Shown: positions 1 through 64,000 of the stretch, piece after piece
How positions within the stretch are numbered: position 1 is the stretch's first letter
Layout: every line of letters begins with the position of its first letter
From: an uncultured Candidatus Saccharibacteria bacterium
Lineage (GTDB): Bacteria; Patescibacteriota; Minisyncoccia; Phycocordibacterales; UBA9973
Assembly: GCA_964401705.1 (NCBI GenBank)
Contig: CAYNZJ010000001.1
Location: 3,648 to 67,647 of the forward strand
Reading direction: 5' to 3'
DNA length: 64,000 nucleotides
Notes under the pieces: generated by a model
The model's input: only the letters and a program-made list of their open reading frames with translations
What the model was told of the DNA's origin: nothing
The model's database searches: none
Translations under genes and position numbers: made by a program

Positions 1-4
1 TTTA

Positions 5-1267
5 ATGTATGTATATTATGATATTGGTGGTAAATATATAGTAGATTCAATGGATATGTTAAATGGTGGTGAATTTTTATATGAAAATATATTTACTGAA
101 CAATGTTATAAATGTAAATATTCGCAAAATTCAATAGAATGTTCAGAATGTAATTTTATATATGATTGTAAAAATTGCATAGAGTGTTTTATGTGTACTG
201 GTTTAAGAAATAAGAGATTTTACTTTAAAAACAAAAAGTATTCAAAAGAAGAGTATTATAAAATACTTGAATCTTATTCTTTAAATACAAGAAATGGTGT
301 TAAAAAAGCTCGTATTGAGTTTGAGGAAATTAAAAAAAAACAAATAAGAAGATGTTTCAATATTATTAATTCATACAATTGTAAAGGAGATTTATTGTTT
401 AATGGTAAAAATTCACAATTTTGTTTTAATGTACAAAGGCCAGAGGATTCTAAATGGATAGAAAATTCTGATACTCCAAAGGATTGTTATGATTTATCCA
501 CGGGCGGGGAATTAAATTTTTGTTATGAAGGAATAACACCAGATCATTCATATAAAAACTTATTTGGAATATTTTCTTGGAAAAACCAAGAAGTTGAATT
601 TGCTCACCATTGCCATTCTTCTAAATATTTATTTGCTTGTGCAGGATTAAGAAATTCTGAATATTCTATTTTTAATAAGAGATATTCTAAAGAAGAATAT
701 TTTGAAATGATAGAAAAAATCAAAAAACATATGGATGATATGCCTTATGTAGACAAAAACGGGATGGTTTATAAATATGGTGAATTTTTACCAGCAGAGC
801 TTTCTTATTTTGGTTATAATGAAACCACCGCTAATCTACATTTTCCTTTAAATAAAAATCAGGCATTGGAGAAAAATTTTTCTTGGTCAGATTTAAATAA
901 AAAAACAGTTGGCCAAGAAACCTTGGAGCAAAAAGACATACCAGATGATATTAATAATGTTGACGAAAAAATTTGTAACGAAATTCTTAAGTGTGTATCT
1001 TGCGATAGAAATTATAAAATAATTTATAATGAATTTGAGTTTTATAAACGCTTGAATATACCAATACCAGAAAAATGTTTTTACTGTAGACAAGAAGACC
1101 GATTTAAATTAAAGAATCCATATATTCTTTGGGGTAGAGAATGTATGTGTAATAAGAGTATTCATGGACACGAAGGTATTTGTACTAATCAATTCGAAAC
1201 TTCATACTCCCCAGATAGACCAGAGATAGTTTACTGCGAAAAGTGTTACCAGCAGGAAATTGTTTAA
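5..1267 (+). CDS. Cys-rich multi-zinc-ribbon repeat protein, paralog A (ORF runs to window edge; 5' end probably outside window)
   Basis: Shares the module C-x-x-C..FxCxGLRNxxYxIFNKxYSKEEY and the C-terminal zinc ribbon ..CxxCDRNYKI..FY..L.IPIP..C..CRQ..RF....PDRPEIVYCEKCYQQEIV with the next two genes. Confidence 0.5.
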   Translation: MYVYYDIGGKYIVDSMDMLNGGEFLYENIFTEQCYKCKYSQNSIECSECNFIYDCKNCIECFMCTGLRNKRFYFKNKKYSKEEYYKILESYSLNTRNGVKKARIEFEEIKKKQIRRCFNIINSYNCKGDLLFNGKNSQFCFNVQRPEDSKWIENSDTPKDCYDLSTGGELNFCYEGITPDHSYKNLFGIFSWKNQEVEFAHHCHSSKYLFACAGLRNSEYSIFNKRYSKEEYFEMIEKIKKHMDDMPYVDKNGMVYKYGEFLPAELSYFGYNETTANLHFPLNKNQALEKNFSWSDLNKKTVGQETLEQKDIPDDINNVDEKICNEILKCVSCDRNYKIIYNEFEFYKRLNIPIPEKCFYCRQEDRFKLKNPYILWGRECMCNKSIHGHEGICTNQFETSYSPDRPEIVYCEKCYQQEIV

Positions 1268-1281
1268 TGGAAAGTATAAAT

Positions 1282-3042
1282 ATGGAAAACCAAATGAAAC
1301 AATGTCAGTCGTGTAAAAATAGCTTTGTAATAGAAAGTGAGGATTTTGATTTTTATGCGAAGATTGCGGTCCCAGCACCGACATTTTGTGTCGATTGTCG
1401 TAGTGTTCAAAGATTTGCAACAAGGAATGTAAAGTCCCTATATCGTCGAGAATGTGATAGTTGCCATAAAGTGGTGATATCTCGATTTTCTATAAATAAC
1501 CCTGCCACTATGTATTGTAAGGACTGCTGGTGGGGAGAATCTTGGGATGGTACTGATTATGGAATGGAATATGATTTTTCAAAGCCATTTTTTGAACAAT
1601 TTTATAAACTTTTAAATAAAGTGCCACACAGTGCAACACTAAATACCAAAATGTTAAATAGTGATTATTGCAATATGGAAAGTGAAGACAAAAATTGTTA
1701 TTTAACTTTTGGTGGTCATTATAATGAAGAATGTTTATATACTGAATATTCTATTCATGGTAAAGAAGTAATGGATGCTTATTGGTCGTTTAATTGTGAA
1801 CAATTATATGAAACTTTAATTACAGAAAAATGTTTTAGGACACTATATTCCGAGCAGTGTTATGATTGTTTAGATACTTATTTTTCGTATGATTGTCATA
1901 ATTGTTCCAATGTTTTTGGTTGTGCAGGACTGCGTAATAAATCATATTGTATTTTTAATAAACAATATTCTCGTGAAGATTATTTACAATTTATCAAAGA
2001 TGCCAATTTAGCTTCATATAGAATGGTTCAAAATTTCTTAAAAAAGACTAAAGAATTTTGGAATACCATTCCACATAAATCTGCCATTATACATCAATCA
2101 AATAATGTAACCGGTAATTATATTGCTAATTCAAATAATTCAAAAAATATTTGGCAGTCAGACGCAGTAGAAAATTTAAAAAATGCATATATTACTGCAT
2201 GGTCTAAAGATTGCCAAGATGAAACATCAGCCGGTGGTAATGAACTTTGTTATATGACTGGCCATGGTGGCGGATTGTATAATTGTGCATTTATAATGTA
2301 TTCATTTAATACAGATATGCAAAGCTCTAAGCATACTCTCAATTCCCAATATGGTTATACTATTTTAAATAGTAGTGATACTTTTGGTTGTGTTAGTTTA
2401 CGAAATAAAAAATATTGTATTTTAAACAAACAATACACCAAAGAACAGTATGACGAATTATTACCTAAAATAAAACAACATATGAATGATATGCCGTATT
2501 TGTCACCAGTAAATGGTTTTGTTTATAAATATGGAGATTTTTTCCCAAATGAGTATAGTTTGTTTTCATACAACGAAAGTGTTGCTCAAAATTTTTACCC
2601 TAAAACAAAAGAAGAAGTAGAGCGTCTTGGCTTTATTTGGCGAGAAGAAATAGAAAATGAGTACAATTTTACTGAATATATAATTCCAGACAATATAAAT
2701 GAAGTAGGGGATGAAATAATAAACCAGGTTTTAAAATGTGAACAAAGTGGTAAAGCTTATAGAATAACAGAGCAAGAATTAGATTTTTATAGAAAAATGA
2801 ATATTCCAATTCCACATATTGCCCCAATGGAAAGGATTAAAAATCGAATCAATAAATTGTTACCATTTAAATTATTTGATAGAACCTGTCAATGTATGGG
2901 TAAAAATGATGGAATTTATAATAATACAGGAACTCATTTTCACGAAGAAAATCCTTGTGGTAAAGTTATCCAAACCCCATATAATCCTGATAGCCCCGAA
3001 TTAATTTATTGTGAAGATTGTTATAAACAAGAAATGATATAA
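1282..3042 (+). CDS. Cys-rich multi-zinc-ribbon repeat protein, paralog B
   Basis: Start MENQMKQCQSCKN is homologous to the MENQTKQCQFCKN start of paralog C. Has N-terminal and C-terminal CxxC...CxxCR zinc-ribbon modules, internal repeats FGCAGLRNKSYCIFNKQYSREDY and FGCVSLRNKKYCILNKQYTKEQY, and ends PDSPELIYCEDCYKQEMI. Confidence 0.55.
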   Translation: MENQMKQCQSCKNSFVIESEDFDFYAKIAVPAPTFCVDCRSVQRFATRNVKSLYRRECDSCHKVVISRFSINNPATMYCKDCWWGESWDGTDYGMEYDFSKPFFEQFYKLLNKVPHSATLNTKMLNSDYCNMESEDKNCYLTFGGHYNEECLYTEYSIHGKEVMDAYWSFNCEQLYETLITEKCFRTLYSEQCYDCLDTYFSYDCHNCSNVFGCAGLRNKSYCIFNKQYSREDYLQFIKDANLASYRMVQNFLKKTKEFWNTIPHKSAIIHQSNNVTGNYIANSNNSKNIWQSDAVENLKNAYITAWSKDCQDETSAGGNELCYMTGHGGGLYNCAFIMYSFNTDMQSSKHTLNSQYGYTILNSSDTFGCVSLRNKKYCILNKQYTKEQYDELLPKIKQHMNDMPYLSPVNGFVYKYGDFFPNEYSLFSYNESVAQNFYPKTKEEVERLGFIWREEIENEYNFTEYIIPDNINEVGDEIINQVLKCEQSGKAYRITEQELDFYRKMNIPIPHIAPMERIKNRINKLLPFKLFDRTCQCMGKNDGIYNNTGTHFHEENPCGKVIQTPYNPDSPELIYCEDCYKQEMI

Positions 3043-3050
3043 TCAAGTAT

Positions 3051-4754
3051 ATGGAAAACCAAACAAAACAATGTCAATTTTGTAAGAATGATTTCGTTAT
3101 TGAAACAGAGGATTTTGCATTTTATGATAGGTTAAATGTCCCAGCACCAACTTGGTGCCCACAGTGTCGTTTTCAAAGAAGACTTAGTTTTTTAAACTGG
3201 CATAGTTTGTATAAAAGAAAGTGTGACAAATGTGATGCATCAATGATATCAGTACATCACGAGGACAAACCCTTCAGAGTATTCTGTAATCCATGTTACT
3301 GGAAAGACGATTGGGATGGTACCGAATATGCTATGGACTATGATCCTAATCGCAATTTCTTTGAACAAATGCTAGAACTTCGAAATAAATCAAATTATAT
3401 GGGGCAAGAAACATTATATTCTACTTTACAAAATACCCCATACGCTAATGCAGCTGCATACCAAAAGGATTGTTTTATGATATTTAATGCCGACTATGGC
3501 GAGCGTTGTGTATATAGTACATCTTATGCAAATTTAACAGAAAGTTTAGACACTTATAGGACAAATAGCAGTGAACTTTGTTTTGAATGTGTTGAAGCTT
3601 ATAAATGTTTTAAATGTATTTATAGTGAAAATATAGAATCATGCTCTAATGTAATGTTTTCAAAAAATTTATCTGGTTGTACTGATTGTTTCGGTTGTAT
3701 TAATTTGCGTAATAAAAATTATTATATTTTTAATCAAGAATATAGTAGGGAAGAATACAAAGAAAAAATAAAAAGTTTTAATTTAGACACACAAGATGGG
3801 GTAATAAATATGCTTGAAAAAGTTAAAAACTTTTATTTAACCCAACCATATCGTGCAACTATTGGTAATAGTATGAATTTAAATACAACAGGGGATATGG
3901 TATATGAATGTAAAAATGTCAAAAATGCTTACCAGGTTAGTAATACTGAAGATTCTAGATATATTCAAATGTTAATAATGGGGCCAACGAAGGATTGTTA
4001 TGACTATACTGTATGGGGTTATGGTGTAGAGAAATTATATGAATGCTTAACAGTAGGTGAAGGAGCATACAATACTCATTTTTCTGCACAATGTTGGCCA
4101 GCTGCGATTGAAAATGAATATTGTATGTACACAATACAATCTAAAAATTGTTTTGGTTGTGTTAATTTAAAAAGAAAACAATATTGTATTTTAAATAAAG
4201 AATACAGTAAAGAAGAATATGAAAAACTTCGTATCCAAATAATTGATGATATAAAAAATAATCCCTACATAGATAAAAATGGCCGAAAATGGAGTTATGG
4301 AGAATTTTTACCAATAGATTTATCATCTTACTCTTATAATGAAACTGTAGCTAATTCTATATTCCCACAAAATAAAGATTCAATAATAAATCAGGGTTAT
4401 TCTTGGTACGAAACAAAAGAAAATAATTATACTACGACTTTAAATAAAAACGATATCCCAAAAACTATTAATGAAACAACTGACGAGATTTTGGTAGAAG
4501 TTATGGAATGCAGTACTTGCCATAGAGCTTATAAAATAAATGAACAAGAATTATATTTATTACATAAACTAGGAATGCCAATACCATATGACTGCTGGAA
4601 ATGTCGACAAAACCGTAGATTTAAAATCATAAATCCACCAAAACTTTACAATAGAAACTGTGCTAAATGTAATAACGAAATCATTACATCTTATGCTCCA
4701 GATAGGCCAGAAATAGTTTATTGTGAAAAGTGCTACCAACAAGAAATAGTTTAG
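3051..4754 (+). CDS. Cys-rich multi-zinc-ribbon repeat protein, paralog C
   Basis: Same architecture as paralogs A and B. Ends PDRPEIVYCEKCYQQEIV, the same tail as paralog A. Confidence 0.55.
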   Translation: MENQTKQCQFCKNDFVIETEDFAFYDRLNVPAPTWCPQCRFQRRLSFLNWHSLYKRKCDKCDASMISVHHEDKPFRVFCNPCYWKDDWDGTEYAMDYDPNRNFFEQMLELRNKSNYMGQETLYSTLQNTPYANAAAYQKDCFMIFNADYGERCVYSTSYANLTESLDTYRTNSSELCFECVEAYKCFKCIYSENIESCSNVMFSKNLSGCTDCFGCINLRNKNYYIFNQEYSREEYKEKIKSFNLDTQDGVINMLEKVKNFYLTQPYRATIGNSMNLNTTGDMVYECKNVKNAYQVSNTEDSRYIQMLIMGPTKDCYDYTVWGYGVEKLYECLTVGEGAYNTHFSAQCWPAAIENEYCMYTIQSKNCFGCVNLKRKQYCILNKEYSKEEYEKLRIQIIDDIKNNPYIDKNGRKWSYGEFLPIDLSSYSYNETVANSIFPQNKDSIINQGYSWYETKENNYTTTLNKNDIPKTINETTDEILVEVMECSTCHRAYKINEQELYLLHKLGMPIPYDCWKCRQNRRFKIINPPKLYNRNCAKCNNEIITSYAPDRPEIVYCEKCYQQEIV

Positions 4755-5440
4755 AAATCTATTTCTTGTTCAGTTTTATTTAATTCGTCTATAGTATTAA
4801 TCTGATGCCAATGTTTTAAAATTATATAAGAAACTTTAACATTTGCTCCAAAAAGTGTATGCGGTATTCCAGCTTCGTCTCCAACATAAACTGGTTTATA
4901 ATTTAAAAAATCTGATGTTAATGTATAAGCTCCAGAAAAACAAATTACTGGTTTTTCTCTTTCTTCTTTTTTAATAAATCTAAAATTTGTGATTATTTTT
5001 GTATTTTCATTAATATCACAAGTTCTATATCTTTCATTTAAAATTTTATAACTAAGACCATAAGCAGGGGAATCTATTTTAATTAGTTCTTCTAAATCTT
5101 CTTTTAAAAAAATATCATCCCCATTTAAAACTAAAAATTTATCTTCATTTTTTATAACCTCACGACCAGCCATTAGTGCGTGATATGTGCCCTTGGTCAT
5201 TTCATCTTGAAATAAAAATTTAACTTTTTTACTTATTGCATTTTCTTGTAAAAATTTTTCAAACAAATCTAAATGTTTTTGTTTTATAACAATAAAAACT
5301 TCACTAATACTATCCGGCAAGGAAGAGAATATGTAAGATAAAATAGGCCGATCTTTTATTAAAATAAGTGGCTTTGGGGTATTATCAGTTAATGGTTTTA
5401 ATCGTTCACCATTACCGGCACATAGAATAAAAGCTTTCAT
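4751..5440 (-). CDS. sugar-phosphate nucleotidyltransferase family protein
   Basis: N-terminus MKAFILCAGNGERLKPLT...KPL is the G-x-G-x-R-L NTP_transferase signature. Confidence 0.6.
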   Translation of the reverse strand: MKAFILCAGNGERLKPLTDNTPKPLILIKDRPILSYIFSSLPDSISEVFIVIKQKHLDLFEKFLQENAISKKVKFLFQDEMTKGTYHALMAGREVIKNEDKFLVLNGDDIFLKEDLEELIKIDSPAYGLSYKILNERYRTCDINENTKIITNFRFIKKEEREKPVICFSGAYTLTSDFLNYKPVYVGDEAGIPHTLFGANVKVSYIILKHWHQINTIDELNKTEQEIDF

Positions 5441-5501
5441 TGGGCGAGTATATCATATAAAAAAACCCTTGTATATACTTTAAAATAAGTAACTACAAGG
5501 G

Positions 5502-6011
5502 CTAAAAGGTATATCCGTTCCAGCGAACTGGTTTGTTTAACAAACCACTGCGTATTCCATTTAGGAATTTCAACTTAAGTCGAATACTTCCTTCGTGGAT
5601 TAATTTTTGTTCAGCCATTTCGATAATCTGGGATAATGTTTTTATTTTTATCTCAGAAACCTCTAATGGGTCATTTGTTTTTAGTATGCTTGGCAAGTTG
5701 CAAATTTGAGCAATATATAAATGATTGTAATTAAATCCATTAGGTCTAATTTTTTTATAACAACCAAAATATGCAAAATTAAGTTGTATCCCAACTTCTT
5801 CAAGGCAAACTTCGCGATTTATCGCACTACGATGATGTTCATTTACATTTACACCACCACCCGGAAGACCACACATAAGTATACCGTCTCCTCGTCCTCG
5901 ATCATTATAATCTTGAACGAGTAAAAATTTTTGTTGAAATAAATCATGGCTGTTTTCTCCAACCATAATTATACCCTGAACACCGTCAGGAAGTTTGGTT
6001 AGATTTTCCAT
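5502..6011 (-). CDS. NUDIX hydrolase
   Basis: Nudix box GLPGGGVNVNEHHRSAINREVCLEEVGI (GX5EX7REUXEEXGU). Confidence 0.6.
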   Translation of the reverse strand: MENLTKLPDGVQGIIMVGENSHDLFQQKFLLVQDYNDRGRGDGILMCGLPGGGVNVNEHHRSAINREVCLEEVGIQLNFAYFGCYKKIRPNGFNYNHLYIAQICNLPSILKTNDPLEVSEIKIKTLSQIIEMAEQKLIHEGSIRLKLKFLNGIRSGLLNKPVRWNGYTF

Positions 6012-6100
6012 GTTTTTTAAAATTTAAATGAATATATCATATACGATATATTTAATCAATAAATAAAATCCCCTAAATAAATAGGGGATTTTATTATAAG

Positions 6101-6373
6101 TTAATCTATATGAACCTGTTTTCGGACTGTTTTAGAACCATCAAAATTGTTTTTCCTTTTGTTGGTAAATTTTACTGTACCATCTTTAAGAGCAAACAAT
6201 GTATGATCACGCCCTATACCAACGTTATTTCCAGGGAGTATTTTTGTTCCGCGTTGACGGATAATAATATTTCCAGCAATAACTTTTTCTCCAGCGTATT
6301 TTTTAGTACCTAGATACTTTGGTTTTGAGTCCTTCAGGTTCTTGGCGGAACCACCGGCTTTCCTATGTGCCAT
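6101..6373 (-). CDS. rpmA: 50S ribosomal protein L27
   Basis: [25 protein letters not shown]... is the typical L27 N-terminus; size is right. Confidence 0.9.
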
Positions 6374-6462
6374 ATTTTATATTTAAATTACTTATAAAAG
6401 ATATTTATACCCACGTGACAGGTAGATACTTTTTACTTTTATATTGTATAATAGGTAACATA

Positions 6463-6951
6463 ATGAATATAACAGAAATAAGCTATAAAATCAAGGCTTG
6501 GGTTCAAAGCCAATTTGGTCAAACCATAATAATTCTATTAATAATTATTATCTCCAATCTTATTAGCTTTAACATAGGTAAATCCTTAAATAATCCTAAT
6601 AATGAAGATTATTTAAACTCTGATAGTTATGAACAATATAGTCTTTCAGATGATACTAGATACCCAAATGGTAGCTTAACAGCCGCATTATATAATAGCT
6701 CTTTAAAGGCTCAAAATGGCTCTACAGGCTCAAATATAGCTCAAAATGGGGAAGTAGTAGGCCCTAATTTAAATACCCTGGATTTACCGACTTCCCGCTA
6801 TGTTGCCAGTAAAAATGGCCGAGTCTACTACTTTACCTGGTGTGCTGGTGGTAAAAATATAGATCCTGAAAAAAGAGTTTATTTTAATTCGGCACAAGAT
6901 GCTAGGGCAGCAGGATACAAAGCATCAACCGCATGTGCGGGGCTAGACTAA
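6463..6951 (+). CDS. hypothetical membrane-anchored protein
   Basis: Start moved to MNITEIS so it no longer overlaps rpmA. Has an N-terminal TM helix IIILLIIIISNLISF. Confidence 0.3.
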   Translation: MNITEISYKIKAWVQSQFGQTIIILLIIIISNLISFNIGKSLNNPNNEDYLNSDSYEQYSLSDDTRYPNGSLTAALYNSSLKAQNGSTGSNIAQNGEVVGPNLNTLDLPTSRYVASKNGRVYYFTWCAGGKNIDPEKRVYFNSAQDARAAGYKASTACAGLD

Positions 6952-6975
6952 GCTTTATTTATAGATTTATGTATA

Positions 6976-7042
6976 TGTCGCACAACATACTTTGTCAGAG
7001 GACAATGTCGCAACATGTCGAAGTTTTGCGACGAACGAATCG
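6976..7042. repeat. left boundary repeat (candidate attL), TGTCGCA/TGCGACA dyads
   Basis: tgtcgcacaacatac...tgtcgcaacatgtcgaagttttgcgacg. The same 14-mer recurs at 23533. Confidence 0.5.
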
Positions 7043-7103
7043 AGGCTTGTGAAGAATCATAAATCTAAACTGCAATTATTAATAAATTGATTTTCAATTT
7101 TAT

Positions 7104-7307
7104 ATGCCACAGTATTTAGGAATCTTTTCGCGCCACGATTATACAGACAATGAAGGTAACGCTCAAACCAGATGGTATAAGGCCGGTTACATGAAATTAA
7201 CAGAAAACGGAGGTAAGTTTTTACGCTTCTTCCATCAACCACAAACAGATTTTTTCTGTTTCGAAGGAGAACAAACACCATTGCCCGAAATTCATTTAGA
7301 AGACTAA
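7104..7307 (+). CDS. hypothetical small protein
   Basis: ORF only. Confidence 0.2.
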   Translation: MPQYLGIFSRHDYTDNEGNAQTRWYKAGYMKLTENGGKFLRFFHQPQTDFFCFEGEQTPLPEIHLED

Positions 7308-7319
7308 AGACAATTTTGT

Positions 7320-7823
7320 ATGTCTTTAGAATATACTACACCTGTTCCCAACAGGGTATTCGACTTTGACCTTGCAAAACTTAAAGAAGTTGAATTAAAA
7401 GTTCTGATGGTGGTCATTAGAAAAACCCACGGTTGGGTTGAACAAAAAAACCATCGGCAAAGGCGACAAATTCAACGCATTACAATAAATACTTTCGAAC
7501 TACTAACTGGAAGTTCAAGAAGAAGTATTTCAGGGGCTATTCAATCTCTGATTCAAAAAGAGCTTATCGTGGTCTATGACTATAACGGTAAGGTCTTGAA
7601 AGAAGCGGATGACCGAAAAGGAAAATACCATTTGTATTTTAAACCCAATATTCCACCTGTGGAAAACCACATACCTAGGCAAAATTTGCTCTTACCCTAC
7701 GAAAAATTCTCTCAGCAACCAAAGCAAAATTTGCTCAATACTATTAAAGAAAATATGGCAAAGAAAAATGAAAATATAAATTCATATCATATTAGCCACC
7801 ACATTAAAAATTACAGCCTATGA
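7320..7823 (+). CDS. RepA-like replication initiator / phage replisome organizer N-terminal wHTH domain protein
   Basis: ELKVLMVVIRKTHGW...LTGSSRRSISGAIQSLIQKELI matches the Rep initiator wHTH pattern (vLlyilrktyGw...ltGlsrrtv..al..L...glI). Confidence 0.55.
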   Translation: MSLEYTTPVPNRVFDFDLAKLKEVELKVLMVVIRKTHGWVEQKNHRQRRQIQRITINTFELLTGSSRRSISGAIQSLIQKELIVVYDYNGKVLKEADDRKGKYHLYFKPNIPPVENHIPRQNLLLPYEKFSQQPKQNLLNTIKENMAKKNENINSYHISHHIKNYSL

Positions 7824-8019
7824 CCCAAGACAACCCATTTGGAAATGAACACCGTAAAAATGTAATCGAAAAATTAATGAATGATGGATTAGTTAAGCGA
7901 ATCACAATCATAGAAGGGAACTATCCATCCCAAAAACAACAGCGAGATTTTTTAGACCGAATAATGGATTGGCTCAAAGGAAAGCGAAAGCATTACTAAC
8001 CCATAATCTCACATAAACA

Positions 8020-8367
8020 ATGTCTACAAAACAAAAACAATCCAATAAACCAATAAGTAACTGGCTACTCACTGAAAATGGAGTATACCTACTTATTGGC
8101 GATGGATACCGAATAACTTACAACCCTTCAACCTTATATACCTTCAACCTTAAAAAAGCTAAAGACCCACTCTTTCAATTTGAAGAGGATGAAGAAACAG
8201 AAGAAACTGCACTTTACATCAACGATACAGATTCATATCTAATCTTGGATGGAGACTTTCGAGCAGTATATGATGAATGTCAAAGTGTTGAAGAGTGCTT
8301 AGCTGTCTTCCGAAAATATGCTCCTTGGTACCGTTCAAAGTTCTGCTCCGGTCCAGATTCCATCTGA
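8020..8367 (+). CDS. hypothetical protein (possible antitoxin partner of downstream toxin)
   Basis: Sits directly upstream of the PemK-like gene with a 25-nt gap. No recognisable motif. Confidence 0.25.
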   Translation: MSTKQKQSNKPISNWLLTENGVYLLIGDGYRITYNPSTLYTFNLKKAKDPLFQFEEDEETEETALYINDTDSYLILDGDFRAVYDECQSVEECLAVFRKYAPWYRSKFCSGPDSI

Positions 8368-8391
8368 TTATAAGTATGTTAAAATAGAACT

Positions 8392-8781
8392 ATGTATTCA
8401 AAAGACTATGAGAAATGGAACATTTTAAAACAAAACCTTAATGCTATAAAAGGTCAAACCCTTCGTGTAAAAGAAGGGGAGATTTGGTGGTGTGCTATCG
8501 GCGTAAACATAGGAAATGAAATTGATGGTAAAAATGAGTTATACGAAAGGCCGGTAATTGTAATTAAAAAATTCCCTAATAACAGTTTTTTGGTAGTACC
8601 CCTTTCTAAAACAGAACGCGAACATCAATTTGCTATTCCTTTCGCCATCCAATCAAATCTATCTAAAGCTATAATCTCCCAAGTTAGAGTTGTAAGTCCA
8701 AAACGATTGATACGTCGGATGCACAAACTTTCTTCCAAGAAACTACTGGCAATCACCAATCACTTAAAGCGCATGATATAA
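8392..8781 (+). CDS. PemK/MazF-family toxin-like protein
   Basis: GEIWWCAIGVNIGNEIDGKNELYERPVIVI...VVPLSK resembles the MazF/PemK fold signature (G.i..v.f....G.E..k.RPavVl...). Confidence 0.45.
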   Translation: MYSKDYEKWNILKQNLNAIKGQTLRVKEGEIWWCAIGVNIGNEIDGKNELYERPVIVIKKFPNNSFLVVPLSKTEREHQFAIPFAIQSNLSKAIISQVRVVSPKRLIRRMHKLSSKKLLAITNHLKRMI

Positions 8782-8971
8782 AAAATCGGCTCCCCACAAT
8801 GTGAGGAGCCTCGGGGGCCTGACGGCCACTGGTAAACATAGTATACACCCTTTCAATGAAATTGAAAAGTGGTACTGTGGAAATCTCAACAAACACTAGC
8901 TAACTCTAAACTGGCTGTAAGCCGAAGAATCTGCTATTCATAAAATTTCAAACAACTTAATATTTTAAAAA

Positions 8972-9859
8972 ATGGAAACAAATTCAAAAACAAAAATCGA
9001 CATCTACGAAATGGTAACAGATCGTATTATTCAAAAACTCGAAGAGGGAATTATCCCTTGGCAACAACCCTGGACAGAAGCAGGCCTTCCTAAGAATTTA
9101 ATAACTCAGAAAGCCTACACCGGAATTAATGTCCTTCTCCTTGCATCTATGGGATTTGCTCGTAACTACTTTCTAACCTTCAAACAAATCCAAGAATTAG
9201 GAGGTTCTGTAAACAAAGGCGAAAAATCCATCCCAGTTATTTTTTGGAAGTGGTCTGAAAAAGAGGATCCGCAAACCAAAGAACTAAAAAAAGTCTCAAT
9301 GATACGGTACTATACTGTATTCAATGTAGACCAATGCACCGGAATACCCGAAGACAAGATACCTAAAGTTGTAAATAACAACTGTGAGATTGAGATGGGA
9401 GAGCTTGAAGCTATTATTGAAGAAATGCCAAACAAGCCACTAGTTCGCCATCTTTCATCTCAGGCCTATTATCACCCCAAGGAAGACTATATCAGTATGC
9501 CAATGATGAATGTTTTCAAAGATGCTGAAAGCTATTGGGGAACTCTATTCCATGAACTGATTCACTCTACCGGTCACCAAAGCAGACTTAACCGTAAAGA
9601 AATTGTTGAATGGACTAACTTTGGTTCTGAATCTTACTCCCAAGAAGAACTAGTTGCAGAAATCGGTGCTTGTTATCTTAAATCCCATTGTGGTATTGAT
9701 ACCAAACACTTTGAAAACAATGTTGCCTATATCCAAAACTGGCTCACTAAACTAAAGAATGACAAGCGGTTTATAATCTTCGCCAGTGCTAAAGCACAAA
9801 GGGCGGTGGATTATATATTACAGAAGGTACCTGTTGAAAAAGAGACAGTAGAATTTTAG
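8972..9859 (+). CDS. ardC: ArdC-like antirestriction protein (N-terminal ssDNA-binding DUF1738 + zincin-like metalloprotease)
   Basis: VTDRIIQKLEEGIIPWQQPW...YTGINVLLL...FLTFKQIQELGG, plus an HExxH motif (LFHELIHSTGH). Confidence 0.75.
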   Translation: METNSKTKIDIYEMVTDRIIQKLEEGIIPWQQPWTEAGLPKNLITQKAYTGINVLLLASMGFARNYFLTFKQIQELGGSVNKGEKSIPVIFWKWSEKEDPQTKELKKVSMIRYYTVFNVDQCTGIPEDKIPKVVNNNCEIEMGELEAIIEEMPNKPLVRHLSSQAYYHPKEDYISMPMMNVFKDAESYWGTLFHELIHSTGHQSRLNRKEIVEWTNFGSESYSQEELVAEIGACYLKSHCGIDTKHFENNVAYIQNWLTKLKNDKRFIIFASAKAQRAVDYILQKVPVEKETVEF

Positions 9860-9877
9860 TTATTTAAATTAAAAAAC

Positions 9878-9905
9878 AAACCCTGTGGTTGACATAGGGT
9901 TTTTA
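9878..9905. terminator. bidirectional rho-independent terminator
   Basis: aaaccctgtggttgacatagggttttt: a hairpin between convergent genes. Confidence 0.5.
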
Positions 9906-9915
9906 TTTGAAATGG

Positions 9916-10221
9916 TCAATCATTTTTTTCCATAGAGTAGCTAAAATCATACCAACCCTCTATTGTCATATCTCCTGCAAATCTCTTTTCTAATGTTGTA
10001 AGAAAGGCATCTTTTGCCTTATCAGATGCTAACATTAAAATATCATCCATGTAACTGCATTTTATAAAATACATATTTCCTTTAGATGTTGTTCGCATCG
10101 TACCTGTAAATCCGCCCCATTCTTGAAGTTCAGTAATTGACTTATATACACAATAGACATCGTTATAATCTTCAAGTTCAACTGCGTTAATCCATTCATT
10201 AAAATCTGTAATTGTTGCCAT
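9916..10221 (-). CDS. hypothetical protein
   Basis: ORF; start placed at MATITDF. Confidence 0.3.
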   Translation of the reverse strand: MATITDFNEWINAVELEDYNDVYCVYKSITELQEWGGFTGTMRTTSKGNMYFIKCSYMDDILMLASDKAKDAFLTTLEKRFAGDMTIEGWYDFSYSMEKND

Positions 10222-10304
10222 ATTAAAATAAAATATCAAAAACGAAGGTAATTAATATAAACGAGGATAATAATAATTAAATATAAAATCGATAATTTTA
10301 TCAA

Positions 10305-10328
10305 TTTGTTTGCAAATAGTTTGCAAAT
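10305..10328. promoter_or_regulatory. tandem palindromic TTTGCAAAT boxes (11-nt spacing), copy 1
   Basis: tttgtttgcaaatagtttgcaaat. TTTGCAAA is its own reverse complement. Same arrangement at 10525-10548. Confidence 0.45.
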
Positions 10329-10340
10329 CGTTCCAAATTA

Positions 10341-10364
10341 AAAGGGGTTTCATTTCTGAAACCC
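10341..10364 (-). terminator. rho-independent terminator immediately after tRNA-Leu fragment 3' end
   Basis: aggggtttcatttctgaaacccct is a perfect 10-bp stem, followed by a T-run on the minus strand. Confidence 0.5.
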
Positions 10365-10368
10365 CTTG

Positions 10369-10426
10369 TGGTGCGGATGATAGGACTCGAACCTACACGC
10401 CGCAAAGCACCAGATCCTAAGTCTGG
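10369..10426 (-). tRNA. partial tRNA-Leu(UAG), 3' portion only (anticodon arm, long variable arm, T-arm, acceptor 3' strand + CCA); probable att site
   Basis: Reverse complement reads CCAGA-CTTAGGA-TCTGG-TGCTTTGCGGCGT-GTAGG-TTCGAGT-CCTAT-CATCCGC-A-CCA. The matching 5' acceptor strand (GCGGATG) and D-arm are absent upstream. Confidence 0.55.
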
Positions 10427-10524
10427 CAAAATATGGTTTCATATGGTTTTATATGAATTAATATGTGTTGAATATCAGGTAATTATAATTTTATTGCCAT
10501 AAATGAAACCAAATAAAAGTAATA

Positions 10525-10548
10525 TTTGTTTGCAAATGGTTTGCAAAT
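10525..10548. promoter_or_regulatory. tandem palindromic TTTGCAAAT boxes, copy 2, directly upstream of integrase start
   Basis: tttgtttgcaaatggtttgcaaat ends 12 nt before the ATG at 10561. Confidence 0.45.
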
Positions 10549-10560
10549 TATCTTTGTGAT

Positions 10561-11787
10561 ATGGCTTTCAGTGTTCGAATAGTATTAGATGATAGAAACC
10601 GAAAAAGGGATGGTTTTCCGTTGGTCTTAAGAATTATCGCAAATCGCCATAGTACTTCGATTCCATTGGGTTTATCTTTAGAACTGAATGAATGGAACGA
10701 AAAAAACCAAACAATCCGTACTTCCTGTCAAAAGTTATCGAATGTGACCAGAGAGAATGCTAAGATAACTAAAAAGAGCCAAGAAGCATTTGAGATACTA
10801 TCCCAATTGGATGAAGATGGTGAACTCACCAAAATGAGTATCTCAGATATTAAAAAACGCATCCTAAAAGAAAATAAGCCGACCTTGCTAAGTGATTATA
10901 CAAAAGAAATAATCTCCGAAATGAAGGCTACTGGTAGACTTGGTAATGCCAGATCTTACCACGAATTCTTGCAATGGGTAATAAAATACAACGGGACAGC
11001 AGATATTCCTTTGGAATATTTAACACTGTTATGGATTAAAAAGATGGAACAGAAGTTTTTATCAGCAGGGAATTCGATTAATGGTCTTGGCGTTAAACTT
11101 CGATCCTTAAGAGCTCTTTTAAATAGAGCTATATCGGAAAACTTATTTTCTAAAGAATCCTATCCTTTTAGTCAGTATAAAATAAAAAAACAGGAAACCG
11201 CAAAAAGGGCATTACCTAAAGCTGCAATAACCAAACTTATTAATACACCTATTGAAACTGACCAAATACTAGAAAGGACCAGACGTATATTTCTAATCTC
11301 ATTTTATATGCGTGGAGCCAGTTTTTCGGATATCTGCTTTTTAAAAGTTGGCGATATTAATGATAACCGTATTTACTACAACCGGAGAAAAACTTCAAAA
11401 CTATATAGCATATCTATTTCTGAGCCATTAGCAGAACTTCTTAAACATTTTACCAAAGGAAAAACGGGTAACGATTTTATTTTACCATTTCTAAAAAAGG
11501 AAATGACTTTAGAACAAGCATACTCAGTTTCAAGGTCTGCTCTCGGTGAATACAATAAGAACCTTCGATCACTGGCAATGCATTTTGAGATAAAAGCTGA
11601 TTTCATGTCAACAAATACAATAAGGCACTCTTTCGCATCACTTGCTAGAGATTCAGGCGTGGATGTATCGACTGTTAGTAAAATGCTTGGCCACAGTGAT
11701 TTAAAAACAACTCAAATTTATCTCGCAAGTATAAGCGATGAAACTATCGATGAAGCGTTTGAAATGGTAATGGGTAATTTGGCTTAA
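10561..11787 (+). CDS. int: tyrosine-type site-specific integrase
   Basis: C-terminal catalytic box IRHSFASLARDSG...LGHSDLKTTQIYL (HxxR ... Y). Confidence 0.8.
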   Translation: MAFSVRIVLDDRNRKRDGFPLVLRIIANRHSTSIPLGLSLELNEWNEKNQTIRTSCQKLSNVTRENAKITKKSQEAFEILSQLDEDGELTKMSISDIKKRILKENKPTLLSDYTKEIISEMKATGRLGNARSYHEFLQWVIKYNGTADIPLEYLTLLWIKKMEQKFLSAGNSINGLGVKLRSLRALLNRAISENLFSKESYPFSQYKIKKQETAKRALPKAAITKLINTPIETDQILERTRRIFLISFYMRGASFSDICFLKVGDINDNRIYYNRRKTSKLYSISISEPLAELLKHFTKGKTGNDFILPFLKKEMTLEQAYSVSRSALGEYNKNLRSLAMHFEIKADFMSTNTIRHSFASLARDSGVDVSTVSKMLGHSDLKTTQIYLASISDETIDEAFEMVMGNLA

Positions 11788-11821
11788 CCTCAATTGCAGA
11801 TACTAAAGTAAATATTTAATT

Positions 11822-12100
11822 TTGACGGACATGGAAATAATATGTCTGGAATCAGATGCGCTCTATAATCTCGTTGAAAAGGTTGTTGAAAGATTGAAGT
11901 TACTGGATGGAGTCGCTCAAGAAAAGTGGATATCTGATGTTGAAGCCATGCGAATTTTGAACATAAAATCAAAAACAACCTTACAACATCTTCGCGATGA
12001 TGGAAGTCTAAAATACTCTCAACCAATGAAAAAGGTGATTCTTTACGATAGAGAATCTATAAATGAATATTTAGAAAAACACTCAAAAGATAAATTTTAA
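11822..12100 (+). CDS. xis: excisionase-like HTH (HTH_17) DNA-binding protein
   Basis: WISDVEAMRILNIKSKTTLQHLRDDGSLKYSQPMKKVILYDRESINEYL fits the excisionase-family HTH pattern. Sits directly after int. Confidence 0.5.
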   Translation: MTDMEIICLESDALYNLVEKVVERLKLLDGVAQEKWISDVEAMRILNIKSKTTLQHLRDDGSLKYSQPMKKVILYDRESINEYLEKHSKDKF

Positions 12101-12101
12101 A

Positions 12102-12389
12102 ATGGAAGAACTAGAAGTAACTCCACCGGAACAATATTTAAAAGGATTTAATAAAGGATATAGTTTTTCAAAAACATATCCTGATGCAGGTCAGCAGGTA
12201 TTAGATATTTTTTCTTCTCAAACTAACCTTTCCAGTGAAAATGACTTTACCTCAGTTACTGGTATGATTGATGGAATTAATCAACATAAAATTGAACAAG
12301 AAAGAGAATTGATAAATGAAAGCTTGGAGGATATCAAGGATTTACGAAATCAACAGGCTGAGGAAAAGTCTCCTGACCTAAATATTTAG
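12102..12389 (+). CDS. hypothetical acidic protein
   Basis: ORF only. Confidence 0.25.
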   Translation: MEELEVTPPEQYLKGFNKGYSFSKTYPDAGQQVLDIFSSQTNLSSENDFTSVTGMIDGINQHKIEQERELINESLEDIKDLRNQQAEEKSPDLNI

Positions 12390-12475
12390 TATAGTAAAAT
12401 AATAATGATACAAGAAGAGGATTTGTCGGTTGGAGAATCGGCAGAAAGCAATATTGTATTGAGGCTAATGCCATG

Positions 12476-12504
12476 ATAGGACTGATTTCAGTCCTATTTT
12501 TTTA
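12476..12504 (+). terminator. rho-independent terminator; also contains 11-nt direct repeat of the tRNA-Leu fragment (ATGATAGGACT)
   Basis: ataggactgatttcagtcctat hairpin followed by ttttttt. Confidence 0.5.
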
Positions 12505-12557
12505 TTTCATGGTTGTGTCTCTAGATGGCTTCTACTCAAAAACAAAATGCTATATTT

Positions 12558-14033
12558 TTATACCATTGGTTGAAAATCTAAATAATATTTAGCATTAAGT
12601 TCATTTTCAAATAAACATACGTTATTTTCATAAAAAGTTATGGTTGAGTAAATAGGATTTAAACATATATTACCTTCACTAGTTAATGCGCCCATTTTAT
12701 TATTATTTTTGATGAGTAAATAGAATAAATGTAGTTTTCTTTTTTTAAAATTTACAACTCTTTCATAATCAATAACACTTGTAACCATTTCATTATTGTT
12801 TTTATCGAACCCAACCACTTCTTTTGTAAATCCAAGATTTTTGAGAAAATATGGTTGCTTTTTAGGTGAATCTAAAAGCATATTACCAAATATGCCAAGA
12901 ATTTCAAATTTTGTCGATTTGGTTCCAACAATTTCTCCGTTAAACAAGTATAGCTTGTCATTTTTAATAAATAGAAATATTTTCTTATTATTCATAGAAT
13001 AAAAGGTGAGACAAAACTCGAAATCAATCTTTATTACATATTTTAAATCATCACAATCCTTAAGATACTCTGTTAAAAAAATATCTCCAACGATAACGGG
13101 TTTATCATTTTGTTTTACTTCCTCAATTGAAACACTCTTTTGAGTGTCTAAAACAATTTTGTTATAAAATGTGGGTTTAATTTCAAGGGAATCCTTCTTT
13201 TGTTTATCTTTTACAAGTAAATGATTAGCTTTATTAGGAACCTCACTAATAGACTCTATGGATTTATTTTTTGCTAACTGATATTTTACTATTTCTTGAT
13301 TTAAGGCATTATTCTTCGTATTGAGTGAATTAATTTCCTTCTGCAAATCTTGTTTTGATTTTTCAAGACCAATAATTGAATTATTGAGATTTTTTAGTTC
13401 AACCTTATTGTTTTTCTCGATCTCACTATTTTCATTTTTTAATATATGAATTTGGTCCTGCAATACAATTTTTTCATTCGAAAAAGCCATTTTGATTTCT
13501 TCTATTTGCAATTCATACTTCTTTTGGATAAAAGGTTCTTGATAGTTCTTTCTCTGATTTGCCAAATCTCTTATGTTTAATTCGTTTAAAAAAGTAGAAA
13601 GTTTACTTGATTTTTCAAAATCAAAATGCACAAGAGCCTTAGGGATTTTTATATTAAATTCAAGTTTAAAAAAATTTAAAATATGTTCATAAATTAGCTG
13701 TTCTATTTGATTAATTTCTAACTGCTTAGACTTTTTAATGGGTTTAGAAGAAACTTTATGAGTTGAGTTATTTCGATATTTTCTAAATGCTTGCAGGATA
13801 TTTTTATTCTTCACATAAAACGAATATTTCACATTTAATTCGCCTAAAGACTGCATCAACATAAGGTTGTCATAATAGAACTTATTACTATTACCTTCTT
13901 TTAAAAAGACCTGTGTTTCAGCTATCTTTTCACAAACTAAATGTAAAGCTTCTTTTTTGTCCTTATCAATCTCACTTGAAACCGATATATGGAAAGCCAA
14001 TAAAATTTCTTTTAATTGTTCATAAATATTCAT
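12558..14033 (-). CDS. hypothetical protein, N-terminal domain + central coiled coil + C-terminal beta-rich domain; translationally coupled to RtcR-like regulator
   Basis: Its start overlaps the stop of the upstream regulator by 14 nt. Long heptad-like stretch (EIKMAFSNEKIVLQDQIHILKNENSEIEKNN...). No motif I recognise. Confidence 0.35.
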   Translation of the reverse strand: MNIYEQLKEILLAFHISVSSEIDKDKKEALHLVCEKIAETQVFLKEGNSNKFYYDNLMLMQSLGELNVKYSFYVKNKNILQAFRKYRNNSTHKVSSKPIKKSKQLEINQIEQLIYEHILNFFKLEFNIKIPKALVHFDFEKSSKLSTFLNELNIRDLANQRKNYQEPFIQKKYELQIEEIKMAFSNEKIVLQDQIHILKNENSEIEKNNKVELKNLNNSIIGLEKSKQDLQKEINSLNTKNNALNQEIVKYQLAKNKSIESISEVPNKANHLLVKDKQKKDSLEIKPTFYNKIVLDTQKSVSIEEVKQNDKPVIVGDIFLTEYLKDCDDLKYVIKIDFEFCLTFYSMNNKKIFLFIKNDKLYLFNGEIVGTKSTKFEILGIFGNMLLDSPKKQPYFLKNLGFTKEVVGFDKNNNEMVTSVIDYERVVNFKKRKLHLFYLLIKNNNKMGALTSEGNICLNPIYSTITFYENNVCLFENELNAKYYLDFQPMV

Positions 14034-15570
14034 CTACATCCTTCAAATATTTTTTAAGAGTGTTTATTGAACCGATCCCTAGTGCTTTTTGGGCTTTTGA
14101 CAAATTTCCATTAAAAATGGCTACTACGGATTTAACATGTGCTTTTATAACTTCATTTAGTTTTAACGATTTAATATTAAGGTTCTTAACTCTCTCAGGA
14201 AGATTTTCGGTGTCTATTATTTCCAAGCCGAATGCATAAAATCTTTCCACAATGTTCTGTAATTCTCTAATATTCCCAGGCCATGAGTGATTGTATAGAA
14301 TTTTCATAGCATTAGGAGTGAATTCAAGAAGTTTTCTTTTACTACCCATTTCATTTTGGAATCTAGTATTGAAAAAGTTTAACAATGCTTTTATATCGTT
14401 TGTACCTCGCTGTCTCAAAGGTGGTAAAGAAATTTCTGCAACAGACAATCTATAGTATAAATCCCAACGGAAACTTCCTTTTTCGCATTCTTCATAAAGA
14501 TTTTTATTAGTCGCAGCAATAATTCTCAAATTAATTTTTTCTGAATTCGTACTTCCAACCTTTTGTATTTCACCTTCTTGCAATACCCTGAGTAGTGCAA
14601 TCTGCATTTGAGGATTTATGTCGCCAATTTCGTCTAAAAAAATTGTTCCACTATTGGCCGAATGAAAATAGCCATCTGTTGTCTCTATGGCATTGGTAAA
14701 TGCACCTTTTACATATCCAAACAACCTACTTTCTAATAAATCTGGACTAATCGCTGCACAATTCACGGTAACATACGGGCTATTATATCTTGAAGAATTT
14801 TTATGAATAAACTTTGCCACATGTTCTTTTCCAGTGCCGGTTTCACCTTCAATTAGAACAGTAGTTTTTTGAGTTAACGCAATTTCTTTTGCTAACTTAT
14901 AAACTGGTATGATTTTATCTGTGATGCAATAATTATCAAGGTCTTCTTCTGCTGATTTCTTATTTCTGGGTTTTACTAGATTCTCATGAATTATTAGAAA
15001 ATCAGTAATTGTTGAACTGCTAAATTGAATTTGAACCAAATTTGGATTTCCTGTTCCAGTATCTTCTTTTTTAATAGTTTGGAACAATCTAGTGTTTGCC
15101 TTAAACTCCATATGGAGCATATACCATACAACTTGCATAGTTGGAGTTCCTGGGGACACAAAAAAATCAATGTTAAATTGTTTAAATTCCAGAATCAAAG
15201 GGTAAAGAGCAGCATGTATTAAGTTAAAGTTTATGACATCTTGTGGCGCTAAGGCCATATAACGCAATTCAATTTGATGGAGTGGAAATGATTTTTTTAA
15301 TGTTGAAAACAAAGTTAGTCCTTTGGTGTATTCCTGACTACTTGACTCAGTTGATAGAAGAATGTGTTTGTCATAACCTTTAAAAAAGTGCTGATGAAAA
15401 CTATATGTTGGACCATTAGTATTAATGCGATTATTTTCAAAATCATTAGTTGCTGCTAACCACGAAATGAGAATTTTCGGCATATTTAAAATTAGAAAAA
15501 TCAAATCTATTATCAAATTTTGATAATTACAAGCAGATAATGAATACGAGCATTTCCAAATCAGAATCAT
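14020..15570 (-). CDS. RtcR-like transcriptional regulator: CARF-like N-domain + sigma54-interaction AAA+ domain (GAFTNA variant) + Fis-type HTH
   Basis: Walker A GETGTGKE, then ESRLFGYVKGAFTNA, WPGNIRELQNIVER, and a C-terminal LSKAQKALGIGSINTLKKYL HTH. The N-domain segment FVSPGTPTMQVVWYML..TRLFQ resembles E. coli RtcR HITTGTHVAQICWFLL..ARLIQ (from memory). Confidence 0.7.
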   Translation of the reverse strand: MILIWKCSYSLSACNYQNLIIDLIFLILNMPKILISWLAATNDFENNRINTNGPTYSFHQHFFKGYDKHILLSTESSSQEYTKGLTLFSTLKKSFPLHQIELRYMALAPQDVINFNLIHAALYPLILEFKQFNIDFFVSPGTPTMQVVWYMLHMEFKANTRLFQTIKKEDTGTGNPNLVQIQFSSSTITDFLIIHENLVKPRNKKSAEEDLDNYCITDKIIPVYKLAKEIALTQKTTVLIEGETGTGKEHVAKFIHKNSSRYNSPYVTVNCAAISPDLLESRLFGYVKGAFTNAIETTDGYFHSANSGTIFLDEIGDINPQMQIALLRVLQEGEIQKVGSTNSEKINLRIIAATNKNLYEECEKGSFRWDLYYRLSVAEISLPPLRQRGTNDIKALLNFFNTRFQNEMGSKRKLLEFTPNAMKILYNHSWPGNIRELQNIVERFYAFGLEIIDTENLPERVKNLNIKSLKLNEVIKAHVKSVVAIFNGNLSKAQKALGIGSINTLKKYLKDVDEYL

Positions 15571-15935
15571 ATTTTAGATATCGTACTTGTTAAAATCAAA
15601 AAAGTACCTTGTATGGTTTGAAATGGGAAACAAACTTAAATATTGAATAAGGATAACCTTTTTGCAAAAAGTAAATAAAAAACCCCCTCATATGTGAGGA
15701 GGCCGAAGATTTTTCAACAGTGTAAGTAGCAATTGCCTCTAACCTGATTAATGATCGCGATTCACCAATCAGAGGTACCAGGTTCATCGGGTACTGGTAT
15801 ACATACAATCATAAAGAACATCTTCGTAGGAGCCTTGCATAAAGTATAGCATAAAGTTATTTAAATGTCAAGATTAATTAATTGTAAATCAATTATATAC
15901 AGTGAAATGCTTATTAGAATTACGAAAAAATAAAA

Positions 15936-15955
15936 ACCCTCAATTTTAATTGAGG
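15936..15955 (-). terminator. hairpin + T-run on minus strand (possible terminator of a minus-strand non-coding transcript)
   Basis: ccctcaattttaattgaggg is a perfect 9-bp stem. The minus-strand reading is followed by tttttatttttt. Confidence 0.3.
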
Positions 15956-15967
15956 GTAAAGAATTTG

Positions 15968-16130
15968 TTGATGTAGAAGCCTCAGAATTCACCATGCCTC
16001 ACGCCTAAGACTGGATGTAAGATAAGGAGGGCCACCAACGCCCTTTTGACATCAATGTTGATGTAGAGGCCTTTAAGATTTGCCATATAAATATGGTTGG
16101 GTTAAACAAAAAGGGCCACCAATCATTGTA
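15968..16130. repeat. two ~17-nt direct repeats TTGATGTAGARGCCT, each followed ~85 nt later by AGGGCCACCAA
   Basis: Seen at 15968 and 16056; one copy lies within the palindrome ACATCAATGTTGATGT. Confidence 0.4.
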
Positions 16131-16373
16131 ATAGTCGAAGAACTAACTCTTTGTTCAATTGTAGCATATTTGATATTATTTGTCAAATAATGATAATAAA
16201 AGTCAATAAATGAATACAAATAAAGAATAAATTTCACATTGCCATTTTTTAATGTATTGATTATGAGTAATATGTATTTTATTTAAAATTAGGTAACCAA
16301 TTTGTATTTTCTAAAGCAAAATTGATTTAAACCCAAACTAACAAATCTCAATTAAAACTCAAAACGTAAAAAC

Positions 16374-17516
16374 ATGGAAAACAAAAACACAATCGTCTAC
16401 ACAAACTATCACCATGAAGGAATTGACAACTACCTCGCATCATGGAAAAAACAAACTTCATCAGAAGTGCAACTAAAGGCGAAAACCAACGCCGGAAAGA
16501 AATTACCGAAAGCTATCGGTGATGATTTTAAACGGTACATTGGTTACTTTAAGGAAAAAGCTCAGGAATGTCTTCGAGACATAGATCGAATCTTAAAAAT
16601 CACTCCTGTTTTATTCAAGATCAAACAATTACGCGATAAACGCGATGAGATGGTCTTTAAAGCTAATGGAAAAAAGGAGGAGTTGGAATCAAAATCTGTT
16701 TCGCTCAATCCTGATGCCAATCACGCCGAACACAAATTAGTTAGAGCCGGTTCCATAATCGCTTTACTTATTCTTGTACTACTAAGCACAGCAGAGACCT
16801 TTCTGTCTTACAAACCGTTCTATTATCTAACAGGTAACAAAGTTTCCACCTGGACTATTTGTATTGTATTCGCAATACTTTGGATAATCGGAGCCGAGAA
16901 ATTTTCTAAGTTCATCAAAGATCAAGCGATTACAAAAAAAGGTATCAAACTTTTCTTTATTATCATAGCCTGCACCTTTGTATTCTATAGCATCGCCCAT
17001 TTACGTGTTTTAGAGAAAGCTTGTTCACGAGCTATTTTAAACGAAGAACCAATCCCAAGCTTTTTTGCTATCAACTTTACTGAAGCTTTAGTCCTTACAG
17101 GAATAGGCTGGGTGTTTTTCATCGGTGGGGTTTGGGTTTCTCAACTATCGCCATCTATTCAAGAAGTTAGGCAAGCCCTGATCCAAAGATTTAACCGAAG
17201 GAAGGCATTAAAAATTCAAAAGGAAATCTTACTTCTACAAGCTGAAATTGACGCAGAAAACGAAAAAATAGCCAAAGAAGAGCATGCAGCCATTTCTCTC
17301 TTAAATATACGTAAGCAGGCAATTAAGGAGGTTGTAGGCTATCTAGAATTCCTTTGCGAGGAGTACAAGGAGGTTAACTATTCATCACGTGTTGATGGTG
17401 TTTACCCCGACTGCTTTAACGAAAAGGTAACTTATGACATGGATACAATTGTACCTAATATCAAGGAAGATCTGGAATTTCAAATGGATAACGCTAACGC
17501 ATCTAAACTTAAATAA
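16374..17516 (+). CDS. hypothetical polytopic membrane protein with C-terminal coiled coil
   Basis: Several predicted TM helices (IIALLILVLLS, WTICIVFAILWIIG, LFFIIIACTFVFYSI, LVLTGIGWVFFIGGVWV). Confidence 0.3.
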   Translation: MENKNTIVYTNYHHEGIDNYLASWKKQTSSEVQLKAKTNAGKKLPKAIGDDFKRYIGYFKEKAQECLRDIDRILKITPVLFKIKQLRDKRDEMVFKANGKKEELESKSVSLNPDANHAEHKLVRAGSIIALLILVLLSTAETFLSYKPFYYLTGNKVSTWTICIVFAILWIIGAEKFSKFIKDQAITKKGIKLFFIIIACTFVFYSIAHLRVLEKACSRAILNEEPIPSFFAINFTEALVLTGIGWVFFIGGVWVSQLSPSIQEVRQALIQRFNRRKALKIQKEILLLQAEIDAENEKIAKEEHAAISLLNIRKQAIKEVVGYLEFLCEEYKEVNYSSRVDGVYPDCFNEKVTYDMDTIVPNIKEDLEFQMDNANASKLK

Positions 17517-17518
17517 TT

Positions 17519-18217
17519 ATGAAGACACTAATATTTACATCACTCATTCTAATTCTAATTGGATGTTCAGAAAACAAAGGAATTATCGAAAAGGAAGTCG
17601 TCTGTGTCATTGATGGCACAGATACTACCATCCATAAACCATCATTCAAAGAAATCAAACCCTTTTTGAATTTAACCGACAATGATTTTGGGTTGGTCTT
17701 TAAAACTAAAATGATAGGGGATATTGATTTCGGAAATTCTTTCGAGCTAAGTTTAAGCCCCAAGGATTATAGTATCGACGAAACCATTGAAGATCGGTTT
17801 TTCCGAAAAAAGAAGTTTTTAAAACATGCTCAGGCCGGATATTTAAAAGTTTCCTCCACCGCAACTCCTAAGGATCACTCAATAATTTATCGGGTAATCG
17901 CCAAGGAACTTAATAAGTTATCAGGTTCAAAAGCCAAACAGCGTACCTTGTTGGTAAACTCAGATCTTATGGAGAATTCAAAGGAACTTAATTTCTATAA
18001 TCCGAGACACTATAGCCTACTAATGAACAGCCCATGTGAAGTGGAGAAATTACTTATTAGACAATTGAAATTAATGGATTTAAAAGGCATTGAAGTTTAT
18101 TTCCTTTTTCAGCCAAAAGATTTCTATCAGAACGATACGTACAAAGCAATCTTGGACATTTATATCAAGATAATTAGCGAGGCAGGCGGGGTTTGTAAAA
18201 TCGGTAATGAATCTTGA
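17519..18217 (+). CDS. hypothetical lipoprotein
   Basis: Signal peptide with lipobox MKTLIFTSLILILIGC. Confidence 0.35.
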   Translation: MKTLIFTSLILILIGCSENKGIIEKEVVCVIDGTDTTIHKPSFKEIKPFLNLTDNDFGLVFKTKMIGDIDFGNSFELSLSPKDYSIDETIEDRFFRKKKFLKHAQAGYLKVSSTATPKDHSIIYRVIAKELNKLSGSKAKQRTLLVNSDLMENSKELNFYNPRHYSLLMNSPCEVEKLLIRQLKLMDLKGIEVYFLFQPKDFYQNDTYKAILDIYIKIISEAGGVCKIGNES

Positions 18218-18267
18218 CAATTTCGGCTTGAAAAGCGAAAATGTAACTACAGAAGTATCAGAATTAA

Positions 18268-18297
18268 AACGGGGATTGGAATTCATTCCCCGTTTTA
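18268..18297 (+). terminator. rho-independent terminator
   Basis: aaacggggattggaattcattccccgtttt. Confidence 0.45.
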
Positions 18298-18329
18298 TCT
18301 TAAACAATCGAATAATAGAATAATTATAA

Positions 18330-18506
18330 ATGGCTCACAAACAACATAGCGGTGGTATCGGCAACTTTCTATTGGGGGCAATAAAATTTATCGTGAAAGT
18401 CATATTTAGAATATGTGTTTTAGTATTGGTATTCATCGGTAAATTAATTGTCGCAATACTCGAAAAGATTATAGAGGTGGCGGAACACAAACATAATAAA
18501 CACTAA
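18330..18506 (+). CDS. small membrane protein (58 aa; not in supplied ORF track)
   Basis: MAHKQHSGGIGNFLLGAIKFIVKVIFRICVLVLVFIGKLIVAILEKIIEVAEHKHNKH. Sits directly upstream of the coupling-protein gene. Confidence 0.25.
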   Translation: MAHKQHSGGIGNFLLGAIKFIVKVIFRICVLVLVFIGKLIVAILEKIIEVAEHKHNKH

Positions 18507-18518
18507 CCAAATAAACAT

Positions 18519-19952
18519 ATGTTAGATATAATCGAAAGTCTATTCAAATTAATCTTCGAATTAATAACGGAGATATTCAAGGTTATTTTTAATGTCGCAC
18601 CGGATAAAAAAACCAAACTTGATGCAGGGTTTATGAAGGTAAGCAAATTGCTTTCCAGTTGGAATAAAGGGTTTTGTTTAAATGGAACTAAACATATTGG
18701 AATTAAGGCTAGCCATACATCTTGTCTTGTCCTCGGAGGAAGTGGCTCCGGCAAAACAGTATCAGTCTGTATACCAACGATTTATAATTTAGCCAAACAT
18801 GGACATAGCATTACTGTCCATGACCCATCGTCCGAATTGTATAATAATGTATCTGGCTACCTAGAATACTTAGGCTATTCAATAAAAGTAGTAAATTATT
18901 CAAATCCTAATATTTCAGATGGCTTTAATCCGATGTATCGCCTAAAAAATAGTGCCTCTGAAACACAAAAATTAGCATCGCTATTGGTACGAAATTCAAT
19001 GGGTGAAAATAACAAGGATCCGTTTTGGCAAACACAAGCATCATTACTTATTTATTTGATTATGCGAGTGTTGCAACACAAAAGCCACTGGTATCAAAAT
19101 TTAGCTAATGTAAAGAGGGTTCTGGACAATATGACAACCAAACCGGAAGCAATGGATATTTTAGTTGCGGAATGTAGAGATGAATCAATTTTATCGGAGT
19201 ATAAAAACTTTCTAATATTAGATAAGAAGCTGTATACCAGTATTATAAGTAGTGCAAGAGCCGCTTTATCCATTTTTACGGACCCTTTGGTTCAGACAGT
19301 AACGGCTTACGATAGTATTGATTTTGACTCTTTTCGGAAAGAAAAAACTGCCCTTTTTATTAACAACAAAACCGGAGATATCAAATACTATTCAGCGCTT
19401 TCATCTGTATTTTTTGAGCAGTTTTTTTCAAGTATAATGGATAAACTACCAAGTAAAGAGGATAAAAATATCTTCTTCATTATTGACGAGTCATCCTCGC
19501 TTTATTTACCATCAATGCAAATTGCTTTAAGCAACCTCAGAAAGTACAAGGCTGGAATAATGAATATTGCGCAAGACTTTAATCAGTTCCATATTTACGG
19601 AAGTCAAGAGGCAGAAGCAATTCGGACTAATTCATTTGCTAAAATATATTTCCCAGGACAACCCCTCAATACCGCCCAGGAATTAGAAAAATTACTTGGA
19701 TCTTTTGAATTTGAAGATGAGAAAGGCAATCGAAGAACTAGACCTCTTATGACCATAGATGAGATTCGGGCAATGGAACCGAATACAGCTTTAATTGTTG
19801 CTGGTTCTAATCGCGCAGTATTTACCAAGATGAAACCTTATTTTAAATCCTATAAGTATAAAAACTTATCAAAATACGCATTACCAGAAAGGCAGAGCCA
19901 AATACCCTTTGAAGAACTTCCATTAATACCATTACCAAATAAAATCAAATAA
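18519..19952 (+). CDS. type IV secretion coupling protein-like ATPase (VirD4/TraG/TraD family), lacking N-terminal TM region
   Basis: Walker A GGSGSGKT and Walker B IFFIIDESSS, with the usual spacing for this family. Confidence 0.6.
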   Translation: MLDIIESLFKLIFELITEIFKVIFNVAPDKKTKLDAGFMKVSKLLSSWNKGFCLNGTKHIGIKASHTSCLVLGGSGSGKTVSVCIPTIYNLAKHGHSITVHDPSSELYNNVSGYLEYLGYSIKVVNYSNPNISDGFNPMYRLKNSASETQKLASLLVRNSMGENNKDPFWQTQASLLIYLIMRVLQHKSHWYQNLANVKRVLDNMTTKPEAMDILVAECRDESILSEYKNFLILDKKLYTSIISSARAALSIFTDPLVQTVTAYDSIDFDSFRKEKTALFINNKTGDIKYYSALSSVFFEQFFSSIMDKLPSKEDKNIFFIIDESSSLYLPSMQIALSNLRKYKAGIMNIAQDFNQFHIYGSQEAEAIRTNSFAKIYFPGQPLNTAQELEKLLGSFEFEDEKGNRRTRPLMTIDEIRAMEPNTALIVAGSNRAVFTKMKPYFKSYKYKNLSKYALPERQSQIPFEELPLIPLPNKIK

Positions 19953-19974
19953 TTCCACCTTTTAAATATTCAAA

Positions 19975-20418
19975 ATGAAAACAACGAAATCAAATATCAA
20001 CAAAGATGATGTTCTAGTTAGAGCATCCTTTGAACTTTTTAATATGAAAGTTAAAGAGACCGAATCTGAACTATCAAAAATTGAAGTTGAACGTAATGAT
20101 ATTATTCAATCCATAACCAACTCAGAAACTGGAATAGCTAGTGACATTGAACGGTCACGACTTGATGAATTATCTGAGCGGGAAGCAACCCTTCATGAAA
20201 AATGGAATGACCTTGAACTGTCCTATCAAGTTGGTAGTCTGAGTGAATCTATTCAACAAGAAGACCAACAACCCACTAATGAAATAGAAGATCAATGGTT
20301 TGAAGATTCCAAATCTGAATATACTGAATCAGAAATTGAAGAGACAATGGATGAATTGAACGAAATAAGAGATGCTCAGTTATCGCAAGAACATGAACTG
20401 GATATGCCAGATTTTTAA
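19975..20418 (+). CDS. hypothetical acidic protein
   Basis: ORF; rich in Glu/Asp. Confidence 0.25.
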   Translation: MKTTKSNINKDDVLVRASFELFNMKVKETESELSKIEVERNDIIQSITNSETGIASDIERSRLDELSEREATLHEKWNDLELSYQVGSLSESIQQEDQQPTNEIEDQWFEDSKSEYTESEIEETMDELNEIRDAQLSQEHELDMPDF

Positions 20419-20433
20419 TTTTTACAACACTCA

Positions 20434-20880
20434 ATGAAAAAAATCCGAAGCACAGAACTCTTTAAATTCCTTCAGTTGAAGGGGGTTCTTGGTGGTTCGG
20501 ATATCGAAATTAAAAATGCTAAACATCAATATCGGGCAGAGTACAAACGGAAATGGAAACAAGCTCGCCTAAAGATTAAACCAGAACTTAGACCAAACTT
20601 CACAAAAAAAGAAATCGAATCCATCTCAAAAGCTGCCAAAGTTAGAGGCCTTACAAGTACAAACTTTGTTCGACAGTCTGCGCTTAGTCTTGCCTCAAAC
20701 AAAACCCTAATTCCAAATCAGGATAAACTATTAACCATTTTACAGAAATTAAGTATGGCCGGTATAAAAATCTCTAACAAAAAAGGTAACCCATTTTACG
20801 ACCCAGAAGTTAAAGAAGCCGACGACCTGCTTCAAGAAACTGAGAAATTATTGATGGCATACTTAGGTTATGATTATTAA
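20434..20880 (+). CDS. mobC: MobC-like mobilization (relaxosome accessory) protein
   Basis: KIKPELRPNFTKKEIESISKAAKVRGLTSTNFVRQSAL fits the MobC pattern R.....vRlT..E...l...A...G.S.S.y.R. Confidence 0.5.
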   Translation: MKKIRSTELFKFLQLKGVLGGSDIEIKNAKHQYRAEYKRKWKQARLKIKPELRPNFTKKEIESISKAAKVRGLTSTNFVRQSALSLASNKTLIPNQDKLLTILQKLSMAGIKISNKKGNPFYDPEVKEADDLLQETEKLLMAYLGYDY

Positions 20881-21760
20881 GTTATTGTCTCGCCATAGTC
20901 CTTCTTACGGGGGATTGATAGACTATTTACTCAAAGAAGGAAAAGGTGGAGATGACAAAACCCCTGAACCGCTACTTCATAATTTCCGAGGAACCAATAA
21001 AAATGAATGGGTAAAAGAGCTCTGTCAAAACGAAGCCTTTCGAAAAAACCCTCGAAAAGGTCAAATATACTTCCAACACGCTATCCTATCATTTAATAAT
21101 CTTGATTCACAAAACTTAACACCGGAGATATTAAAAGATCTGACTCAAAAATTTATTGAATTAAGAGGAAAGGATGGGATGTATCTAACTGCCCAGCACA
21201 ATGACCGAGATCATCTTCATATACATTGCCTAATTTCAGGACTTAAATTCAAAACTGGAAAGGCTTTTCGCTTGCCAAAAGACAAACTGAAAGACTTGAA
21301 AGTTCAACTTCAGAACTACCAAATAGAGAAATATCCCGAACTCAAAAATTCATTACCAAACCATGGATCTGGAAAAGAATATCTTACACCAAATGAATAT
21401 GGTGCTAAAATTAAAAACTCTAAATCCTATAAAAAATCTGAGCTAGCTCTAAAAATTAATGAGATTCTCAACACTTCAAGCACACAAGAAAATTTCCTTG
21501 AAAAGCTACGAGAGCAAGGCTACCACCATTATGAAAGAGGAGGCAAGATTTATGGAATTACGCTTGATGATAAAAATTACCGGTTTAACACTTTGGGGGT
21601 TAGCTTGGACAAAATGAATTCTTTGCCAAATGATCTAACTCAAGAAGAACAGGCATTGAAGGAAATAAGTGAGTTACGTCAACAGATGGAAACTAAAAAG
21701 GAAATCGAAACCGAACAAGACATTCCCGACGGGGATGAACCACCTTTACCCAATTTATAA
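20870..21760 (+). CDS. MobA/VirD2-family relaxase (mobilization nuclease domain)
   Basis: LLSRHSPSYGGLIDYLLKEGK N-terminal motif and histidine triad QHNDRDHLHIHCLIS (HxDxxHxHxH). Confidence 0.65.
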   Translation: MIIKLLSRHSPSYGGLIDYLLKEGKGGDDKTPEPLLHNFRGTNKNEWVKELCQNEAFRKNPRKGQIYFQHAILSFNNLDSQNLTPEILKDLTQKFIELRGKDGMYLTAQHNDRDHLHIHCLISGLKFKTGKAFRLPKDKLKDLKVQLQNYQIEKYPELKNSLPNHGSGKEYLTPNEYGAKIKNSKSYKKSELALKINEILNTSSTQENFLEKLREQGYHHYERGGKIYGITLDDKNYRFNTLGVSLDKMNSLPNDLTQEEQALKEISELRQQMETKKEIETEQDIPDGDEPPLPNL

Positions 21761-21884
21761 AAAAGGGGAATCGAAAGGGTCTCCCTTCGCAAGATCACAT
21801 GACCATTGGTCTGTAAGAATTACAGTCGACCGAGGGTCATGTTATCTTGCCAACTGCGCGTTGGGGCGTTTTAAACACTTGACA

Positions 21885-22316
21885 ATGAAAGATATAGAGC
21901 GTAGTGTAAATAAAAACAATAAAATGAAAAAGAGCAATTTATCAAAATTTTTAGTTTTGCTGACAGTTATTACGGCTATAACGTCGGGGTATTTTATAGG
22001 AGTACACAAATGCAAACAAGACATCGTAGAACATCTACCACTATCGATTCCACGAAAAATTAGAATTCGAACCTATGAAACAGTAAAAAACCTAAATGCC
22101 GATTCAATTATAAAGCCGTTTTTTGAAAGCTTTGAGTATCGCGAAGTTAATGTTAATTTATCCGGTGTTTTGTTACCAGGAAAGTATACTGGCTTGGTTA
22201 GATTTAAATCAGAATTAGGCACTAGTCAATGGTATGCAATAGATGCTTTTGCTTTAGATTTATCAACATTTATTGATACTTCTAAGATTGAAGTTATTGA
22301 CGGATATATTCCATAA
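21885..22316 (+). CDS. hypothetical membrane-anchored protein
   Basis: Start reset to MKDIERS, downstream of the relaxase overlap. Has a TM helix FLVLLTVITAITSGYFIGV. Confidence 0.3.
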   Translation: MKDIERSVNKNNKMKKSNLSKFLVLLTVITAITSGYFIGVHKCKQDIVEHLPLSIPRKIRIRTYETVKNLNADSIIKPFFESFEYREVNVNLSGVLLPGKYTGLVRFKSELGTSQWYAIDAFALDLSTFIDTSKIEVIDGYIP

Positions 22317-22339
22317 TTAACACATCAAAAAATAAATTA

Positions 22340-22368
22340 AGGGAGATTTCACTCCCTTTTTTATATTT
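22340..22368 (+). terminator. rho-independent terminator
   Basis: aagggagatttcactcccttttttat. Confidence 0.5.
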
Positions 22369-22593
22369 GTACAGACCAAATGCCTAAAAATCAAAAGCCA
22401 AATCAACCTAAATCAAATGAATTAGATAAAAAATCTGAAGTATCACCGAAAGAGAAGAAGGTAGAATTTTGGACATTTATCAGAGAACATCAGTTAATAC
22501 CTGCTGCAATTGGAGCAGTATTAGCAATAATAGGTATTATTTGTACTTGGTATCTTTGGAAAAGACACCTCTGTATCAGACATTACAATTCAA

Positions 22594-23340
22594 ATGATAA
22601 TCGCATACCATCAAGGTATGGAATCAATTGAAAACTATAGCAAAGGCACCATCGCTTATTCATGCCGTATCATAAAAAACTTTTTCGAGTATATCTCGGA
22701 TTGTAATATTGAATGCCTAAATCCAAAACAAATCCGGTCACTAAAATACGTTCAACCGGATAAAGATATAATGACTTCAAGTCTTTTAAAAAGAATGGAC
22801 AATGAATTGAATGAACAATTTTATGAAGACCTAATCATAAAGTTGATGGTTCATATTCTATACGATACTGGTATGCGTGTATCTGAACTTTGTGATTTGG
22901 ATATTTCAAATCTTGAAGAAACAGATACGCCAGGCTTGCGCTGTGCAACCATTCGACGTCGCAAAAGTTTGCGATACAACACGGTTGTATGGGGAAAGGA
23001 AACAAACCGCTTGATGAATCTTTATTTAGGATTAAGGTTATGTTTGGATGTAAATCAAACAGACGCCTTATTTGTAAATAGGAAATCAAAAGGGAACAGG
23101 ATAACGACTAGAACCGTTCAACGATGGATAAAGGAAATTTGCATGCGAGCAAATATTCAAGAGAATATAACACCGCATAGTTTTAGGCATGGTAAAGCCC
23201 ATCAGGTTTTAAACCAGAGTGGTAATGTTAGAGATGTGCAAGCAATCTTAGGCCATGTAAATCCGGCTTCATCATTTAGTTATCTTTCGTTAAACCGTCA
23301 AAGTCAGATATCCGTGTCAGGGAAGTACTTGCCTTCTTAA
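22594..23340 (+). CDS. tyrosine recombinase (XerD-like; possibly N-terminally truncated or frameshifted relative to ORF 22380-22631)
   Basis: HSFRHGKAHQVLNQSGNVRDVQAILGHVNPASSFSYL catalytic box. N-terminus YSKGTIAYSCRIIKNFFEYIS resembles the core-binding domain. Confidence 0.65.
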   Translation: MIIAYHQGMESIENYSKGTIAYSCRIIKNFFEYISDCNIECLNPKQIRSLKYVQPDKDIMTSSLLKRMDNELNEQFYEDLIIKLMVHILYDTGMRVSELCDLDISNLEETDTPGLRCATIRRRKSLRYNTVVWGKETNRLMNLYLGLRLCLDVNQTDALFVNRKSKGNRITTRTVQRWIKEICMRANIQENITPHSFRHGKAHQVLNQSGNVRDVQAILGHVNPASSFSYLSLNRQSQISVSGKYLPS

Positions 23341-23532
23341 AATACTTGCAAAGAATATTATGTGGTTATATAATATTATCAAGCACTTAGATCTTATGAA
23401 ATTTACAAGCTTCATTCACTTATTAATCTAAAAACTGATTGGGTTAATAAATGATAATGAAGTTGGTAGCGATAGCATTAGGGAAGAGATAGTAAGACCA
23501 GTTATATGGCTTATTATTTTTTACTTCACTGT

Positions 23533-23560
23533 GTCGCACAACATAGATTTTGCGACATAT
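23533..23560. repeat. right boundary repeat (candidate attR)
   Basis: tgtcgcacaacatagattttgcgaca repeats the 14-mer and the TTTTGCGAC motif seen at 6976-7042. Confidence 0.5.
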
Positions 23561-23595
23561 ATATAATACTAATATATAATAAAGCTTTTAAATCT

Positions 23596-25428
23596 TTAAC
23601 TAAAGAATGTCTGGTGCCATAATACCAGCATATATATTGCAAATAGTTTCCTTGATCTATCTGCTATTCCATTATTATGATCATTGATTAATTTTTCAAT
23701 TTCTGATTTTGGTAAATATTCTTCTATAAATTTATTATCCATTAATAAATTACTAAACTTATCCATATCTTCTTTCATCCAATTCCTTAGTGCTGTTGGA
23801 AACCCTAATTTACGGGCTTTATTCACCTTGTTTGGTATAAGGCCTTTAAATGCCTCTCTAAGCGCATATTTAGTCGTACTATGAGCAAACTTAAGCTTGT
23901 CGGGCAATTTAGAGCTGTAGGTAGATACCCTTATATCAAGAAATGGAACCCGAAGTTCTAATGAATGTGCCATGGTCATTTTGTCAGCTTTGGCTAAAAT
24001 GTCACCACGAAGCCAAGTATGGATATCAATGTATTGCATTTGAGTTGGCTCGGAATAATTTTGGATTTTATTATAAATACTTTCAATATCAAAATAATTT
24101 TCAACTTTTGGTCCAACCCAAATTTTATTGATTTCATTTTTTGTATACAAAGTTGCATTACCAATGTAACGATTTTTTAGTGGAGTAAAGTATCGTTGTA
24201 AATAATTTTTACCAAAGAACTTTTTATCACTAAATGCCCAGCGTCGCAAAATATTTTCTCTTATAAATTTAGGAATTATATTTAATTTCATTCGGTCATA
24301 GTATTCGTGGTAGATAGTATAACCACCAAAGAATTCATCCGCACCTTCGCCAGAGAGAACCACGGTTACATATTTACGGGCTTCCCCTGCCATTAAGTAT
24401 AGCAGTATTGCTGATGGATCCGCGACTGGTTCATCAAAATGATATACAGCTTTAGCTAGTGCATTTATATATTCATCTTTATTAACTATTTGCTGATGAT
24501 GAATACTTTTTATTTTTTCTACTGTTTGGTTTGCTGATTCGAATTCGTTTACTTGTTCCCCACCTATTGTAAAAGTATGAATTGGTTTGTGTAAATGGTT
24601 TGTTAAAAGTGTTGCATTGATACTACTGTCTACTCCACCAGATAAAAATGATCCGACTGCCACATCAGCTATTGCATGGTGGGCTACAGAATCTTTGAGT
24701 AATGTTTTGATTTCATTTTTAGCTTTACTAATTTTTAAACTCTCATCATTTTTAAATTCAAATTCAAAATATTTATTAATAGTAAATGAACAATCATCTA
24801 AATTAACATTCATTACGTGACCTGGAGTTAAAGTAAAAATATTTTTAAAAAAAGTTTCATTCAAAGGATTATATTGGTACTGCAAATAATGATAGATTGC
24901 ATCATTATTTATATTCTTTTCATAACGAGCATCTTCTAATATTGATTTTATTTCAGAGCCAAAAGAAAATATTTTATTATCTTGGCTATAATAATAAAAT
25001 GGTTTGATTCCAAAATGATCCCGTGCAATAAATAATTTATTTTTAACTGTATCGTATATACAAAATGCAAACATTCCGCGTAAATATTTAGGAGTACTTG
25101 ATCCAAAAACTTCGTACATTGCTAAGATTGTTTCTGTGTCAGAATGAGTTTTGAATTCATAACTATTTAAAAATTCACTGCGAAGTTCCTTATAGTTATA
25201 TATTTCACCATTAAAGAAAATACATTTGGTTTTGTTATGGTTCCATATTGGCTGGTCCCCACCGGCAATATCAATAATCGCCAGCCGGCGCATAGCCAGA
25301 CCCACATTATCATCAGCATACAAACCAGCACCATCCGGCCCACGATGAAATATCGCGTCATTCATACGACTAACAACATTTGTATTTTCATCAGTACCTT
25401 TACCAATATAACCAACTATTCCACACAT
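23596..25428 (-). CDS. asnB: asparagine synthase (glutamine-hydrolysing)
   Basis: MCGIVGYIG N-terminal Ntn amidotransferase; SGGVDSS PP-loop; 610 aa. Confidence 0.85.
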   Translation of the reverse strand: MCGIVGYIGKGTDENTNVVSRMNDAIFHRGPDGAGLYADDNVGLAMRRLAIIDIAGGDQPIWNHNKTKCIFFNGEIYNYKELRSEFLNSYEFKTHSDTETILAMYEVFGSSTPKYLRGMFAFCIYDTVKNKLFIARDHFGIKPFYYYSQDNKIFSFGSEIKSILEDARYEKNINNDAIYHYLQYQYNPLNETFFKNIFTLTPGHVMNVNLDDCSFTINKYFEFEFKNDESLKISKAKNEIKTLLKDSVAHHAIADVAVGSFLSGGVDSSINATLLTNHLHKPIHTFTIGGEQVNEFESANQTVEKIKSIHHQQIVNKDEYINALAKAVYHFDEPVADPSAILLYLMAGEARKYVTVVLSGEGADEFFGGYTIYHEYYDRMKLNIIPKFIRENILRRWAFSDKKFFGKNYLQRYFTPLKNRYIGNATLYTKNEINKIWVGPKVENYFDIESIYNKIQNYSEPTQMQYIDIHTWLRGDILAKADKMTMAHSLELRVPFLDIRVSTYSSKLPDKLKFAHSTTKYALREAFKGLIPNKVNKARKLGFPTALRNWMKEDMDKFSNLLMDNKFIEEYLPKSEIEKLINDHNNGIADRSRKLFAIYMLVLWHQTFFS

Positions 25429-25430
25429 AA

Positions 25431-26882
25431 TTAAAGTCGACTTAATGTTTCAGTTTTTCCCAATACAAATGCACTAGTAAATGGGTCTGGAGATTTGGCG
25501 AGCCCAGTTAAAGCTACGCGCATAGCCCACAGTACATCCCCACGGCCATTCTGGTCAGCATAAGGCATGATTTTACCTTTGATAAATTCCATATCCCAAT
25601 TTAACTCATCAATTCCAGATAAAATATCTTTAACCCCTTGTAAAAATTCTTCTACCTTCTCCCCTGCTGTATTCCCCAATTTTGTTTTAGGAGAAATTAA
25701 TAAAGATTTTTCATAAACAGGAGTTGTAAAGAAAAAGTCTAATTCCCCACCAGCTATAAACAAATCTTTTACATCACCTAGTTTATCAATATGGTCACGA
25801 ATAATGTAAATTATTTTATTTAAAATTTCAGGATTTTGTTTAACATGGTCTGGTAAAAAACCAGAAATCCTTTTTATAAATTCAGCATCAGATAATCTTT
25901 TGATATGTTCACGGTTATACCAATTTAGTTTAACATCATCAAATTGCGCACCACCTTTTTGTAATCGTGTAATATCAAATGCATTAATTAATTCATCATG
26001 AGACATAATTTCAACTTCACCACCTGGGTTCCATCCCAAGAATGCTAAAAAGTTAAACAATGCTTCAGGTAAATAACCTTCTTCACGATAATCTAGTATA
26101 TCTTTAGCGCCGTCTCTTTTACCCAGCTTTTTCTTACCACAATCAGCCATAATATGTGGAAGTGATACAAATATTGGCGGTATTGCACCCAATGCATCAT
26201 ATAAAGATAAATATTTAGGTGTAGAAGAAACAAATTCTTGCCCCCGCATAACATGCGTTACGCCCATTTCAATGTCATCAATAACATGTGCAAAATTATA
26301 AGTTGGGTAGCCATCAGCTTTGATTAAAACAAAATCATCTAGTGCCTCTGTTCCAGCAGAAAGTTCACCATAAACAATATCATTCCAAACGTATCTTTTT
26401 ATATCTTTAACACGAAACCGTAATGTTTGCCCAACACCCGTCCAAGGAATGTTGGTTTCTAATGCTCTATGTTCACGATATAAAAATGGAACTTTATTTT
26501 TATCAGCTTCTTGGCGAAGTAATTCAATTTCTTCTTCGGTATGAGGGTCAACATAAGCATAACCTGCATCAATTAATTTTTGAGCATATTTATTATAAAT
26601 TTCTAGCCGATCAGATTGTTTATATGGAGCATATGGTCCACCATTGTCGGGGCCTTGGTCCCAATCAATACCCAACCATTTCAAAGACTCCATGATATGT
26701 TCTATTGATCCATCAACTTCACGGGCTTTGTCGGTATCTTCGATACGCAAGATAAAAGTCCCGTTATTTTTCTTAGCCCAAAGGTATGAAAATAGTGCAG
26801 TTCTAACACCCCCAACATGCATAAAACCTGTTGGGCTCGGCGCAAATCTTGTTATAATTTTTTTATTCTCACCAAGTATCAT
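25431..26882 (-). CDS. gltX: glutamate--tRNA ligase
   Basis: RFAPSPTGFMHVGGVRTALFSYLWAK class I HIGH region typical of GluRS. Confidence 0.85.
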   Translation of the reverse strand: MILGENKKIITRFAPSPTGFMHVGGVRTALFSYLWAKKNNGTFILRIEDTDKAREVDGSIEHIMESLKWLGIDWDQGPDNGGPYAPYKQSDRLEIYNKYAQKLIDAGYAYVDPHTEEEIELLRQEADKNKVPFLYREHRALETNIPWTGVGQTLRFRVKDIKRYVWNDIVYGELSAGTEALDDFVLIKADGYPTYNFAHVIDDIEMGVTHVMRGQEFVSSTPKYLSLYDALGAIPPIFVSLPHIMADCGKKKLGKRDGAKDILDYREEGYLPEALFNFLAFLGWNPGGEVEIMSHDELINAFDITRLQKGGAQFDDVKLNWYNREHIKRLSDAEFIKRISGFLPDHVKQNPEILNKIIYIIRDHIDKLGDVKDLFIAGGELDFFFTTPVYEKSLLISPKTKLGNTAGEKVEEFLQGVKDILSGIDELNWDMEFIKGKIMPYADQNGRGDVLWAMRVALTGLAKSPDPFTSAFVLGKTETLSRL

Positions 26883-26891
26883 ATATTAATA

Positions 26892-27248
26892 TTATTTATC
26901 TTCACGAATCTTTTTCATTTCTTCTGTAAGCTTTATAAGATTATCTTCGGTACTATCTTCAAGGTCGATAAAATCATTTCGGGCTGCTTTAACAGATCTT
27001 ATAAGTTCATCTAATTTTAAATGTACGGCTTTGGCATCTCGGTTTTGCATATTTTGAATTAAAAAAACCATCAAAAATGTAACAATCGTTGTCCCAGTAT
27101 TAATCACTAATTGCCAAGTATCTGAAAAATTAAACATTGGACCAGTTATAAACCAAGCTACAATTATTAAAACTGCTAATATAAAAGCCCATGGGCTACC
27201 GGCATTTTCACCGACTTTATGAGATATTTTATGGAAAAATTCATTCAT
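26892..27248 (-). CDS. low-affinity iron permease-like small membrane protein
   Basis: GSPWAFILAVLIIVAWFITGPMFNFSDTWQLVINTGTTIVTFLMVFLIQNMQNRD matches my memory of this family. Confidence 0.4.
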   Translation of the reverse strand: MNEFFHKISHKVGENAGSPWAFILAVLIIVAWFITGPMFNFSDTWQLVINTGTTIVTFLMVFLIQNMQNRDAKAVHLKLDELIRSVKAARNDFIDLEDSTEDNLIKLTEEMKKIREDK

Positions 27249-27421
27249 GAATCTATTGTATCATACAAAGGGCTTTTAATACAATGGTTTTTAAAAGCTT
27301 AATTCTTTATATTTTGACACAAATCACCTATTGTTGTATAACCTTGATTTATTTCTATTATTATGATACTATTTAATACAAATCAAATAAATTTCACTAT
27401 TTTTAACCCCCCCAAAAAAAC

Positions 27422-27778
27422 ATGGCAATTTTTTTAAAAAAACCAGAATCAGTATTAAGACAACTGGATATCATGGAAAGTAATTTACTTAATATGGTAT
27501 CAAATGTAAGGCTTTATGGTTTTCGTGTTAAAAACCATAGCGATTTTATTAACATAAAGAAAAATTACCAATTTATTTTGGGTAATTTAAAAAAATTAGA
27601 ATCAGACTCTATTAAGGAAACTTTTCCTATTGAGGAAACCTTAAAATCAATAAAAGACTTGATTTCTGAAATAGAAAAAGGTTGTGATGTGTCTTTTTTT
27701 AAAAAAGAAGAAGCCCCAATAATGTTTTATTACATTCCTTCGTTCCCTGAAACAAAAAGTTTTGCTTTTTTTAATTAG
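27422..27778 (+). CDS. hypothetical protein
   Basis: ORF only. Confidence 0.25.
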   Translation: MAIFLKKPESVLRQLDIMESNLLNMVSNVRLYGFRVKNHSDFINIKKNYQFILGNLKKLESDSIKETFPIEETLKSIKDLISEIEKGCDVSFFKKEEAPIMFYYIPSFPETKSFAFFN

Positions 27779-27780
27779 GC

Positions 27781-27885
27781 TCCCCACATTTCACCGCGAA
27801 TAAGCATGTATTCCATTCATACATGCCCCTTCCTCCTCAGCCATAAGACTTAAATAGTCAAGGCTGGGGAGTTTTTTATTGTCTA
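27781..27885 (+). other. structured GC-rich element ending in T-run (complex terminator or small RNA)
   Basis: Outer stem CTCCCCA...TGGGGAG encloses a perfect hairpin GCATGTATtccattcATACATGC, then ttttttat. Confidence 0.35.
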
Positions 27886-27895
27886 TAAAATTTAA

Positions 27896-29026
27896 ATGTT
27901 ATTATGCTATAATAAACCAATGATAATCAGATACATTTTATTTTTCACCTCTTTTTTAGGGGTTCTTTTTATAGGGTCTTATAGCATTTACAAATCTTAT
28001 AGTCTTGTAAATGTATTTGGGAATACTGGCAATAATATTATGCTCTGGATTTTGATAATTATGCCTGCACTATTTATACTAACAACATTTATTAGTATGA
28101 AAACTCATTTTATTATAAATGATATTTTATATACTATTGCTTGTGTTTGGTTACCAATATTGCTTTATTTATTTTTAGGATCAATAATACTAACAATCTT
28201 TAGTACTTTTATCCCAATAACTAACACTATTTTTTATACATATCTAACTTATGGATTTTTAATCCTATCTTTTATTTTAGGTATTTATGGTACTATTAAT
28301 GCTCATAATTTTACAGTTAATAACATTACAATCCCTAAAGAAAATCGTTTATCTCAAGACTGGTCTGGTAAAAAAATAATTTTAGTATCTGATACTCATA
28401 TTGGAATAATTCATAAAAATAATTTTTTAAATAAAACTGTAAAATTTATAAATTCTCAAAATCCTGATATGGTTTTGTTTGCTGGGGATTTAGTAGATGG
28501 CCCAAAAATAAACCAAAATAAATATTTAAAACCATTGGAAAATCTAAAGGCTCCTTTGGGTGTTTATTATACCCCTGGAAACCATGAAATATATTATGGT
28601 AATGAAAAAGATTTATATAATTTTACAGATAATTACATGACGGGGCTTCGAGATACTAAAATAGCAATCAACAATACTGAAATAATTGGTTTAATGTACG
28701 ATGCTGGCGAAACACCCGAAGGTCTTGAAAATAGACTTTATAAAATTGGCTTTGATAATAAAAAACAAAATATTGTAATTATTCATGAACCTAAAAACAA
28801 TAACATTCTGCAGTCATTTGGAGCAGATTTAATTGTTTCTGGACATACTCATGGTGGACAATTTTGGCCAATAACAATGGCTGTTAATAAAATTTACAAA
28901 GAATACACTCATAATTTAGTTTATAAAAATAATTCAGCAAGCATAACTTCAACTGGAATTGGCACATGGGGCCCACCAGTAAGAATTGGCACTGACCCAG
29001 AAATTATAGTCATAACATTTGAATAA
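27896..29026 (+). CDS. membrane-bound calcineurin-like metallophosphoesterase
   Basis: N-terminal TM helices; phosphoesterase motifs ILVSDTHIG, GDLVDG, GNHE, GHTHGGQ. Confidence 0.6.
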   Translation: MLLCYNKPMIIRYILFFTSFLGVLFIGSYSIYKSYSLVNVFGNTGNNIMLWILIIMPALFILTTFISMKTHFIINDILYTIACVWLPILLYLFLGSIILTIFSTFIPITNTIFYTYLTYGFLILSFILGIYGTINAHNFTVNNITIPKENRLSQDWSGKKIILVSDTHIGIIHKNNFLNKTVKFINSQNPDMVLFAGDLVDGPKINQNKYLKPLENLKAPLGVYYTPGNHEIYYGNEKDLYNFTDNYMTGLRDTKIAINNTEIIGLMYDAGETPEGLENRLYKIGFDNKKQNIVIIHEPKNNNILQSFGADLIVSGHTHGGQFWPITMAVNKIYKEYTHNLVYKNNSASITSTGIGTWGPPVRIGTDPEIIVITFE

Positions 29027-29030
29027 AAAA

Positions 29031-29055
29031 TAACCCCTATTGGGGTTATTTTTTA
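29031..29055. terminator. bidirectional rho-independent terminator (overlaps rplI stop)
   Basis: taacccctattggggtta with T-runs on both strands. Confidence 0.5.
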
Positions 29056-29486
29056 TTAATTACTAAAGTACAATGAACTATTTTATTACCTATATTTACA
29101 GACAATAAATGTTCCCCTATTGATTTTATATGAACATCGTGGAACACATCTTCTGGAATAATTACCCCCGATGCTTTTTCAAACAAAGGAGCAACATCAT
29201 GATAAGTTATAGCTTTAAACAAAACCCCTTTTTCATTAGCTAGAGCATTTATTTCGGCTTTTATACCATCTAAAGCTTTTGCTGTTGTTTCCATTTTTGC
29301 TAAATGAAAAGCATGGTCAGTATCGCGTGAAGCTTTTCTTTCAGCTAATTTTGATAAAGCTGAAGGTGTTGCAATTTCAACTAATTTTCTAGGTAATAAG
29401 AAATTTCGAACATAGCCATCGTTCATTGTTTTTACTTCATCTTTTTTACCTAGTTTTGGTACGTCCTTTAAAAAAATTATTTGCAT
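29046..29486 (-). CDS. rplI: 50S ribosomal protein L9
   Basis: MQIIFLKDVPKLGKKDEVKTMNDGYVRNFLLPRKLV. Confidence 0.8.
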   Translation of the reverse strand: MQIIFLKDVPKLGKKDEVKTMNDGYVRNFLLPRKLVEIATPSALSKLAERKASRDTDHAFHLAKMETTAKALDGIKAEINALANEKGVLFKAITYHDVAPLFEKASGVIIPEDVFHDVHIKSIGEHLLSVNIGNKIVHCTLVINKK

Positions 29487-29489
29487 AAA

Positions 29490-30704
29490 TTAAATTGATT
29501 TAACTACTTGTATTGCTTTGTTTAGTTGGTTATCAACTTTTGGATTTTTCTCATCGTAAATTCTTTTAACTTCAATATCAGGTTTAATACCCTCTTTATC
29601 AATTGCTATTCCATTTGGAGTTAACCATCTTGCAATTGTTACTTTTAAATTAGTTCCTCCTTTCATTGGAATTAATTCTTGAACAGAACCTTTACCAAAA
29701 GTTTTAACTCCAACTAATGTTGCGATTTTATGATCAGACAATGACCCAGCTAAAATTTCTGATGCTGATGCTGAGCCCCCATCAATCAATACGACTAATT
29801 TAGGTTTATTTATTTTATTATAACCATAACTGGTATGGATTTCTTTTTGATTATTTTTAACAAAGTCTTCAACAACAATTGTTTTACCTTTGGGTATAAA
29901 ATAGCTTCCAATATCTACTGCGGCTTCTAAATAACCACCCGGGTTACCTCGAAGGTCAATTACCATATAATTAAGCCCTGAAGTTTTATAAGAATTAATC
30001 GCTTTTTCAAAATCCTTTGTAGCTTTTTCTCCAAAAGATGATATGTGTATTACATAAACACCATCAATGATTTCAGATTCAACGGTAGGAATTACAATAG
30101 TATCTCTTGTTACAGAAATAACTTGTGTTTCTAATGCCCCGGTACGATAAATTTCAAGTTTTACAACTGTTCCTTTTTTACCACGAATTTTCAAAATTGA
30201 TTCATCGATAGACATTCCATTAGTAACAATACCATCAATTTTTAATATTTTATCTCCTGATTTAAGGCCAGCTATTTCAGCAGGGCTACCCTTTAATGGA
30301 GCAATAACTGTTAAAATATCATCTTGAGATTTACCAATTTCAGCTCCAATTCCGTCAAATGAACCCGCGATTGATTCATTAAATTTTTTTGATTCACTTG
30401 GAGGCATAAATTCAGTATAAGGATCACCTAATGATGCTGTTAGGCCTTTTATAGCGCCATACATTCTATCCTCATCAGTAACATCATTATAATGTATTGA
30501 TTTTTCTTTTAATGTATTCCAAACAGTAAAAAATAAATCAGTATTTGTGTTTGTTTTGGATGCTGCTTGAGCAGAAGAAACTGCTGTAAATTTAAATTTA
30601 ATGATTTGTTTTTGTGAAGCATAAGCTCCAAAAGCAAAAGACCCAAAAGAAAAAACAACTAAAACTAGTATAGCGATTGAGTAACGAAAATTTTTATTAT
30701 TCAT
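29490..30704 (-). CDS. ctpA: S41 family C-terminal processing peptidase
   Basis: PDZ segment GLKSGDKILKIDG, plus DLRGNPGGYL and LIDGGSASASE. Confidence 0.8.
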   Translation of the reverse strand: MNNKNFRYSIAILVLVVFSFGSFAFGAYASQKQIIKFKFTAVSSAQAASKTNTNTDLFFTVWNTLKEKSIHYNDVTDEDRMYGAIKGLTASLGDPYTEFMPPSESKKFNESIAGSFDGIGAEIGKSQDDILTVIAPLKGSPAEIAGLKSGDKILKIDGIVTNGMSIDESILKIRGKKGTVVKLEIYRTGALETQVISVTRDTIVIPTVESEIIDGVYVIHISSFGEKATKDFEKAINSYKTSGLNYMVIDLRGNPGGYLEAAVDIGSYFIPKGKTIVVEDFVKNNQKEIHTSYGYNKINKPKLVVLIDGGSASASEILAGSLSDHKIATLVGVKTFGKGSVQELIPMKGGTNLKVTIARWLTPNGIAIDKEGIKPDIEVKRIYDEKNPKVDNQLNKAIQVVKSI

Positions 30705-30713
30705 ATGTTTGTT

Positions 30714-31193
30714 TTAAGAAAAATCTGATAATTCGTTTTGATCAATATTAACATCATTATTTATAAATGTAGGTTCTTTTTTAACAGTTATTCTTTTTAT
30801 TCGTGGAGCCATTTCAATTCTCTTTCTTGTTCTTGGTTTAGGGTTAAAAGTATTAACATCTTCTATATTGTTAGGACTACTAGTTGAAATAGTATTATTA
30901 TCCAAAATATCTGGGTTTGATTGAATATTTATAGATTTATTATCTGCAATAGTATTATTACTATAATTATTATTATGATTATTTTCTACTGGGATATCAT
31001 TATTTTTAAAAATTTGTTTTTTCTTTTCATTATGGTATTGGCGATTACCTATTATTAATAGAATAATCCCGGTTAAAGAAAATAAAACTGTTTTTGTTTC
31101 CCAAGTAAAACCTAGCCAAGGCATAATAAGTGCCCAAAGCCCAATATACGAAATAGTTCGTTTTGATTTCATAGTGCTATTATACCATAGCAA
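30714..31193 (-). CDS. hypothetical membrane protein with N-rich low-complexity tail
   Basis: TM helices at N-terminus; ORF. Confidence 0.3.
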   Translation of the reverse strand: MLWYNSTMKSKRTISYIGLWALIMPWLGFTWETKTVLFSLTGIILLIIGNRQYHNEKKKQIFKNNDIPVENNHNNNYSNNTIADNKSINIQSNPDILDNNTISTSSPNNIEDVNTFNPKPRTRKRIEMAPRIKRITVKKEPTFINNDVNIDQNELSDFS

Positions 31194-31204
31194 AAAAATC
31201 TTTT

Positions 31205-32398
31205 CTAGTTATTTTGGTCTTCCAAAAGAGCTTCTTTTGTATATCTATTTTTAGGATCCCATAACAGATATGAATATATCCCCACATCATTTGCAGCTTT
31301 GATTTGAGCTTTTACTTCATTAGGTCCATAAGACACACTCATACTAAAATCTTGAAGCCATGGGCGGATTTCGGTATTATTATTTATTGCTTTTTGACGA
31401 TTTAATCCATCTTGTAAAGATAATTTAATAGTCTGATATGGGTTTGCTTCTGGAGATTTTAGTCCTTTATACCCAGCATAAAAATGTGAAGGATATATCA
31501 TAGGAGCAATAGCATCTACATTGGGTAATAAATATTCATAAAATTGCCCAATATTTACATCATTAGGATCAGTCAATATTTGCCCAAAAACATCAATTGA
31601 AAGTGGGATATCTTTTTCTTTTAAATTTTTATGCATAAAAATTGTAAAATCAGAAATTACATCTTGTTTAAGTTTGTTTTTAGTTATTGGATAAACTTTA
31701 TCACGACTACCATCTGTTGGGAATCTAATATAGTCTAAATTAATTTCATCAAATCCTAAATCATAAGCTTCGTATGCTAATTCTAAAATATATTGGTGGA
31801 ATTCTGGGCTACTAGCATCAACCCATGCTAAACCATGCCGATCTTTCCAAAGCTCGCCTTTACTATTCAAAACAGCACTTGTAGGGTTATTTTTAGCATA
31901 AATAGGATCTTCAAATACAGCAATTCTAGCAATTACATAAACATCATTTTCATGGAGTTCTTGAATATATTCTTTTAAATCAACGGCTCTTGTGGACTCG
32001 GCATTAATTCTATCTTGGCTTGCTCCTTCTGGGGCAGGAATTGACACAACACCAGTTGAATCTTTAAAATCAATTACGACACTATTTATAACAGTATCGT
32101 TAACTAAATTTGTTAATCGACTTCGAACTGATTTTGTACCTGCCACCCAAGATGACATATAGATACCTTTTACATTTTCTGGTTTTTCTACGTGTAAAGT
32201 TTCTTCTTTTTCTTCTTGAGTTTTTATTTCTTGATTATTTACAAAATTAGATTTAGATAAATTATTTGTAGTTATTTTTTCAAAAGACCAATAATTAGAT
32301 ATCGGCATATTTTGAGCCAATAAATAATGAACATTAACAAAACTAGTTGTTAGTGTCAAAGCAGACAATATTATTATAGTGAATTCTTTTTTTCTCAT
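31205..32398 (-). CDS. hypothetical secreted protein, possible glycoside-hydrolase-like TIM-barrel
   Basis: Signal-like N-terminus. Resembles a DUF4015-type putative glycosyl hydrolase, but this is weak. Confidence 0.3.
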   Translation of the reverse strand: MRKKEFTIIILSALTLTTSFVNVHYLLAQNMPISNYWSFEKITTNNLSKSNFVNNQEIKTQEEKEETLHVEKPENVKGIYMSSWVAGTKSVRSRLTNLVNDTVINSVVIDFKDSTGVVSIPAPEGASQDRINAESTRAVDLKEYIQELHENDVYVIARIAVFEDPIYAKNNPTSAVLNSKGELWKDRHGLAWVDASSPEFHQYILELAYEAYDLGFDEINLDYIRFPTDGSRDKVYPITKNKLKQDVISDFTIFMHKNLKEKDIPLSIDVFGQILTDPNDVNIGQFYEYLLPNVDAIAPMIYPSHFYAGYKGLKSPEANPYQTIKLSLQDGLNRQKAINNNTEIRPWLQDFSMSVSYGPNEVKAQIKAANDVGIYSYLLWDPKNRYTKEALLEDQNN

Positions 32399-32399
32399 T

Positions 32400-33086
32400 T
32401 TATTTTGGATGAATAATTAATGTAAACTCGCCTTTTAATTCTTTGGGATTTTTTATAATAAATTCTAAATGATTTTTTGCAATATCTGTTCGGATTGTTT
32501 CAAACATTTTTGTTATTTCCCGAGCTACCATTATTTGTGTTTTAGGAGAATTTTTATCAAACCATTCAAGAGTAGATTTAATTCTGTGAGTTGATTCATA
32601 AAAAACAACTGGGATTTTAGAATCAATAACCTCTTTAAAAAAAGTTTCGCGACCTTTTTTATTAGGGGCAAAACCTAAAAAACTAAATTGATTACCAAAT
32701 ATTCCTGATACTGATACCGCAGAAACAACAGCACTAGCCCCTGGAATTGGAACTATTTTTATTTCAGGATTATTATTAATAATATAATTAGTAATTAAAG
32801 AACCTGGGTCAGATATCCCCGGAGTCCCAGCATCACTAACAAGGGCAATATTTTGCCCACCAAGCAATATTTCTATAATTTTATTATGTGTTTTATTTGT
32901 AGAATGAGAATTATAAGAATAAGTTTTGGTTTTTATTTCGTATCTATTAGCAATTTTATTAAATTCTCTTGTGTCTTCGGCATAGATATAGTTTACATTT
33001 TTTAATGTTTCTACACCACGGTAAGTAATATCCCCCATGTTACCAATGGGTGTTGCTACAATATATAATATTCCGATATTTTCCAT
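32400..33086 (-). CDS. rsmI: 16S rRNA (cytidine1402-2'-O)-methyltransferase
   Basis: MENIGILYIVATPIGNMGDITYRGVETLKNVNYIYAEDTR: tetrapyrrole-methylase fold, RsmI N-terminus. Confidence 0.75.
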   Translation of the reverse strand: MENIGILYIVATPIGNMGDITYRGVETLKNVNYIYAEDTREFNKIANRYEIKTKTYSYNSHSTNKTHNKIIEILLGGQNIALVSDAGTPGISDPGSLITNYIINNNPEIKIVPIPGASAVVSAVSVSGIFGNQFSFLGFAPNKKGRETFFKEVIDSKIPVVFYESTHRIKSTLEWFDKNSPKTQIMVAREITKMFETIRTDIAKNHLEFIIKNPKELKGEFTLIIHPK

Positions 33087-33095
33087 TTTTATTTT

Positions 33096-33998
33096 TTAAA
33101 CGTTAGTTAATTTTTTAACATCTAAGGATTTACAATTATCAGTACAGTACCCATCATTTTCCTTAACACAATCAACACAACCTAAAAATTGTTGATGACA
33201 AAATGGGTATGTACAGTCAAAATAATTTTCTGTTGGATTTTTACAATAATGACATTTACCAATAACAACATGTTTACCCTGATCATCAAAAGTAATTGTT
33301 TTTCTTTTATCAAAAACATAAAGAGAACCTTTGAATTCTTTATTTGGAAATTCTTTCATATATGTAACCATACCATTGTGCAGTTGAGATACATCTTTAA
33401 ACCCTTGGGACAATAAAAACCCACTGGCTTTTTCACATCTAACCCCACCAGTACAAACTGTTACTACTTTTTTATCCTTTAAATGTTCAATTTCTTTAAC
33501 ACGGTCTTTTAAGTCTCGGAAATTTTTAAGCCCCGGAAAAACAGTCTTAGTAAATTTACCAACTTCAAGTTCATAATCATTGCGCATATCAACAATGTAA
33601 AATTCTTCTCCTGATTCATACATTTTGTCCAAATCTTTAGCTTTAAGTCTTTTCCCGGTAACTTTTTGAGGATCAATATCCCAATTATCATCAACCAAAT
33701 GCAGTGATACAATTTCTTTGCGGACTTTTACAGATAATCTTGGAAAACAGTCCCCCAGTCCAGCAGACTTTTTCCAATCGATATTTTTAAACTTTTTATC
33801 TTCTTCCATCCATTTGATGTATTTTTCGGTGTCTTCAGTTTTACCTTCAACAGTACCGTTTATACCTTCATTAGCAACTATAATCCGTCCTGTAAGCCCA
33901 AGAGCCCGGCAAACATCCATTTGCCTAACCTTTTCCAATTCTGGGTCTTTAATCCTTACGTATTTGTAATATAAAAGTATTGTATATTCGCTTTCCAT
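33096..33998 (-). CDS. trhO: rhodanese-related tRNA uridine(34) hydroxylase TrhO/YceA family
   Basis: UPF0176 N-domain, rhodanese active site CTGGVRCE, C-terminal Cys cluster. Confidence 0.65.
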   Translation of the reverse strand: MESEYTILLYYKYVRIKDPELEKVRQMDVCRALGLTGRIIVANEGINGTVEGKTEDTEKYIKWMEEDKKFKNIDWKKSAGLGDCFPRLSVKVRKEIVSLHLVDDNWDIDPQKVTGKRLKAKDLDKMYESGEEFYIVDMRNDYELEVGKFTKTVFPGLKNFRDLKDRVKEIEHLKDKKVVTVCTGGVRCEKASGFLLSQGFKDVSQLHNGMVTYMKEFPNKEFKGSLYVFDKRKTITFDDQGKHVVIGKCHYCKNPTENYFDCTYPFCHQQFLGCVDCVKENDGYCTDNCKSLDVKKLTNV

Positions 33999-34054
33999 AC
34001 GTAACTACTATAACAAAATAAGCATCATTTGCCAATCACTACCGTTAAAATTCT

Positions 34055-34076
34055 ACCAGTGGTTTACTTGGAGGTC
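34055..34076. repeat. perfect 10-bp palindrome CTTGGAGGTCcgGACCTCCAAG
   Basis: Read directly; lies between trhO and the atp operon; no U-tract. Confidence 0.4.
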
Positions 34077-34145
34077 CGACCTCCAAGTAGGATAAAAACA
34101 AAAAACCCGCATTTGCGAGTCTTTTTATTCTATACTTTTTTATTT

Positions 34146-34574
34146 CTATAATCTTCTTTTTGCGGTTTTGATACGTGCAAGATTTCTTTCAAGTGAACTT
34201 TGGAATCTAGCAAAATCAATATCGGAAAGAGTTGATTTTTGCTCCATAGCAACTCTAGCTCTTTCGTATGCTTCTTCTGCTTGAGCAAGGTCGATTTCTT
34301 CAGCTATTTCTGAATGAGTAACAAGCAATGTAACACTGTTATCTCCTCCGATTTGTAAAACACCTCTAGTTACAGCAAAATAACTATCTTTATTATCTAA
34401 TCGTAAAGTTAAAATCCCAGGTTTTGCCAAAGTTACCAATTCTGAGTGATGTGGCAATATTGTAATTTCACCAGATTCTGTAGGAATACTTATTGAATCT
34501 GCAAAAGACTGATACACAACTTTTTCGGGTGTAACAATGCGTAGACTCATTTTATTATTTCCTTGAAAATCCAT
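34146..34574 (-). CDS. atpC: ATP synthase F1 epsilon subunit
   Basis: MSLRIVTPEKVVYQ..., probably starting at the internal Met. Last gene of the atp operon. Confidence 0.8.
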   Translation of the reverse strand: MDFQGNNKMSLRIVTPEKVVYQSFADSISIPTESGEITILPHHSELVTLAKPGILTLRLDNKDSYFAVTRGVLQIGGDNSVTLLVTHSEIAEEIDLAQAEEAYERARVAMEQKSTLSDIDFARFQSSLERNLARIKTAKRRL

Positions 34575-34580
34575 ATAATA

Positions 34581-35990
<1,410 letters not shown>

Positions 35991-36902
35991 TTAATCTACT
36001 TGTAATGCGCTGGCTCCACCAACAATTTCACTAATTTCCTGAGTAATTGCACTTTGACGAGCATTATTATACGTCAACTGCAAATCATCAAGCAAATCAG
36101 AAGCGTTATCTCCGGCATTTTTCATGGCAAACATTCGAGCACTGTGTTCTGAAGCATGAGATTCAGCAAGAGCTTGATAAAGAGTAGTTGTAACCATTGA
36201 AGGTAAAATTGCGTCTAATATTGCGGACAATGAAGGTTCAAATGTTGTGTTAGAGAAATCGTATTCGGTATGAGATTCTCTAGAATTTGAATCTCCTATT
36301 GCATCAACAATGTTTTCAAATAATTCCATCGAAGCTGGTAATAATTTTGTATAAATTGGTTTATACATTGTTGTTTTAATAAACTCAGTATAACACATAT
36401 AGACATTATCATATTCTCCTTCAAGGAATTTTTTTTGAATCATCTTTGATATAACTTCCAAAGATTCGTTATTTGATGATTCATTAAATTCTACAAAACT
36501 AGCAATTATTTTATATTTAAGTTTGTTTGCTATTTTTTCAGCATATTTACCTATTGTAACAAAGTGGACTTCGTCTTTTGTATTTTTTAAAGATAAAGAT
36601 AACATTTTAAATAAATTAACATGATACCCTCCACAAAGTCCTTTGTTCCCACCGTAAAGTACAACTAAGATTTTACCTGTCTTGGTCTCTTTTTCTGACA
36701 TTAGAGAATGTGTTCCGGGAGCCATTTTTTGTAAATAAGCAACAAGCTTAAGACCAAGTATGGCATACGTTCGAGAACCAAGAGTCCGTATTGTTGATTT
36801 TCTCATCTTTGATACCGAAACCATTTCCATGGTTTTTGTTATCTTTTTGATATTTGCAACAGACTTTATCTTTTGTTTAATAATTTTAGATTGTACAGGC
36901 AT
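35991..36902 (-). CDS. atpG: ATP synthase F1 gamma subunit
   Basis: Position between alpha and beta; C-terminus ARQSAITQEISEIVGGA. Confidence 0.85.
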   Translation of the reverse strand: MPVQSKIIKQKIKSVANIKKITKTMEMVSVSKMRKSTIRTLGSRTYAILGLKLVAYLQKMAPGTHSLMSEKETKTGKILVVLYGGNKGLCGGYHVNLFKMLSLSLKNTKDEVHFVTIGKYAEKIANKLKYKIIASFVEFNESSNNESLEVISKMIQKKFLEGEYDNVYMCYTEFIKTTMYKPIYTKLLPASMELFENIVDAIGDSNSRESHTEYDFSNTTFEPSLSAILDAILPSMVTTTLYQALAESHASEHSARMFAMKNAGDNASDLLDDLQLTYNNARQSAITQEISEIVGGASALQVD

Positions 36903-36911
36903 AGTATAATA

Positions 36912-38405
36912 TTATAAAATAATTTCTGTAGCATCTTTTAAGGCCATTGAAAGAGAAGACTCTATTTCATCATTCCAAGTTTTTTCTAAATCTTTCAATA
37001 ATGTTCCATAACTATTTCTCATATAATTAAGAAAAGCTTCTTGTTTTTCTTTTATAGATAAAACATCAAAAGAATCAAAAAACCCATTATTTGCTGCAAA
37101 AATAGTAGCAACTTGTTCCCCCACTGGCATTGGTGCATATTGAACTTGTTTTAAAAGCTCTGTAATTCTTTTACCACGATTAAGTTGTTTTTTTGTTTCT
37201 GGATCAAGATCAGAATCAAACTGAGCAAAACTTTCAAGTTCACGATATTGAGCCATAGCTAATTTTAGTTTACCTGCTGTTTTTTTCATTGGCTTGGTTT
37301 GAGCACTAGAACCAACACGAGAAACAGATAATCCAACGTTAATCGCCGGACGAATACCTTTATAGAAAAGTCCTGATTCAAGGAAAATTTGACCATCAGT
37401 AATTGAAATAACGTTTGTAGGAACATATGCTGAAATATCTCCAGCTTGAGTCTCAATGATTGGCAAAGCTGTAATAGATCCTCCACCTGCTTCAGGATTA
37501 CGTCGACATGCTCTTTCAAGTAAACGAGAATGTAAATAAAAGACATCTCCCGGATAAGCTTCACGGCCTGGTGGACGACGAAGAAGTAGTGATATTTCAC
37601 GATAAGCTACCGCATGTTTAGATAAATCATCATAAACAATTAATACATCATTGCCTTTATCCATATAATATTCAGCAATTGCAACCCCAACATAAGGAGC
37701 CAAATAAGAATAAGCTGGGCCTTCTGCAGCACCAGCTGCAACAATTGTTGTATATTCCATTGCTCCAGACTTACGTAAAATTTCTATAGTACGAGCAATT
37801 TTTGATTGTTTTTGACCAATAGCAACATAAACACAAAGCATGTTTTGGCCTTTTTGGTTTATTATTGTATCTATTGCAACAGCACTTTTACCTGTTTGAC
37901 GATCACCAATAATAAGCTCACGTTGCCCACGACCAATTGGAATCATTGCATCAATTGCAAGAATTCCAGTTTGAACTGGTTGATCAACACCTTGACGATC
38001 CATAACCCCTGGGGCTGTTTTTTCTACAGGATAATAATCCTTTGTAATTACGGTTTTACCGCCATCAACAGTTTCTCCAATTGGGTTAACAACACGTCCA
38101 ACTAAATCCATTGAAACAGGAACAGAAAGTATTCTTTTTGTGCGTAAAACCTGATCCCCTTCTTTTAAAGATGTATAATCTCCTAAAATAATTACCCCGA
38201 TTGAATCTTCTTCCAAGTTAAGAGCAATACCAAAAATTCCATTTGGGAAAGATAGCATTTCATTTGATTGACACCCTGGCAACCCAGAGACACGAGCAAT
38301 ACCGTCAGTGATAGAAAGTATATTCCCGTACTCTTCTGTAGAAATTGAAATATCAAAATTTTTGATATTTTCTTGTATGTTTTGTATTAGTGAATCTATT
38401 TTCAT
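36912..38405 (-). CDS. atpA: ATP synthase F1 alpha subunit
   Basis: GDRQTGKS P-loop. Confidence 0.95.
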   Translation of the reverse strand: MKIDSLIQNIQENIKNFDISISTEEYGNILSITDGIARVSGLPGCQSNEMLSFPNGIFGIALNLEEDSIGVIILGDYTSLKEGDQVLRTKRILSVPVSMDLVGRVVNPIGETVDGGKTVITKDYYPVEKTAPGVMDRQGVDQPVQTGILAIDAMIPIGRGQRELIIGDRQTGKSAVAIDTIINQKGQNMLCVYVAIGQKQSKIARTIEILRKSGAMEYTTIVAAGAAEGPAYSYLAPYVGVAIAEYYMDKGNDVLIVYDDLSKHAVAYREISLLLRRPPGREAYPGDVFYLHSRLLERACRRNPEAGGGSITALPIIETQAGDISAYVPTNVISITDGQIFLESGLFYKGIRPAINVGLSVSRVGSSAQTKPMKKTAGKLKLAMAQYRELESFAQFDSDLDPETKKQLNRGKRITELLKQVQYAPMPVGEQVATIFAANNGFFDSFDVLSIKEKQEAFLNYMRNSYGTLLKDLEKTWNDEIESSLSMALKDATEIIL

Positions 38406-38406
38406 A

Positions 38407-38802
38407 TTATGCGGTTAAATTTTCTTCTAATTTTTTGAGCATACTTTTAATAGATGCATCGTAAATAGTTCCATTTTGTTTTAAAATAAAACCACCCAAA
38501 AGAGAAGGGTCAACAAAAGACTCTATATGAACTTCCCCCGCATCTTCCTTAAGAAAACCTTTTACTAAATTATTCATAGTTTCTTTACTTAGTTCATGTG
38601 AACTAGTTAAATTACATTCACGTAAAACGATATCTTTTTCTTGAATCCTTTTTAAATGTGAAAGAATTTTAGGTAAAGAAGAAACCATATGATGTCTTTT
38701 TAAAAAAGAAGTAAGAGACTGTGCCATTTCTTGCGCATCTTTGCCATTGTGTGCAATATGATGTGCATATAAAGATTCAGCAATTGTACGAGATTTAATC
38801 AT
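38407..38802 (-). CDS. atpH: ATP synthase F1 delta subunit (OSCP), unusually short (131 aa)
   Basis: Operon position; C-terminus LGGFILKQNGTIYDASIKSMLKKL resembles the delta C-terminus. Confidence 0.6.
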   Translation of the reverse strand: MIKSRTIAESLYAHHIAHNGKDAQEMAQSLTSFLKRHHMVSSLPKILSHLKRIQEKDIVLRECNLTSSHELSKETMNNLVKGFLKEDAGEVHIESFVDPSLLGGFILKQNGTIYDASIKSMLKKLEENLTA

Positions 38803-38804
38803 AT

Positions 38805-39302
38805 TTATGAATTTTTCTTACTAATACCTGCAGTAAATCTCTCATTATCTTCTTTTGTAAAACCAGTAGAAAGAATCTTTTCTAAACTCTCTCTTATTAA
38901 AGTAGCTGTTTCTTTTTGTATATTTGCAGTCATTTCTTCTTTTTCTCGAGCTAATTCTTTTTTAGCTGATTCTAAAATTTGTTCTTTTTGTATTTGAGCA
39001 TCTTGTAAAGAAGCATCGATAATACCTTTGGATTTTTCTTCTGCGGAACTCAAAATATCACGAACTGTGTTTTGAGTTTCGGAAAGTATTTCTAATTTTT
39101 CAGATTCAGCTTCTAAAAGCTTTTTCTCTGCACGATCAGCTTTATTAAGACCTTCACGTATTTTACCATCTCGAATCCTCATCATTTTCATAAGAGGTTT
39201 ACCAAGAACAAAATAAACAAGCACAAGAACAATTGCAAAGTTAATTACTTGAGCAATAATAAGTTTTAGATCGATGTGAAAAGTTGAAATGATTGCATCC
39301 AT
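38805..39302 (-). CDS. atpF: ATP synthase F0 b subunit
   Basis: N-terminal TM helix plus long charged helix; operon position. Confidence 0.7.
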   Translation of the reverse strand: MDAIISTFHIDLKLIIAQVINFAIVLVLVYFVLGKPLMKMMRIRDGKIREGLNKADRAEKKLLEAESEKLEILSETQNTVRDILSSAEEKSKGIIDASLQDAQIQKEQILESAKKELAREKEEMTANIQKETATLIRESLEKILSTGFTKEDNERFTAGISKKNS

Positions 39303-39338
39303 AAGGAAAGTTTACATTAAAAGATTATAATAAAAAGA

Positions 39339-39569
<231 letters not shown>

Positions 39570-39585
39570 TTAATAAATAATAATA

Positions 39586-40548
39586 CTACACCGAGCCTAG
39601 CACTTTTTCTTGTGCTAAATGTTTTTCATCATGATGCTCGGACTCGTGAGAGTCATGTTCATCATGGTCGGTTGCTTGAATTGAGAAATAAACTGTCGTT
39701 AACATTGAAAAAATGAATGCTTGAATAATACCTACAAAGAATTCCAAGAAAAGAAAAGGAATAGGTAAAAAGAAAGCAAGAAGAGCGCTCATTGAAGCCA
39801 ATAACACTTCTCCAGCAAAAACATTACCATACAAACGGAAAGAAAGTGATGCGACTTTTGCTATTTCACCAATAGCTTCTAACGCTCCTACAAAAAAATG
39901 AATTGGAGCTACAACTAATACTGTTGGATCTTTTAAAAAGTTTCTCATTTTTAATAGTTCCCCAATTTTTATATATTTGTTTATACCCTTCCATAAACCA
40001 AGAACTACAATACCAAATATATTAGAAGCAATTACGGTAAATATTGCAATTGCTAATGTTGTATTAATATCTGCAGTTGCTCCACGAAGCATTGGTATAA
40101 ATACATCATGCCCATCATGGTTTACAATATTTCCAAATGCCCCTACTCCTGGCAATATTCCAACCCAGTTATTAACAAGTACAAAAATAAACAATGAAAA
40201 GGATATTGGAAATATTTTTAAAGAAAGTTTTCTTGAACCAGTTACTTGGTCACATAGATTTAATGCCCCATCAATTATAAGTTCAAAAAAATTCTGAACT
40301 CTTCCAGGAATTAATTTAAGCTTTCTTAACCTAATAAATAGAACTATTAACAAAACAAAAACCACAGCAACCCAGCTTGTTAAAAGTGAATTTGTAACAG
40401 TAAAATTACCAATATTAAAAACTGGTTCTGCATATAGTGTTGCTTCGTGGCTAACATTTTCACTACTAACCCCAGTGGTATCAGCAGTAGAATGTCCAGC
40501 TTGTTCTATAATTTCAGTATTATTATTTAAGTTATTTTCTTGAGTCAT
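39586..40548 (-). CDS. atpB: ATP synthase F0 a subunit
   Basis: FRLYGNVFAGE motif with the conserved Arg. Confidence 0.85.
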   Translation of the reverse strand: MTQENNLNNNTEIIEQAGHSTADTTGVSSENVSHEATLYAEPVFNIGNFTVTNSLLTSWVAVVFVLLIVLFIRLRKLKLIPGRVQNFFELIIDGALNLCDQVTGSRKLSLKIFPISFSLFIFVLVNNWVGILPGVGAFGNIVNHDGHDVFIPMLRGATADINTTLAIAIFTVIASNIFGIVVLGLWKGINKYIKIGELLKMRNFLKDPTVLVVAPIHFFVGALEAIGEIAKVASLSFRLYGNVFAGEVLLASMSALLAFFLPIPFLFLEFFVGIIQAFIFSMLTTVYFSIQATDHDEHDSHESEHHDEKHLAQEKVLGSV

Positions 40549-40553
40549 GTAAA

Positions 40554-40913
40554 TTAATTATTTTTAGTATCGGTATCTTCTAAATGTATATCGTGATAAG
40601 AGAGTTCTCTTATGGATTGGATGTCGTTTTCTTTTCTACTTTTTTCCTCATCTTCACTATTTACTAAAGATCGTAAATATTTTTTTGATTCTTTGATAAG
40701 CCCATAGAAAGAAAAAACTACAGAACCAATAACACATATTAAGAATACATATTGTGGTGCATTTATTTTATCAACAAGGAAATTCCCAAGGAAAAAGCCA
40801 CACAATACAGGAAATGCAATCCAACCAGAAAGACTTAATCCAAAACCTAATTGCCTAGTCATTATGCCTTGCTGTTTTTGTTTCTTATCAATGTTGTTCT
40901 TTATATTGTCCAT
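40554..40913 (-). CDS. AtpZ/AtpI-like small membrane protein upstream of atpB
   Basis: QLGFGLSLSGWIAFPVLCGFFLGNFLVDK resembles the AtpZ pattern; first gene of the operon. Confidence 0.45.
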   Translation of the reverse strand: MDNIKNNIDKKQKQQGIMTRQLGFGLSLSGWIAFPVLCGFFLGNFLVDKINAPQYVFLICVIGSVVFSFYGLIKESKKYLRSLVNSEDEEKSRKENDIQSIRELSYHDIHLEDTDTKNN

Positions 40914-40914
40914 G

Positions 40915-40987
40915 TGCGTGTACTTGGAATCGGACCAAGGACCTCTGTCTTATCAGGACAGCGTTCTACCACTGAACTATACACGCA
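40915..40987 (-). tRNA. tRNA-Ile(GAU)
   Basis: Reverse complement folds as GCGTGTA-TA-GTTCAGTGGTAGAAC-G-CTGTC-CTGATAA-GACAG-AGGTC-CTTGG-TCCGATT-CCAAG-TACACGC-A. T-loop has C at position 55. No encoded CCA. Confidence 0.7.
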
Positions 40988-41040
40988 TGTTTAGATTACA
41001 ACTATAATCTTTTTCATTATATTTATTACATCACCATTAC

Positions 41041-41090
41041 TCGCCCGTCCAAAGCCTTGGCGTCGGCGGGCCACTGAACTATACACGCAT
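41041..41090 (-). repeat. duplicate of first 18 nt of tRNA-Ile 5' end fused to GC-rich hairpin element
   Basis: Reverse complement of 41073-41090 is ATGCGTGTATAGTTCAGTGG, then gcccgtccaaagccttggcgtcggcgggc. Confidence 0.5.
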
Positions 41091-41266
41091 AAAATCTATA
41101 ATTAATAGATTCTAAATAAACAAAATTACACCAGCAGAAATTCCACTGGGCGCCTAAATTATAGCAAATTTATGCTTTTAAAGCAAATAAAAAGGGCTAA
41201 ACCAATTAATTCTAGGTAGCCCTTAACTTTATAAATTCATAATAATCCGCATTATTGGTACCATTT

Positions 41267-42145
41267 TCACCTTCTTTGATTTTTTCTTTCATACATCTCG
41301 AATCTTAATCCACCAAAAAAGTGGTTTTCCTTTTCTACATGATCAAAACCCAACATTAGCGCTAAAGTATGGTTTATTTTTATCCCACTTTCCACCTCAA
41401 AAGAGTATTCGTTTTTATTGGGGTAATAATTTAAAAATCCCTCAAAAAAAACTTTTTCATTTAGAATAGGTTTGCTTTGCGCATAAGCGTTAACTAACCA
41501 ATCTTTAGTATGAAGATTTTTGTACCCGCCAATTTGGGCTTGATAAAAAATGTTCTTTACTATATGAAAATCTGAAAAGACAGTGTTAAGGCCCAACCAA
41601 ATAGATGTGTGGGAATTAAATCTTGCTTGAGCAGATAGGTATATAGGTACCTTTTTGAAAGCAAAATCTGCTGAAATAAAACCAAGACCTACTGTGTCTT
41701 TCGGTTCAATCCAAACATTTTGTCTAGTCCGAAAGTTGTAGAAATTATGAGATGTATCCCAAAATTGTCCAATATACGAGATAGCTATTGGGTAGTAAGC
41801 ACTAATTTCAAGCTTTTCTTCCACTGCGGAAGAACGACAATAATCTCCTCCAGAATCTTGTGCAGAAGATGTTAAAGATAAGAAAATAAAAATTATTATT
41901 CCTGATCCTCCTTTTAACCATTCGTTTATTTCTTTTAATTTTTTTTCTTTCTTTTTGTCCTTATGAAAAATTCCATAAAGTAAAAGAATTGCTCCGCCCA
42001 AAATTACACCCCATCCACCAAGCGAGATATCATCCCACCAAGGATTTTTTTGTATTTTATGATAGAGAAAAAAAGAAATAACAAATATCAAGAAAATTCC
42101 TGCAGAGAGTATATACCCTGCTGTTTTGTTTTTTAGTTTATTCAT
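41267..42145 (-). CDS. hypothetical membrane protein with C-terminal beta-rich domain
   Basis: ORF; TM helices ILSAGIFLIFVISFFLY, GVILGGAILLLYGIF and a further one. Confidence 0.3.
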   Translation of the reverse strand: MNKLKNKTAGYILSAGIFLIFVISFFLYHKIQKNPWWDDISLGGWGVILGGAILLLYGIFHKDKKKEKKLKEINEWLKGGSGIIIFIFLSLTSSAQDSGGDYCRSSAVEEKLEISAYYPIAISYIGQFWDTSHNFYNFRTRQNVWIEPKDTVGLGFISADFAFKKVPIYLSAQARFNSHTSIWLGLNTVFSDFHIVKNIFYQAQIGGYKNLHTKDWLVNAYAQSKPILNEKVFFEGFLNYYPNKNEYSFEVESGIKINHTLALMLGFDHVEKENHFFGGLRFEMYERKNQRR

Positions 42146-42259
42146 AAATATTTTTAATCGGGGATATTTTACCACAAAAACAACCAAAATGCAAAGATTT
42201 TGGTTGGATTATCTTGAATTCAAGCCTATTTTGTAATTAATAATAGGATTATAAAGTAA

Positions 42260-43201
42260 TTATTCTTCGTCTCCAGCATCACCAATTACCCCATTTTGAA
42301 AAGCATCAATTATGTCATCAATCTCCCCCATCATTATTTTCGGTAAATTATGCCATGACATATGTATTCGATGATCAGTAATACGGTCTTGTGGGAAATT
42401 ATAAGTTCTAATTTTTTCACTTCTATCTGCTGTTCCAATTTGGCTAGCTCGATCACCGGCATATTTAGCTGCTTCTTTTTCATCTTCTATCATTTGAAGT
42501 TTAGCTTGAAGCATTTCCATTGCTCGGTCACGGTTGGCTAATTGAGATCGCTCCATTGTACAGCGCACAGCAATCCCTGTTGGTTTATGGATTAGTCTTA
42601 CTGCAGTTTCAACCTTGTTAACATTTTGCCCACCAGCACCACCAGCCCGAGATAATTCCATTTCTAAATCGGCAGGGTTAATTGTAATTTTTGTTTTTTT
42701 ACGGATTGGTAGTATTGCAACACTGGCAGTTGATGTATGAATCCGGCCGTTTTTTTCAGTAAGTGGGATTCTTTGAACTCGATGAACTCCGGTTTCAAAG
42801 CGAAGTAATTTATATACATCTTGTCCTCGAATTTGAAAAGTATCGTCATCTAACATATGAACTGCCCATTTTCTTTTACCAGCATAGCGTTGATACATTT
42901 GAGAAAGTTCACTAGCAAACAAACTAGCTTCGTCACCACCTGCACCAGCGCGCATTTCAACGACAACTTCATTAGGGAATTCTTCTTCCTCTTTTTCGGA
43001 TTTTTCAATTTCTGCAACTTGATCTTCGATTGATTTTATTTGCATATCAATCATTGATAATTCTTCAATTGCCATATCAGACATATCAGGATTTTCTTTA
43101 ATCATATTTTCAACTTCTCCTTTTTCACGCAAAAGCTTCTCGTACTGATGTGCAAGAAATTCGGTTTTATAATTCTCTTTTAATTTTTCAATATCTAACA
43201 T
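42260..43201 (-). CDS. prfA: peptide chain release factor 1
   Basis: GGQ motif [17 protein letters not shown]; [14 protein letters not shown]; PLT tripeptide (PxT type). Confidence 0.85.
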
Positions 43202-43222
43202 GAGTATATTTATTATAACACA

Positions 43223-43280
43223 AACCCCCTCTTAATCTCCCCCTTCTTAGGGGGAGATGTCCGCAAGGACAGAGGGGGGG
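43223..43280. repeat. GC-rich nested palindromic element (family A)
   Basis: aaccccctcttaatctcccccttcttagggggagatgtccgcaaggacagaggggggg holds three nested dyads. A partial copy is at 50455-50490. Confidence 0.55.
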
Positions 43281-43291
43281 TACTGTATTAG

Positions 43292-43549
43292 TTAAGCTTT
43301 TTTAAGAGAAGCTCTTTTCTTGAATTTATCAACACGTCCTGCAGTATCAAGAACACGTTCTTGTCCTGTATAAAATGGATGTGTAGCTGATGAAATTTCA
43401 ACAAAATATGCTGGGTATTCTTTACCATCACCTTCGTATTTAACGGTTTCTGTTGTTTTAACAGTAGAAAAAGTTAAAAACTGCGCTCCTGTACCAGAGT
43501 CAATAAATACAACTTGACGATAATCTTTTGGGTGGATATCTTTCTTCAT
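43292..43549 (-). CDS. rpmE: 50S ribosomal protein L31
   Basis: [29 protein letters not shown]...HPFYTG. Confidence 0.85.
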
Positions 43550-43610
43550 ATGTATTAATATAGCATAAAATATAGAAATTGCAATTTTTTATAAAATTTG
43601 CGATCTAATT

Positions 43611-44999
43611 TTATCTTCTAGACACTCCATATTCTTTTAAATAATCAATGTCAGCTTGGATGCTGGATACACGAGCCATAACTTGTTTACCATAACTACA
43701 ATCAGACCCTCCAGACCCATAATATCTACAAGCAGCTTTGATTTGAGAACTATAAGTAGATCCAGCCCCAATATCAGCTAAATAAATAGATGAAGCAGTT
43801 ATCGAGTCTCTAGCATTCCAAGGATTAGCACTACCAGTAATTGCAATTATTCTTTTTTCTACACCTTTCCAAGTAGACGGAATAAACTGAGCTGGGCCCA
43901 TGGCTCCACCCCAACCTTGTACACCAGCAATAGGACAAGAAACCACTGTTTTTTTATAATCCATACCAAGTCTAGATGTGATTTCAATAAAAGGCTTAAC
44001 ATCTCGAGTTGGCTTCATACCATTAGCGAATACTTTATTTGTGTTTATATTAATAGCTGAACCAGTAGTTTCATCTAATAAATAACATTTACCGACATTA
44101 GCCCCTAAAGCTGATTCTTGAGTTAAAATAGCCAAAACAAGTGAAGCTGGGACACCAGTATGAGTTTGAGCACTCTCAGCATACTGCAATGCTGTACCAA
44201 AAGGAATTGCTTTGGTTTCCCCACCAGCAAAGTTAAATAAACGGGCTTTGATTTCAGCGGCCTTTTTTTCTTTTTCAGCTTTTACTTTTTCATACTCAGA
44301 CTCTTTACCTTTACTTAATTTAAGCATTGCTTGACGTTCTTTCTCGTTAGCTTCAACAGCTTTTTTAGCACTTTCTATTTTAGCTTTTGCATCAATTTGT
44401 TCGTCTTGTTTTTTAATTAATTCAGTTTTTTGAATTTCAACTTGCTTTTTATTATCACGAACAATTCCCAGCGAATCTCCAATAGAATCTTTGATACTAT
44501 TATAGTCGTCTAAATCTTGATAAAAATCAGATAATGTTTCTCCAGACATAATTACATGGACAAAAGATGTTTCATCTTGTAATTCATATGATTTACGGAT
44601 AAGCTCTGCTAACGATTCTCTTTCTCTTTCTATTTTTTCAGTTAAAGAATAGATGGTTTTGTTTTTATTATCAATTTCACCACCCAATTTTTCAATTAAT
44701 ACATTTTTTGCTCGAATATCTATTTTAGATTGATTAATTTTAGTATTTAAAATATCAATGTCACGTTTAAGTGAAGCAGATTGACCTTTTTGATTTTGAA
44801 GTTGAGCGGTGACTTCGGCTAGTTCTTTTTCAAGACCAGCTAGTTCTTGCTCTAAAATAGCTCGTTTATTTTGAGCATCCTGAATTTCACTAACTTGAGC
44901 AAATGTAGATAAAGGAGCAAAAAAAACATTCGTAATGGAAAAAATAACCAAAACAAAAATATAAATATACCGCAATTTAAAAAATCGTACCATACACAT
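43611..44999 (-). CDS. secreted coiled-coil protein with C-terminal lytic-transglycosylase-like (SLT/GEWL-like) domain
   Basis: Signal/TM N-terminus, long coiled coil. C-terminal ILTQESALGAN...GAMGPAQFIPSTW resembles the SLT catalytic Glu region. Confidence 0.45.
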   Translation of the reverse strand: MCMVRFFKLRYIYIFVLVIFSITNVFFAPLSTFAQVSEIQDAQNKRAILEQELAGLEKELAEVTAQLQNQKGQSASLKRDIDILNTKINQSKIDIRAKNVLIEKLGGEIDNKNKTIYSLTEKIERERESLAELIRKSYELQDETSFVHVIMSGETLSDFYQDLDDYNSIKDSIGDSLGIVRDNKKQVEIQKTELIKKQDEQIDAKAKIESAKKAVEANEKERQAMLKLSKGKESEYEKVKAEKEKKAAEIKARLFNFAGGETKAIPFGTALQYAESAQTHTGVPASLVLAILTQESALGANVGKCYLLDETTGSAININTNKVFANGMKPTRDVKPFIEITSRLGMDYKKTVVSCPIAGVQGWGGAMGPAQFIPSTWKGVEKRIIAITGSANPWNARDSITASSIYLADIGAGSTYSSQIKAACRYYGSGGSDCSYGKQVMARVSSIQADIDYLKEYGVSRR

Positions 45000-45031
45000 A
45001 GTATAGCACGATTTTTTATTAATTTTATGAA

Positions 45032-45661
45032 TTATTCCCCAGCTTGGTCAGATTCTTTTTTACCTTTCTTTTCAACTTCAATATTAGTTAAATCAATTGG
45101 AGCTTGTTCTTTTTCTTCGTGGACTTCGGTAACTGCAGCTACGACTTCATCTGAATCAGTGACGAGCTCAACACCTTTTGGTAATTTAATATCACTAGCA
45201 AAAACATTATCATCCAATGTTGCTAATTTTGAAATATCAGCAGTTAAACTATGTGGCATATCAGCTGGTAATGCTTCAACTTCAACTTCATGAAGTACTT
45301 TAACTAATACTCCAGCACCACTTTTAACAGCTTCTGAAACACCAGTAAATTCTAAAGGAACACTTGCTGTAATTTTCTTTTTAAGGTCAACACAAAGAAA
45401 ATCAATATGCAAAGCAAATCCTCGGATTGGATCCAATTGGATTTCATGAATTAGAACTGGTAAATCTTTACCATCTAAATTTAAACTAATAGTTGTTGTC
45501 TCTCCTGCTTCTTTGTAAACTTTTTTGAAGTCGATAGCTGGTACAGAGATAGGAGTATTCTCTACGCCAGCGCCATAAACCACAGCTGGAACCAATCCAT
45601 TTTTACGGACCAATTCTAGTTTGTCGGTTTTACTTCGCTTTTGTGCGTTTAATTTAATCAT
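45032..45661 (-). CDS. rplY: 50S ribosomal protein L25 / general stress protein Ctc
   Basis: MIKLNAQKRSKTDKLELVRKNGLVPAVVYG. Confidence 0.8.
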   Translation of the reverse strand: MIKLNAQKRSKTDKLELVRKNGLVPAVVYGAGVENTPISVPAIDFKKVYKEAGETTTISLNLDGKDLPVLIHEIQLDPIRGFALHIDFLCVDLKKKITASVPLEFTGVSEAVKSGAGVLVKVLHEVEVEALPADMPHSLTADISKLATLDDNVFASDIKLPKGVELVTDSDEVVAAVTEVHEEKEQAPIDLTNIEVEKKGKKESDQAGE

Positions 45662-45704
45662 GGGTTTTATATTAGCATAATATGCTTATTTTGGCAAACT
45701 AAAA

Positions 45705-46667
45705 TTAATCCCAATTGAAATTGTGCCCAAAATGACCCCATATACAGGTACTAGTATATTTAACTGTATCTAATTTTAAAAATTCTCTTATACCTTTTGG
45801 GGTTAAATCATAATCTGCGATAACCTTCTCTACCCCATCAATAATAGCTACCGCCATTACAGGCTCGGCTTTACCAATAGCATAAGCTAGTTTGATATAA
45901 ACTTTATTAGCATTGTTAGATTTAAGTAAATCAACAGCAATTTTTCTAGCCATGTATGCTCCGCTTCGGTCAACTTTGGTATAATCTTTACCTGAAAATG
46001 ACCCCCCGCCAATTGAAATTTCAGGGCCGTAATTATCAATAATTAATTTTCGGCCAGATAGCCCAGTATCTGCGTCAAAACCACCTAAGACCCACTCACC
46101 AGCTGGGTTAATTAAATATTCAGTATCAGCATCACCAATTATACTTTTTACAAGTGGTAGTAATTCTTGGTTCTTTGAATTTTGAAAACTTACAACTACA
46201 GTTTTTACTTTAAAATCTATAATAGCATCATTTACATATTCAATCGTAACCTGGGTTTTACCATCATAAGGGTAAACTGCATAAATTTTTTGAGCTAAAT
46301 TCCGAGCTAAAATATATTCCAATGGAAGCAATTCTTTTGTTTCGTTGGTTGCATAACCGCACATTATGCCTTGGTCCCCAGCACCACCAGTATCAACCCC
46401 ACTAGCTATTTCAGGACTTTGTTTAACAATGTTTATAATGACTTTATAATCTTGCCCAACAATTTGCTTAACAACCTTTTCAACATCTGGCGATCCAGTA
46501 CTGGTTACTTCACCATTAATAGTAATTAAATTATGCCCACCCATAACTTCAATAGCAACGCGTGAATTAATATCATTTTCTAAATACGCATCTAAAATTG
46601 AATCCGCAATAAAATCACAAATTTTATCAGGATGTTTAGGAGTTACAAATTCTGCAGTTTTAATCAT
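45705..46667 (-). CDS. metK: S-adenosylmethionine synthetase, compact form (320 aa)
   Basis: KHPDKICDFIADSILDAYL, GGHNLITINGEVTS, GGGSFSGKDYTKVDRSGAYMAR. Confidence 0.75.
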   Translation of the reverse strand: MIKTAEFVTPKHPDKICDFIADSILDAYLENDINSRVAIEVMGGHNLITINGEVTSTGSPDVEKVVKQIVGQDYKVIINIVKQSPEIASGVDTGGAGDQGIMCGYATNETKELLPLEYILARNLAQKIYAVYPYDGKTQVTIEYVNDAIIDFKVKTVVVSFQNSKNQELLPLVKSIIGDADTEYLINPAGEWVLGGFDADTGLSGRKLIIDNYGPEISIGGGSFSGKDYTKVDRSGAYMARKIAVDLLKSNNANKVYIKLAYAIGKAEPVMAVAIIDGVEKVIADYDLTPKGIREFLKLDTVKYTSTCIWGHFGHNFNWD

Positions 46668-46691
46668 GAGATTGATTATACCACAAGCATT

Positions 46692-47762
46692 TTAAATCCC
46701 TTCTTTTTTGAGTTCTTCCAATAATTCTTTAGCTTTTTTGGAAATCTTTTTCGGTATGTTTATTTTAATACGCAAAATTGCGCTACCGCGAGACCCACCA
46801 CTGTGTGGTATACCGCGTGATTTGATTATCAAATTCTCCCCGTCATTTGACCCAGCTGGTACGGTTACATTAATAACACCATCAATTAATTCAATATCTT
46901 TTTTAATACCTAAAATAGCTTCAGTAGGAGTAATATTTAAATTATAAATTAAATTTGCGCCAGATCGCTCAACATTAGGATTATTTTTAACAATTAAATT
47001 TAAATACAAATCCCCTATTTTACCATTTTTAATAAACTCACCTCCACCGGTAAGCTTTAAAGTGTCCCCATGTGAAGAGCCTGCTGGAATATTTATTTTT
47101 AATTCAACTTCTTTATTTTCACCACCAGTACCATTACAATTTTTACATTTCTTTTTTATTATTTTACCAGTGCCATCACAATTATCACACATTGATACTT
47201 GTTGAAATGCCCCAAGCATTGTTCGGCGAAGAGTTGTAATTTGACCAGAACCATTACACTTACTGCAGGTTTCTGGTTTTTCATCTTTGTCCCCACCTGT
47301 TCCACTACAAGTACTACATTTTGTATGTTTTTTAATACGAATTATTTTTTCAGCCCCAAAGATAGCTTCATTAAAAGTTAGATTTATTTCAGTTACTAAA
47401 TCGCGACCTTTTCTTGGACTATTTTGACTACCGCGCATACCCCCACCAAAAAAGTCTCCAAAAATATCACCCAAATCCCCCATATCAAAATCAAAACCTT
47501 GCTGAGAAAATCCACCATAACCTGCGCCATATCCGCCAGCTCCTGCACCAGAAAAATCAGTATGTCCATATTGGTCATACTGCGCACGTTTAGCATCATC
47601 ACTTAAGACTTGATAAGCTTCATTGGCTTCTTTAAATTTAGCATCGTCACCTCCTGGTTTATCCGGATGGTATTTGTGTGCCATTTTATGAAAAGCTCTT
47701 TTTATTTCGTCTTTCGATGCACCTTTTTGTATTCCTAATGTTTCGTAATAATCTTTGGACAT
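46692..47762 (-). CDS. dnaJ: chaperone DnaJ
   Basis: J-domain YYETLGI...HPDK; G/F-rich region; four CxxCxGxG repeats. Confidence 0.9.
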   Translation of the reverse strand: MSKDYYETLGIQKGASKDEIKRAFHKMAHKYHPDKPGGDDAKFKEANEAYQVLSDDAKRAQYDQYGHTDFSGAGAGGYGAGYGGFSQQGFDFDMGDLGDIFGDFFGGGMRGSQNSPRKGRDLVTEINLTFNEAIFGAEKIIRIKKHTKCSTCSGTGGDKDEKPETCSKCNGSGQITTLRRTMLGAFQQVSMCDNCDGTGKIIKKKCKNCNGTGGENKEVELKINIPAGSSHGDTLKLTGGGEFIKNGKIGDLYLNLIVKNNPNVERSGANLIYNLNITPTEAILGIKKDIELIDGVINVTVPAGSNDGENLIIKSRGIPHSGGSRGSAILRIKINIPKKISKKAKELLEELKKEGI

Positions 47763-47770
47763 AAATATTA

Positions 47771-48322
47771 TTATATATTAATTTGTCTCAAACGCTCATA
47801 AAGTGCAATAGCAACGCTAACAGATGCATTTAGGGATTCAACTTTACTATCCATTGGAATAGCTAAACCATAATCACATAATTTCATAGTCATAGCATGG
47901 ATGCCTTCACCTTCACTACCTACTACTATTCCAACTTTACCAGTTAAGTCTGATTTCCATAAATTCGTATCACCACTCATAAAAAGTCCATGCACCCAAA
48001 ATCCATTTTCTTTCATTGTGCGGATGGCGTCATTAACATTCATCGCAATAACCGGTATCATCCCTGCTGTACCGGCAGAAGTGTGCATTACTGTGTCGTT
48101 AATTGGAGCTTGATTATTTTTAGCAATAATTATTGCATCAACACCAGAGGCAACACTGGACCTAATAATTGCCCCAACATTATGAACATCGGTTAATTCA
48201 TCCAACACTACGATACAAGCATTTTTTTTATCTTTTGTAGTGCGCAAAACATCGCGAAGAGTAATGCTACTTTCCGCGATATTTGCTGGCACCTTGTATT
48301 TAGGCGCTCTTTTCTCCCTCAT
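47771..48322 (-). CDS. SpoU/TrmH-family RNA 2'-O-methyltransferase
   Basis: [28 protein letters not shown]. Start trimmed to MREKRAPKY to reduce overlap with dnaK. Confidence 0.65.
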
Positions 48323-50201
48323 CTTGATTTTTCTCTGTAAATTCTGCTTCTTTTGCTTCGCCTTCTGAACTGTTAGTATCTGTTTTTGGAGCATCTTGGT
48401 TAGCTTTATTCATTTCTTCACCAATTTTGCTCATAGCATTACTTAAGCTTTCAGTTTTTTCTTTAATTGCATTTTGATCATCACCATCTTTGACGGCTTT
48501 CAAGTCAGCAATTGATTTTTCAACCAATTCTTTTGTCTCGGCGCTAACTTTATCACCAGCGTCTTTTAATGATTTTTCTGCAGTGTATAGTAACATTTCA
48601 GCAGTGTTTTTAGTATCAACTAATTCTTTTTTCTTTGCATCTTCGTCGGCATATTTTTCGGCATCTTGTTTCATCTTTTCAATGTCAGCGTCGGATAATC
48701 CACTAGAGGCTTCAATACGAATACTCTGCTCTTTACCACTGGCTTTATCTTTTGCTTTAACTGAAAGTATACCGTTAGCATCAACATCAAAACTAACTTC
48801 AATTTGTGGCATACCGCGTGGTGCTGGTGGAATACCATCTAAAATAAATCGTCCAAGTGATTTATTATCTTGCGCCATTTGGCGTTCACCTTGGGTAATG
48901 TGAATTTCCACACTGGTTTGATTATCACCAGCAGTTGAAAATACTTGGGAACGGTTTGTAGGAATAGTTGTATTTTTTTCAATAAGTTTTGTTGCAACGC
49001 CACCTAATGTTTCAATTCCTAGTGATAGCGGAATAACATCCAGTAGTAACACATCACGGACATCACCTTGTAAAACTCCACCTTGAACTGCAGCACCAAG
49101 TGCTACAACTTCATCTGGGTTAATTGTGCGGTTTGGTTCTTTACCAAATAATGCTTTTACAGCTTCAATAATTGCTGGCATACGGGTTTGTCCACCAACA
49201 AGTATAACTTCATCTATTTCAGTTGCTTTAAAAGGACTAGCTTCAATTGCACGCTTTGTAATTTCAATTGAACGGTCAATATATTCTTTTGCTAATTCTT
49301 CCAGTTTTGCACGAGTCATTTTAAGTAGTAAATGCTTTGGACCACTAGCGTCAGATGTAATAAACGGAATATTTATTTCTGATTCCATAGTAGTTGATAA
49401 TTCGTGTTTAACTTTCTCCGCTGCTTCTTTAAGACGTTGCAATGCTAAAGTATCTTTTGTGATATCAATACCACTTTCTTTTTTAAATTCATCAGCAATG
49501 TAGCGAATTATTTTTTGGTCAATGTCTTCACCACCCATGTGTGAATCACCATCGGTTGATTTAACTTCAATAACATCATCACCAACTTCAAGAATTGATA
49601 CATCAAATGTTCCACCTCCAAAGTCATACACGGCGATTTTTTCATTTTTCTTTTTGTTAAACCCGTATGCTAGTGCAGCGGCAGTTGGCTCGTTAATGAT
49701 TCGCTTTACATCAAGTCCGGCAATTGCTCCGGCGTCTTTTGTAGCTTTTCTTTGAGCATCATTAAAATATGCTGGAACAGTAATTACTGCTTCGGTTACC
49801 TTTTCACCTAGTTTAGCTTCAACATCGGCTTTGATTTTAGCTAATATCATTGCGGAAATTTCTTCGGGACGAGTGAATTCTTCACCAATTTTAACCATTA
49901 CTCCACCGTCTTGCCCAGCTTGTGTTTTAAATGACAAAGTATCTTTACCTTTCATTATTTCCGGATCAGAGAAAAGATGCCCCATGAATCGTTTGATACC
50001 ATAAATAGTATTTTCCGGGTTTGTTACAGCTTGACGTTTTGCCAGTAATCCCACAAGCCGTTCGCCTGTTTTACTAATTGCAACGATACTTGGTGTTGTA
50101 CGGTTACCTTCGATATTTTCTATAATTTTTGGTTGCCCAGCTTCTATAATAGCTACTGCACTGTTTGTTGTACCTAAATCGATACCTATGATTTTTGACA
50201 T
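48300..50201 (-). CDS. dnaK: chaperone DnaK (Hsp70)
   Basis: [30 protein letters not shown], 633 aa. Confidence 0.95.
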
Positions 50202-50365
50202 ATTATTTTTCTTGTCTCGCCATAGCTTTATGCATAGGCGGATATTAACTTATAATTTTTTAATAATTTATATTTGGATTATATACTAAGCTCATATTTT
50301 TGACAAGTATTTAGCGACCGCAAAAAGCTTGTAAAATGTGGATAACTATATTATATTATAAATAT

Positions 50366-50923
50366 ATGGCAAAGAAAATAGATTATTCAAAAAAAATACT
50401 TAAAATACTAGCGGATAAACCGGCTGTTTTGATTAGTGATATAGTTCAAAGCCCAAACCCTCTCCAAACCTCCCCCTTATCAAGGGGAGGCACCGACATA
50501 AAATCCAAATATGCAATTACAAGGTCATTAAAATCTCTTGCTGATGCTGGGTTTATTGAAAATATCTCATCAGGACAAAATAGCTACGCTAGACTAACTA
50601 AACAAGGTAAAAGAAAATTAAACAGTATCAACCTAGAGAGCGATACCGCAATGGTTAATACTTCTTGGGATGGCAATTGGCGAATCATCATGCTGGATTT
50701 ACCAGAAAATAGAAAAAACGAACGCGAAAGTTTGCGCTATTTATTAAAAAAGGCTGGGTTTATTTGTCTTAAAAATTCGGCTTGGATATCACCTTATCCA
50801 TTTGAATTTATGTTTTACAATATCAAAAAAGATCTTGGCTTAACCAATGAAATGATGATATTTGTTACAAATAAAATTGACGAATTAACTAAAGAAGAAT
50901 TAAATAAAATATTTAAAATCTAA
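50366..50923 (+). CDS. PaaX-like transcriptional regulator, carrying an in-frame GC-rich repeat insertion
   Basis: WDGNWRIIMLDLPENRKNERESLRYLLKKAGFICLKNSAWISPYP matches the PaaX C-domain pattern. The insertion at 50455-50490 encodes NPLQTSPLSRGG. Confidence 0.45.
   Translation: MAKKIDYSKKILKILADKPAVLISDIVQSPNPLQTSPLSRGGTDIKSKYAITRSLKSLADAGFIENISSGQNSYARLTKQGKRKLNSINLESDTAMVNTSWDGNWRIIMLDLPENRKNERESLRYLLKKAGFICLKNSAWISPYPFEFMFYNIKKDLGLTNEMMIFVTNKIDELTKEELNKIFKI
50455..50490. repeat. GC-rich palindromic element (family A, partial copy) inside CDS
   Basis: aaaccctctccaaacctcccccttatcaaggggagg; compare with 43223-43257. Confidence 0.55.
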
Positions 50924-51825
50924 ATAAAATCTTCATTAATAGTAATATTGATATTATTTATATTTTTAGGTAACACCGGCCAGATTGGCCATGGGTTAGT
51001 CTTTAAAATAACTTCTTGAATATTCCCATTTGAATTTAATTGGTTTCTAACATTTTTTTGAGTTTTAAAAGTTAAATTATTTTTTATTTCATCAATATCA
51101 ATATTTGGCATCAAAACCATATCACCTTTTAAAATAAAAGAAACTTGATTACTTTTTATACCATTTATTTTTATATCACTCAAAAGCTCACAAGATAGAT
51201 TATCAATATTCTTCAAATGCTTATTTTCTAAATATAAATTACTTAATATAAATTTTTCTAAGCTACCTGAATCAAAAATCAGAACCGAAGTATCTGCTTT
51301 TAGATATTTTGGATTTTTACTACTATCAAAAACTGGTTCAGTATAAAGTATCCCGCTTTTACAATTACCTATCATTTTATAACCAGTGGGCATATCATAA
51401 ATCAAACGGTTACGGACCTTTTCATCTAGTTTAATTTTTGAAACCGAAAGTTGGTCAGAATTTTCAACTAAGACTTCTTCACTTATAGACATAACGCTAA
51501 CTTTCAAAGGTTTAGTCCAAGAATTTAAAGTAACTTCTTTGTTAAGTTTTTGAATATCTTTTTTGGGAATTATTGTTATATTAATAGAACTAAAAAAATA
51601 AAATCCAACCCATATTATTAATAAAATTATAGCTAATATTATTAATTTTCTTTTTATTCTACTACCTTTTTTTAATTCATTAGGGATTGATTCATAATGC
51701 GCATAATCTTTTGTTGTTTCTTTTAAAATTGGTTTTTGCTTAATGTCTTGCACAGTCAAATTACTCGAGACATTATTTGTCTTTTTTACTGATTTAATAT
51801 CCCCCATTTTTATTTTATTAACCAT
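50920..51825 (-). CDS. hypothetical single-pass membrane protein
   Basis: TM helix LIILAIILLIIWVGFYFF; ORF. Confidence 0.3.
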   Translation of the reverse strand: MVNKIKMGDIKSVKKTNNVSSNLTVQDIKQKPILKETTKDYAHYESIPNELKKGSRIKRKLIILAIILLIIWVGFYFFSSINITIIPKKDIQKLNKEVTLNSWTKPLKVSVMSISEEVLVENSDQLSVSKIKLDEKVRNRLIYDMPTGYKMIGNCKSGILYTEPVFDSSKNPKYLKADTSVLIFDSGSLEKFILSNLYLENKHLKNIDNLSCELLSDIKINGIKSNQVSFILKGDMVLMPNIDIDEIKNNLTFKTQKNVRNQLNSNGNIQEVILKTNPWPIWPVLPKNINNINITINEDFI

Positions 51826-51831
51826 ATTTTT

Positions 51832-52878
51832 TTAAAAATCTTCTTTAATGTAAAAATCTAACAATCTATCCCCGGACTCATTTATTATATCAGTATTTTT
51901 AATATTTATGTGTTTTTTATTAATTTCAAGATCTAATAAATATAAAAATAACTCATTCCAGATTTTATGTAACCCAAAAATCCTAACAGGTCTAGCTGGT
52001 TGTGGAATATTAGGATCAAAAATTTCTAATTTTTCTAAATTTCCACTAAAAGGCTTAAAAACATCCAGAATATCATTTTTTATCCGGACCATTTCATTTG
52101 TATTAAGCTCATTTTTTAAAAACATATTTAGCCAACTAATAGTTGAAAAATACGGTGTGTCCCATTTTTGTCCTAATTTTTCTAATATATTACAAAAACC
52201 AAATGGAATAGTCACACTACTTTTTAATGTGTTTGCACTGTATAATTTTATTATAGTATCGCTTGACCCTAACACAATATAAATATCGTTTGTTTTTATT
52301 TTAGTTAACCCATTTTTAATAATAAATGAACCACCAAAAGTAAAAGTTATTTTTGTTTTATCCCAAATATTTTCTATTGTATTTTTAATAAAAGATACAA
52401 ATTCATAATCCTCGGTAAATTTAGTTAAATAAATTTCAATTTCTTTTGCTTGTTTATTTAATGGTTCAGTATGAACATGCCCATCTAACAAAACTTTTTC
52501 AATTATATATGGATTATTTTGTTTCTTGAAAGATGTAAATTCTTTATCAATAAAAGAACTTAAAAAATTTTTAGTAACAACAAATTCTTTTGATCTTTTT
52601 TCTTTGATATGGCTATGGCTTTCTATAACCCATGGGTTTTCTAAAATTATACAAATTTCATCTAATAAAAAGTTATGTTTATTTTTAAAACTAATCAAAG
52701 TTTCTTTAAATAAAACCTCAATAGGTTTTACAGCTTCATTATTTAAATAAAATTTACGATCATAAAAAATACATTTATGATTTGATAAAAAAGCAATACC
52801 AATGCTTCTAGCATCTATTGATAGATAAAGTCTATTTATAGGTCTTTTATTTTTTTTATTTAAAAGCCATTTAAACAT
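51832..52878 (-). CDS. hypothetical protein (possibly actin-like/PilM-like fold; weak)
   Basis: LSIDARSIGIAFL N-terminus is faintly PilM/FtsA-like; followed by a TM protein. Confidence 0.2.
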   Translation of the reverse strand: MFKWLLNKKNKRPINRLYLSIDARSIGIAFLSNHKCIFYDRKFYLNNEAVKPIEVLFKETLISFKNKHNFLLDEICIILENPWVIESHSHIKEKRSKEFVVTKNFLSSFIDKEFTSFKKQNNPYIIEKVLLDGHVHTEPLNKQAKEIEIYLTKFTEDYEFVSFIKNTIENIWDKTKITFTFGGSFIIKNGLTKIKTNDIYIVLGSSDTIIKLYSANTLKSSVTIPFGFCNILEKLGQKWDTPYFSTISWLNMFLKNELNTNEMVRIKNDILDVFKPFSGNLEKLEIFDPNIPQPARPVRIFGLHKIWNELFLYLLDLEINKKHINIKNTDIINESGDRLLDFYIKEDF

Positions 52879-52881
52879 ATT

Positions 52882-54636
52882 TTATGTAAGCGTTGCTTTT
52901 ATACGACGTATACCTTGGGCAACGGCTTCTTCTTTTTGGATTTTAAATACACCTAGTTCGTTAGTATTATTTACATGTGGACCACCACAGAATTCAATAC
53001 TAAAAGGCGTGCCGTCTTGTTCAATTGAATAAACCGAGACCATTTCGGGATATTTTGCACCAAATTCCATTTCGGCACCTAACTTCTCGGCTTCTACTAG
53101 TGGCATTTCTTTGCGAACTACGGCCAAACCAGCCTTAATTTTTTCATTTACAATATCTTCTACCTGCTGTCTCTCAACATCTGTCATTTTGCGGTCAAAC
53201 ATAAAATCAATACGAAGTCGTTCTTCGGTAATGTTACTACCCCGTTGTTTTACACTTTTACCTAATACTTGTTGCAATGCGGCTAATAGTAAATGGTGGG
53301 CAGTGTGCAATTTAATAGTTTGTTCGTTGTGATTTGCAAGCCCACCCTTGAACATCCCAGCTGATGCTGTTTGTGATAATTTTTGATGCTCTTGCATTTT
53401 AGTATTAAAATCTTGCATATCAATAGCTATACCCTTTTCTTGTGCTAATTCCAAAGTTAATTCAATTGGAAAGCCATATGTAGTTGCTAAAATAAAAGGG
53501 TCAATACCTTTTTCGAATTCTTTCAATCCTTTTTCAAGTGTCTGCCTAAACTTTTCCATTTCATTTTTGAGAATTTGGATTTGAGTATTTTTTTCTAAAG
53601 AATCAATATTTGAATAAACACCATTATATAATTGCTGAAACATACCAAAAATTCTCTCTAAATCACTATCGTTTAAAAGCAATTGGTTTGCTTGAATCAT
53701 CATCCGACGAATCAAACGACGCAGAACATAACCTTGATCTTTATTATTTGGTAAAACTCCATCAGAAATTAAAAATACAGAACACCGCAAATGCTCGGCG
53801 ATTATTTTTATACTTTTTTCAAAATTATTTACACTATGATTTTTAATTTGATCAACAACATTACTAAACAAATCAGTTTCAAAAACATTCTTTTTGTTTT
53901 GCACAACCATTGTAATACGCTCCAGTCCCATACCGGTATCAACATTTTTTTGAGCTAGTTTGCCAATGACTTTGCCATCCTTTTTCTCGTACTCCATGAA
54001 TACGTTGTTCCAAATTTCAACAACACGGCCTTCGTCATCAGCTTGTACAAACCGATCATGAGTCATATCGCCTAATGGTTCGTCGTTTACATCATAAAAA
54101 ATTTCAGTATCGGGGCCACATGGGCCATTGTCGCCCGGGCTCCACCAGTTGTTTTTAGCAGGTAAAAAGTATATGCGGTTTTCGGGCATGTATTTCTTCC
54201 AAATCTCTACTGCCTCGTTATCGCGAGGAGCATTTTCATCACCTTCAAAAACAGTTACATAAATCCTATTTGGATCAAGACCAAGACCCTCAACTTTATC
54301 AGTCAAAAATTCGTAACTCCATCTTATAGATTCTTCTTTAAAATAATCACCCAGTGACCAATTACCAAGCATTTCAAAAAAAGTAAGATGACGATTGTCG
54401 CCAACCTCATCAATATCACCTGTTCGTACGCATTTTTGGCAACTAGCAAGTCTACTGCCCAGTGGATGTTTTTGGCCCATTAAATAAGGCACCAGTGGTT
54501 GCATACCGGCAGTATTAAACAATACCGATGGGTCATTCTCAGGCACTAAAGATGCCGAAGGTAGTATTTTATGTCCCCTTTTTTCAAAAAAATTTAAGAA
54601 TCTTTGACGGATTTCGTTGGATGTCATACTGAACAA
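52882..54636 (-). CDS. alaS: alanine--tRNA ligase, short form lacking C-Ala domain
   Basis: FLNFFEKRGHKILPSASLVP...LFNTAGMQPL; editing motifs HTAHHLL and CGGPH; 584 aa. Confidence 0.8.
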   Translation of the reverse strand: MFSMTSNEIRQRFLNFFEKRGHKILPSASLVPENDPSVLFNTAGMQPLVPYLMGQKHPLGSRLASCQKCVRTGDIDEVGDNRHLTFFEMLGNWSLGDYFKEESIRWSYEFLTDKVEGLGLDPNRIYVTVFEGDENAPRDNEAVEIWKKYMPENRIYFLPAKNNWWSPGDNGPCGPDTEIFYDVNDEPLGDMTHDRFVQADDEGRVVEIWNNVFMEYEKKDGKVIGKLAQKNVDTGMGLERITMVVQNKKNVFETDLFSNVVDQIKNHSVNNFEKSIKIIAEHLRCSVFLISDGVLPNNKDQGYVLRRLIRRMMIQANQLLLNDSDLERIFGMFQQLYNGVYSNIDSLEKNTQIQILKNEMEKFRQTLEKGLKEFEKGIDPFILATTYGFPIELTLELAQEKGIAIDMQDFNTKMQEHQKLSQTASAGMFKGGLANHNEQTIKLHTAHHLLLAALQQVLGKSVKQRGSNITEERLRIDFMFDRKMTDVERQQVEDIVNEKIKAGLAVVRKEMPLVEAEKLGAEMEFGAKYPEMVSVYSIEQDGTPFSIEFCGGPHVNNTNELGVFKIQKEEAVAQGIRRIKATLT

Positions 54637-54676
54637 TATAACATTTTTAAGCTTAAAAATAAAATTAATTTATAAA

Positions 54677-55246
54677 TTAATATTTTCTGATGACACCTTT
54701 TACAATTGCCCAAATTTTTAAATCATTTACAGGGTAAATTGGCTTAAAATCCTTATTTGCGGGTTCAAGCCAAACCTTATCACCATCTTTTTTAAAATAT
54801 TTCATTGTAAATTCTCCATCAACTTCAGCAATTACTATTTGTCCATCGCGAGCAAACTGTGACTTTTCCGCTATAACCATATCACCATCAGCAATGTGAG
54901 CTTCTATCATTGAATTACCATCAACTTCTAGTATATAAGTAGAATCTTTTTTACGAATTAAAAAGTTGTTTAAATTAATTGTAGTTTCCATTACATCTTC
55001 CGATGGTGACGGAAAACCAGCCTTGACTAACCCTAATAATGGCACATCACCAAATGACGAACTAGGTATAAGCCGGCCCAGTGGGTCTTTTTCTACAATG
55101 CCTGCCTCTATAAGTTTTTCCACTAAACGGGCGACAGTATTTTTAGATTTAAAGTCAAATAATTTCATCATCTCAGTATAGGTAGGCATTCGGTTAGATG
55201 AAGCATAAAAATCGACAAGTTTATTTTTGTATTCGTTAATATTCAT
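54677..55246 (-). CDS. lexA: LexA repressor
   Basis: wHTH N-terminus, VPLLGLVKAG cleavage region, GNSM serine, S24 peptidase domain. Confidence 0.85.
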   Translation of the reverse strand: MNINEYKNKLVDFYASSNRMPTYTEMMKLFDFKSKNTVARLVEKLIEAGIVEKDPLGRLIPSSSFGDVPLLGLVKAGFPSPSEDVMETTINLNNFLIRKKDSTYILEVDGNSMIEAHIADGDMVIAEKSQFARDGQIVIAEVDGEFTMKYFKKDGDKVWLEPANKDFKPIYPVNDLKIWAIVKGVIRKY

Positions 55247-55249
55247 ATA

Positions 55250-55459
55250 TTAAAATTGTAAAGATGAAGCTGAAAAAAATTTAGAGAAAAAACTTTTTAC
55301 AGAATTCTTATGAGTATGTTGATAAATTCTTTTTAATAATAATTTGTGCTCTTTAGCTAATTCAAAATATTTCTCTCCAGAAATTATTCTTAAATCAATC
55401 TCTCTATTTATCTTTTGCAATTCTCGTTGCAAAGTTTGTATATATTGTTCTCTTGTCAT
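55250..55459 (-). CDS. small coiled-coil protein co-transcribed upstream of lexA
   Basis: ORF 69 aa; operon position. Confidence 0.3.
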   Translation of the reverse strand: MTREQYIQTLQRELQKINREIDLRIISGEKYFELAKEHKLLLKRIYQHTHKNSVKSFFSKFFSASSLQF

Positions 55460-55472
55460 GTTTATATTATAT

Positions 55473-55490
55473 GTGAACGCTCGTTCACAT
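55473..55490. promoter_or_regulatory. candidate LexA operator (Cheo-box-like GAAC-N4-GTTC)
   Basis: tgtGAACgctcGTTCaca lies 14 nt upstream of the operon start, inside a larger imperfect palindrome tctcttgtcatg...catgcaagaga. Confidence 0.5.
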
Positions 55491-55514
55491 GCAAGAGATA
55501 ATACTGTGGATAAC

Positions 55515-56777
55515 TTAATTAATTATTTTTTCTTTAATAGCAACGTTATTCCCTGCTACAAATCCTGTAGTCCAACATAGTTGCAGTGAAAATCCACCTG
55601 ATGGTCGATTAATGTGTAATAAGTCCCCTGTGATGAATAAATTTTTGATTTTTTCTGATCGCATTGTGCGCATATCGATTTCATTTAGTGGGACACCACC
55701 GTCCGCAATTACGGCTCGGTCAAACCCCATCAGCCCGGTGATAGTCAAAGGTAGTGCCTTTAAAGTATCTACAATGTATTTACGTTCATCTTTAGTGATT
55801 GAATGTACCTTTTTATCAATATCGATTTTATCTTGGAGCAATATTAGTATACCTTTACTCATACCTTCGGGGACTATTTCTTTAATCATATTTTTAAATA
55901 ATTTATTTTTATTCTCATCAAAAATTGTAATTATTTTTTTATCAAGTGCGCCTAAATCAGTATCGGGATACATATCGATTTTGGCAGTAACAATATTAGT
56001 ATGCAGTAAATCCGAAACTAAATAAGCACTGTTTAATATAAGTGGCCCTGATAAACCAAAATGAGTGAACAAAACTTTACCAGTTCTGGAAAAAGCTTTT
56101 TTACCTTCAGCATAAAAAGTAATCTTCATAAATGACAATGATGTTCCAGATAATGCTTTACTCCATTTTTCTGCAGTAGCTAGTGGTACAATTGATGGTG
56201 TTGGTTTAGCTACATTGTGACCTAAATCTTTTAACCATTTAAAACCGTCTCCAGTGGACCCAGTCTCAGGATGAGACAAACTACCCGTAGCTAAAACATA
56301 GTCTTGCGCAATATATTCTTTATCACCACACATTATGCTTGTAATTACATTGTCTTTAGTATTTATTTTAGTTACTGGCGATGATGTATGAATTGTTACA
56401 TTTTTATTAGTTACGTATTTTTCCATAACTTTATACACATCTTCAGCTTTTTCTGTATGTGGAAATGCGCGCTGGCGAGCTTGAACAACTAATGGTAATC
56501 CCCGTTTTTCAAAAAAATCAAAAGTATCTTGCGCATTAAATTGTGCAAATAAAGAATAAAGAAATTTTTCCGCTTTACCATAAATTGATAAAAATTTACG
56601 GATATCTTTTTCAGCATTGGTTACGTTAGACCGGCCTCCACCACCAATACGGATTTTCTCGCCCATGCGTTTGTTTTTCTCCAGCAGTAGTACCTTTTTA
56701 CCTAGTTCGGACGCTCGTCCAGCGCTCATCATACCTGATGCTCCACCACCAATAACAATTACATCATATTTTTCCAT
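55515..56777 (-). CDS. HI0933-like NAD(P)/FAD-dependent oxidoreductase (BaiN/aminoacetone oxidase family)
   Basis: MEKYDVIVIGGGASGMMSAGRASELGKKVLLLEKN Rossmann dinucleotide motif; 420 aa. Confidence 0.7.
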   Translation of the reverse strand: MEKYDVIVIGGGASGMMSAGRASELGKKVLLLEKNKRMGEKIRIGGGGRSNVTNAEKDIRKFLSIYGKAEKFLYSLFAQFNAQDTFDFFEKRGLPLVVQARQRAFPHTEKAEDVYKVMEKYVTNKNVTIHTSSPVTKINTKDNVITSIMCGDKEYIAQDYVLATGSLSHPETGSTGDGFKWLKDLGHNVAKPTPSIVPLATAEKWSKALSGTSLSFMKITFYAEGKKAFSRTGKVLFTHFGLSGPLILNSAYLVSDLLHTNIVTAKIDMYPDTDLGALDKKIITIFDENKNKLFKNMIKEIVPEGMSKGILILLQDKIDIDKKVHSITKDERKYIVDTLKALPLTITGLMGFDRAVIADGGVPLNEIDMRTMRSEKIKNLFITGDLLHINRPSGGFSLQLCWTTGFVAGNNVAIKEKIIN

Positions 56778-56815
56778 ATATCTAAAAACTATAGCAAAAA
56801 ATCATTTAAAAGTCT

Positions 56816-57322
56816 TTAAACTATTTTATACGCCCAGTGGAGCAAGGCTTGGCGTTGGCGTGGGCGACACTGCGTGTCGCCCACGCGACAGTTCGCTTGT
56901 ATTTGGCCAATATGTCGGCGCATCGCCTTCCACCTTTTTATTTGCCTTGCGTCTTCATCTGGTATACGGCGCCCCATATAGTACCGACAATACCATTGAA
57001 ACCAGCCCCTAGGGTCTTCTTTATATATCCAACCCTTGGCCCGCCAAACCGACAATGGTTGCGATGCATTTACTTTAAAGTAATTTAAATTTTTCTCGCG
57101 TTTGTCCCCCTTTGCAAACTTGGCTTTTGTAAACCAATCTTTTGGGAATTCTTTACTGCAGTCACGCATATAAACACCACCAAACACACCCATGGATAGC
57201 ATTTGTTTAGGTGTAATATTTGGTTTAAATTCTTTATCAAAATTTTTACCTACAGGCTCGGTTAAAAAATATACATAACCTTTTTGCATTTTGTCGTTTA
57301 CTGTAACCTTTTTTGATTTCAT
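56816..57322 (-). CDS. hypothetical protein whose C-terminal ~35 aa are encoded by a GC-rich repeat region
   Basis: ORF. The 3' end 56819-56923 lies in the GC-rich palindromic sequence gggcgacactgcgtgtcgccc. Confidence 0.3.
   Translation of the reverse strand: MKSKKVTVNDKMQKGYVYFLTEPVGKNFDKEFKPNITPKQMLSMGVFGGVYMRDCSKEFPKDWFTKAKFAKGDKREKNLNYFKVNASQPLSVWRAKGWIYKEDPRGWFQWYCRYYMGRRIPDEDARQIKRWKAMRRHIGQIQANCRVGDTQCRPRQRQALLHWAYKIV
56829..56905. repeat. GC-rich hairpin element (family B: AAGGCTTGGCGTyGGCG...)
   Basis: gcaaggcttggcgttggcgtgggcgacactgcgtgtcgcccacgcgacag. Perfect stem GGGCGACAC/GTGTCGCCC. Similar to 41041-41072. Confidence 0.4.
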
Positions 57323-57331
57323 ATTATAAAA

Positions 57332-57631
57332 CTATTTTAACATAATGTTTACTTTTATTTCGTCTCCTGCAAAAAGGCCTTCGTTTTTTAAAACCTTTTT
57401 ATTTATGCATAGTAGATAATCAACTTGTTTGCTAATTTTTTTATTAGGCGTGTGTGGAAAAAGCGATGTCGCCCACTCGCTTTTCCCGCACTTGGCAACT
57501 ATTGGTACAAACCCCCGTGTATAAACACTGCGAATTTGTGCCGACAACTTTTTATCAAGTGTTATAAAATGCCAACCGCCATTTCCTGGCCAACGCCAAA
57601 TTTTTGCTTTTACAATAAAATATTTCTTCAT
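57332..57631 (-). CDS. DUF1905-like small protein
   Basis: KAKIWRWPGNGGWHFITLDK...VPIVAKCGKSEWATSLFP; weak match to the family. Confidence 0.35.
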   Translation of the reverse strand: MKKYFIVKAKIWRWPGNGGWHFITLDKKLSAQIRSVYTRGFVPIVAKCGKSEWATSLFPHTPNKKISKQVDYLLCINKKVLKNEGLFAGDEIKVNIMLK

Positions 57632-57718
57632 TCTTATATTAAATAAATAATATTATAATTCATGTTTTAATAATAATGTTTATTCAGTTTTTATATATTA
57701 TACAAACTATTAAACCTT

Positions 57719-58186
57719 TTAATTTAATACTGCCTTTGTAAAAGGAACAGAAAAAGCCTTGCACCAAACCCATACTTCTGCCGGGTCTACACCTGCTGGT
57801 AATTCATAATTTTGAGCACCAATATTACCTTTTAATTTTCCTAATTCACTACCTTTTATATATTTACCATTTTCCCCCAGCCCAACATATAAATCTGGAC
57901 CATTGTTTACAGTGAAATCTTCTTCGAAACGTATATAATTTTTATCTCCAATTTTTATAACACTAGCTGTACCTGACCCTGTATGTACTTTATCAAAGCC
58001 TGTAAACTGACCTTGTTTTAATTTAACAATTTGTTGATCAACATTATTAGCTTGATCTTCTAGTAAAGAATTATCTACTGTTGGTAAAGATTCATTAACT
58101 TCATTATTAATAAAAAAAGGAGAAACAAACCAATACCCTATACTCAACACCCCGATAACTAAAACAAATATAAAAATTTTTTTCAT
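57719..58186 (-). CDS. DM13 domain-containing secreted protein
   Basis: Signal peptide, then [19 protein letters not shown]...NGPDLYVGL...[16 protein letters not shown]. Confidence 0.5.
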
Positions 58187-58560
58187 AAAGATATTATATC
58201 ATTTCCCTCTATAAATTTTAATGATATTGAATTTACGCAATGGCGAATGTTTTTATCGGTTAGCATTTCGCCCTCAAATACATGACCTAAATGCCCACCA
58301 CAATTGGCACACGTGATTTCAGTCCTTATACCATCGGTATCAAGCGTGCGTTTTACCGCGCCTTCAATCTCTTGGTCAAAGCTTGGCCAGCCACAAGTAC
58401 TTTCAAATTTATCTTTTGAATTATACATTGGCGCATTACATTGCCGGCACACATACACACCGTGGGCAGTATTGTTAACATATTCACCTGTAAAAGGCAT
58501 TTCGGTACCCTTGCCCAATATTACCCTCTTTTCTTCGTCTGTTAGATCGTTTAATTGCAT
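58183..58560 (-). CDS. msrB: peptide-methionine (R)-S-oxide reductase
   Basis: CRQCNAPMY...GWPSF...[19 protein letters not shown]. Confidence 0.85.
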
Positions 58561-58564
58561 AAAT

Positions 58565-59011
58565 TTATTTTACAATATACCAAACCAGCATTGCCAAACC
58601 ACCCCACCAACCAATATCTGAAATTATCAAACTTACCATAATTTTATTTTGCAATGTTTGTGGCAACAATTCGCTCGCCCTACCCTCGGCCTCTGTTTTT
58701 AATAAAAACGGGCTTACATAAAATGATAAAAATATTCCGTTTAAAATCAAAACTATTGCAATAATTGCATGGTACATTGGTACGGAAGCTATTGGCACAT
58801 TGCGGTAAAAAATAAATCCACCAATAATTGCAAGTATCATACCCACCCAAATCATGGGCTTGGTTACTTTGTGAGTGCGAATTGTCGCCTCGGTCCAATA
58901 GCTAGACTTGCGCCCCAAAAATCCATGAATATCAATAACACTCACAGCACCCAGGCCTATAACAAAGCCAGCGATCATAACAAATAAACCAATAAAATTT
59001 AATGTAATCAT
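58565..59011 (-). CDS. hypothetical membrane protein
   Basis: Start reset to MITLNFIG; several TM helices. Confidence 0.3.
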
Positions 59012-59406
59012 TATCTGTTTAAATAAGTAATTGTTAATTGCAAAACTGTCGCAAAGCTTACCCATAATAAGTATGGTATTTGCATATACACCACCCATTT
59101 CGCATGCGGGTATATTGCAATCATTAACCAAATTATTGTAGCCAATACCAATACAATATCAACTGCAGCCAATAAATTATTTTTCAAACCAAATTGAAAA
59201 TAAGTAAAAGAAAAATTAAAAATCAAATTCAATATAAATGGCAGTGCCACAATAAAAGGAATTTGTTTTTGATAAAGCATTATAAAAACCTTACCAAATG
59301 ATATTGCAATCAATGTGTATAAGAAACTCCACACTGGCCCAAATAAAAAGCTTGGCGGCGCCCAACTTGGCCTAATCAATGTGCTGTACCAATTGTATGA
59401 TTCCAT
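59011..59406 (-). CDS. tspO: TspO/MBR family tryptophan-rich sensory protein
   Basis: NWYSTLIRPSWAPPSFLFGPVWSFLYTLIAI. Confidence 0.6.
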   Translation of the reverse strand: MESYNWYSTLIRPSWAPPSFLFGPVWSFLYTLIAISFGKVFIMLYQKQIPFIVALPFILNLIFNFSFTYFQFGLKNNLLAAVDIVLVLATIIWLMIAIYPHAKWVVYMQIPYLLWVSFATVLQLTITYLNR

Positions 59407-59426
59407 ATATTTATTATACCACAGGC

Positions 59427-59819
59427 CTATATACCCATAAAAACAATCAAACCAGAGGTTAAAAATACAAACACGTGGTACCACGGGTGTGATTTATTAT
59501 AATCACCAAACTTAAAACCGTAAATAAAAAACAGTATTGTTAGCGACAATAATATAGCCAAAGGCATTTGCCATTCGCCACCAACCTTATTAAATATAAA
59601 ATAGTACATATATGCGTGCGCCCCAATACCTACCACCCAGTCGGCAGTTCGCGCAAAAACAAAAAGTTTTGATTTGCGATTGTATAAACTTAAATAGTGA
59701 TACATTGGCGATGCCACGCACAGCCCCACACAGAATGCAAAATACAACCACTCGCCTTTCCAAGCAGAAATCAATGTCGGCACAAGTAAAAAAATATTTG
59801 AAGTTAAAATTTTCGGCAT
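59427..59819 (-). CDS. hypothetical membrane protein
   Basis: ORF with TM helices. Confidence 0.25.
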   Translation of the reverse strand: MPKILTSNIFLLVPTLISAWKGEWLYFAFCVGLCVASPMYHYLSLYNRKSKLFVFARTADWVVGIGAHAYMYYFIFNKVGGEWQMPLAILLSLTILFFIYGFKFGDYNKSHPWYHVFVFLTSGLIVFMGI

Positions 59820-59820
59820 G

Positions 59821-60192
59821 TTATATAAAAATGATTATATAATAATAAATCAAGCAAAGCACCACCCACGCAATTGAAAATTTCGGACAAATTAGGCCTT
59901 TATAATTGAGCCACTCCCCACTATAATCCCAAAGCATAATATTTTTGTATTTCAAGTATGTGTAGCCAGTTATAAATTCGATGCTTGTTGTAAAAACTAA
60001 AATCAATATTATTAAAATATAAATTGGTAAATTATATTGCGACAAAATGTACAAAAATGCAGTGCTTAAACCATACATTTGCAAGTTTATAAAAAGTGGC
60101 CAAACTATTTTTTTGGCATTAATCGATCGGTATAGGAATTCTAAAACAAACCCAAAACCTAAACCAATTAAATAGTGTATTAGTATTTGCAT
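59821..60192 (-). CDS. hypothetical membrane protein
   Basis: ORF with TM helices. Confidence 0.25.
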   Translation of the reverse strand: MQILIHYLIGLGFGFVLEFLYRSINAKKIVWPLFINLQMYGLSTAFLYILSQYNLPIYILIILILVFTTSIEFITGYTYLKYKNIMLWDYSGEWLNYKGLICPKFSIAWVVLCLIYYYIIIFI

Positions 60193-60287
60193 GGGTTTAT
60201 TTTAACACACTCGCAATGACTATTTTTATCATGCTTTGATTTGACATTTAACTATTTTAGTGTTAATTTAAAGAAAATTTAGATACA

Positions 60288-60770
60288 ATGGAATTAATAG
60301 ATTTCAACCAAAAACCAACATCAATAGCGCCATACGAATTTGGCCAAGATGTAAATCGGGAAAATTTTGTAAATTTTCTAATCCTTAGTTATGCTGTTTC
60401 CAGAGGAAACTTTGTAATCCAAAAAGTATTCTTTGTAATGTATGAGAAAAAATTCAACTTCCCTTATAAACAAGTAATTCAGGATTTTTATGAAAGTGGC
60501 GGGTACGATGCGTTCACCGAAGAAGAACAACAAATCTTTCAAAAAGCATTTCGTGGCGTTTCTGCTCATATGGAAAAGTATATTGAGATGGAAATTGAGG
60601 ACGAAATTCGAGATGAAATCGATGGCCTATGTGATAGACCAGAAAGTGAAAGAGAAATTATTTTCAACTCGGCACTAAATTTCTTTAATTTTGATTCTAT
60701 TAATTCAGTTCTTGAATTCAACAAAATAGCAAAAGAATTTAATGGCAGAACTGAATCTTCGTTAAATTAA
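60288..60770 (+). CDS. hypothetical acidic protein
   Basis: ORF. Confidence 0.25.
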   Translation: MELIDFNQKPTSIAPYEFGQDVNRENFVNFLILSYAVSRGNFVIQKVFFVMYEKKFNFPYKQVIQDFYESGGYDAFTEEEQQIFQKAFRGVSAHMEKYIEMEIEDEIRDEIDGLCDRPESEREIIFNSALNFFNFDSINSVLEFNKIAKEFNGRTESSLN

Positions 60771-60790
60771 AAAACTTAATACATTTACAA

Positions 60791-60815
60791 GGCGAGTATA
60801 AACCTCGCCTTTTTT
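60791..60815 (+). terminator. rho-independent terminator
   Basis: aaggcgagtataaacctcgcctttttt. Confidence 0.5.
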
Positions 60816-60859
60816 ATTTAGCTTAAGAGTAGATTATTTTTTGAAATATAAAAAACAAA

Positions 60860-61567
60860 TTACCCTTTATACTTCAAAAACCTCTTCCTCTTCCCCTCTT
60901 CCATTCGTTCAATCGCATAGCGCAATGTTGTGCGGGGTAGGTTTTTATAATTTTTGATCAAAAAGTCTTCGCAAGTTTTTGCATCCTTCTTCCACACTTC
61001 GCGCAAGGCCCAGCCCACGGCTTTGTGCATTAGGTCTTCTTTGTCGGCCAAAAGCTTTTTAGCAATGCGCAGTATTGGCCCATAAACGCCGTATTTAATA
61101 CTTGCCATTGTGGCAATTATTGCCACGCGCCGGTACCACATACTTTTTGATACTGCTAATTCATCTAAAACATTCTTACTAGCAAGTCCTTTATACACCG
61201 CCATACCCAATATTCTACTAGCTGACAAATCTACCAAATCCCAATTGTTTACCCTTTTTAAATTCTTTAAATAAAAGTCCAGCACCTTTTGCTTTACCCT
61301 TTCATCACTTGCCCGTTCGTATTGTTTAACCAATATCAAAATACCCACAAGCCTAACCTCGTGTATTGGCGAATTCAAAGCCTGCCTAATATCGGCAAAT
61401 CCAAGGTGCGCAAATTTACCAACCACCTTGCGCGCATCGGGGTTATTAACACCCATAAATTTATCACCCTCGCCATATTGCCCCACCCCAGTTTTAAAAA
61501 ACCATTCATTAGACTTTTGCCGTTTGGCGCTGGCGTACTTTTTTAATTCGTTATAAATTTCGGACAT
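60860..61567 (-). CDS. DNA alkylation repair enzyme family (AlkC/AlkD-like HEAT-repeat) protein
   Basis: KSNEWFFKTGVGQYGEGDKFMGVNNPDARKV...NWDLVDLSA. Confidence 0.55.
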   Translation of the reverse strand: MSEIYNELKKYASAKRQKSNEWFFKTGVGQYGEGDKFMGVNNPDARKVVGKFAHLGFADIRQALNSPIHEVRLVGILILVKQYERASDERVKQKVLDFYLKNLKRVNNWDLVDLSASRILGMAVYKGLASKNVLDELAVSKSMWYRRVAIIATMASIKYGVYGPILRIAKKLLADKEDLMHKAVGWALREVWKKDAKTCEDFLIKNYKNLPRTTLRYAIERMEEGKRKRFLKYKG

Positions 61568-61647
61568 TATTTTTTGTTTAACTCGCTCAAAATACCTGAA
61601 GTTAAATTTTACACATAATAAGCTTCATATAATTAACCGAGCTTTAA

Positions 61648-62841
61648 TTAAAACTTTGCCCGATCACCATTTTCATCATATCCATAAGATCTAATAAAAC
61701 CAGCGGCATTCCAGACCATATCAAAAACAGGTTTAAGAGCCTTAGTGATATCTTCCTCAAAGTCATTAATTATTACTTCAGGTAGATAAATTTCATTTTC
61801 TGTAATTTCGTTTGTATCTCTTGAGATATAGGAACTTTGTAGTTGGATGGAATAACCCTGAATTCCAATAATTGTAACAAAAATAAAATAAGGAGGCTCA
61901 ATTTCTAATATCTTCAATAAATCAAGGTTCTCTTTTATTGATTTAATCAAAACATTTTCAATTGCTACCATTGGTAAATTTTTTCTATCACCATCTTCGT
62001 ATGCAATTCTAGGAGCAATTATACGACAATCAAAACCTTCAATAGTTCCATTCCTAAATATCTGAGTATAACTGCTAGTTTTACCATTATTGCTTGAATA
62101 TACATAAACACCATCAAGGTTAATTCTATGACTATAACCAAAAGCATAGAGAGGCTTAAATAAATTTATTTTACCCTCACTAAGATCAAGCAATTGCTTA
62201 CTTGTTAGTTTATTTGTTTCTATGATTCCAGATAGCGGGACAATATGCGCAGTTAGAAAATTATCAGCACTCTCCAGGTTTACAGGGCCATCATTTGCCT
62301 TGATATCAAAAATTCTCTTTTTCCTAAATTCTCGAATAGTATCAATCATGCTCCCGTTAGCGCCAAAAGCACTTTTTAATTCAAATACATCCATCTCGTA
62401 TTTACCATTACTATTTCTTTTGTAAAATCGGTTTGAATTTTTGAAAACAACCCTATGAGGACTATTAAGACTTGGTTTAATTCTGATTATTAAAATGAAC
62501 TTTTTATCATCAACATCAATAACTTTTATGTCCGTATCAATTCTTGGAGATATCCCATCTCTAATTATGTTTTCCAGTCTTTGAATTTCAGTATCGGTAT
62601 TTTCTATTTCAATTCCAAAATCAGCCTTGATTTCTTTTTTGTCTTCAAACACTCCAAAAATTAAATCACCACCATCGGTATTAGCAAGAGATGAAACGTC
62701 CGCAAGAAATTCTTTCTTATCATCGTCTCCATTTCCTGGCAAGGCAGATTTGTATTCAAGGGTTTTACCTTCAAAAACCTGGTTATCAACCAGTTGCTTA
62801 ATGTCGTCTTTTGTTATTTCTGATAGTTTCTTTTGAATCAT
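61648..62841 (-). CDS. AlbA_2 (Schlafen-like) DNA-binding domain protein with uncharacterised C-terminal domain
   Basis: EGKTLEYKSALPGNGDDDKKEFLADVSSLANTDGGDLIFGVFEDKKEI matches the AlbA_2 pattern E..~lEfK......~....ktv.AfANt.GG.l.~GV.d. Confidence 0.5.
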   Translation of the reverse strand: MIQKKLSEITKDDIKQLVDNQVFEGKTLEYKSALPGNGDDDKKEFLADVSSLANTDGGDLIFGVFEDKKEIKADFGIEIENTDTEIQRLENIIRDGISPRIDTDIKVIDVDDKKFILIIRIKPSLNSPHRVVFKNSNRFYKRNSNGKYEMDVFELKSAFGANGSMIDTIREFRKKRIFDIKANDGPVNLESADNFLTAHIVPLSGIIETNKLTSKQLLDLSEGKINLFKPLYAFGYSHRINLDGVYVYSSNNGKTSSYTQIFRNGTIEGFDCRIIAPRIAYEDGDRKNLPMVAIENVLIKSIKENLDLLKILEIEPPYFIFVTIIGIQGYSIQLQSSYISRDTNEITENEIYLPEVIINDFEEDITKALKPVFDMVWNAAGFIRSYGYDENGDRAKF

Positions 62842-62918
62842 ATTATTCGAATTATTCTTTTTCCTTTCTGTTAGGCCCCTCTTTTGATTTAGCCAGGGCA
62901 ATCCTATTTATTAATAAA

Positions 62919-63122
62919 CTATTTGGATTGAACAAACCTAAATCCATCACCACCATTAGAGTGAGAAATATTGCCTGAAAAATTACCAATCTTTATTTGT
63001 TTTATCTCAACAGATATTTTACGAATTTCTTTTAAATCTTTTTTAGCAGAAATTGCGCTCAAGATTGAAACAACACCAGCAATAATTCCAACAGAGCTAG
63101 AAACAATACTGACTATATCCAT
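62919..63122 (-). CDS. small membrane protein
   Basis: ORF 67 aa; TM helix VGIIAGVVSILSAI. Confidence 0.25.
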   Translation of the reverse strand: MDIVSIVSSSVGIIAGVVSILSAISAKKDLKEIRKISVEIKQIKIGNFSGNISHSNGGDGFRFVQSK

Positions 63123-63216
63123 ATTTATTTATTTTAATTTATAATTGTGTGGATAACCGCTTTTACTTTCGGTATATATTCGGTTATAATAGAATCATAA
63201 TAAAAATTAAAATAAT

Positions 63217-64000
63217 ATGCAAACTCTCACAAAAAAACAAAAAGAGGTCTTAGACTTTATTAAGGCCTACATTGCTAAAAACAATATATCTCCAACCATT
63301 GAAGAGATTCGTAAGAAATTAAAACTAAAAGCTATTTCAACCGTCCATGAACATATCGATTCCCTAAAAGAAAAAGGCTATATTTCTAAAACCCAAAATA
63401 TTTCACGGGGTATAACTCCCAAGAAAAAAATAGAGGATTATATTAAAATACCTCTTTTAGGTACAATTGCTGCTGGTCCAGCTAATGAAGCCGTAGAAGA
63501 ATTTAGTGGTTATATAAATTTACTGAAAAATGAAATAAAATCTCCAGAAAAATGTTACGCTCTTAAGGCTGTTGGAGATAGTATGATAGATGACGGAGTT
63601 TTTGATGGAGATATTGTTATTATTAGACAGCAAAATACTGCTGATGACGGTAAAATGGTAGTTGCTATTATTGATGATAACCAGACTACTTTAAAAAGAA
63701 TTTATCATGAGAAAAAAAGAATAAGACTTCAGCCAGCAAATCAAAATTTCTTACCATTTTATAGAACAGAGGTAGAAATTAGAGGTGTTGTAGAAAAAAT
63801 TATTAGAAACCCAAATAATGAAATTAATGATGAAGAAAAAGGATATAAAAATTTAAAAAATATTTCCACAAATCAAAATAATAAAATAAATAAATTCTAC
63901 AACAAAGATAAAAATGTAAAAATTTACCACGGTGACTCTTTAGATATATTAGATCAAGAAACTGATCTTAAATTTGATATGATTTATTTAGACCCACCTT
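63217..64000 (+). CDS. LexA-like repressor/S24 autopeptidase fused in frame to a DNA methyltransferase domain (3' end beyond window; not in ORF track)
   Basis: My own translation gives MQTLTKKQKEVLDFIKAY...IPLLGTIAAGPANEAVEE...KAVGDSMIDDG...TLKRIY...EVEIRGVVEKIIRN (LexA). Then ~35 aa of N/K-rich linker with no stop. Then KIYHGDSLDIL...FDMIYLDPP (N6/N4 MTase motif IV). Confidence 0.55.
   Translation, partial: MQTLTKKQKEVLDFIKAYIAKNNISPTIEEIRKKLKLKAISTVHEHIDSLKEKGYISKTQNISRGITPKKKIEDYIKIPLLGTIAAGPANEAVEEFSGYINLLKNEIKSPEKCYALKAVGDSMIDDGVFDGDIVIIRQQNTADDGKMVVAIIDDNQTTLKRIYHEKKRIRLQPANQNFLPFYRTEVEIRGVVEKIIRNPNNEINDEEKGYKNLKNISTNQNNKINKFYNKDKNVKIYHGDSLDILDQETDLKFDMIYLDPP

Follow-up and report, generated by a model that had tools for sequence, protein, structure and literature searches.

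The elements known as IMEX, which by definition carry no recombinase and hijack the Xer enzymes of their host, include the gonococcal genetic island (GGI) of Neisseria and LME-1 of Legionella, both of which integrate at a dif-type site near the terminus. The attP of such elements has one arm and part of the central region in common with dif while the other arm is divergent, and integration yields an intact dif together with a modified site, an outcome that makes the insertion stable (PMC5357621; PMC9765430). LME-1 further provides a precedent for a mobile element exposing a previously unknown dif site (PMC9765430). On the virulence plasmid of Coxiella burnetii the gene for XerL lies immediately beside a dif-like site, a related site being found on the chromosome (PMC9765430), while nearly identical inverted arms are the expectation for a Xer system with a single recombinase (PMC5357621); such systems (XerH/difH, XerS/difSL, XerA/dif and XerL/dif) have near-palindromic sites. 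The elements NBU1 and NBU2 of Bacteroides are of another kind, being small, with a tyrosine integrase built as in Bacteroidota, an attP on the 3′ end of a tRNA gene and a relaxase without mating-pair-formation genes. NBU1 integrates at the 3′ end of a tRNA-Leu gene.

Within the window, as we call the whole 64-kb stretch of DNA analysed here, which comes from an uncultured Patescibacteria (CPR) bacterium that is Paceibacteria/Nomurabacteria-like, positions 6990-23545 (16,556 bp) probably constitute a plasmid-like integrative mobilizable element that entered the chromosome when its attP, a dif mimic, recombined with a conserved host site of 28 bp that resembles dif. At either boundary of the element stands a copy of one exact 14-bp repeat, TGTCGCACAACATA (6976-6989 and 23532-23545), which occurs twice in the 64 kb against 0.01 copies expected by chance; TTTTGCGAC is also present at 7024 and 23548. 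On its left lie rpmA, encoding ribosomal protein L27 (6101-6373, reverse strand; PF01016) and 88-94% identical in five related Patescibacteria genomes (L012-L015 and L026), and p162, a 162-aa gene (6463-6951, forward strand) without a match in Pfam, which directly adjoins the insertion, converges with asnB and is 47-75% identical across the same five relatives, where it neighbours the 28-bp site. On its right lies asnB (23596-25428, reverse strand; GATase_7 and Asn_synthase domains), 90% identical in L012. In all five relatives asnB, p162 and rpmA are adjacent, and their spacers, on a 95-nt scale, contain the 28-mer, an 11-6-11 palindrome (A/G)TGTCGCACAA-CATAGA-TTTTGCGACA flanked by separate terminator hairpins; the empty site rebuilt from the window matches these spacers. 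An earlier sequence-only reading had proposed an integrated mobilizable element bracketed by imperfect direct repeats between rpmA and asnB. The element is borne out by the empty sites, the hybrid junctions and the presence of a relaxase and a type IV coupling protein (T4CP) without VirB4, and the repeats are real, with the right coordinate one base off; what that reading missed is that they are the attL and attR formed from attP and the 28-bp host site, and that p162 rather than rpmA is the immediate left neighbour. It also missed that the host belongs to the Patescibacteria/CPR, and that the two ends of this plasmid-like element are joined in relatives. Synteny of the block is not conserved, its genes being absent between asnB, p162 and rpmA in the five relatives, nor is the boundary repeat dispersed, with one copy per relative and none elsewhere in the 1.69 Mb of DNA compared.

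The left junction, attL (6975-7002, forward strand), reads ATGTCGCACAA-CATACT-TTGTCAGAGGA and, as defined by its sequence, the exact 14-mer, the empty sites and the attP of relatives, consists of a left arm that comes from the host and a degenerate right arm contributed by the element, with the 14-bp core at 6976-6989. The right junction, attR (23531-23558, forward strand; 14-bp core 23532-23545), is an intact 28-bp dif-like site, GTGTCGCACAA-CATAGA-TTTTGCGACAT, the 26-nt core of which (23532-23557) recurs unchanged in the empty loci of L012, L014, L015 and L026 and with one mismatch in that of L013. A second dif-like palindrome, ATGTCGCAACA-TGTCGAAG-TTTTGCGACGA (Site II of attP; 7005-7034, forward strand), carries the dif right arm and is kept in all six members of the element family. 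The element appears plasmid-like in that its two ends are joined in relatives: window ends map contiguously onto L092 (4716-5699 and 5687-8527) with an overlap that is the 13-nt core, the order IntS, ~300-bp spacer, 67-aa gene and initiator gene recurs in L092, L093/L094, L095/L096, L097 and L099, and the end-to-end junction is a dif mimic adjoining the gene for a Xer-like recombinase, IntS. The attP sequences of family members align, and the non-coding stretch that separates IntS from the core (23341-23530, forward strand), which is itself conserved and belongs to the attP region, lies inside a segment 87% identical to L092 and is 85% identical to a remnant in L003. Thus attB, attP, attL, attR and the relatives' empty sites can each be recognised in sequence. 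Site-specific recombination would have joined attP (GTGTCGCACAA-CATACT-TTGTCAGAGGA) to the host site ((A/G)TGTCGCACAA-CATAGA-TTTTGCGACAT), with a crossover inside the shared TGTCGCACAACATA, which spans the left arm and continues four bases into the central region, so as to leave the host one intact site, attR, and attL with a degenerate right arm. Since that arm is degenerate, excision should be disfavoured, as reported for GGI and LME-1.

The pattern of attP, attL and attR, with one intact and one degenerate-arm site, is like that of IMEX, and GGI also bears conjugation-type genes. However, whereas IMEX rely on host Xer, the family in the window encodes its own Xer-like enzyme beside attP (in a copy that is truncated here) and for that reason falls outside the strict IMEX definition. 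It further differs in having an initiator of plasmid type, in combining a relaxase and T4CP with no T4SS, in carrying another integrase module, which targets a tRNA, in its host phylum, Patescibacteria, and in that its target is a putative dif. IntS (22558-23340, forward strand; longest remaining ORF 22594-23340) has XerA, XerD and XerC-like proteins as its best PDB matches and scores 102-119 bits against the NCBIfam XerA, XerD and XerC models, all below cut-off. Full-length homologues have 290-306 aa, and the window copy lacks the first 46 codons, homology beginning at codon 47 of the 306-aa homologues, so that it may be inactive. DNA homology with L092 begins only at 22558, and the segment that substitutes for the 5′ end carries a 193-aa and an 83-aa ORF (21735-22631, forward strand) without a family match in Pfam, PADLOC or PHROG. 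A second tyrosine recombinase had indeed been called at 22594 from the letters, but its Xer-like nature and 5′ truncation were overlooked. One full-length homologue (P0001) shares 44% identity along its entire length with a protein of Flavobacteriia annotated XerD, but only 28%, in a 152-residue local match, with a chromosomal Xer of another Patescibacterium. The enzyme that catalysed integration may have been the full-length element enzyme before its truncation or a host Xer. As with the Coxiella XerL plasmid, a Xer-family gene lies immediately beside a dif-like site on a plasmid-like replicon with a related chromosomal site, and by analogy the primary role of such a pair would likely be multimer resolution, with occasional chromosomal integration. 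In contrast to the Coxiella case, the integrated state is here seen directly, with attL and attR defined, and the recombinase belongs to a different Xer-like lineage.

The 28-bp palindrome is a candidate for the chromosomal dif site at the replication terminus, because GC skew and gene orientation both flip at the site as expected there, the skew passing from +0.08 on its left to -0.14 over the 40 kb on its right and genes converging upon it. The skew flip coincides with the gene-strand flip, and these two lines of evidence are not independent. The inverted arms match at 9 of 11 bases around the 6-bp centre, in keeping with the single-recombinase systems. The 28-mer, including its central loop, has stayed conserved although the proteins encoded beside it share only 47-75% identity from genome to genome, and it is single-copy per relative across the compared DNA, which is not from closed genomes. 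In the more distant Patescibacteria L018 and L021 a related site, CGTCGCACAA-TGTATC-TTTGCGACA, is intergenic and lies at a skew flip. The host site has no resemblance to the canonical XerCD dif consensus and is unrelated in sequence to difH, difSL and archaeal dif, and no host Xer gene is seen in the 64 kb.

The lack of resemblance to the canonical dif consensus would also suit a conventional integrative mobilizable element whose IntS targets a dedicated attB, which would then be not dif but some other conserved palindrome between genes, for instance a terminator or a regulatory site, with no part for host Xer. That the family's own recombinase gene adjoins attP, and that IntS has no close similarity to the single chromosomal Xer of Patescibacteria with which it was compared, point the same way. 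We nevertheless hold this explanation to be unlikely, given that the 28-mer is conserved at the nucleotide level through its centre despite the divergence of the flanking proteins, that the terminator hairpins are separate from and beside it, that the 11-6-11 architecture is typical of Xer sites, that a terminus-type skew flip falls at the site, as at the related site in L018 and L021, that the element enzyme is itself Xer-like, and that the asymmetry of attL and attR is that of known dif-integrating elements.

Entry into a tRNA-Leu gene by the other integrase, IntB, or the presence of two independent elements side by side, is far less probable still. IntB (10561-11787, forward strand; Arm-DNA-bind_5, Phage_int_SAM_5 and Phage_integrase domains) is of Bacteroidota type, sharing 64% identity with a chromosomal integrase of Bacteroidota, and is followed by a gene pair encoding an Xis-like HTH_17 protein (11822-12100, 32.7 bits) and a 95-aa protein (11822-12389, forward strand), homologues of which come after the integrase in L099. 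Its attP (10304-10548) comprises two GTTTGCAAAT arm sites (10308-10328), a terminator (10342-10367, reverse strand), the 3′ fragment of a tRNA-Leu(UAG) gene from anticodon arm to CCA (10369-10434, reverse strand), which the terminator follows, and two more GTTTGCAAAT arm sites (10528-10548). Neither ARAGORN nor Rfam calls a tRNA at the fragment, the core of which is 94.7% identical to a Bacteroides finegoldii record. The sequence-only reading, correct in recognising integrase and fragment, had implied IntB as the agent of insertion. In favour of this, fragment, integrase and Xis-like gene lie together, integrases of this type do use tRNA 3′ ends, as the 64%-identical homologue in L106 does, and the related element in L099 is opened at its integrase end. 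Yet both arm-site pairs flank the tRNA core, 220 nt apart, which is the layout of the un-integrated L107 and unlike the integrated L106, where only the pair nearest the integrase is retained, and the window contains neither a full tRNA-Leu gene nor a second core copy. Moreover, dif-type junctions and not the IntB module abut the host flanks, and the genes on both sides of the module form one backbone, contiguous in L099. The module (integrase, Xis-like partner and tRNA-Leu attP) is thus intact and, its attP being unrecombined, did not make the present insertion. An assembly or binning chimera, in which a Bacteroidota-derived plasmid contig was misjoined to a Patescibacteria chromosome, would account for the Bacteroidota affinities of integrase, relaxase and Xer-like gene and for some Logan contigs that end at 6970 and 23532. 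It is equally hard to credit, since the same two junctions are present in an independent assembly (GCA_013558375.1), with an NCBI contig crossing both, and the left one is crossed by a Logan contig (SRR10036058) from a different sample. A variant that co-occurs, L003, accounts for the breaks in the contigs, as its sequence departs from that of the window at 6971 and carries a SNP at 23531. A misjoin, furthermore, would not yield an attL and attR that are exact reciprocal recombinants of an independently observed attB and attP.

Four modules make up the backbone of the element: replication, maintenance and establishment, transfer, and recombination, the last being the Xer-like recombinase beside the dif-mimic attP. 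Nearly all gene calls made from the letters agree with Pfam, NCBIfam and PHROG searches. A 67-aa backbone gene (7104-7307, forward strand), 59-98% identical in L092, L093, L095, L097 and L099, lies upstream of the initiator gene. The initiator (7320-7823, forward strand) is a phage O-like winged-helix protein (PF04492, 23.5 bits, below cut-off; TIGR01610, 27.9 bits; PHROG 'replication initiation O-like', 3e-11). Maintenance and establishment are represented by a 115-aa gene, from its position a putative antitoxin, with a PemK/MazF toxin gene (8020-8781, toxin 8392-8781, forward strand; PemK_toxin, 46.6 bits), a pair conserved in L092 and L095, and by an ArdC anti-restriction protein/zincin metallopeptidase (8972-9859, forward strand; ArdcN, 117 bits; MPTase-PolyVal, 123 bits). 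A cargo operon (12558-15570, reverse strand) encodes a 491-aa protein, for which Pfam, PADLOC, NCBIfam and PDB give no match, together with an RtcR-like CARF-AAA+-HTH protein (14020-15570; PADLOC RtcR_PspF2--CARF_AAA_HTH, 428 bits; Sigma54_activat, 210 bits).

The transfer module includes genes for a 380-aa and a 232-aa protein (16374-18217, forward strand), neither with a family match in searches including Pfam, NCBIfam and PHROG; the second has counterparts (~31% identity) in L093 and in Mucilaginibacter L098, where they too precede the T4CP gene, the first has a weak match in L093 only, and neither is matched in L099. The VirD4-like T4CP (18519-19952, forward strand; T4SS-DNA_transf, 171 bits, with TrwB_AAD_bind and TraG-D_C) scores 195 bits against NCBIfam conju_CD1115, below its cut-off of 250, and is at most 30% identical to any PLSDB plasmid. 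It is followed by two genes (19975-20880, forward strand), one for an acidic protein of 147 aa and one for a 148-aa protein that is a putative accessory factor of the relaxosome. The latter (20434-20880) had been named MobC; its position makes this plausible, but its matches are sub-threshold ones to NikA/HI_0552 and not to Pfam MobC. The 148-aa gene is conserved in L099, where the relaxase gene comes directly after it, and it also occurs in L098, close to the T4CP gene. The relaxase (20870-21760, forward strand) has a MobA/VirD2-type nuclease domain (PF03432, 56.8 bits) with a visible His-rich motif, HNDRDHLHIH; only 28 homologues occur in 5.8 billion proteins, the named ones being from Bacteroidota at ~42% identity, and identity to PLSDB is at most 29%. 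No VirB4-type domain was found by Pfam among the scanned ORFs of at least 83 aa, no T4SS genes are in the window, and no oriT was identified. With a relaxase and T4CP and no VirB4 in those ORFs, the element is predicted to be mobilizable rather than self-transmissible, as had been proposed. Like NBU1 and NBU2 it is small, has a Bacteroidota-type tyrosine integrase and an attP on a tRNA 3′ end, and carries a relaxase but no mating-pair-formation genes, so that its transfer would depend on a helper conjugation system. It differs from them in that its tRNA-Leu module is unused in the present insertion, in that its host is not of the Bacteroidota, and in that its relaxase and T4CP are only distant relatives of the Bacteroidota proteins MobB and MobC, with NCBIfam scores of 24 and 28 bits where the cut-offs are 400 and 900.

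The insertion marks a candidate dif in Patescibacteria, a group for which literature searches found none. The element may spread by docking its relaxase and T4CP onto a T4SS supplied in trans, for example a chromosomal T4SS of Patescibacteria. Of 3,035 Patescibacteria genomes, 2,417 contain a T4SS but only 103 a relaxase (PMC12102498); relaxase-bearing elements are rare in this group, and here one is found inserted at a dif-like site.

The host is a Patescibacteria bacterium, as found in a genome scan with asnB, which is 90% identical to that of MAG L012 and 70-75% identical to those of Ca. Nomurabacteria and similar MAGs (L013-L015 and L026). In all five of these relatives the gene order is asnB, a convergent 162-aa gene (6463-6951 in the window) and rpmA, and tblastn detected no element genes at this locus in any of them. 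The five loci provide the empty site that the sequence-only reading had proposed to look for, and they rule out conserved synteny of the whole block among relatives. The insertion itself measures 16,556 bp with one copy of the 14-bp core counted (6990-23545). Its boundary repeat, the 14-mer TGTCGCACAACATA, is present exactly twice in the 64 kb, for a chance expectation of 0.01; that repeat had been correctly recognized at both ends, although the right-hand copy, which starts at 23532, had been placed one base off. Both junctions, at 6976 and 23532, are the same in an independent assembly, GCA_013558375.1, whose contig JACCDG010861153.1 matches window 6844-24131 at 100% identity, and the left junction is also spanned by a Logan contig from SRR10036058. 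For the environment of origin, no paper turned up under the assembly and run accessions. That this is a true site-specific insertion with these boundaries is close to certain. Its right flank contains ATP synthase, release factor, dnaK/dnaJ, alaS and metK genes, housekeeping genes that all lie on the minus strand, and further along the host encodes a Schlafen/AlbA_2-domain protein of 417 aa (61648-62901, minus strand). To the left of the site (window 1-4754 and beyond in L003 and L005) are four tandem paralogues, Cys-rich and of ~570 aa, with no Pfam match, which adjoin an ATPase of 490 aa that matches T4CP, HerA and TrwB weakly.

Every spacer of the empty loci carries the 28-mer (A/G)TGTCGCACAA-CATAGA-TTTTGCGACA, an imperfect 11-6-11 palindrome whose arms agree at nine of 11 positions. 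Xer recombination sites have this architecture. The 28-mer is kept base for base, centre included, where the neighbouring proteins are only 47-75% identical, and is found once per relative and nowhere else in the 1.69 Mb of fetched DNA. A mere terminator was considered and rejected as its function, ordinary terminator hairpins adjoining it. Left of the 28-mer, GC skew amounts to +0.08 in the window and, over 11 kb, to +0.11 in the near-identical strain L003, and over 40 kb on the right it is -0.14; in the relatives the same change of sign occurs at the 28-mer and genes converge on it, skew and gene strand being signals that are not independent of one another. The more distant Patescibacteria L018 and L021, with asnB ~50% identical, have a related site, CGTCGCACAA-TGTATC-TTTGCGACA, which is intergenic and positioned at a plus-to-minus skew flip. 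Hallmarks of this kind are the criteria by which dif was recognized in Legionella and Coxiella (PMC9765430). On account of its architecture, conservation, single copy in the fetched DNA and skew flip, and of the related sites in L018 and L021, we consider that the 28-mer is probably the dif site of this lineage. The insertion thereby points to a candidate dif sequence and replication terminus for the lineage, by the same logic through which LME-1 revealed dif/XerL in Legionella (PMC9765430). No paper on dif or Xer in Patescibacteria, or on the replication terminus of this lineage, came up in literature searches, and the dif pattern gave zero matches in IMG/VR. In L026, ~450 bp of extra sequence (9006-9470) with a 64-aa basic ORF, unrelated to the element, separate the 162-aa gene from the 28-mer.

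The strain L003 (GCA_013565695.1) has a left flank 99.8% identical to the window, with the adjacent 3' end of asnB only ~93% identical. It was rejected as a further empty site, since a different family member has left a 0.59-kb remnant at the same position (L003 575-1151, equivalent to window 6971 / 23309-23558). The remnant comprises 343 nt, which include two ~70-nt direct repeats and have no match in the fetched DNA, followed by 220 nt sharing 85% identity with the right end of the element and then an intact 28-mer. Insertions have therefore occurred at least twice at this site, and the one in the window is polymorphic. Logan contigs that end at exactly 6970 and 23532 could be read as co-existing empty sites; this reading was rejected because the L003-type variant, whose sequence departs from that of the window at 6971 and shows a SNP at 23531, accounts for both breaks.

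The element belongs to a family, five members of which (L092, L093/L094, L095/L096, L097 and L099) carry full-length homologues (290-306 aa) of IntS, the Xer-like recombinase next to the right junction (22594-23340). In each, ~300 bp separate the recombinase gene from a 67-aa gene, after which come the initiator gene and what else makes up the left end in the window; the right and left ends of the window element are therefore contiguous in its relatives. Alignment to L092 at the DNA level pairs window 22558-23544 with 4716-5699 and window 6976-9816 with 5687-8527, the overlap being the 13-nt core. The junction in the related elements, AGTGTCGCACAACAnGCTTTGTCAGA...TGTCGCAACAaTGTCGAAGTTTTGCGAC, is conserved across members whose recombinases are 68-92% identical. 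Accordingly, attP is GTGTCGCACAA-CATACT-TTGTCAGAGGA and attB is the 28-mer; attL (6975-7002) and attR (23531-23558) are exact reciprocal products of these two sequences. The 14-mer is common to attP and the host site, the 26-nt core of attR equals the site of the relatives, and the attL arm is degenerate. Recombination of attP with the 28-mer, with the crossover within the left arm and the first four central bases, left an intact 28-mer as attR and made a hybrid with a degenerate right arm as attL. The same asymmetry is known from the dif-integrating elements GGI and LME-1, in which it stabilizes the insertion (PMC5357621, PMC9765430). The explanation as a whole, the dif identity of the target included, seems to us probable.

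Two nucleotides beyond the attP core site lies a second dif-like palindrome, site II (ATGTCGCAACA-TGTCGAAG-TTTTGCGACGA, window 7005-7034), which has the dif right arm with a longer spacing between the arms and is kept in L092, L093, L095, L097 and L099. A folded single-stranded attP like that of CTX phage was not supported, the fold z-score being -0.98 and covariation essentially nil. The single match to the attP pattern in IMG/VR (L109) falls inside a coding region and was discarded as chance. The left arm of attP in L099 (17980-18010), CGTCGCACAAT, is nearer to the CGTCGCACAA-TGTATC site of L018 (18222) and L021 (18832) than to the window-type site. There are hints in these sequences that attP may track the dif sequence of each element's host.

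The best PDB matches of IntS are XerA, XerD and an XerC-like protein, yet the truncated window copy, whose best NCBIfam hits are XerA, XerD and XerC, scores below all the equivalog cut-offs of these (XerA_Arch 119 against 220, XerD 104 against 330 and XerC 102 against 335). Its homology to a 306-aa homologue starts at codon 47, and the upstream 138 nt are replaced by unrelated sequence with an 83-aa ORF. We rejected this ORF as a frameshifted N-terminus of IntS, as DNA homology to the full-length homologue starts at 22558 and the sequence upstream is unrelated. The window IntS is probably impaired, since the remaining ORF would be without part of the core-binding domain. Integration may have been catalysed by an intact ancestor of IntS or by the host's own Xer, and dependence on the latter is possible for the window copy only, because IntS is truncated there. 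The full-length homologue P0001 is 28% identical to the chromosomal Xer of another Patescibacterium, over a local match of 152 residues only, whereas along its entire length it shares 44% identity with a Flavobacteriia protein that is annotated as XerD.

A second enzyme, the tyrosine integrase IntB (10561-11787; Arm-DNA-bind_5, SAM_5 and catalytic domains), is accompanied by a 3' fragment of tRNA-Leu(UAG) (10369-10434, minus strand) that is followed by a terminator and has tandem GTTTGCAAAT pairs on both sides, 220 nt apart. A 64%-identical integrase occurs in two states. In the integrated state (L106), on a Bacteroidota chromosome among neighbours with Por_Secre_tail and CHU_C domains, only the integrase-proximal pair of arm sites is present and host terminator sequence follows the tRNA fragment; the un-integrated state (L107) has both pairs and matches the window exactly. 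The IntB module of the window is therefore an unrecombined attP, and IntB is not the enzyme that made this insertion. The tRNA core shares 94.7% identity with a Bacteroides finegoldii record and ~80% with Firmicutes records, which is only suggestive as PLSDB is without Patescibacteria, and a metagenome scan returned no close relatives of IntB. The related element L099 seems to be open at the end that carries its integrase and looks integrated through that enzyme, which suggests that the family may use either route of integration.

The ORFs and domains proposed for 6976-23560 were essentially borne out, in a window of ~30% G+C. The element encodes an O-like replication initiator (7320-7823; under the Pfam cut-off, PHROG 3e-11), PemK (8392-8781) and ArdC (8972-9859), the presence of which argues for a plasmid-like phase, as well as an HTH_17 protein (11822-12100). 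The T4CP (18519-19952, 171 bits) has the Firmicutes-type CD1115 as its best family (195 bits, cut-off 250) and shares no more than 30% identity with any protein in PLSDB. The gene read as MobC is indeed a small accessory gene (20434-20880), but its product has nothing above sub-threshold NikA-like matches. The relaxase (20870-21760), which may be of MOBP type, matches PF03432 at 56.8 bits for a cut-off of 24.6, with a visible His-rich HNDRDHLHIH motif, and NCBIfam TraI_MobP at only 31 against 250; its family is tiny, comprising 28 of 5.8 billion proteins, and those with a name are from Bacteroidota, at ~42% identity. Scanning the ORFs of at least 83 aa against Pfam yielded no VirB4-type domain, no T4SS component besides the T4CP was recognizable in the element, and no oriT was identified. 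With a relaxase and a T4CP, the element is mobilizable rather than self-transmissible, as had been proposed, and by its gene content would have to rely on a T4SS supplied in trans because it has no mating-pair-formation genes. In Patescibacteria a chromosomal monoderm-type T4SS is near-universal, and relaxases occur in only 103 of 3,035 genomes (PMC12102498).

Cargo varies by family member: the integrase module and an RtcR-like operon in the window, a patatin and a DUF4007/PAPS-reductase cluster in L092, restriction-modification systems and SMC-like ATPases in L093 and L095, and SIR2 or TIR proteins in L097 and L099. The window operon (12558-15570, minus strand) consists of a gene for a sigma-54-type AAA+ protein (14020-15570; RtcR-like CARF-AAA-HTH in PADLOC, 428 bits) and then one for a 491-aa protein without any match; in L099 (1826-5205) the partner of the homologous regulator is a TPR protein. 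This operon may be a signalling or defence module. For the 491-, 380- and 232-aa proteins, PDB, PADLOC and PHROG searches returned nothing useful. A non-coding spacer of ~800 nt (15571-16373) separates the RtcR-like gene from the transfer genes and has two strong promoter-like sites of extended TG type on the minus strand (16186-16158 and 15871-15843), each followed by a terminator on that strand (15957-15936 and 15704-15681). Two candidate small RNAs, of ~200 and ~150 nt and with fold z-scores of -2.1 and -2.8, would be produced from them. The spacer has no Rfam match and is not conserved in L099; over the element, Rfam gave only noise.

Taken by its tested features the element is an integrative mobilizable element (IME), integrated between host genes as proposed: it is chromosomally integrated, with attL, attR, attB and attP recovered and empty sites in five relatives; it encodes two tyrosine recombinases of its own, the junction-side one 5'-truncated; and it has a PF03432 relaxase without a complete mating-pair-formation system. 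Lacking VirB4 and a self-encoded type IV secretion system, it differs from ICEs. Like IMEX, its attP mimics dif (one arm and part of the centre) and an intact dif-like site is restored. The target, a probable dif site, has the 11-6-11 palindrome, conservation, single copy in the fetched DNA and skew-flip position. Each family member, however, has its own Xer-like recombinase beside attP, and the family for this reason falls outside the strict IMEX definition. The tRNA-Leu fragment, unlike that of NBU, is internal rather than at a boundary and is in the attP configuration with both arm-site pairs. What is new, among kinds already known, is a mobilizable element of plasmid-like character, resident in a Patescibacteria chromosome, that carries both a dif-mimic/Xer module and a spare module targeting a tRNA.

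Patescibacteria combine tiny genomes and a near-universal chromosomal T4SS with almost no relaxases. For the study of how, or whether, they exchange DNA by conjugation, the present element offers a concrete case, with clean limits, a relaxase and T4CP, empty sites and presence or absence between near-identical strains. Of its two integration modules one has clear Bacteroidota affinities, which suggests how one backbone may settle in very different hosts. A bolder and, in our estimation, unlikely proposal is that the family moves between Bacteroidota and Patescibacteria with two alternative integration systems, IntB with a Bacteroidales-like tRNA-Leu attP and an Xer-like recombinase with a dif mimic matching the Patescibacteria terminus. 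If it were true, this radiation would have in the 28-mer its first defined dif site, and the chromosomal T4SS of Patescibacteria, now thought to be mostly non-conjugative, would be a conjugation channel for elements with a relaxase and T4CP, with transfer possibly taking place across the epibiont-host contact.

Follow-up and report, generated by a model that had tools for sequence, protein, structure and literature searches.

Among described systems, NBU1 is one of the closest to the locus reported here. It is a mobilizable element of the Bacteroidota that has a tyrosine integrase and, beside int, a gene for a small excision protein, along with relaxase-based mobilization and an att core derived from a tRNA-Leu gene (PMC5704250; PMC6764341). 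These traits are shared by a locus in the window, by which we mean the whole 64-kb stretch of DNA that was analyzed; the likeness is drawn from described features. The att core of NBU1 is short and sits at the extreme 3′ end of the tRNA, whereas the tRNA-identical block in the window runs from the anticodon stem to CCA and on through the terminator, pointing to a crossover in the anticodon loop. The window's element also differs from NBU1 in encoding a coupling protein and in having an unsplit attP, because it sits within another integrated element.

A second counterpart is the 10K genomic island of Riemerella anatipestifer, one of the Flavobacteriia, where an IntN1-like tyrosine integrase lies beside a tRNA-Arg gene (PMC6764341). 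Work with this island has shown that int and a short attP on a suicide plasmid suffice for site-specific integration, and that excision needs no island-encoded helper (PMC6764341). The island differs from the window in having a 53-bp repeat downstream of the tRNA, and its description includes no double-box motif of the kind presented below (PMC6764341).

Lambda Int and IntDOT of CTnDOT offer a third comparison, as three-domain enzymes with an N-terminal arm-binding domain, an accessory or directionality protein, and arm-type sites placed asymmetrically on both sides of the core (PMC2817482). IntDOT uses non-tRNA targets and tolerates heterology in the overlap region (PMC2817482). The window's arm motif, in contrast, is a tandem pair in 11-bp phase with the same orientation on both arms, and it is common to integrases whose targets span at least nine tRNA species and a protein gene. 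In the IntS modules of KplE1, an att arm overlaps the integrase promoter, as it is likely to do in the window; this layout is reported to be widespread among tRNA-associated integrases, and it leads to negative autoregulation in KplE1 and predicts it for many of the others (PMC2951348). KplE1 is an enterobacterial prophage whose integrase belongs to another lineage, and the autoregulation that was demonstrated there (PMC2951348) is one that we infer for the window.

Finally, the larger element around the locus resembles Xer-like integrative elements. Its site has 11-bp inverted arms and a 6-bp centre, a short core occurs at both junctions, and the site is immediately preceded by a recombinase gene. 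The element differs from Xer systems in relying on its own recombinase rather than host XerCD, and the gene lacks its first 46 codons. To our knowledge, the site is unlike the known dif sequences.

Our reading, to which we give a probability of about 0.7, is that positions 10305-12498 form a complete and unrecombined module (attP, integrase, Xis-like gene and small ORF) of a large Bacteroidota family of arm-binding integrases. The module is of the kind carried by NBU1-like tRNA-targeting mobilizable elements, though without tRNA-type integration here. Its parts are as follows.

10305-10328, plus strand: double box TTTGTTTGCAAATAGTTTGCAAAT of the putative P′ arm, two 10-bp boxes in 11-bp phase
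10330: degenerate third unit GTTCCAAAT after the P′-arm double box
10342-10367, minus strand: element-borne hairpin terminator directly past the tRNA 3′ end, an 11-bp stem followed by a T-run
10369-10427, minus strand: attP core, a 59-nt tRNA-Leu(UAG) 3′ fragment (Rfam alignment and comparison with a Bacteroides finegoldii tRNA)
10428-10524: AT-rich spacer of the putative P arm, 97 nt from core to box 2
10525-10548, plus strand: double box TTTGTTTGCAAATGGTTTGCAAAT of the putative P arm (box 2), overlapping the likely int promoter
10561-11787, plus strand: tyrosine integrase of 408 aa (Arm-DNA-bind_5, Phage_int_SAM_5, Phage_integrase)
11831-12100, plus strand: HTH_17 protein, 89 aa as called (PF12728, E = 9e-8)
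12102-12389, plus strand: small ORF of 95 aa in one transcription unit with int and xis, matching no family
12475-12498, plus strand: terminator of the int-xis-orf95 unit, holding part of the 11-mer at 12473-12483

The tRNA-Leu(UAG) Fragment

The first-pass annotation had recognized a minus-strand tRNA-Leu 3′ fragment of ~58 nt with its own terminator hairpin and no 5′ half upstream, and all three observations hold. The 59 nt at 10369-10427 comprise the anticodon arm, long variable arm, T arm, 3′ acceptor strand and CCA of a type II tRNA-Leu, with the anticodon UAG at 10417-10419. The Rfam tRNA model covers the 3′ part only (20 bits against a gathering score of 29), and the 5′ acceptor pairs fail in its alignment. 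A complete tRNA-Leu(UAG) of B. finegoldii is 94.7% identical to the fragment over 57 nt, agreeing up to ...AGTCTGGC and diverging past the anticodon stem. The hairpin, read on the minus strand from 10367 to 10342, folds together with the fragment at z = -4.1, and relatives carry a hairpin at the matching position.

Neither a tRNA-Leu 5′ half nor a second tRNA-Leu fragment occurs anywhere in the 64-kb window, whose sole tRNA is a tRNA-Ile at 40914-40986 (ARAGORN; Rfam at the gathering threshold). The alternative of a complete tRNA-Leu at the site, with an intron or in a split layout, was ruled out by ARAGORN, Rfam and the window-wide search for the 5′ half.

The anticodon stem-loop at 10410-10426 reads CCAGA/CTTAGGA/TCTGG in the tRNA sense, a form that fits a pair of core sites around an overlap region, and the tRNA fragments of relatives always end at or beside the anticodon loop. 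We predict that this stem-loop is the core-type site pair with its overlap region, and that crossover would take place in the loop.

The Double Boxes and Their Family-Wide Distribution

The fragment is bracketed by two tandem-box copies, as had been noted earlier. They are the only copies of the 24-mer in the window (none would be expected by chance), and all four exact occurrences of GTTTGCAAAT fall in the region of the two double boxes. The P′ pair stands 40 nt past the tRNA 3′ end, beyond the terminator, and the P pair lies ~100 nt from the core, ending 12 nt before the int ATG at 10561, again as first described. From the T-loop to the box there are 141 nt in the window and 125-157 nt in most relatives, among which the spacer varies while core and box stay fixed.

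A metagenome survey found at least 119 contigs with the exact double box, GTTTGCAAAT-N-GTTTGCAAAT; viral contigs yielded 3. The motif occurs in two settings. At 43 of the 126 box sites listed, it lies directly before an arm-binding integrase with an N-terminal LDxRRxKKDGxYP motif, ~100-140 nt from a tRNA 3′ fragment, with hairpin and fragment upstream. At another 35 it precedes a complete minus-strand tRNA, while 31 of the 126 were left unclassified. The gaps between box and complete tRNA are tightly clustered at 44-48 nt (n = 17) and 56-58 nt (n = 7), with tRNA-Val(UAC) at ~190-212 nt (n = 8), and the complete tRNAs belong to nine species among the matches listed. These two settings, before the integrase and past the tRNA 3′ end, correspond to the two arms of an att site common to the family.

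The suggestion that the boxes at 10305-10328 and 10525-10548 are arm sites is thus supported by comparison: the same motif marks both att arms in dozens of related elements, so that the two copies would be the arm-type elements of an att site, with the P′-arm evidence coming from relatives whose integrases are just 22-35% identical to the window's. The integrases themselves fit this assignment. Among 28 found downstream of boxes, Phage_int_SAM_5 was matched in every one, Phage_integrase in 26 and Arm-DNA-bind_5 in 23. Conservation peaks at N-terminal residues 5-40 (mean identity 45%), compared with 35-36% in the core-binding and catalytic domains and 31% over the whole N-terminal region (1-100).

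Could the boxes be something else, such as a promoter or operator serving a conserved regulator or a host factor, or binding sites of the HTH_17 protein? Promoter-like elements do surround box 2, with TTTG at 10525-10528, a 20-nt spacing and TATCTTTG at 10549-10556, directly before int. This arrangement resembles a Bacteroidota-type promoter, for which a sigma-70 promoter scan is uninformative, and box 2, lying in its spacer, likely overlaps the int promoter. Moreover, the motif stays identical across integrases only 22-35% identical to the window's, which is unusual for co-evolving arm sites. A mainly transcriptional role nevertheless appears unlikely. The far-arm boxes face only a hairpin and an oppositely oriented tRNA, with no gene to regulate, and box-core distances are constrained on both arms whatever the target. 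A conserved motif is also matched by an arm-binding segment that is the integrase's most conserved part, and variant boxes go with more distant integrases. In any case, arm-site and transcriptional roles can coexist.

The motif has its limits of distribution. It is absent from the gut Bacteroides relatives of the integrase, and from small gut-virome contigs with related integrases, which were checked as possible circular attP forms. Viral contigs, scanned for the core/spacer junction and the Xer-type site, gave zero matches. The literature search found no description of the box motif; older arm-site papers on NBU1 and CTnDOT lay outside its reach, so the novelty of the motif is not established.

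Split and Unsplit Sites in Relatives

The integrated state of such elements can be seen in L018 (in tRNA-Val) and L038 (in tRNA-Leu-UAA). One end of each shows the order fragment, spacer, box and int, and the other the order box, hairpin and complete tRNA, with the double box marking the tRNA-proximal end, so that the two arms are divided between attL and attR. An element that targets the start of ahcY in place of a tRNA likewise carries the box on each arm: on the integrase side 135 nt separate it from the repeat, on the far side 51 nt. The unsplit layout of the window recurs in L087.

Relatives of the integrase trace the site over a range of divergence. A relative at 86% identity retains the tRNA-Leu(UAG) fragment and box 2, while those at 63-64% carry a tRNA-Arg(UCU) fragment with an identical box; box 2 and the TATNTTTG before the ATG are exactly conserved at 86%, 64% and 63% identity. 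Relatives at 37-38% have the variant boxes GAGTGCAAAT and CTGTGCAAAT, each present twice, and the nearest relatives from cultured isolates, in Bacteroides and Parabacteroides records, do not exceed 30% identity. In L001 and L141, the closest relatives that are informative (63-64%), neither a far-end box nor a complete tRNA-Arg was present within 11 kb. Every contig with this integrase, its 99% and 86% relatives or orf107 either repeats the context seen here or ends within the tRNA fragment; none showed this element, or a relative with integrase identity above 86%, inserted in tRNA-Leu(UAG).

In the window, a single core has an arm on either side, which makes the site an unrecombined attP: the integrase has not recombined at 10305-10548. 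The fragment had been taken as the classic signature of tRNA 3′-end integration. It is indeed the core of an att site, though not an integration junction or scar, since the attP is unsplit.

A junction would require that the site be a displaced tRNA fragment at the end of an element once integrated at tRNA-Leu, or a junction inside a tandem array of two tRNA-Leu elements, later moved or decayed. The order fragment, spacer, box and int is just what integrated ends look like in relatives, mobile-type genes flank the site, and mobilizable elements commonly accrete in tandem at tRNA sites (PMC5704250); L087 could be a tandem junction of this sort. We nonetheless consider such an origin quite improbable. 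The 64-kb window has no tRNA-Leu gene or second fragment, the ends of the island are Xer-type rather than tRNA junctions, and no second integrase of the family lies to the left. What does lie to the left is a P′-type double box at the family-typical distance, which argues that this DNA is arm rather than chromosome.

How the Module Would Work

Taken as an intact attP module, the locus suggests a simple scheme. The integrase retains the alignment columns R355-H356, H378 and Y387 (the nucleophile Tyr) and matches Arm-DNA-bind_5 (E = 1.6e-9), Phage_int_SAM_5 (1.6e-12) and Phage_integrase (8.8e-16). Its N-terminal domain would bind the boxes, and the anticodon stem-loop would be bound by the core-binding and catalytic domains. 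By recombining with a chromosomal tRNA-Leu(UAG) gene, the element would then insert itself and restore a whole tRNA from the 3′ half and terminator that it carries. Box-bound integrase would also repress its own gene, given that box 2 overlaps the likely int promoter. The HTH_17 protein, whose domain makes it a candidate excisionase or directionality factor, would direct excision; its gene still adjoins int in the relative at 86% integrase identity, which has kept the small ORF as well. The module may be active at present.

Across the box family, the targets comprise at least nine tRNA species and the ahcY start. The survey points to a single short tandem motif at the two ends of many environmental Bacteroidota integrative elements, whatever the tRNA or gene targeted, and a motif of that kind could help to map island boundaries and build integration vectors. 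A bolder idea, which we hold tentatively and at somewhat under even odds, is that tandem NNNTGCAAAT boxes (mostly GTTTGCAAAT, in 11-bp phase) are a universal arm-type code that the Arm-DNA-bind_5 domain reads throughout a very large Bacteroidota integrase family, that a swappable core alone sets the target, and that the window holds an intact module of this kind, a portable spare docking system, in a composite element brought into the chromosome by another, unrelated recombinase. Were this true, it would provide a simple sequence rule to delimit Bacteroidota mobile elements and a way towards retargetable integration vectors in Flavobacteriia and related bacteria.

The 11-mer Repeat

An 11-nt direct repeat was earlier proposed to bound a ~2.1-kb int-xis cassette, as a nested minimal integrative unit. 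The 11-mer ATGATAGGACT does occur exactly at 10377 and 12473 and nowhere else in the window, in the same orientation and with the second copy in the terminator, and a same-strand match within 3 kb is uncommon (~1% in simulation). The significance given to it does not survive, as matches of this kind are at background level. Two further 11-mers of the tRNA fragment recur, at 24335 (in asnB, on the opposite strand) and 59854; 35% of simulated 64-kb sequences contain a comparable 11-mer match to the fragment; and 39 of 100 shuffles reached two copies when up to one mismatch was allowed. The two copies share zero similarity outside the 11 bases, and the second merely forms one arm of the terminator stem at 12475-12498. 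Family ends, moreover, consist of double boxes plus a core of 17 to ~88 nt rather than a T-arm 11-mer, and box 1 and half of the tRNA fragment would fall beyond the proposed limits.

With recurrence at background level and dissimilar flanks, ATGATAGGACT was rejected as an att repeat. It is a chance match and therefore offers no evidence for a 2.1-kb cassette, so that integration-derived repeats at these positions are scarcely credible. The apparent tRNA scar instead becomes a standard attP-int-xis module, and the nested-cassette model is removed. Nesting does exist in the window, at another scale: a 12.7-kb segment at 9817-22557 lies within the remnant of an Xer-type element.

The Mobilizable Segment and the Outer Xer-Type Element

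The features of the two larger units are listed here.

6976-6989, plus strand: 14-bp core TGTCGCACAACATA, left junction of the outer Xer-type element
9817-22557: 12.7-kb mobilizable segment carrying the attP module (Pfam, PADLOC; absent from L145)
18519-19952: coupling protein (PF02534)
20434-20880: NikA-like protein, a weak match (E = 0.0057; 17 bits, below the cutoff of 27)
20870-21760: relaxase (PF03432)
22618-23340, plus strand: Xer-like tyrosine recombinase gene, first 46 codons missing
23532-23545, plus strand: right copy of the 14-bp core, in the 11-6-11 site GTGTCGCACAA-CATAGA-TTTTGCGACAT

The 12.7-kb segment contains orf107, attP, int, xis, an RtcR-like regulator, the coupling protein, the NikA-like protein and the relaxase, and no further T4SS genes were seen between 6976 and 23545; no oriT was located. 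Comparison with the relative L145 shows that the edges of the segment truncate the 3′ end of ArdC and the 5′ end of the Xer-like gene. In L145, the two island ends meet in a single uninterrupted site, just downstream of an Xer-like gene of full length: L145 positions 4716-5699 correspond to 22558-23544 of the window and 5687-8527 to 6976-9816, the 13-nt overlap being the repeat.

The flanks of the island are chromosomal, with rpmA on the left and asnB, gltX and rplI on the right. A tRNA boundary for the island was considered and rejected, as the ends are the 14-bp core and the right end has no tRNA. A search for a clean empty site of the outer element found only the island-less variant L128, which retains a remnant: 236 nt of the island's right end (93% identical) and 343 nt of unrelated DNA, with the flank past the site 100% identical. 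The outer element integrated next to asnB via its Xer-like recombinase at the 14-bp core and is now a remnant. The composite is a clear case of element-in-element accretion, with an intact attP stranded in an Xer-type element whose recombinase gene is truncated. As a separate observation, skew and gene orientation switch near the island, which prompted the speculation that the outer site is the chromosomal dif.

The tRNA-Leu fragment and its boxes

The minus strand at 10369-10427, GCCAGACTTAGGATCTGGTGCTTTGCGGCGTGTAGGTTCGAGTCCTATCATCCGCACCA, contains the anticodon arm (UAG), long variable arm, T arm, 3′ acceptor strand and CCA of a type II tRNA-Leu. Across the whole window, the sole tRNA returned by ARAGORN and by Rfam at the gathering threshold was a tRNA-Ile at 40914-40986. 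In a permissive Rfam search, the 3′ part of the fragment aligned well, and the low score (20 bits versus a gathering score of 29) is due to the unpaired 5′ acceptor strand. The fragment is 94.7% identical over 57 nt to the complete tRNA-Leu(UAG) of Bacteroides finegoldii, with divergence starting exactly past the anticodon stem's 5′ strand, and a search of the whole window for the tRNA-Leu 5′ half found none. The first-pass annotation had described a tRNA-Leu 3′ fragment that lacks a 5′ half and ends in its own terminator hairpin, and the Rfam, ARAGORN, hairpin and window searches bear this out. It had also correctly located the parts, which include the integrase gene (int):

10305-10328: box 1, first copy of the 24-mer TTTGTTTGCAAATRGTTTGCAAAT
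10367-10342, minus strand: hairpin and T-run after the CCA (hairpin/terminator scan)
10525-10548: box 2, second copy of the 24-mer
10561-11787: integrase ORF with Arm-DNA-bind_5, Phage_int_SAM_5 and Phage_integrase domains
next ORF after the integrase: HTH_17 domain
12475-12498: terminator closing the int unit

The two 24-mers are the sole copies in the window, where 0 would be expected by chance, and all four exact GTTTGCAAAT units of the window lie within them. The gap between the end of box 1 and the CCA is 40 nt, and 141 nt separate the T-loop from box 2.

An 11-mer, ATGATAGGACT, had been proposed to bound a 2.1-kb int-xis cassette, and it does occur in the window at 10377 and 12473 only. 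Two further 11-mers of the tRNA fragment have second copies too, one on the opposite strand inside asnB (24335) and one at 59854, comparable 11-mer matches appeared in 35% of simulated 64-kb sequences, and no similarity extends past the 11 bases between the 10377 and 12473 copies; such a cassette is therefore not real. The 12473 copy forms one side of the terminator's stem; together with the other recurring 11-mers and the simulation, this speaks against an att repeat, and the repeat is treated as chance background.

The double box in related loci

A survey with GTTTGCAAATNGTTTGCAAAT as the query recovered at least 119 loci on metagenome contigs and 3 more on viral contigs. All loci were oriented on the box before sorting, and the matches listed comprised 126 box sites. 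Forty-three of these stand directly before an ORF with the conserved N-terminal motif LDxRRxKKDGxYP. At another 35, a complete minus-strand tRNA follows, with gaps that cluster sharply among the matches listed at 44-48 nt (n = 17), 56-58 nt (n = 7) and, in 8 tRNA-Val(UAC) cases, about 190-212 nt; nine tRNA species are represented. A T-loop-like sequence lies downstream of 13 sites, while the remaining listed sites are unclassified (31) or at contig ends (4). Upstream of the integrase-side boxes, a hairpin and a tRNA 3′ fragment regularly occur about 100-140 nt away, and these fragments stop at or adjoining the anticodon loop.

Among the matches listed, 28 downstream proteins align to the window integrase at 22-64% identity, with Phage_int_SAM_5 in 28/28, Phage_integrase in 26/28 and Arm-DNA-bind_5 in 23/28. 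Their most conserved part is the N-terminal stretch of residues 5-40 (45% mean pairwise identity); the core-binding and catalytic domains reach 35-36% and the entire N-terminal region (1-100) 31%. The double-box motif was absent from gut Bacteroides integrase relatives, and no description of a conserved tandem arm motif was found in the literature within the reach of a search that did not extend to the main arm-site papers. The main by-product of this work is one tandem arm motif conserved over many integration targets.

Split and unsplit att sites

One of the related loci, L018, comprises an entire integrated element, about 5 kb in length. One end carries a hairpin, a tRNA-Val fragment, a spacer, the double box and the integrase, and the other carries a box, the same hairpin and a complete tRNA-Val. 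A second locus, L038, has this same layout at a tRNA-Leu(UAA), where the far box is degenerate. It follows from these layouts that the box positions represent the P and P′ arms of a single att site, present in L018 and L038 as attR and attL. The role of the boxes, as candidate Int/Xis arm sites, was well guessed in the first-pass annotation; the same boxes mark both att arms in these loci. L087 has a single fragment with arms on both sides, like the window, and its left side holds replication-type genes and the type of cargo seen in L018; it is therefore a circle or tandem junction.

The target need not be a tRNA gene. At L062 and L084, the start of ahcY serves as the duplicated core, with no tRNA; its distance is 135 nt to the integrase-side box and 51 nt to the far box. 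The box is kept on both arms whatever the target. These two loci show a small double-box element integrated at the ahcY start codon, in which about 3.77 kb separate the boxes. Close to each box, 17-24 nt of the ahcY start are duplicated, and the complete gene comes after the far box.

Both arm distances in the window fall near the family ranges, and the window site is therefore an unsplit, unused attP. The earlier proposal of an att site derived from tRNA 3′-end integration holds for the att core; the fragment is not an integration scar. In function, the module resembles those by which NBU1 and other tRNA-targeting Bacteroidota mobilizable elements integrate (PMC5704250), as well as that of the Riemerella 10K island (PMC6764341), and its attP architecture is lambda-type (PMC2817482). 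It belongs to this already-known type of tRNA-targeting Bacteroidota mobilizable element.

Two independent assemblies, one with this integrase (L139) and one with an 86%-identical relative (L140), break at the identical base, with position 1 of each equivalent to window 10399, within the variable arm of the fragment. A repeat of the T-arm and acceptor part elsewhere in those samples, for example in the resident tRNA-Leu gene, would fit such a break.

Core specificity and the predicted int promoter

In L140, both the tRNA-Leu(UAG) fragment and box 2 are conserved and the spacer has diverged. Relatives at 63-64% integrase identity carry a tRNA-Arg(UCU) fragment; in L001 (64%), the tRNA-Arg-UCU 3′ fragment lies about 100 nt upstream of the same double box, which directly precedes the start codon. 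The core therefore changes with the integrase and the box stays constant. Next to integrases that are 37-38% identical, the equivalent position holds GAGTGCAAAT x2 or CTGTGCAAAT x2. The variant boxes suggest a general NNNTGCAAAT arm code, which may co-vary with the N-terminal domain of the integrase. The variant tandem boxes lie at 9971-9991 in L143 and 9961-9981 in L144.

In four of four close relatives, TATNTTTG follows the box, 4-5 nt before the ATG. This sequence and a TTTG 20 nt upstream resemble the Bacteroidota promoter consensus. Box 2 would then lie within the spacer of the predicted int promoter, and autoregulation of int through box 2 may reasonably be inferred; a precedent is known from KplE1 (PMC2951348).

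The surrounding island

The 16.5 kb around the attP module are mobile DNA, flanked by the chromosomal genes rpmA on the left and asnB, gltX and rplI on the right:

6976-6989 and 23532-23545: 14-bp repeat TGTCGCACAACATA, at both ends of the 16.5-kb island
left of the attP site: RepO-like protein, PemK toxin, ArdC
right of the attP site: RtcR-like regulator, coupling protein, NikA-like protein, relaxase, Xer-like recombinase

At the right-hand site, 11-bp inverted arms surround a 6-bp centre. In L145, a related contig, one uninterrupted site (region 5655-5745) lies directly downstream of a full-length homologue of the Xer-like recombinase (92% identical), and the genes found at the left end of the window come next; the two matches of L145 to the window overlap by the repeat's 13 nt, and the repeat is the core of the L145 site. 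The island ends are therefore the attL and attR of the Xer-like recombinase.

Only about 3.9 kb (the recombinase, the site and the RepO-to-ArdC genes) are common to the window and L145. The segment at 9817-22557 has no relation to L145, and its edges replace the last ArdC codons and the first 46 recombinase codons. Homologues of the recombinase are about 290-320 aa long; the window gene (region 22381-23340) lacks those 46 codons, with an unrelated 83-aa ORF in place of its 5′ end, and the outer element is therefore probably unable to excise by itself. In our reading, a 12.7-kb mobilizable segment with an intact attP-int-xis sits inside the remnant of an Xer-type element. Neither the attP integrase nor the Xer-like recombinase is obviously able to move this segment now.

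An island-less population variant (L128; GCA_013565695.1 contig, 560-1151) keeps the right-hand site. A 93%-identical copy of the island's last 236 nt precedes the site, and the flank past it is 100% identical. The same flanks also enclose 343 nt of unrelated DNA, in which two repeats of about 75 nt occur; all this resembles an earlier occupant of the site that has since decayed.

Other features of the window

Two overlapping minus-strand genes occupy 12558-15570, one for an RtcR/PspF-like CARF-AAA-HTH regulator (PADLOC E = 1e-128) and one for a 491-aa coiled-coil-like protein that matches no family; they may be a cargo pair with a role in signalling or defence. Internal repeats and a treble-clef zinc-finger-like motif at the C terminus are common to three tandem paralogues of 420, 599 and 567 aa at 5-4754, which have no other family match. 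Genes at 1-6000 lie on the plus strand with positive GC skew, and those at 23600-64000 on the minus strand with negative skew. Orientation and skew change sign across the island, which may lie near a replication terminus, and a link of the Xer-type site to dif is pure speculation.

Follow-up and report, generated by a model that had tools for sequence, protein, structure and literature searches.

Among the closest described systems is that of RtcR, the activator of the rtcBA RNA-repair operon in E. coli and Salmonella, in which an AAA+ domain of the NtrC type stands between a divergent CARF domain and an HTH, as in the regulator analyzed here. RtcR-like CARF regulators that are not part of the Rtc system (Makarova 2014; the CoCoNuT-associated ones, Bell 2024; RtcR_PspF1/2 of PADLOC) are known from comparative genomics only, and are mostly presumed to be defence regulators. 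They have been linked to HEPN-containing systems and proposed to read cyclic-phosphate ends of RNA (PMC11090510). In Bacteroides, the excision and transfer of CTnDOT are controlled by RteA/RteB and the small RNA RteR (PMC3809561).

In the window, that is, the whole 64-kb stretch of DNA that was analyzed, an integrative mobilizable element (IME) of Bacteroidota carries an operon of two genes. Both open reading frames (ORFs) of the initial annotation are in the ORF list of the window, at 14020..15570 (516 aa) and 12558..14033 (491 aa) of the minus strand, and the stop of the regulator gene overlaps the ATG of its partner by 14 nt, in accord with the translational coupling proposed there. As a whole, this region is best explained, although only tentatively, by a transfer switch of the element with an accessory RNase as its input or effector. 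Its features, in window coordinates, are as follows.

14020..15483, minus strand: RtcR-like regulator CDS, probably 487 aa (maximal ORF to 15570, 516 aa); from the ORF, PADLOC and homologue starts
14913..15483, minus strand: predicted CARF (RtcR-type) sensor domain, ~190 aa, with an invariant SPGTxTMQxxW loop; from NCBIfam RtcR, PF06956 and Cas_Csm6_CARF
14182..14904, minus strand: sigma54-interaction AAA+ domain and lid; from Sigma54_activat, AAA_lid_14, and ZraR and NifA alignments
14689..14706, minus strand: L1-loop motif GAFTNA (GAFTGA variant); from the sequence and column counts in 121 homologues
14044..14103, minus strand: Fis-type HTH LSKAQKALGIGSINTLKKYL; aligned to the ZraR HTH (1ojl), PADLOC profile to residue 512
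12558..14033, minus strand: partner CDS, 491 aa, with HEPN, coiled coil and WG-like beta domain; from the ORF list and profile searches
13644..14033, minus strand: HEPN-fold N-domain of the partner
13758-13775, minus strand: RNNSTH motif of the partner, R87..H92
13266..13571, minus strand: long helix/coiled coil of the partner, ~residues 155-256; from a single-sequence AF2 model
12561..13136, minus strand: beta-rich C-terminal domain of the partner, with WG-repeat-like segments; from HMMER matches to PF14903 proteins
15510..15526, no strand: perfect dyad TTATCA-N5-TGATAA, candidate UAS/operator, 27 nt before the start codon of the regulator gene
16180..16196, no strand: imperfect second copy of the dyad (1 mismatch); overlaps the -35 hexamer in the promoter of sRNA-1
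15672..15871, minus strand: candidate sRNA-2 cassette (promoter, ~165-nt body, terminator)
15926..16186, minus strand: candidate sRNA-1 cassette (promoter, ~226-nt body, terminator)
16374..21760, plus strand: divergent transfer operon of the element; from ORFs, Pfam Relaxase, T4CP domains of homologous loci and synteny
10561..12389, plus strand: integrase (408 aa), HTH_17 Xis-like protein (92 aa) and conserved 95-aa protein; from ORFs, the HTH_17 match, integrase domains and synteny

Judged by its profile matches, which are far beyond chance, the regulator is an RtcR-like CARF/sigma54-type AAA+/Fis-HTH protein and not RtcR itself. The PADLOC profile RtcR_PspF2--CARF_AAA_HTH (PDLC01995) matched residues 32-512 (profile positions 2-478/481) at 1.3e-128, Pfam Sigma54_activat (PF00158) and AAA_lid_14 matched at 1.9e-62 and 3.4e-17, respectively, and the AAA+ core was 45-50% identical to the cores of ZraR and NifA, with the Walker A, the DE residues and the arginine fingers intact. 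All the motifs quoted in the initial annotation were found, including Walker A (GETGTGKE), WPGNIRELQNIV, GAFTNA, and the HTH, which aligned to that of ZraR; the AAA+ core and HTH assigned there thus held. The RtcR-type CARF fold proposed for the N-domain was likewise supported by profile comparison: of the 14 clade N-domains, 10 were matched by PF06956 (RtcR), with 2.4e-5 at best and 0.021 for that of the window, and 8 by Cas_Csm6_CARF, the PADLOC profile covered the full length, and P0002, which carries a precomputed PF06956 assignment, showed 40% identity. NCBIfam RtcR (NF038308) aligned with residues 30-469 (model positions 2-444), and identity with this equivalog was rejected on the score, 276.2 bits vs the curated cut-off of 650 bits. 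Identity with RtcR was also rejected on the neighborhood: as had been remarked before, no rtcBA is adjacent, a divergent rtcBA with a sigma54 promoter being absent, and the neighbors are the integrase/Xis genes and the T4CP/relaxase operon. Rfam Y RNA was not found at the locus. The length of 516 aa given initially stands for the maximal ORF; ~120 full-length homologues align from MxKILISW, which makes the ATG at 15483 the most likely true start and shortens the protein to 487 aa. The 29-codon extension upstream of this ATG holds the conserved operator-like dyad.

The partner had been described as a protein with an N-domain, a long coiled coil and a beta-rich C-domain, and had not been recognized. 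The long helix was supported by modelling and the beta-rich C-domain resembles WG repeats. The N-domain is recognizable: it has the HEPN four-helix fold, with weak matches to HEPN_RiboL-PSP, HEPN_Swt1 and DUF4145. The RNNSTH sequence at residues 87-92 fits the Rx4-6H catalytic motif, and the invariance of R87 and N88, together with the presence of H92 in 6/7 family members, suggests a conserved active site; the homologue P0125 is without the histidine. In the single-sequence AF2 model the helix at ~155-256 is continuous, with pLDDT 72-89 over residues 200-250. Residues 411-482 matched P0127, P0128 and P0131 in an exhaustive HMMER search (E 1e-4 to 7e-4), all three being PF14903 WG_beta_rep proteins. 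No match to the partner was found in Pfam, NCBIfam or PADLOC. Within its family the N-domain is constant and the C-terminal domains vary (WG-like, TPR, or TM plus extracytoplasmic), four of seven homologues having a cytoplasmic HEPN, one TM helix and an extracytoplasmic domain. These are very rare HEPN-domain proteins, strictly tied to regulators of this type and absent from the searched catalogues. From these features we infer that the partner may be an accessory, sensor-coupled, metal-independent RNase.

The initial annotation suggested that the pair could be a module carried by the IME. By comparison of gene neighborhoods, the regulator is not simply cargo: it is a conserved backbone gene of a Bacteroidota IME family and occurs with or without this partner, as its downstream neighbor may encode a HEPN partner, a TPR protein or a 303-aa protein, or be missing altogether. 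Throughout the family, the regulator gene is divergent from the transfer operon, with homologues of the window's lipoprotein and T4CP in L002, L003, L005, L012, L017, L020, L023 and L024. In the window, the transfer operon encodes a 380-aa membrane/coiled-coil protein, a 232-aa lipoprotein, T4CP (18519-19952), small proteins and relaxase (20870-21760), and the integrase, Xis-like and 95-aa protein genes converge on the partner gene. The pair does co-occur elsewhere, the regulator being followed by a HEPN partner in L001, L002, L021/L022, L023, L024 and L025. Moreover, in every assessable context the homologues of the partner N-domain are directly downstream of such a regulator, where the HEPN gene shares a transcript with it or sits behind a small-RNA cassette, and not behind a regulator-dependent promoter. 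No cas genes were present in any neighborhood read.

The earlier idea of a regulator–effector pair survived in part, as a HEPN partner fits a regulator plus an RNA effector, but a transfer switch is more likely than a defence pair that stands alone. Such defence or abortive-infection cargo would sense infection-derived RNA fragments or nucleotides through CARF, and the regulator would induce the HEPN protein as a toxic RNase. CARF with HEPN is classic sensor–effector logic, the partner has the HEPN fold with a catalytic motif, and RtcR-like CARF regulators head defence superoperons with HEPN nucleases (PMC11090510) and accompany R-M systems (PMC4012209); a regulator of this kind adjoins AAA_15/AAA_21 and type I R-M genes in L006. 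However, the regulator is kept in the element backbone whatever its partner, is wired in relatives to the transfer operon, and has no promoter dependent on it in front of the HEPN gene. Additionally, the partner is without a PADLOC match, and the variable C-terminal domains and membrane anchoring of its homologues look sensor-like, and less toxin-like. We consider this explanation unlikely.

The wiring to the transfer operon in relatives was seen in their promoter regions. TTATCA-N5-TGATAA at 15510..15526 is the only perfect match to this dyad in the window. In L001-L004, L018, L027 and L028, a dyad of the form ATCA-N5-TGAY precedes the regulator start by at most 50 nt, and such dyads stand in tandem in L013, L030 and L020; the dyad regex had 15 matches in the 469 kb scanned, and for 10 of them a regulator start or a small-RNA promoter was no more than 50 nt away. 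A scan of 382 kb for -24/-12 sites (score of at least 10 out of 12) gave nine sites, four of which, in L012, L013, L020 and L030, are located 84-108 nt upstream of a regulator start and are aimed into the divergent operon. Between this promoter and the regulator start there are dyads, in tandem in L013, L030 and L020, and one clear dyad in L012. In these relatives a canonical TGGCAT-N5-TTGCA promoter follows the dyad or dyads at a distance of 35-55 bp and reads into the operon for the 380-aa protein, lipoprotein, T4CP and relaxase. GAFTGA was read in the regulators of L012, L013 and L020, and the upstream region of L030 is identical to that of L013. The window dyad is a candidate binding site of the regulator (UAS or operator), and the regulator would be the transfer switch of the element, acting on the divergent T4CP/relaxase operon.

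In the window itself, no GG-N10-GC element was found in 15484-16400 or 12000-12600 and no rpoN gene, as judged by the RpoN box, within the 64 kb, and the interval that separates the regulator gene from the divergent operon contained no canonical -24/-12 promoter in the window or in its closest relatives, L002, L003, L005, L023 and L024. Column counts among 121 regulator homologues showed that the drift from GAFTGA is concentrated in the close clade, in which 13/19 sequences are variant, including GAFNNA without the key threonine. The missing -24/-12 near the pair and this drift are compatible with loss of sigma54 coupling, which is the core of a second alternative: the regulator would be a DNA-binding repressor or activator at its own and the sRNA-1 sigma70-type promoters, where the two dyads lie, and the HEPN partner would be a co-regulator. 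The initial annotation went further, taking GAFTNA as a change known to abolish the coupling. This is not established, as GAFTDA, GAFTHA and GAYTDA, variant at the same fifth position, have sigma54 regulons in Desulfovibrio vulgaris (PMC4641369), and canonical GAFTGA regulators pair with the same partner family in L024 and L025; whether the change from G to D costs interaction is stated as unknown in PMC10714721. Since the published fifth-position variants work with sigma54, the loss of coupling is unproven. Moreover, the Walker A, DE residues and arginine fingers are intact, the clade members L005 and L024 with canonical GAFTGA are equally without the promoter, and a sigma54 target is possible elsewhere in the genome. 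We regard lost coupling as having about the same low probability as the defence cargo.

Somewhat less probable still is that the partner acts on the regulator the way PspA acts on PspF, as an anti-activator or adaptor, with the coiled coil or a non-catalytic HEPN-like domain binding AAA+ or CARF and the C-domain sensing a signal. Translational coupling would give matched stoichiometry, the partner has a long coiled coil, and its homologues combine a constant N-domain with varying C-terminal domains, one of them (P0125) without the histidine; in addition, the proteins RtcA and RtcB regulate the CARF domain of RtcR (PMC9650030). Against that stand the conserved R87, N88 and H92, as if the active site were maintained, and the lack of a match to PspA or another adaptor family in Pfam and NCBIfam, on which membership in a PspA-type family was rejected.

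Two small-RNA cassettes with promoters and terminators lie between the regulator gene and the divergent operon. That of sRNA-2 has the promoter TTGACA-17-TATACT at 15871..15843, a body of ~165 nt and, ahead of a U-run, a terminator hairpin at 15704..15681 (MFE z-score -2.8), and its design recurs in L002, L003, L005, L012, L021 and L023-L025. That of sRNA-1 has the promoter TTGACA-17-TACAAT at 16186..16158 and a terminator at 15957..15936, and its body, ~226 nt long, contains internal direct repeats (MFE z-score -2.2). The bodies span 89-267 nt, have at most two long internal repeats and are not conserved, but the cassettes are conserved alongside the module, including the HEPN-less elements L003, L005 and L012, and are candidate, unannotated genes. 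Their promoter is of the E. coli type, which is unusual for Bacteroidota. It is improbable that the small RNA and HEPN form a type III-like toxin–antitoxin that stabilizes the element with the regulator as a bystander: although the small RNA is always upstream of the HEPN gene and co-directional, and the order in L024 and L025 (promoter, structured RNA, terminator, HEPN gene) is as in ToxIN, there is no short tandem-repeat array, the bodies are not conserved, HEPN-less elements carry the cassette, and in the window the regulator gene separates small RNA and HEPN gene.

For the preferred transfer switch, a ligand bound by CARF would gate the regulator; by analogy with RtcR, this may be an RNA fragment with a 2',3'-cyclic phosphate end. 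Since no -24/-12 promoter is detectable and the loop is GAFTNA, the output in the window has perhaps been rewired to autoregulation and control of the small-RNA promoter that overlaps a dyad, or is directed to a sigma54 target elsewhere. Against the transfer switch stand this missing promoter, which the closest relatives lack too, and the many canonical-GAFTGA relatives outside the IME clade in which an adjacent sigma54 promoter was likewise undetected. The partner might cleave tRNA or the adjacent element-encoded small RNA, the products feeding CARF, so that it would be the writer and the regulator the reader, a HEPN–CARF link that we purely infer; against it, many elements have a working regulator and no HEPN partner, and the partner homologue P0125 has lost the histidine. 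Taken to its full length, this would be an Ire1/RNase L-like chain of RNA-cleavage signalling owned by a mobile element, which as a whole we find doubtful. In it, a sensor-coupled HEPN RNase, which some elements would have in soluble form with WG or TPR domains and others anchored in the membrane with an extracytoplasmic domain, would cut a dedicated element-encoded small RNA or tRNA, the CARF domain of the RtcR-like AAA+ regulator would read the 2',3'-cyclic-phosphate fragment, and the regulator would switch the transfer operon and/or antisense small RNAs that gate it. If the transfer switch holds, an RNA-damage or nucleotide signal read by CARF could gate horizontal transfer in Bacteroidota. 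The wiring offered by the locus is concrete and testable: the operator dyad is conserved, relatives have a canonical sigma54 promoter, and the T4CP/relaxase operon is a defined target; new to the searched catalogues are the rare HEPN family tied to the regulators and the conserved small-RNA cassette.

RtcR profiles align to the regulator from the first residues, and, as in the case of RtcR, the gene in relatives is divergent from a sigma54 promoter that is presumably its activation target. In contrast to RtcR, the locus is without rtcA, rtcB and rsr, the target would be a mobile-element operon, and the L1 loop is GAFTNA. By profile, the non-Rtc RtcR-like regulators are the family of this protein; they are described as heading defence superoperons at the 5' end, or as lying beside R-M systems, whereas the window regulator is an IME backbone gene facing a T4CP/relaxase operon, with its own dyad and small-RNA cassettes. 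Assignment to the Csm6/Csx1 type was rejected, as CARF and HEPN are on separate proteins and no cas families occur in the contexts read; unlike in these CARF–HEPN effectors of type III CRISPR-Cas, CARF is fused here to a transcription ATPase and not to a nuclease. A ToxIN-like type III system was rejected as well, as there is no short-repeat array, the protein downstream is HEPN, and cassettes also occur without a HEPN gene. With PspF–PspA the pair shares a bEBP with a coiled-coil partner, a UAS, a candidate one in the window, that overlaps the regulator's own promoter, and the divergent layout, but PspF has no sensor domain, and the partner has a HEPN domain and no PspA/IM30 match. By analogy, the partner resembles Ire1 and RNase L in tethering a HEPN domain, here a predicted RNase, to a variable domain, here a putative sensor, although it is without their kinase domain. 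RteB of CTnDOT is an NtrC-type protein and a two-component response regulator, whereas the window regulator has a CARF input and no kinase; by description, nevertheless, both circuits come from Bacteroidota and pair a small RNA with an element-encoded transcription activator that turns on excision and transfer, as the window regulator is proposed to do.

The two open reading frames described in the initial annotation are both present on the minus strand, with the stop of the regulator overlapping the ATG of its partner by 14 nt, and every motif quoted for the regulator was located in the sequence, including GAFTNA (14689-14706). The features of the element in the window are as follows.

Features of the element
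10561-12389, plus strand: integrase, HTH_17 Xis-like protein and a conserved 95-aa protein
12558..14033, minus strand: partner ORF, 491 aa
14020..15570, minus strand: regulator, maximal ORF, 516 aa
Between regulator and transfer operon: intergenic region, 800 bp
16374-21760, plus strand: transfer operon, encoding a 380-aa membrane/coiled-coil protein, a 232-aa lipoprotein, T4CP, small proteins and relaxase

Although a regulator ORF of 516 aa exists, as proposed, the starts of its homologues favour a protein of 487 aa. About 120 full-length homologues all open at the common N-terminal sequence MxKILISW, which makes the ATG at 15483 the most likely start. A conserved operator-like dyad falls within the 29 codons by which the maximal ORF is longer. 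The N-domain had been guessed to be of the RtcR CARF type, and profile matches argue for the same assignment: the PADLOC profile RtcR_PspF2--CARF_AAA_HTH matches the regulator end to end (1.3e-128), the NCBIfam RtcR model aligns with it from model position 2 (276 bits vs a cut-off of 650), and PF06956 (RtcR) and Cas_Csm6_CARF match 10 and 8, respectively, of 14 N-domains of the clade. The remainder of the protein is matched by Pfam Sigma54_activat (1.9e-62) and AAA_lid_14, and can be aligned to ZraR through the C-terminal HTH. Judged by these matches, the regulator is RtcR-like and distinct from RtcR itself. A CARF-domain profile had no match among PDB sequences, a word-based homology search with the CARF domain alone gave one match, and scans of genomes and metagenomes with the CARF alignment gave distant relatives only (32-41% identity); the close clade is represented by a few Logan and JGI contigs only. 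In RtcR, oligomerisation is driven by ligand binding (PMC7790460; PMC9879122).

The backbone of the element also flanks the close homologues of the regulator (50-62% identity; loci L001-L005, L023 and L024), as well as distant ones in loci from Chitinophagales, Sphingobacteriales and other Bacteroidota MAGs (L012, L017 and L020), whose CARF domains are 38-40% identical and in which the lipoprotein and T4CP homologues are again divergent from the regulator. The gene downstream of the regulator varies.

Gene downstream of the regulator
Window: 491 aa
L002: 425 aa
L003: 643-aa TPR protein
L005: 303 aa plus 95 aa
L012: nothing co-oriented

Since the backbone recurs around the regulator while the downstream gene varies, the regulator is, on this comparison of loci, part of the element core, and the partner is the occupant of an accessory slot.

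Several other features of the element and its surroundings were observed. The 380-aa protein and the 232-aa lipoprotein (signal peptide followed by Cys), together at 16374-18217 in the window, have no Pfam family and are conserved ahead of T4CP in all related elements. A direct-repeat search for att sites gave no convincing candidate. A 25-nt direct repeat, ATTTGTTTGCAAAT(A/G)GTTTGCAAAT, is present upstream of the integrase gene (10561) at 10304-10328 and 10524-10548; it contains the palindrome TTGCAAA-N3-TTTGCAA and may serve as an operator or as arm sites for integrase or Xis. At 12475-12498, between the convergent genes of the 95-aa protein and the partner, the plus strand has a strong hairpin with a T-run (no U-run on the minus strand), which probably terminates the int-xis operon. 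An ArdC-type anti-restriction gene just beyond the integrase end (8972-9859) and a second, short integrase-family ORF beyond the relaxase (22594-23340; 248 aa, DUF3435 match) suggest neighbouring or tandem mobile elements. Sample SRR14932642, the metagenome from which both L001 and L002 derive, contains two elements of this family, one almost identical to that of the window (98-99% protein identity) and one that has diverged.

A word-based homology search with the partner returned a single match, the 98%-identical copy, and an exhaustive HMMER search over 1.84 billion representatives returned ten. Seven of them (P0001, P0123-P0126, P0129 and P0130) have the N-terminal ~160 residues in common, and the other three (P0127, P0128 and P0131), all WG_beta_rep proteins, match by the C-terminus only. 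In the N-domain alignment of the seven (A1), R87 and N88 are invariant and H92 is present in six, a pattern that matches, by sequence, the HEPN Rx4-6H motif in its RNxxxH form. Different members of the family gave weak Pfam matches to HEPN_RiboL-PSP (3.4e-4), HEPN_Swt1 (0.016) and DUF4145 (0.019). AF2 with the A1 alignment produced a confident model of the N-domain (pLDDT 89, pTM 0.85), while its single-sequence model of the whole partner (pLDDT 40) was unusable outside the coiled coil; the N-domain profile found nothing meaningful among PDB sequences. The long helix noticed originally is present (~155-256), and the two domains left unrecognised on either side of it can be assigned, the N-domain as HEPN on the motif, the weak Pfam matches and the AF2 model, and the beta-rich C-domain as WG-like. 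Four of the seven homologues have, behind the HEPN domain, one TM helix and then a variable domain that is presumably extracytoplasmic; others have TPR or helical domains there. Taken together, the alignments and the model lead us to classify the partner as a HEPN-domain protein whose C-terminus is variable and sensor-like. The proteins in the partner position of L003 (643 aa, TPR) and L005 (303 aa) showed no detectable homology to the HEPN N-domain by HMM, hhalign or Pfam, and are not counted here as HEPN proteins.

The pair does recur elsewhere: an RtcR-like regulator lies directly upstream of every N-domain homologue with readable context (L001, L002, L021/L022, L023, L024 and L025). In L021/L022 the fragment upstream of the partner ends in the WPGNIRELQN...HTH sequence of the regulator; L026, in which the contig is cut at the gene start, was left out of the count. 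RtcR-like CARF-AAA+-HTH proteins unlinked to Rtc are known to adjoin R-M systems (PMC4012209) and to head CoCoNuT defence superoperons (PMC11090510). That the regulator and its partner are themselves a defence or abortive-infection pair seems to us unlikely. A more distant RtcR-like regulator in L006 (1-5861) is divergent from genes for a 163-aa protein, an AAA_15/AAA_21 ATPase and a type I R-M system, with an integrase nearby, a defence-island context like that given in the literature for the family.

The drift of GAFTGA, the sigma54-contact motif, is concentrated in the close clade, in which 13 of 19 sequences are variant, with S, N or D at the fifth position or, in L002, GAFNNA; the wider regulator family has GAFTGA or GSFTGA in the overwhelming majority. 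The threonine of the motif is critical for sigma54 contact in PspF. It is lost in the L002 regulator (P0004, 6001-7446; GAFNNA), which retains a HEPN partner. A link between motif variants and the HEPN partner was considered and rejected, because the regulators paired with it span GAFTNA, GAFNNA, GAFTSA and canonical GAFTGA. The sigma54 promoter scan of the window gave 33 matches vs 34 expected by chance, and GG-N10-GC was absent from the relevant intergenic regions of the window and its closest relatives. A near-miss ~168 nt upstream of the regulator start (GGATAACCTTTTTGCA) was rejected for its wrong spacing (GG-N11-GC). No RpoN box was found among the proteins encoded in the window. The drift and the missing promoter are compatible with a loss of sigma54 coupling without proving it, because fifth-position variants in D. 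vulgaris have sigma54 regulons (PMC4641369), clade members with the canonical motif also have no promoter, and the target may lie elsewhere. That GAFTNA is a change that abolishes coupling, as the initial annotation had it, is not established.

The 64-kb window has a single perfect copy of the dyad TTATCA-N5-TGATAA, 27 nt upstream of the regulator's start codon (15510-15526); a copy with one mismatch (16180-16196) overlaps a promoter -35 hexamer. The exact 17-bp dyad is not kept across loci and was rejected as the conserved site; the looser core ATCA-N5-TGAY is conserved, at most 50 nt upstream of the regulator start in L001-L004, L018, L027 and L028, and in two tandem copies in L013, L020 and L030. 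In 469 kb, 10 of 15 matches to this core were located within 50 nt of a regulator start or a small-RNA promoter. The dyad is thus a candidate operator of the regulator. Four relatives have a canonical TGGCAT-N5-TTGCA at a distance of 84-108 nt upstream from the start of the regulator, oriented into the divergent operon.

Sigma54 promoters (locus coordinates)
L012: 9893, minus strand
L013: 4806, minus strand
L020: 9908, minus strand
L030: 4815, minus strand

These are four of the nine sites that scored at least 10/12 in 382 kb. Between promoter and regulator start there are tandem ATCA-N5-TGAT dyads in L013, L020 and L030 and one clear dyad in L012, and GAFTGA is read in the regulators of L012, L013 and L020. 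The L020 operon encodes, in order, 158-, 473-, 193- and 121-aa proteins, the 380-aa homologue, lipoprotein, T4CP, relaxase and ArdC; that of L013 begins with a Dam-type methyltransferase gene. In L020 the regulator gene (9992-11421) is broken up into two ORFs that overlap (9992-10450 and 10339-11421), which points to either a frameshifted pseudogene or an assembly error. As read from the sequence, the promoter/dyad arrangement is the textbook layout for an enhancer-binding protein, which points to the transfer operon as the probable target of the regulator in these four loci. It is improbable that the regulator acts as a sigma54-independent repressor, and more doubtful still that the partner serves it as a PspA-like anti-activator.

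The intergenic region upstream of the regulator contains the two highest-scoring sigma70-type promoter matches in the 4.6-kb neighbourhood (each 11/12, with an extended -10), and a strong terminator follows each of them. Promoters with -35/-10 elements of the E. coli type are unusual in Bacteroidota.

Candidate small-RNA genes in the window
15926-16186, minus strand: sRNA-1; promoter TTGACA-17-TACAAT at 16186..16158, terminator at 15957..15936
15672-15871, minus strand: sRNA-2; promoter TTGACA-17-TATACT at 15871..15843, terminator at 15704..15681

The candidate RNAs (~226 and ~165 nt, MFE z-scores -2.2 and -2.8) are encoded on the strand of the regulator, and an Rfam search of the intergenic RNAs found no family match. 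In each cassette the promoter is followed by an RGTTCTT box (10-25 nt after the -10), a body that varies and in some cases has long internal repeats, and a terminator. Across related elements this design is kept and the body sequence is not, and the cassette is found upstream of the regulator (L002, L003, L005, L012 and L023), between regulator and HEPN gene (L024 and L025) or downstream of the HEPN gene (L021). In 13 candidates, the 5' end pairs with the pre-terminator segment better than in shuffled controls (mean z-score -1.3; Fisher combination of p-values, computed by hand, ~1e-4). As the transcript from the L012 sigma54 promoter would run antisense across the small-RNA gene, the small RNAs may be counter-transcripts to the transfer-operon leader. 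That small RNA and HEPN protein form a type III-like toxin-antitoxin pair is highly improbable.

The anatomy of the element is solid: the sequences show how both proteins are built, the synteny of the backbone, the linkage of the pair, the conservation of the candidate operator, the sigma54 promoters of the relatives and the small-RNA cassettes. The key functional links between regulator, partner and small RNAs are what we infer. The regulator would be the transfer switch of the element, gated at its CARF domain, and the HEPN partner would be an accessory RNase, coupled to a sensor, by which the CARF ligand is supplied or amplified. For the element in the window, the regulator may by now act mainly on its own gene and on the small RNAs.

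The regulator family and the CARF-HEPN logic are already known. In the literature and catalogues searched, we found no description of such a regulator as part of the backbone of a Bacteroidota mobilizable element, of its operator and the sigma54 promoter of the relatives, of the very rare HEPN partner family, or of the small-RNA cassette. RteR and similar RNAs are counter-transcripts in other elements (PMC3809561), and the candidate small RNAs can be likened to RteR of CTnDOT, as RNAs antisense to a transfer-operon leader, which is here a proposal from sequence.

Follow-up and report, generated by a model that had tools for sequence, protein, structure and literature searches.

A strain-specific 102-bp insertion in the 5' part of a tRNA-Ile gene and its probable relation to the conserved 3' end of another gene

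The tRNA-Ile gene examined here carries a recent, strain-specific insertion of 102 bp, consisting of 82 nt and the second copy of a 20-mer, between tRNA nucleotides 18 and 19. The GC-rich part of the 82 nt is, as judged by sequence alignment, probably homologous to the 3' coding end of a gene for a 168-aa protein, and the C-terminus of that protein is itself ancestral and native. As to origin, the reading we favour, with a probability of roughly 0.45, is a one-off microhomology-mediated templated insertion and not a mobile element.

The insertion and its genomic setting

The window, by which we mean the whole 64-kb stretch of DNA that was analysed, has a GC content of 32.5% and is densely packed with housekeeping genes, including those for RF-1, L31, the atp operon and AlaRS. 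Its sole tRNA gene, according to ARAGORN and Rfam, is that for tRNA-Ile(GAT), which is surrounded by the genes for RF-1, L31, a membrane protein and the atp operon (Table 1). Since the 3' end of the tRNA abuts the ATG of the AtpZ-like ORF, its position implies co-transcription with the ATP synthase operon, of which atpB and the remaining genes (Pfam ATP-synt_A, alpha subunit) lie downstream of that ORF. The contact between the mature tRNA end and the ATG (40913-40914) is found likewise in two related loci (L008 and L024). From the sequence we infer that the TTGCTT/TATAAT pair upstream of the tRNA acts as the native promoter.

Some further observations concern this upstream region. The arrangement TTGCTT-17-TATAAT is invariant upstream of tRNA-Ile in six lineages (window 41131-41186, minus strand; L005, L006, L008, L011 and L024) and is followed directly by a conserved box, TTAGGCGCYYAGTGG, then by a variable hairpin and a T-run. 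The tRNA-Ile-atp leader thus composed resembles a terminator or attenuator, with weak RNAalifold support from the six sequences. Further upstream, between the gene for a 292-aa protein and the tRNA promoter, L005, L011, L024 and L008 contain a small hydrophobic ORF of 80-87 aa. In the window this ORF has undergone an internal deletion of about 200 nt, and all that is left of it is the start (ATGG) joined to the final ~25 nt (41225-41262, minus strand); together with the 102-bp insertion this makes two separate indels in one intergenic region of this strain.

Table 1. Positions of the features discussed, numbered from the first nucleotide of the window.
Feature	Positions	Strand	Basis or remark
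AtpZ-like ORF, 119 aa, first gene of the atp operon	40554-40913		start codon abuts tRNA-Ile 3' end
tRNA-Ile(GAT), intact	40914-40986	minus	ARAGORN; Rfam tRNA, 71 bits
Proximal 20-nt copy, part of the functional tRNA	40969-40988	minus	exact repeat
AT-rich part of the insert, 51 nt, 19.6% GC	40989-41039	minus	
GC-rich part of the insert, 31 nt, 74% GC	41040-41070	minus	folding, alignment
Distal 20-nt copy, orphan tRNA 5' fragment	41071-41090	minus	ancestral position, directly after the conserved leader
Promoter-like region and leader	41091-41186	minus	alignment; common to six lineages
Conserved leader box GGCGCCCAGTGG	41143-41154	minus	
Promoter-like -10, TATAAT	41158-41163	minus	
Promoter-like -35, TTGCTT	41181-41186	minus	
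168-aa ORF, widespread orphan family	56816-57322	minus	C-terminus native, conserved
3' coding end of the 168-aa gene, codons for QCRPRQRQALLHWA, starting with CAGTG	56831-56872	minus	probable template of the GC-rich insert part
13-bp perfect hairpin in coding sequence (codons R-V-G-D-T-Q-C-R-P-R)	56859-56885	minus	folding

The 20-nt sequence CCACTGAACTATACACGCAT, which in tRNA sense reads as 'AT' followed by tRNA-Ile nucleotides 1-18, forms an exact direct repeat with exactly two occurrences (none are expected from shuffled sequences), and the starts of the two copies are 102 nt apart. The preliminary description had recognised the upstream copy of the first 18 tRNA nucleotides, and the copy is indeed exact, but it begins 84 nt upstream of the tRNA 5' end; the distance of 54 nt given there is where the GC-rich block begins. 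That the distal copy leads straight into a GC-rich hairpin was also correctly seen: the GC block together with G41071 folds into an 11-bp bulged hairpin (41043-41071), with an energy of -18.5 kcal/mol on the tRNA-sense strand versus -14.6 kcal/mol on the antisense strand. There is no T-run next to this hairpin on either strand, which rules it out as an intrinsic terminator. The rest of the 82 nt between the copies, the 51-nt AT-rich part, includes a TATAAT (within 41013-41024) and a small hairpin, GATTATAGTTGTAATC (40994-41009). Scanning the insert with Rfam matched no family, and neither ARAGORN nor Rfam found a second tRNA or tRNA-like sequence in it. A repeat search of 40900-41250 revealed no inverted repeat pairing the ends of 40989-41070, so that the insert is without terminal inverted repeats. 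The minimum-free-energy fold of the region retains the tRNA cloverleaf and uses the proximal 5' strand for it.

The orthologous intergenic region was recovered from five related lineages, namely L005 (90% identity on the adjacent 292-aa protein), L011 (73%), L008-L010 (54%), L006/L007 (51%) and L024 (87% on the AtpZ-like protein). All five have an empty site, in which the promoter-like region and the leader starting TTAGGCGCYYAGTGG run directly into an uninterrupted tRNA-Ile, while in the window the conserved promoter-leader leads into the distal copy and the intact tRNA follows 82 nt further on. The empty sites identify the 102 bp as a recent insertion specific to this strain, and they bear out the earlier proposal of an insertion at the tRNA with duplication of its 5' end. 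The tRNA stays complete because the duplicated block spans its whole 5' part.

With regard to the reality of the insert, a repeat of 20 nt is also what an assembly error or chimera might leave, since 20 equals k-1 for k=21, a common de Bruijn setting. This explanation is rejected, and we consider it barely credible, since two Logan assemblies built independently from runs SRR10036058 and SRR10036065 (L002 and L004) extend across the region and show both repeat copies, both junctions and the identical 82 nt. The 292-aa protein adjoining the tRNA region is 100% identical on Logan assemblies from four runs.

Two other intergenic regions of the window also have pronounced predicted structure. The spacer between L31 and RF-1 (43225-43285, minus strand) holds a nested double GC-rich hairpin (-37.6 kcal/mol, z -4.6), in which CCCCCTCT...AGAGGGGG enclose ATCTCCCCC/GGGGGAGAT, followed by TTTGTGTT; L006 and L007 have an ordinary, unrelated terminator at this place. 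A 190-nt intergenic region at 8782-8971 (plus strand) opens with two GC-rich hairpins and has a predicted energy of -47.9 kcal/mol (z -3.5). Rfam gave no match at threshold for 8782-8971, the best being uup RNA with 20.7 bits against a gathering score of 36.8, and the region may be an undescribed small RNA or leader.

The 168-aa gene and its resemblance to the insert

The 168-aa protein has more than 8000 database homologs, with 73-90% identity and full-length coverage, the closest named ones coming from uncultured Pacebacteria-like (CPR) bins. It gave no match in Pfam, NCBIfam, PHROGs, PDB sequences or Foldseek-PDB. Members of the family occur in CPR-type bacteria, in phage contigs and in giant-virus contigs, and the protein contains four invariant cysteines (C55, C112, C145 and C152). 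So widespread and strongly conserved an orphan family is possibly of more value than the insertion itself.

The preliminary description had suggested that the C-terminus of this protein was derived from an inserted element. This suggestion is refuted by the conservation of the C-terminus. In 16 aligned homologs, residues C145, D149, C152, R153, Q156, R157, Q158, A159, L161, H162, W163, A164 and Y165 are invariant, giving the C-terminal signature C..GD..CRP.QRQALLHWAY. The same peptide is encoded through different, AT-rich codons in L022, L028 and L047, as exemplified by TGC AGA AGT AGG CAA CGA in L022 and TGT AGA CCT CGT CAA AGA in L028, whose locus has 46% GC. Homologs reaching residue 165-167 are encoded by 22 IMG/VR contigs, giant-virus MAGs included, and a strict search for the motif C..GD..CRP.QRQALL(H/Q)WA was positive in 12 of the 22, with locus GC contents from 31% to 65%. 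The AlphaFold model has a mean pLDDT of 70, and its confidence is highest in the C-terminal region, with block means of 83-88 (residues 111-150). The C-terminus is thus ancestral, native and under strong selection at the protein level, and the high GC content of the gene end stems from the many Arg, Cys, Gly, Pro, Ala and Trp residues in the peptide as well as from the codon choice of this lineage. For the 168-aa protein there is accordingly no element-derived C-terminus to annotate.

The perfect hairpin described earlier at this locus is real, but its extent is that of a 13-bp stem lying inside the last ~26 codons of the ORF. It has an energy of -27.1 kcal/mol (z -5.8) and is lineage-specific at the nucleotide level; it may be a selected nucleic-acid structure in this sub-lineage. 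As separate observations, the ortholog L018 (86% identical, ~10430-10470) keeps the 13-bp hairpin by a paired change from GTG/CCA to GCG/CCG, and the orthologs L019, L022 and L028 encode the same peptide without the hairpin.

The two GC-rich stretches share an ungapped core with 15 of 17 positions matching (P = 0.0017 by composition shuffle). When gaps are allowed, the tRNA-side sequence CAGTG--GCC--CGCCGACGCCAAGGCTT--TGGAC-GGGCG aligns with the gene sequence CAGTGTCGCCCACGCCAACGCCAAGCCTTGCTCCACTGGGCG, so that the hairpin matches 56831-56872 at 30 of 34 positions with four small gaps. Against this fixed target, dinucleotide shuffles reached the gapped alignment in 0 of 2000 cases in three scoring schemes and in 1 of 2000 in the strictest. 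The gene end is also the best match of the hairpin in the 64-kb window, where 0 of 300 shuffled queries reach it: the observed score in the whole-window search was 33, compared to a mean of 23.0 (sd 2.1) and a maximum of 30 for the shuffles, corresponding to a Gumbel P of about 1e-3. The relation between the two motifs claimed previously therefore goes beyond chance, and probable homology is how we read it. It should be underlined that chance alignments of the hairpin score 28-31 in DNA of 61-65% GC, for which reason we call the homology probable and not proven.

The window's own 168-aa gene scores 37, versus 27, 21, 14 and 16 for the four orthologous genes fetched; considered as better donors, L018, L019, L022 and L028 were rejected because they all score below the window's own gene. 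GC-rich viral loci with higher scores were rejected as donors as well, their matches lying outside the gene and being due to chance. Since the gene end is ancestral, the alignment, if it reflects homology, means that the gene must have acted as donor and that the tRNA-side hairpin was derived from it.

The alignment opens with CAGTG, which corresponds to tRNA nucleotides 13-17 within the tRNA fragment (D-loop context TTCAGTGG). On the gene side, CAGTG (GCAGTGTC) is located at the boundary between loop and 3' arm of the 13-bp perfect hairpin, just 5' of the homologous block. This microhomology requires a 2-nt gap and has a chance probability of roughly 0.004. Relative to the gene, the insert copy shows 4 small deletions and ~4 substitutions, and these differences lift the stability of the hairpin from -9.5 to -18.5 kcal/mol, an effect matched by just 0.03% of equally large random mutation sets. 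Such a bias points either to template switches that perfect a palindrome or to selection on the hairpin. A perfect 20-mer beside a GC block that is ~20% diverged also indicates that the present gene copy was not copied both faithfully and recently; either the copying was error-prone or the copy was reshaped, or else another homolog was the true donor.

Origin of the insertion

Searches for further copies of the insert and for possible donors were negative throughout. Neither the 64-kb window nor 115 kb of related loci contained a second copy of the 82-nt insert or of its hairpin, the junction 26-mer was absent from the genome contigs collection, and a protein-based genome scan for donor or sister copies found nothing. 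The hairpin 23-mer was absent from the metagenome contigs, and the hairpin 18-mer and the tRNA 18-mer from the viral contigs; BLAST of the 82 nt against phages returned only chance AT-rich matches. A search of the metagenome contigs for the tRNA 18-mer followed by a non-T gave only chance coding matches and one interrupted tRNA. As no third copy turned up in the window, the fetched loci, the metagenome contigs or the viral contigs, the GC-rich element family put forward earlier falls away, leaving nothing to catalogue as 'GC-rich element family B'. A Pfam scan of about 20 of the window's 74 ORFs of at least 100 aa, among them all that flank the tRNA, revealed neither an integrase nor a transposase domain.

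For the 51-nt AT-rich part, no relative was detected in the sequence following the 168-aa gene, and no significant one either among the fetched loci or in the window, where 79 of 200 shuffles did as well; an exact 16-nt match at 4550-4565 does not extend. A decayed tandem duplication was rejected as the source of the 82 nt, since comparing them with the 110 nt upstream, with the leaders of the relatives and with tRNA nucleotides 19-73 plus downstream sequence gave no significant similarity. One AT-rich match of 15 of 18 positions (4 of 500 shuffles) was lost after allowing for 12 tests.

One contig (L014, LSQX01307503.1, positions 1-88, minus strand) was observed to hold a tRNA-Ile-like sequence with the same first 18 nt, which is normal through the anticodon loop (…CCTGATA) and then gives way to AT-rich non-tRNA sequence for the 70 nt up to the contig end; ARAGORN calls no tRNA there. 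As the interruption coincides with the canonical 37/38 intron position, either an intron or truncation of the gene could account for it.

For the templated insertion that we favour, the order of events can be outlined as follows. A nascent strand would have left the tRNA gene at CAGTG(G), the join being made at the CAGTG common to the tRNA D-loop and the gene, and would then have copied the GC-rich gene end, on the same strand and 15.8 kb away. The first ~31-35 ectopic nt would thus come from the 3' coding end of the 168-aa gene or from the copy of a close relative, and the 51 AT-rich nt that follow from a further source. Re-entry 20 nt behind the exit point would have generated the direct repeat, leaving 82 ectopic nt and the re-copied 'AT + tRNA nt 1-18' as 102 bp inserted between tRNA-Ile nucleotides 18 and 19. 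The process was most likely microhomology-mediated template switching or illegitimate recombination, which fits the CAGTG microhomology, the same-strand template 15.8 kb off and the re-entry by 20 nt. The donor gene, the microhomology mechanism and the neutrality of the insertion are what we infer from this anatomy.

A different source is envisaged if foreign DNA was captured by homology-facilitated illegitimate recombination, an established term. Here a fragment of a related bacterium, comprising a decayed 168-aa gene end, a 51-nt spacer and tRNA-Ile, would have entered by homologous recombination within the tRNA and by an illegitimate join at CAGTG(G), the 20-nt repeat being donor tRNA sequence. 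Capture of this kind explains why a diverged GC segment stands alongside an identical tRNA part, supplies an origin for the 51 AT-rich nt and agrees with the layout of the insert, which is that of an intergenic module leading from GC hairpin to TATAAT to tRNA; 'AT' also precedes the tRNA in three relatives. Nevertheless, a tRNA adjoins the 168-aa gene in none of the fetched homolog loci checked, no donor appeared in the metagenome or viral scans, and of the genes compared the resident one matches best. The invariant LLHWAY residues are moreover found in no reading frame of the insert, meaning that the donor would not have been a functional gene, and overall we regard foreign capture as rather unlikely, though it is the chief competitor of the reading we favour. 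Distinctly unlikely, in our view, is a scar of a tyrosine-recombinase element that integrated in the D-arm of tRNA-Ile through a 20-bp core and was later deleted almost entirely, leaving attL, 82 nt and attR. The perfect 20-bp repeat does hold part of the tRNA gene and restores that gene, and like a core-type site it ends in the D-loop between the D-stem halves GTTC and GAAC. However, site-specific integration does not fit the absence of an integrase from the ~20 ORFs scanned (no transposase domain was seen there either, including in those flanking the tRNA), the mere 82 non-coding nt of cargo, the duplication of the 5' part of the tRNA where integrases that target tRNA genes typically duplicate the 3' part, or the lack of another tRNA-5'-fragment junction in the metagenome contigs and of the 18-mer in viral contigs; it also leaves the similarity to the 168-aa gene unexplained.

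That similarity, like the flanking direct repeat and the empty sites of the relatives, could be accounted for by a small non-autonomous MITE- or REP-like element with a long target-site duplication that had also inserted in the end of the 168-aa gene. Yet the gene C-terminus is ancestral and invariant across >8000 homologs and 31-65% GC, only two 'copies' exist, one of them being coding sequence, and transposition does not fit a single-copy insert that is without terminal inverted repeats in itself, without further copies in the collections scanned and flanked by a 20-bp repeat. MITE and IS target-site duplications are typically of fixed length, 2-14 bp, which the 20 bp far exceed in the case of most families, and no transposase was found among the ORFs scanned; this origin is highly improbable. 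The hairpin and the orphan tRNA fragment might instead be a selected leader element of the tRNA-Ile-atp transcript, serving stability, processing or attenuation. This would suit the strong bias of the differences from the gene towards a more stable hairpin, the greater stability in the transcribed sense, which is owed to G-U pairs, and the location within a conserved promoter-leader unit. Its presence in one strain only, five related lineages doing without it, and the lack of an Rfam match speak against such a function, and hairpin perfection can arise mechanically through quasipalindrome template switching, which makes a selected leader quite unlikely. A combination of both ideas, namely a gene fragment copied into the tRNA-Ile-atp leader and reshaped there into a stable hairpin by selection or by palindrome-perfecting switches, is in our estimate very unlikely; if true, it would show a REP-like or regulatory hairpin element just as it is being born from a gene fragment within a reduced CPR-type genome.

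Returning to a one-off templated insertion, its consequences for the cell are probably neutral. The absence of the insert from five related lineages means that no function is required. Read-through from the native promoter is expected because the hairpin is without a U-tract, and RNase P would cut at the intact tRNA 5' end and discard the lengthened leader. As a mutation the insertion is of an ordinary kind, though its location is unusual, and outside this strain it is of little consequence. It does provide a clean, bracketed case in which an essential single-copy tRNA gene survived a templated insertion because its 5' end was regenerated by duplication, and it indicates that illegitimate rearrangements of the microhomology type occur in small AT-rich genomes such as this one.

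Comparison with known systems

A GC-rich palindrome in an AT-rich genome, with one instance in coding sequence, recalls the Rickettsia palindromic elements, the GC clusters of yeast mitochondria and REP or MITE sequences. Those elements are multi-copy and absent from orthologs, whereas the coding instance described here is present and invariant in all orthologs. REP/BIME sequences in particular occur as many dispersed copies together with a RAYT transposase, in contrast to a hairpin that is single-copy in the window and 115 kb of related loci. The att sites of integrative elements and prophages in tRNA genes are alike in that the repeat holds part of the tRNA and the gene is reconstituted. Such tRNA-targeting elements usually repeat the 3' part of the tRNA; here the 5' part is repeated, the cargo is 82 nt, no integrase was seen and there is no second example.

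The rise in hairpin stability from -9.5 to -18.5 kcal/mol resembles quasipalindrome correction, in which changes turn an imperfect inverted repeat into a better hairpin, although the change here accompanies an ectopic copy and did not occur in place; selection for an RNA hairpin would yield the same pattern. The closest parallels, drawn from general knowledge, with the mechanism read from the anatomy of the insert, are templated insertions of the FoSTeS/MMBIR type and bacterial short-patch or homology-facilitated illegitimate recombination. The donor match in our case is short and diverged, unlike theirs, but the probable ectopic copying, the 5-nt CAGTG junction, the short duplication left by re-entry behind the point of departure and the single-copy, lineage-specific occurrence are features that the insertion in tRNA-Ile has in common with them.
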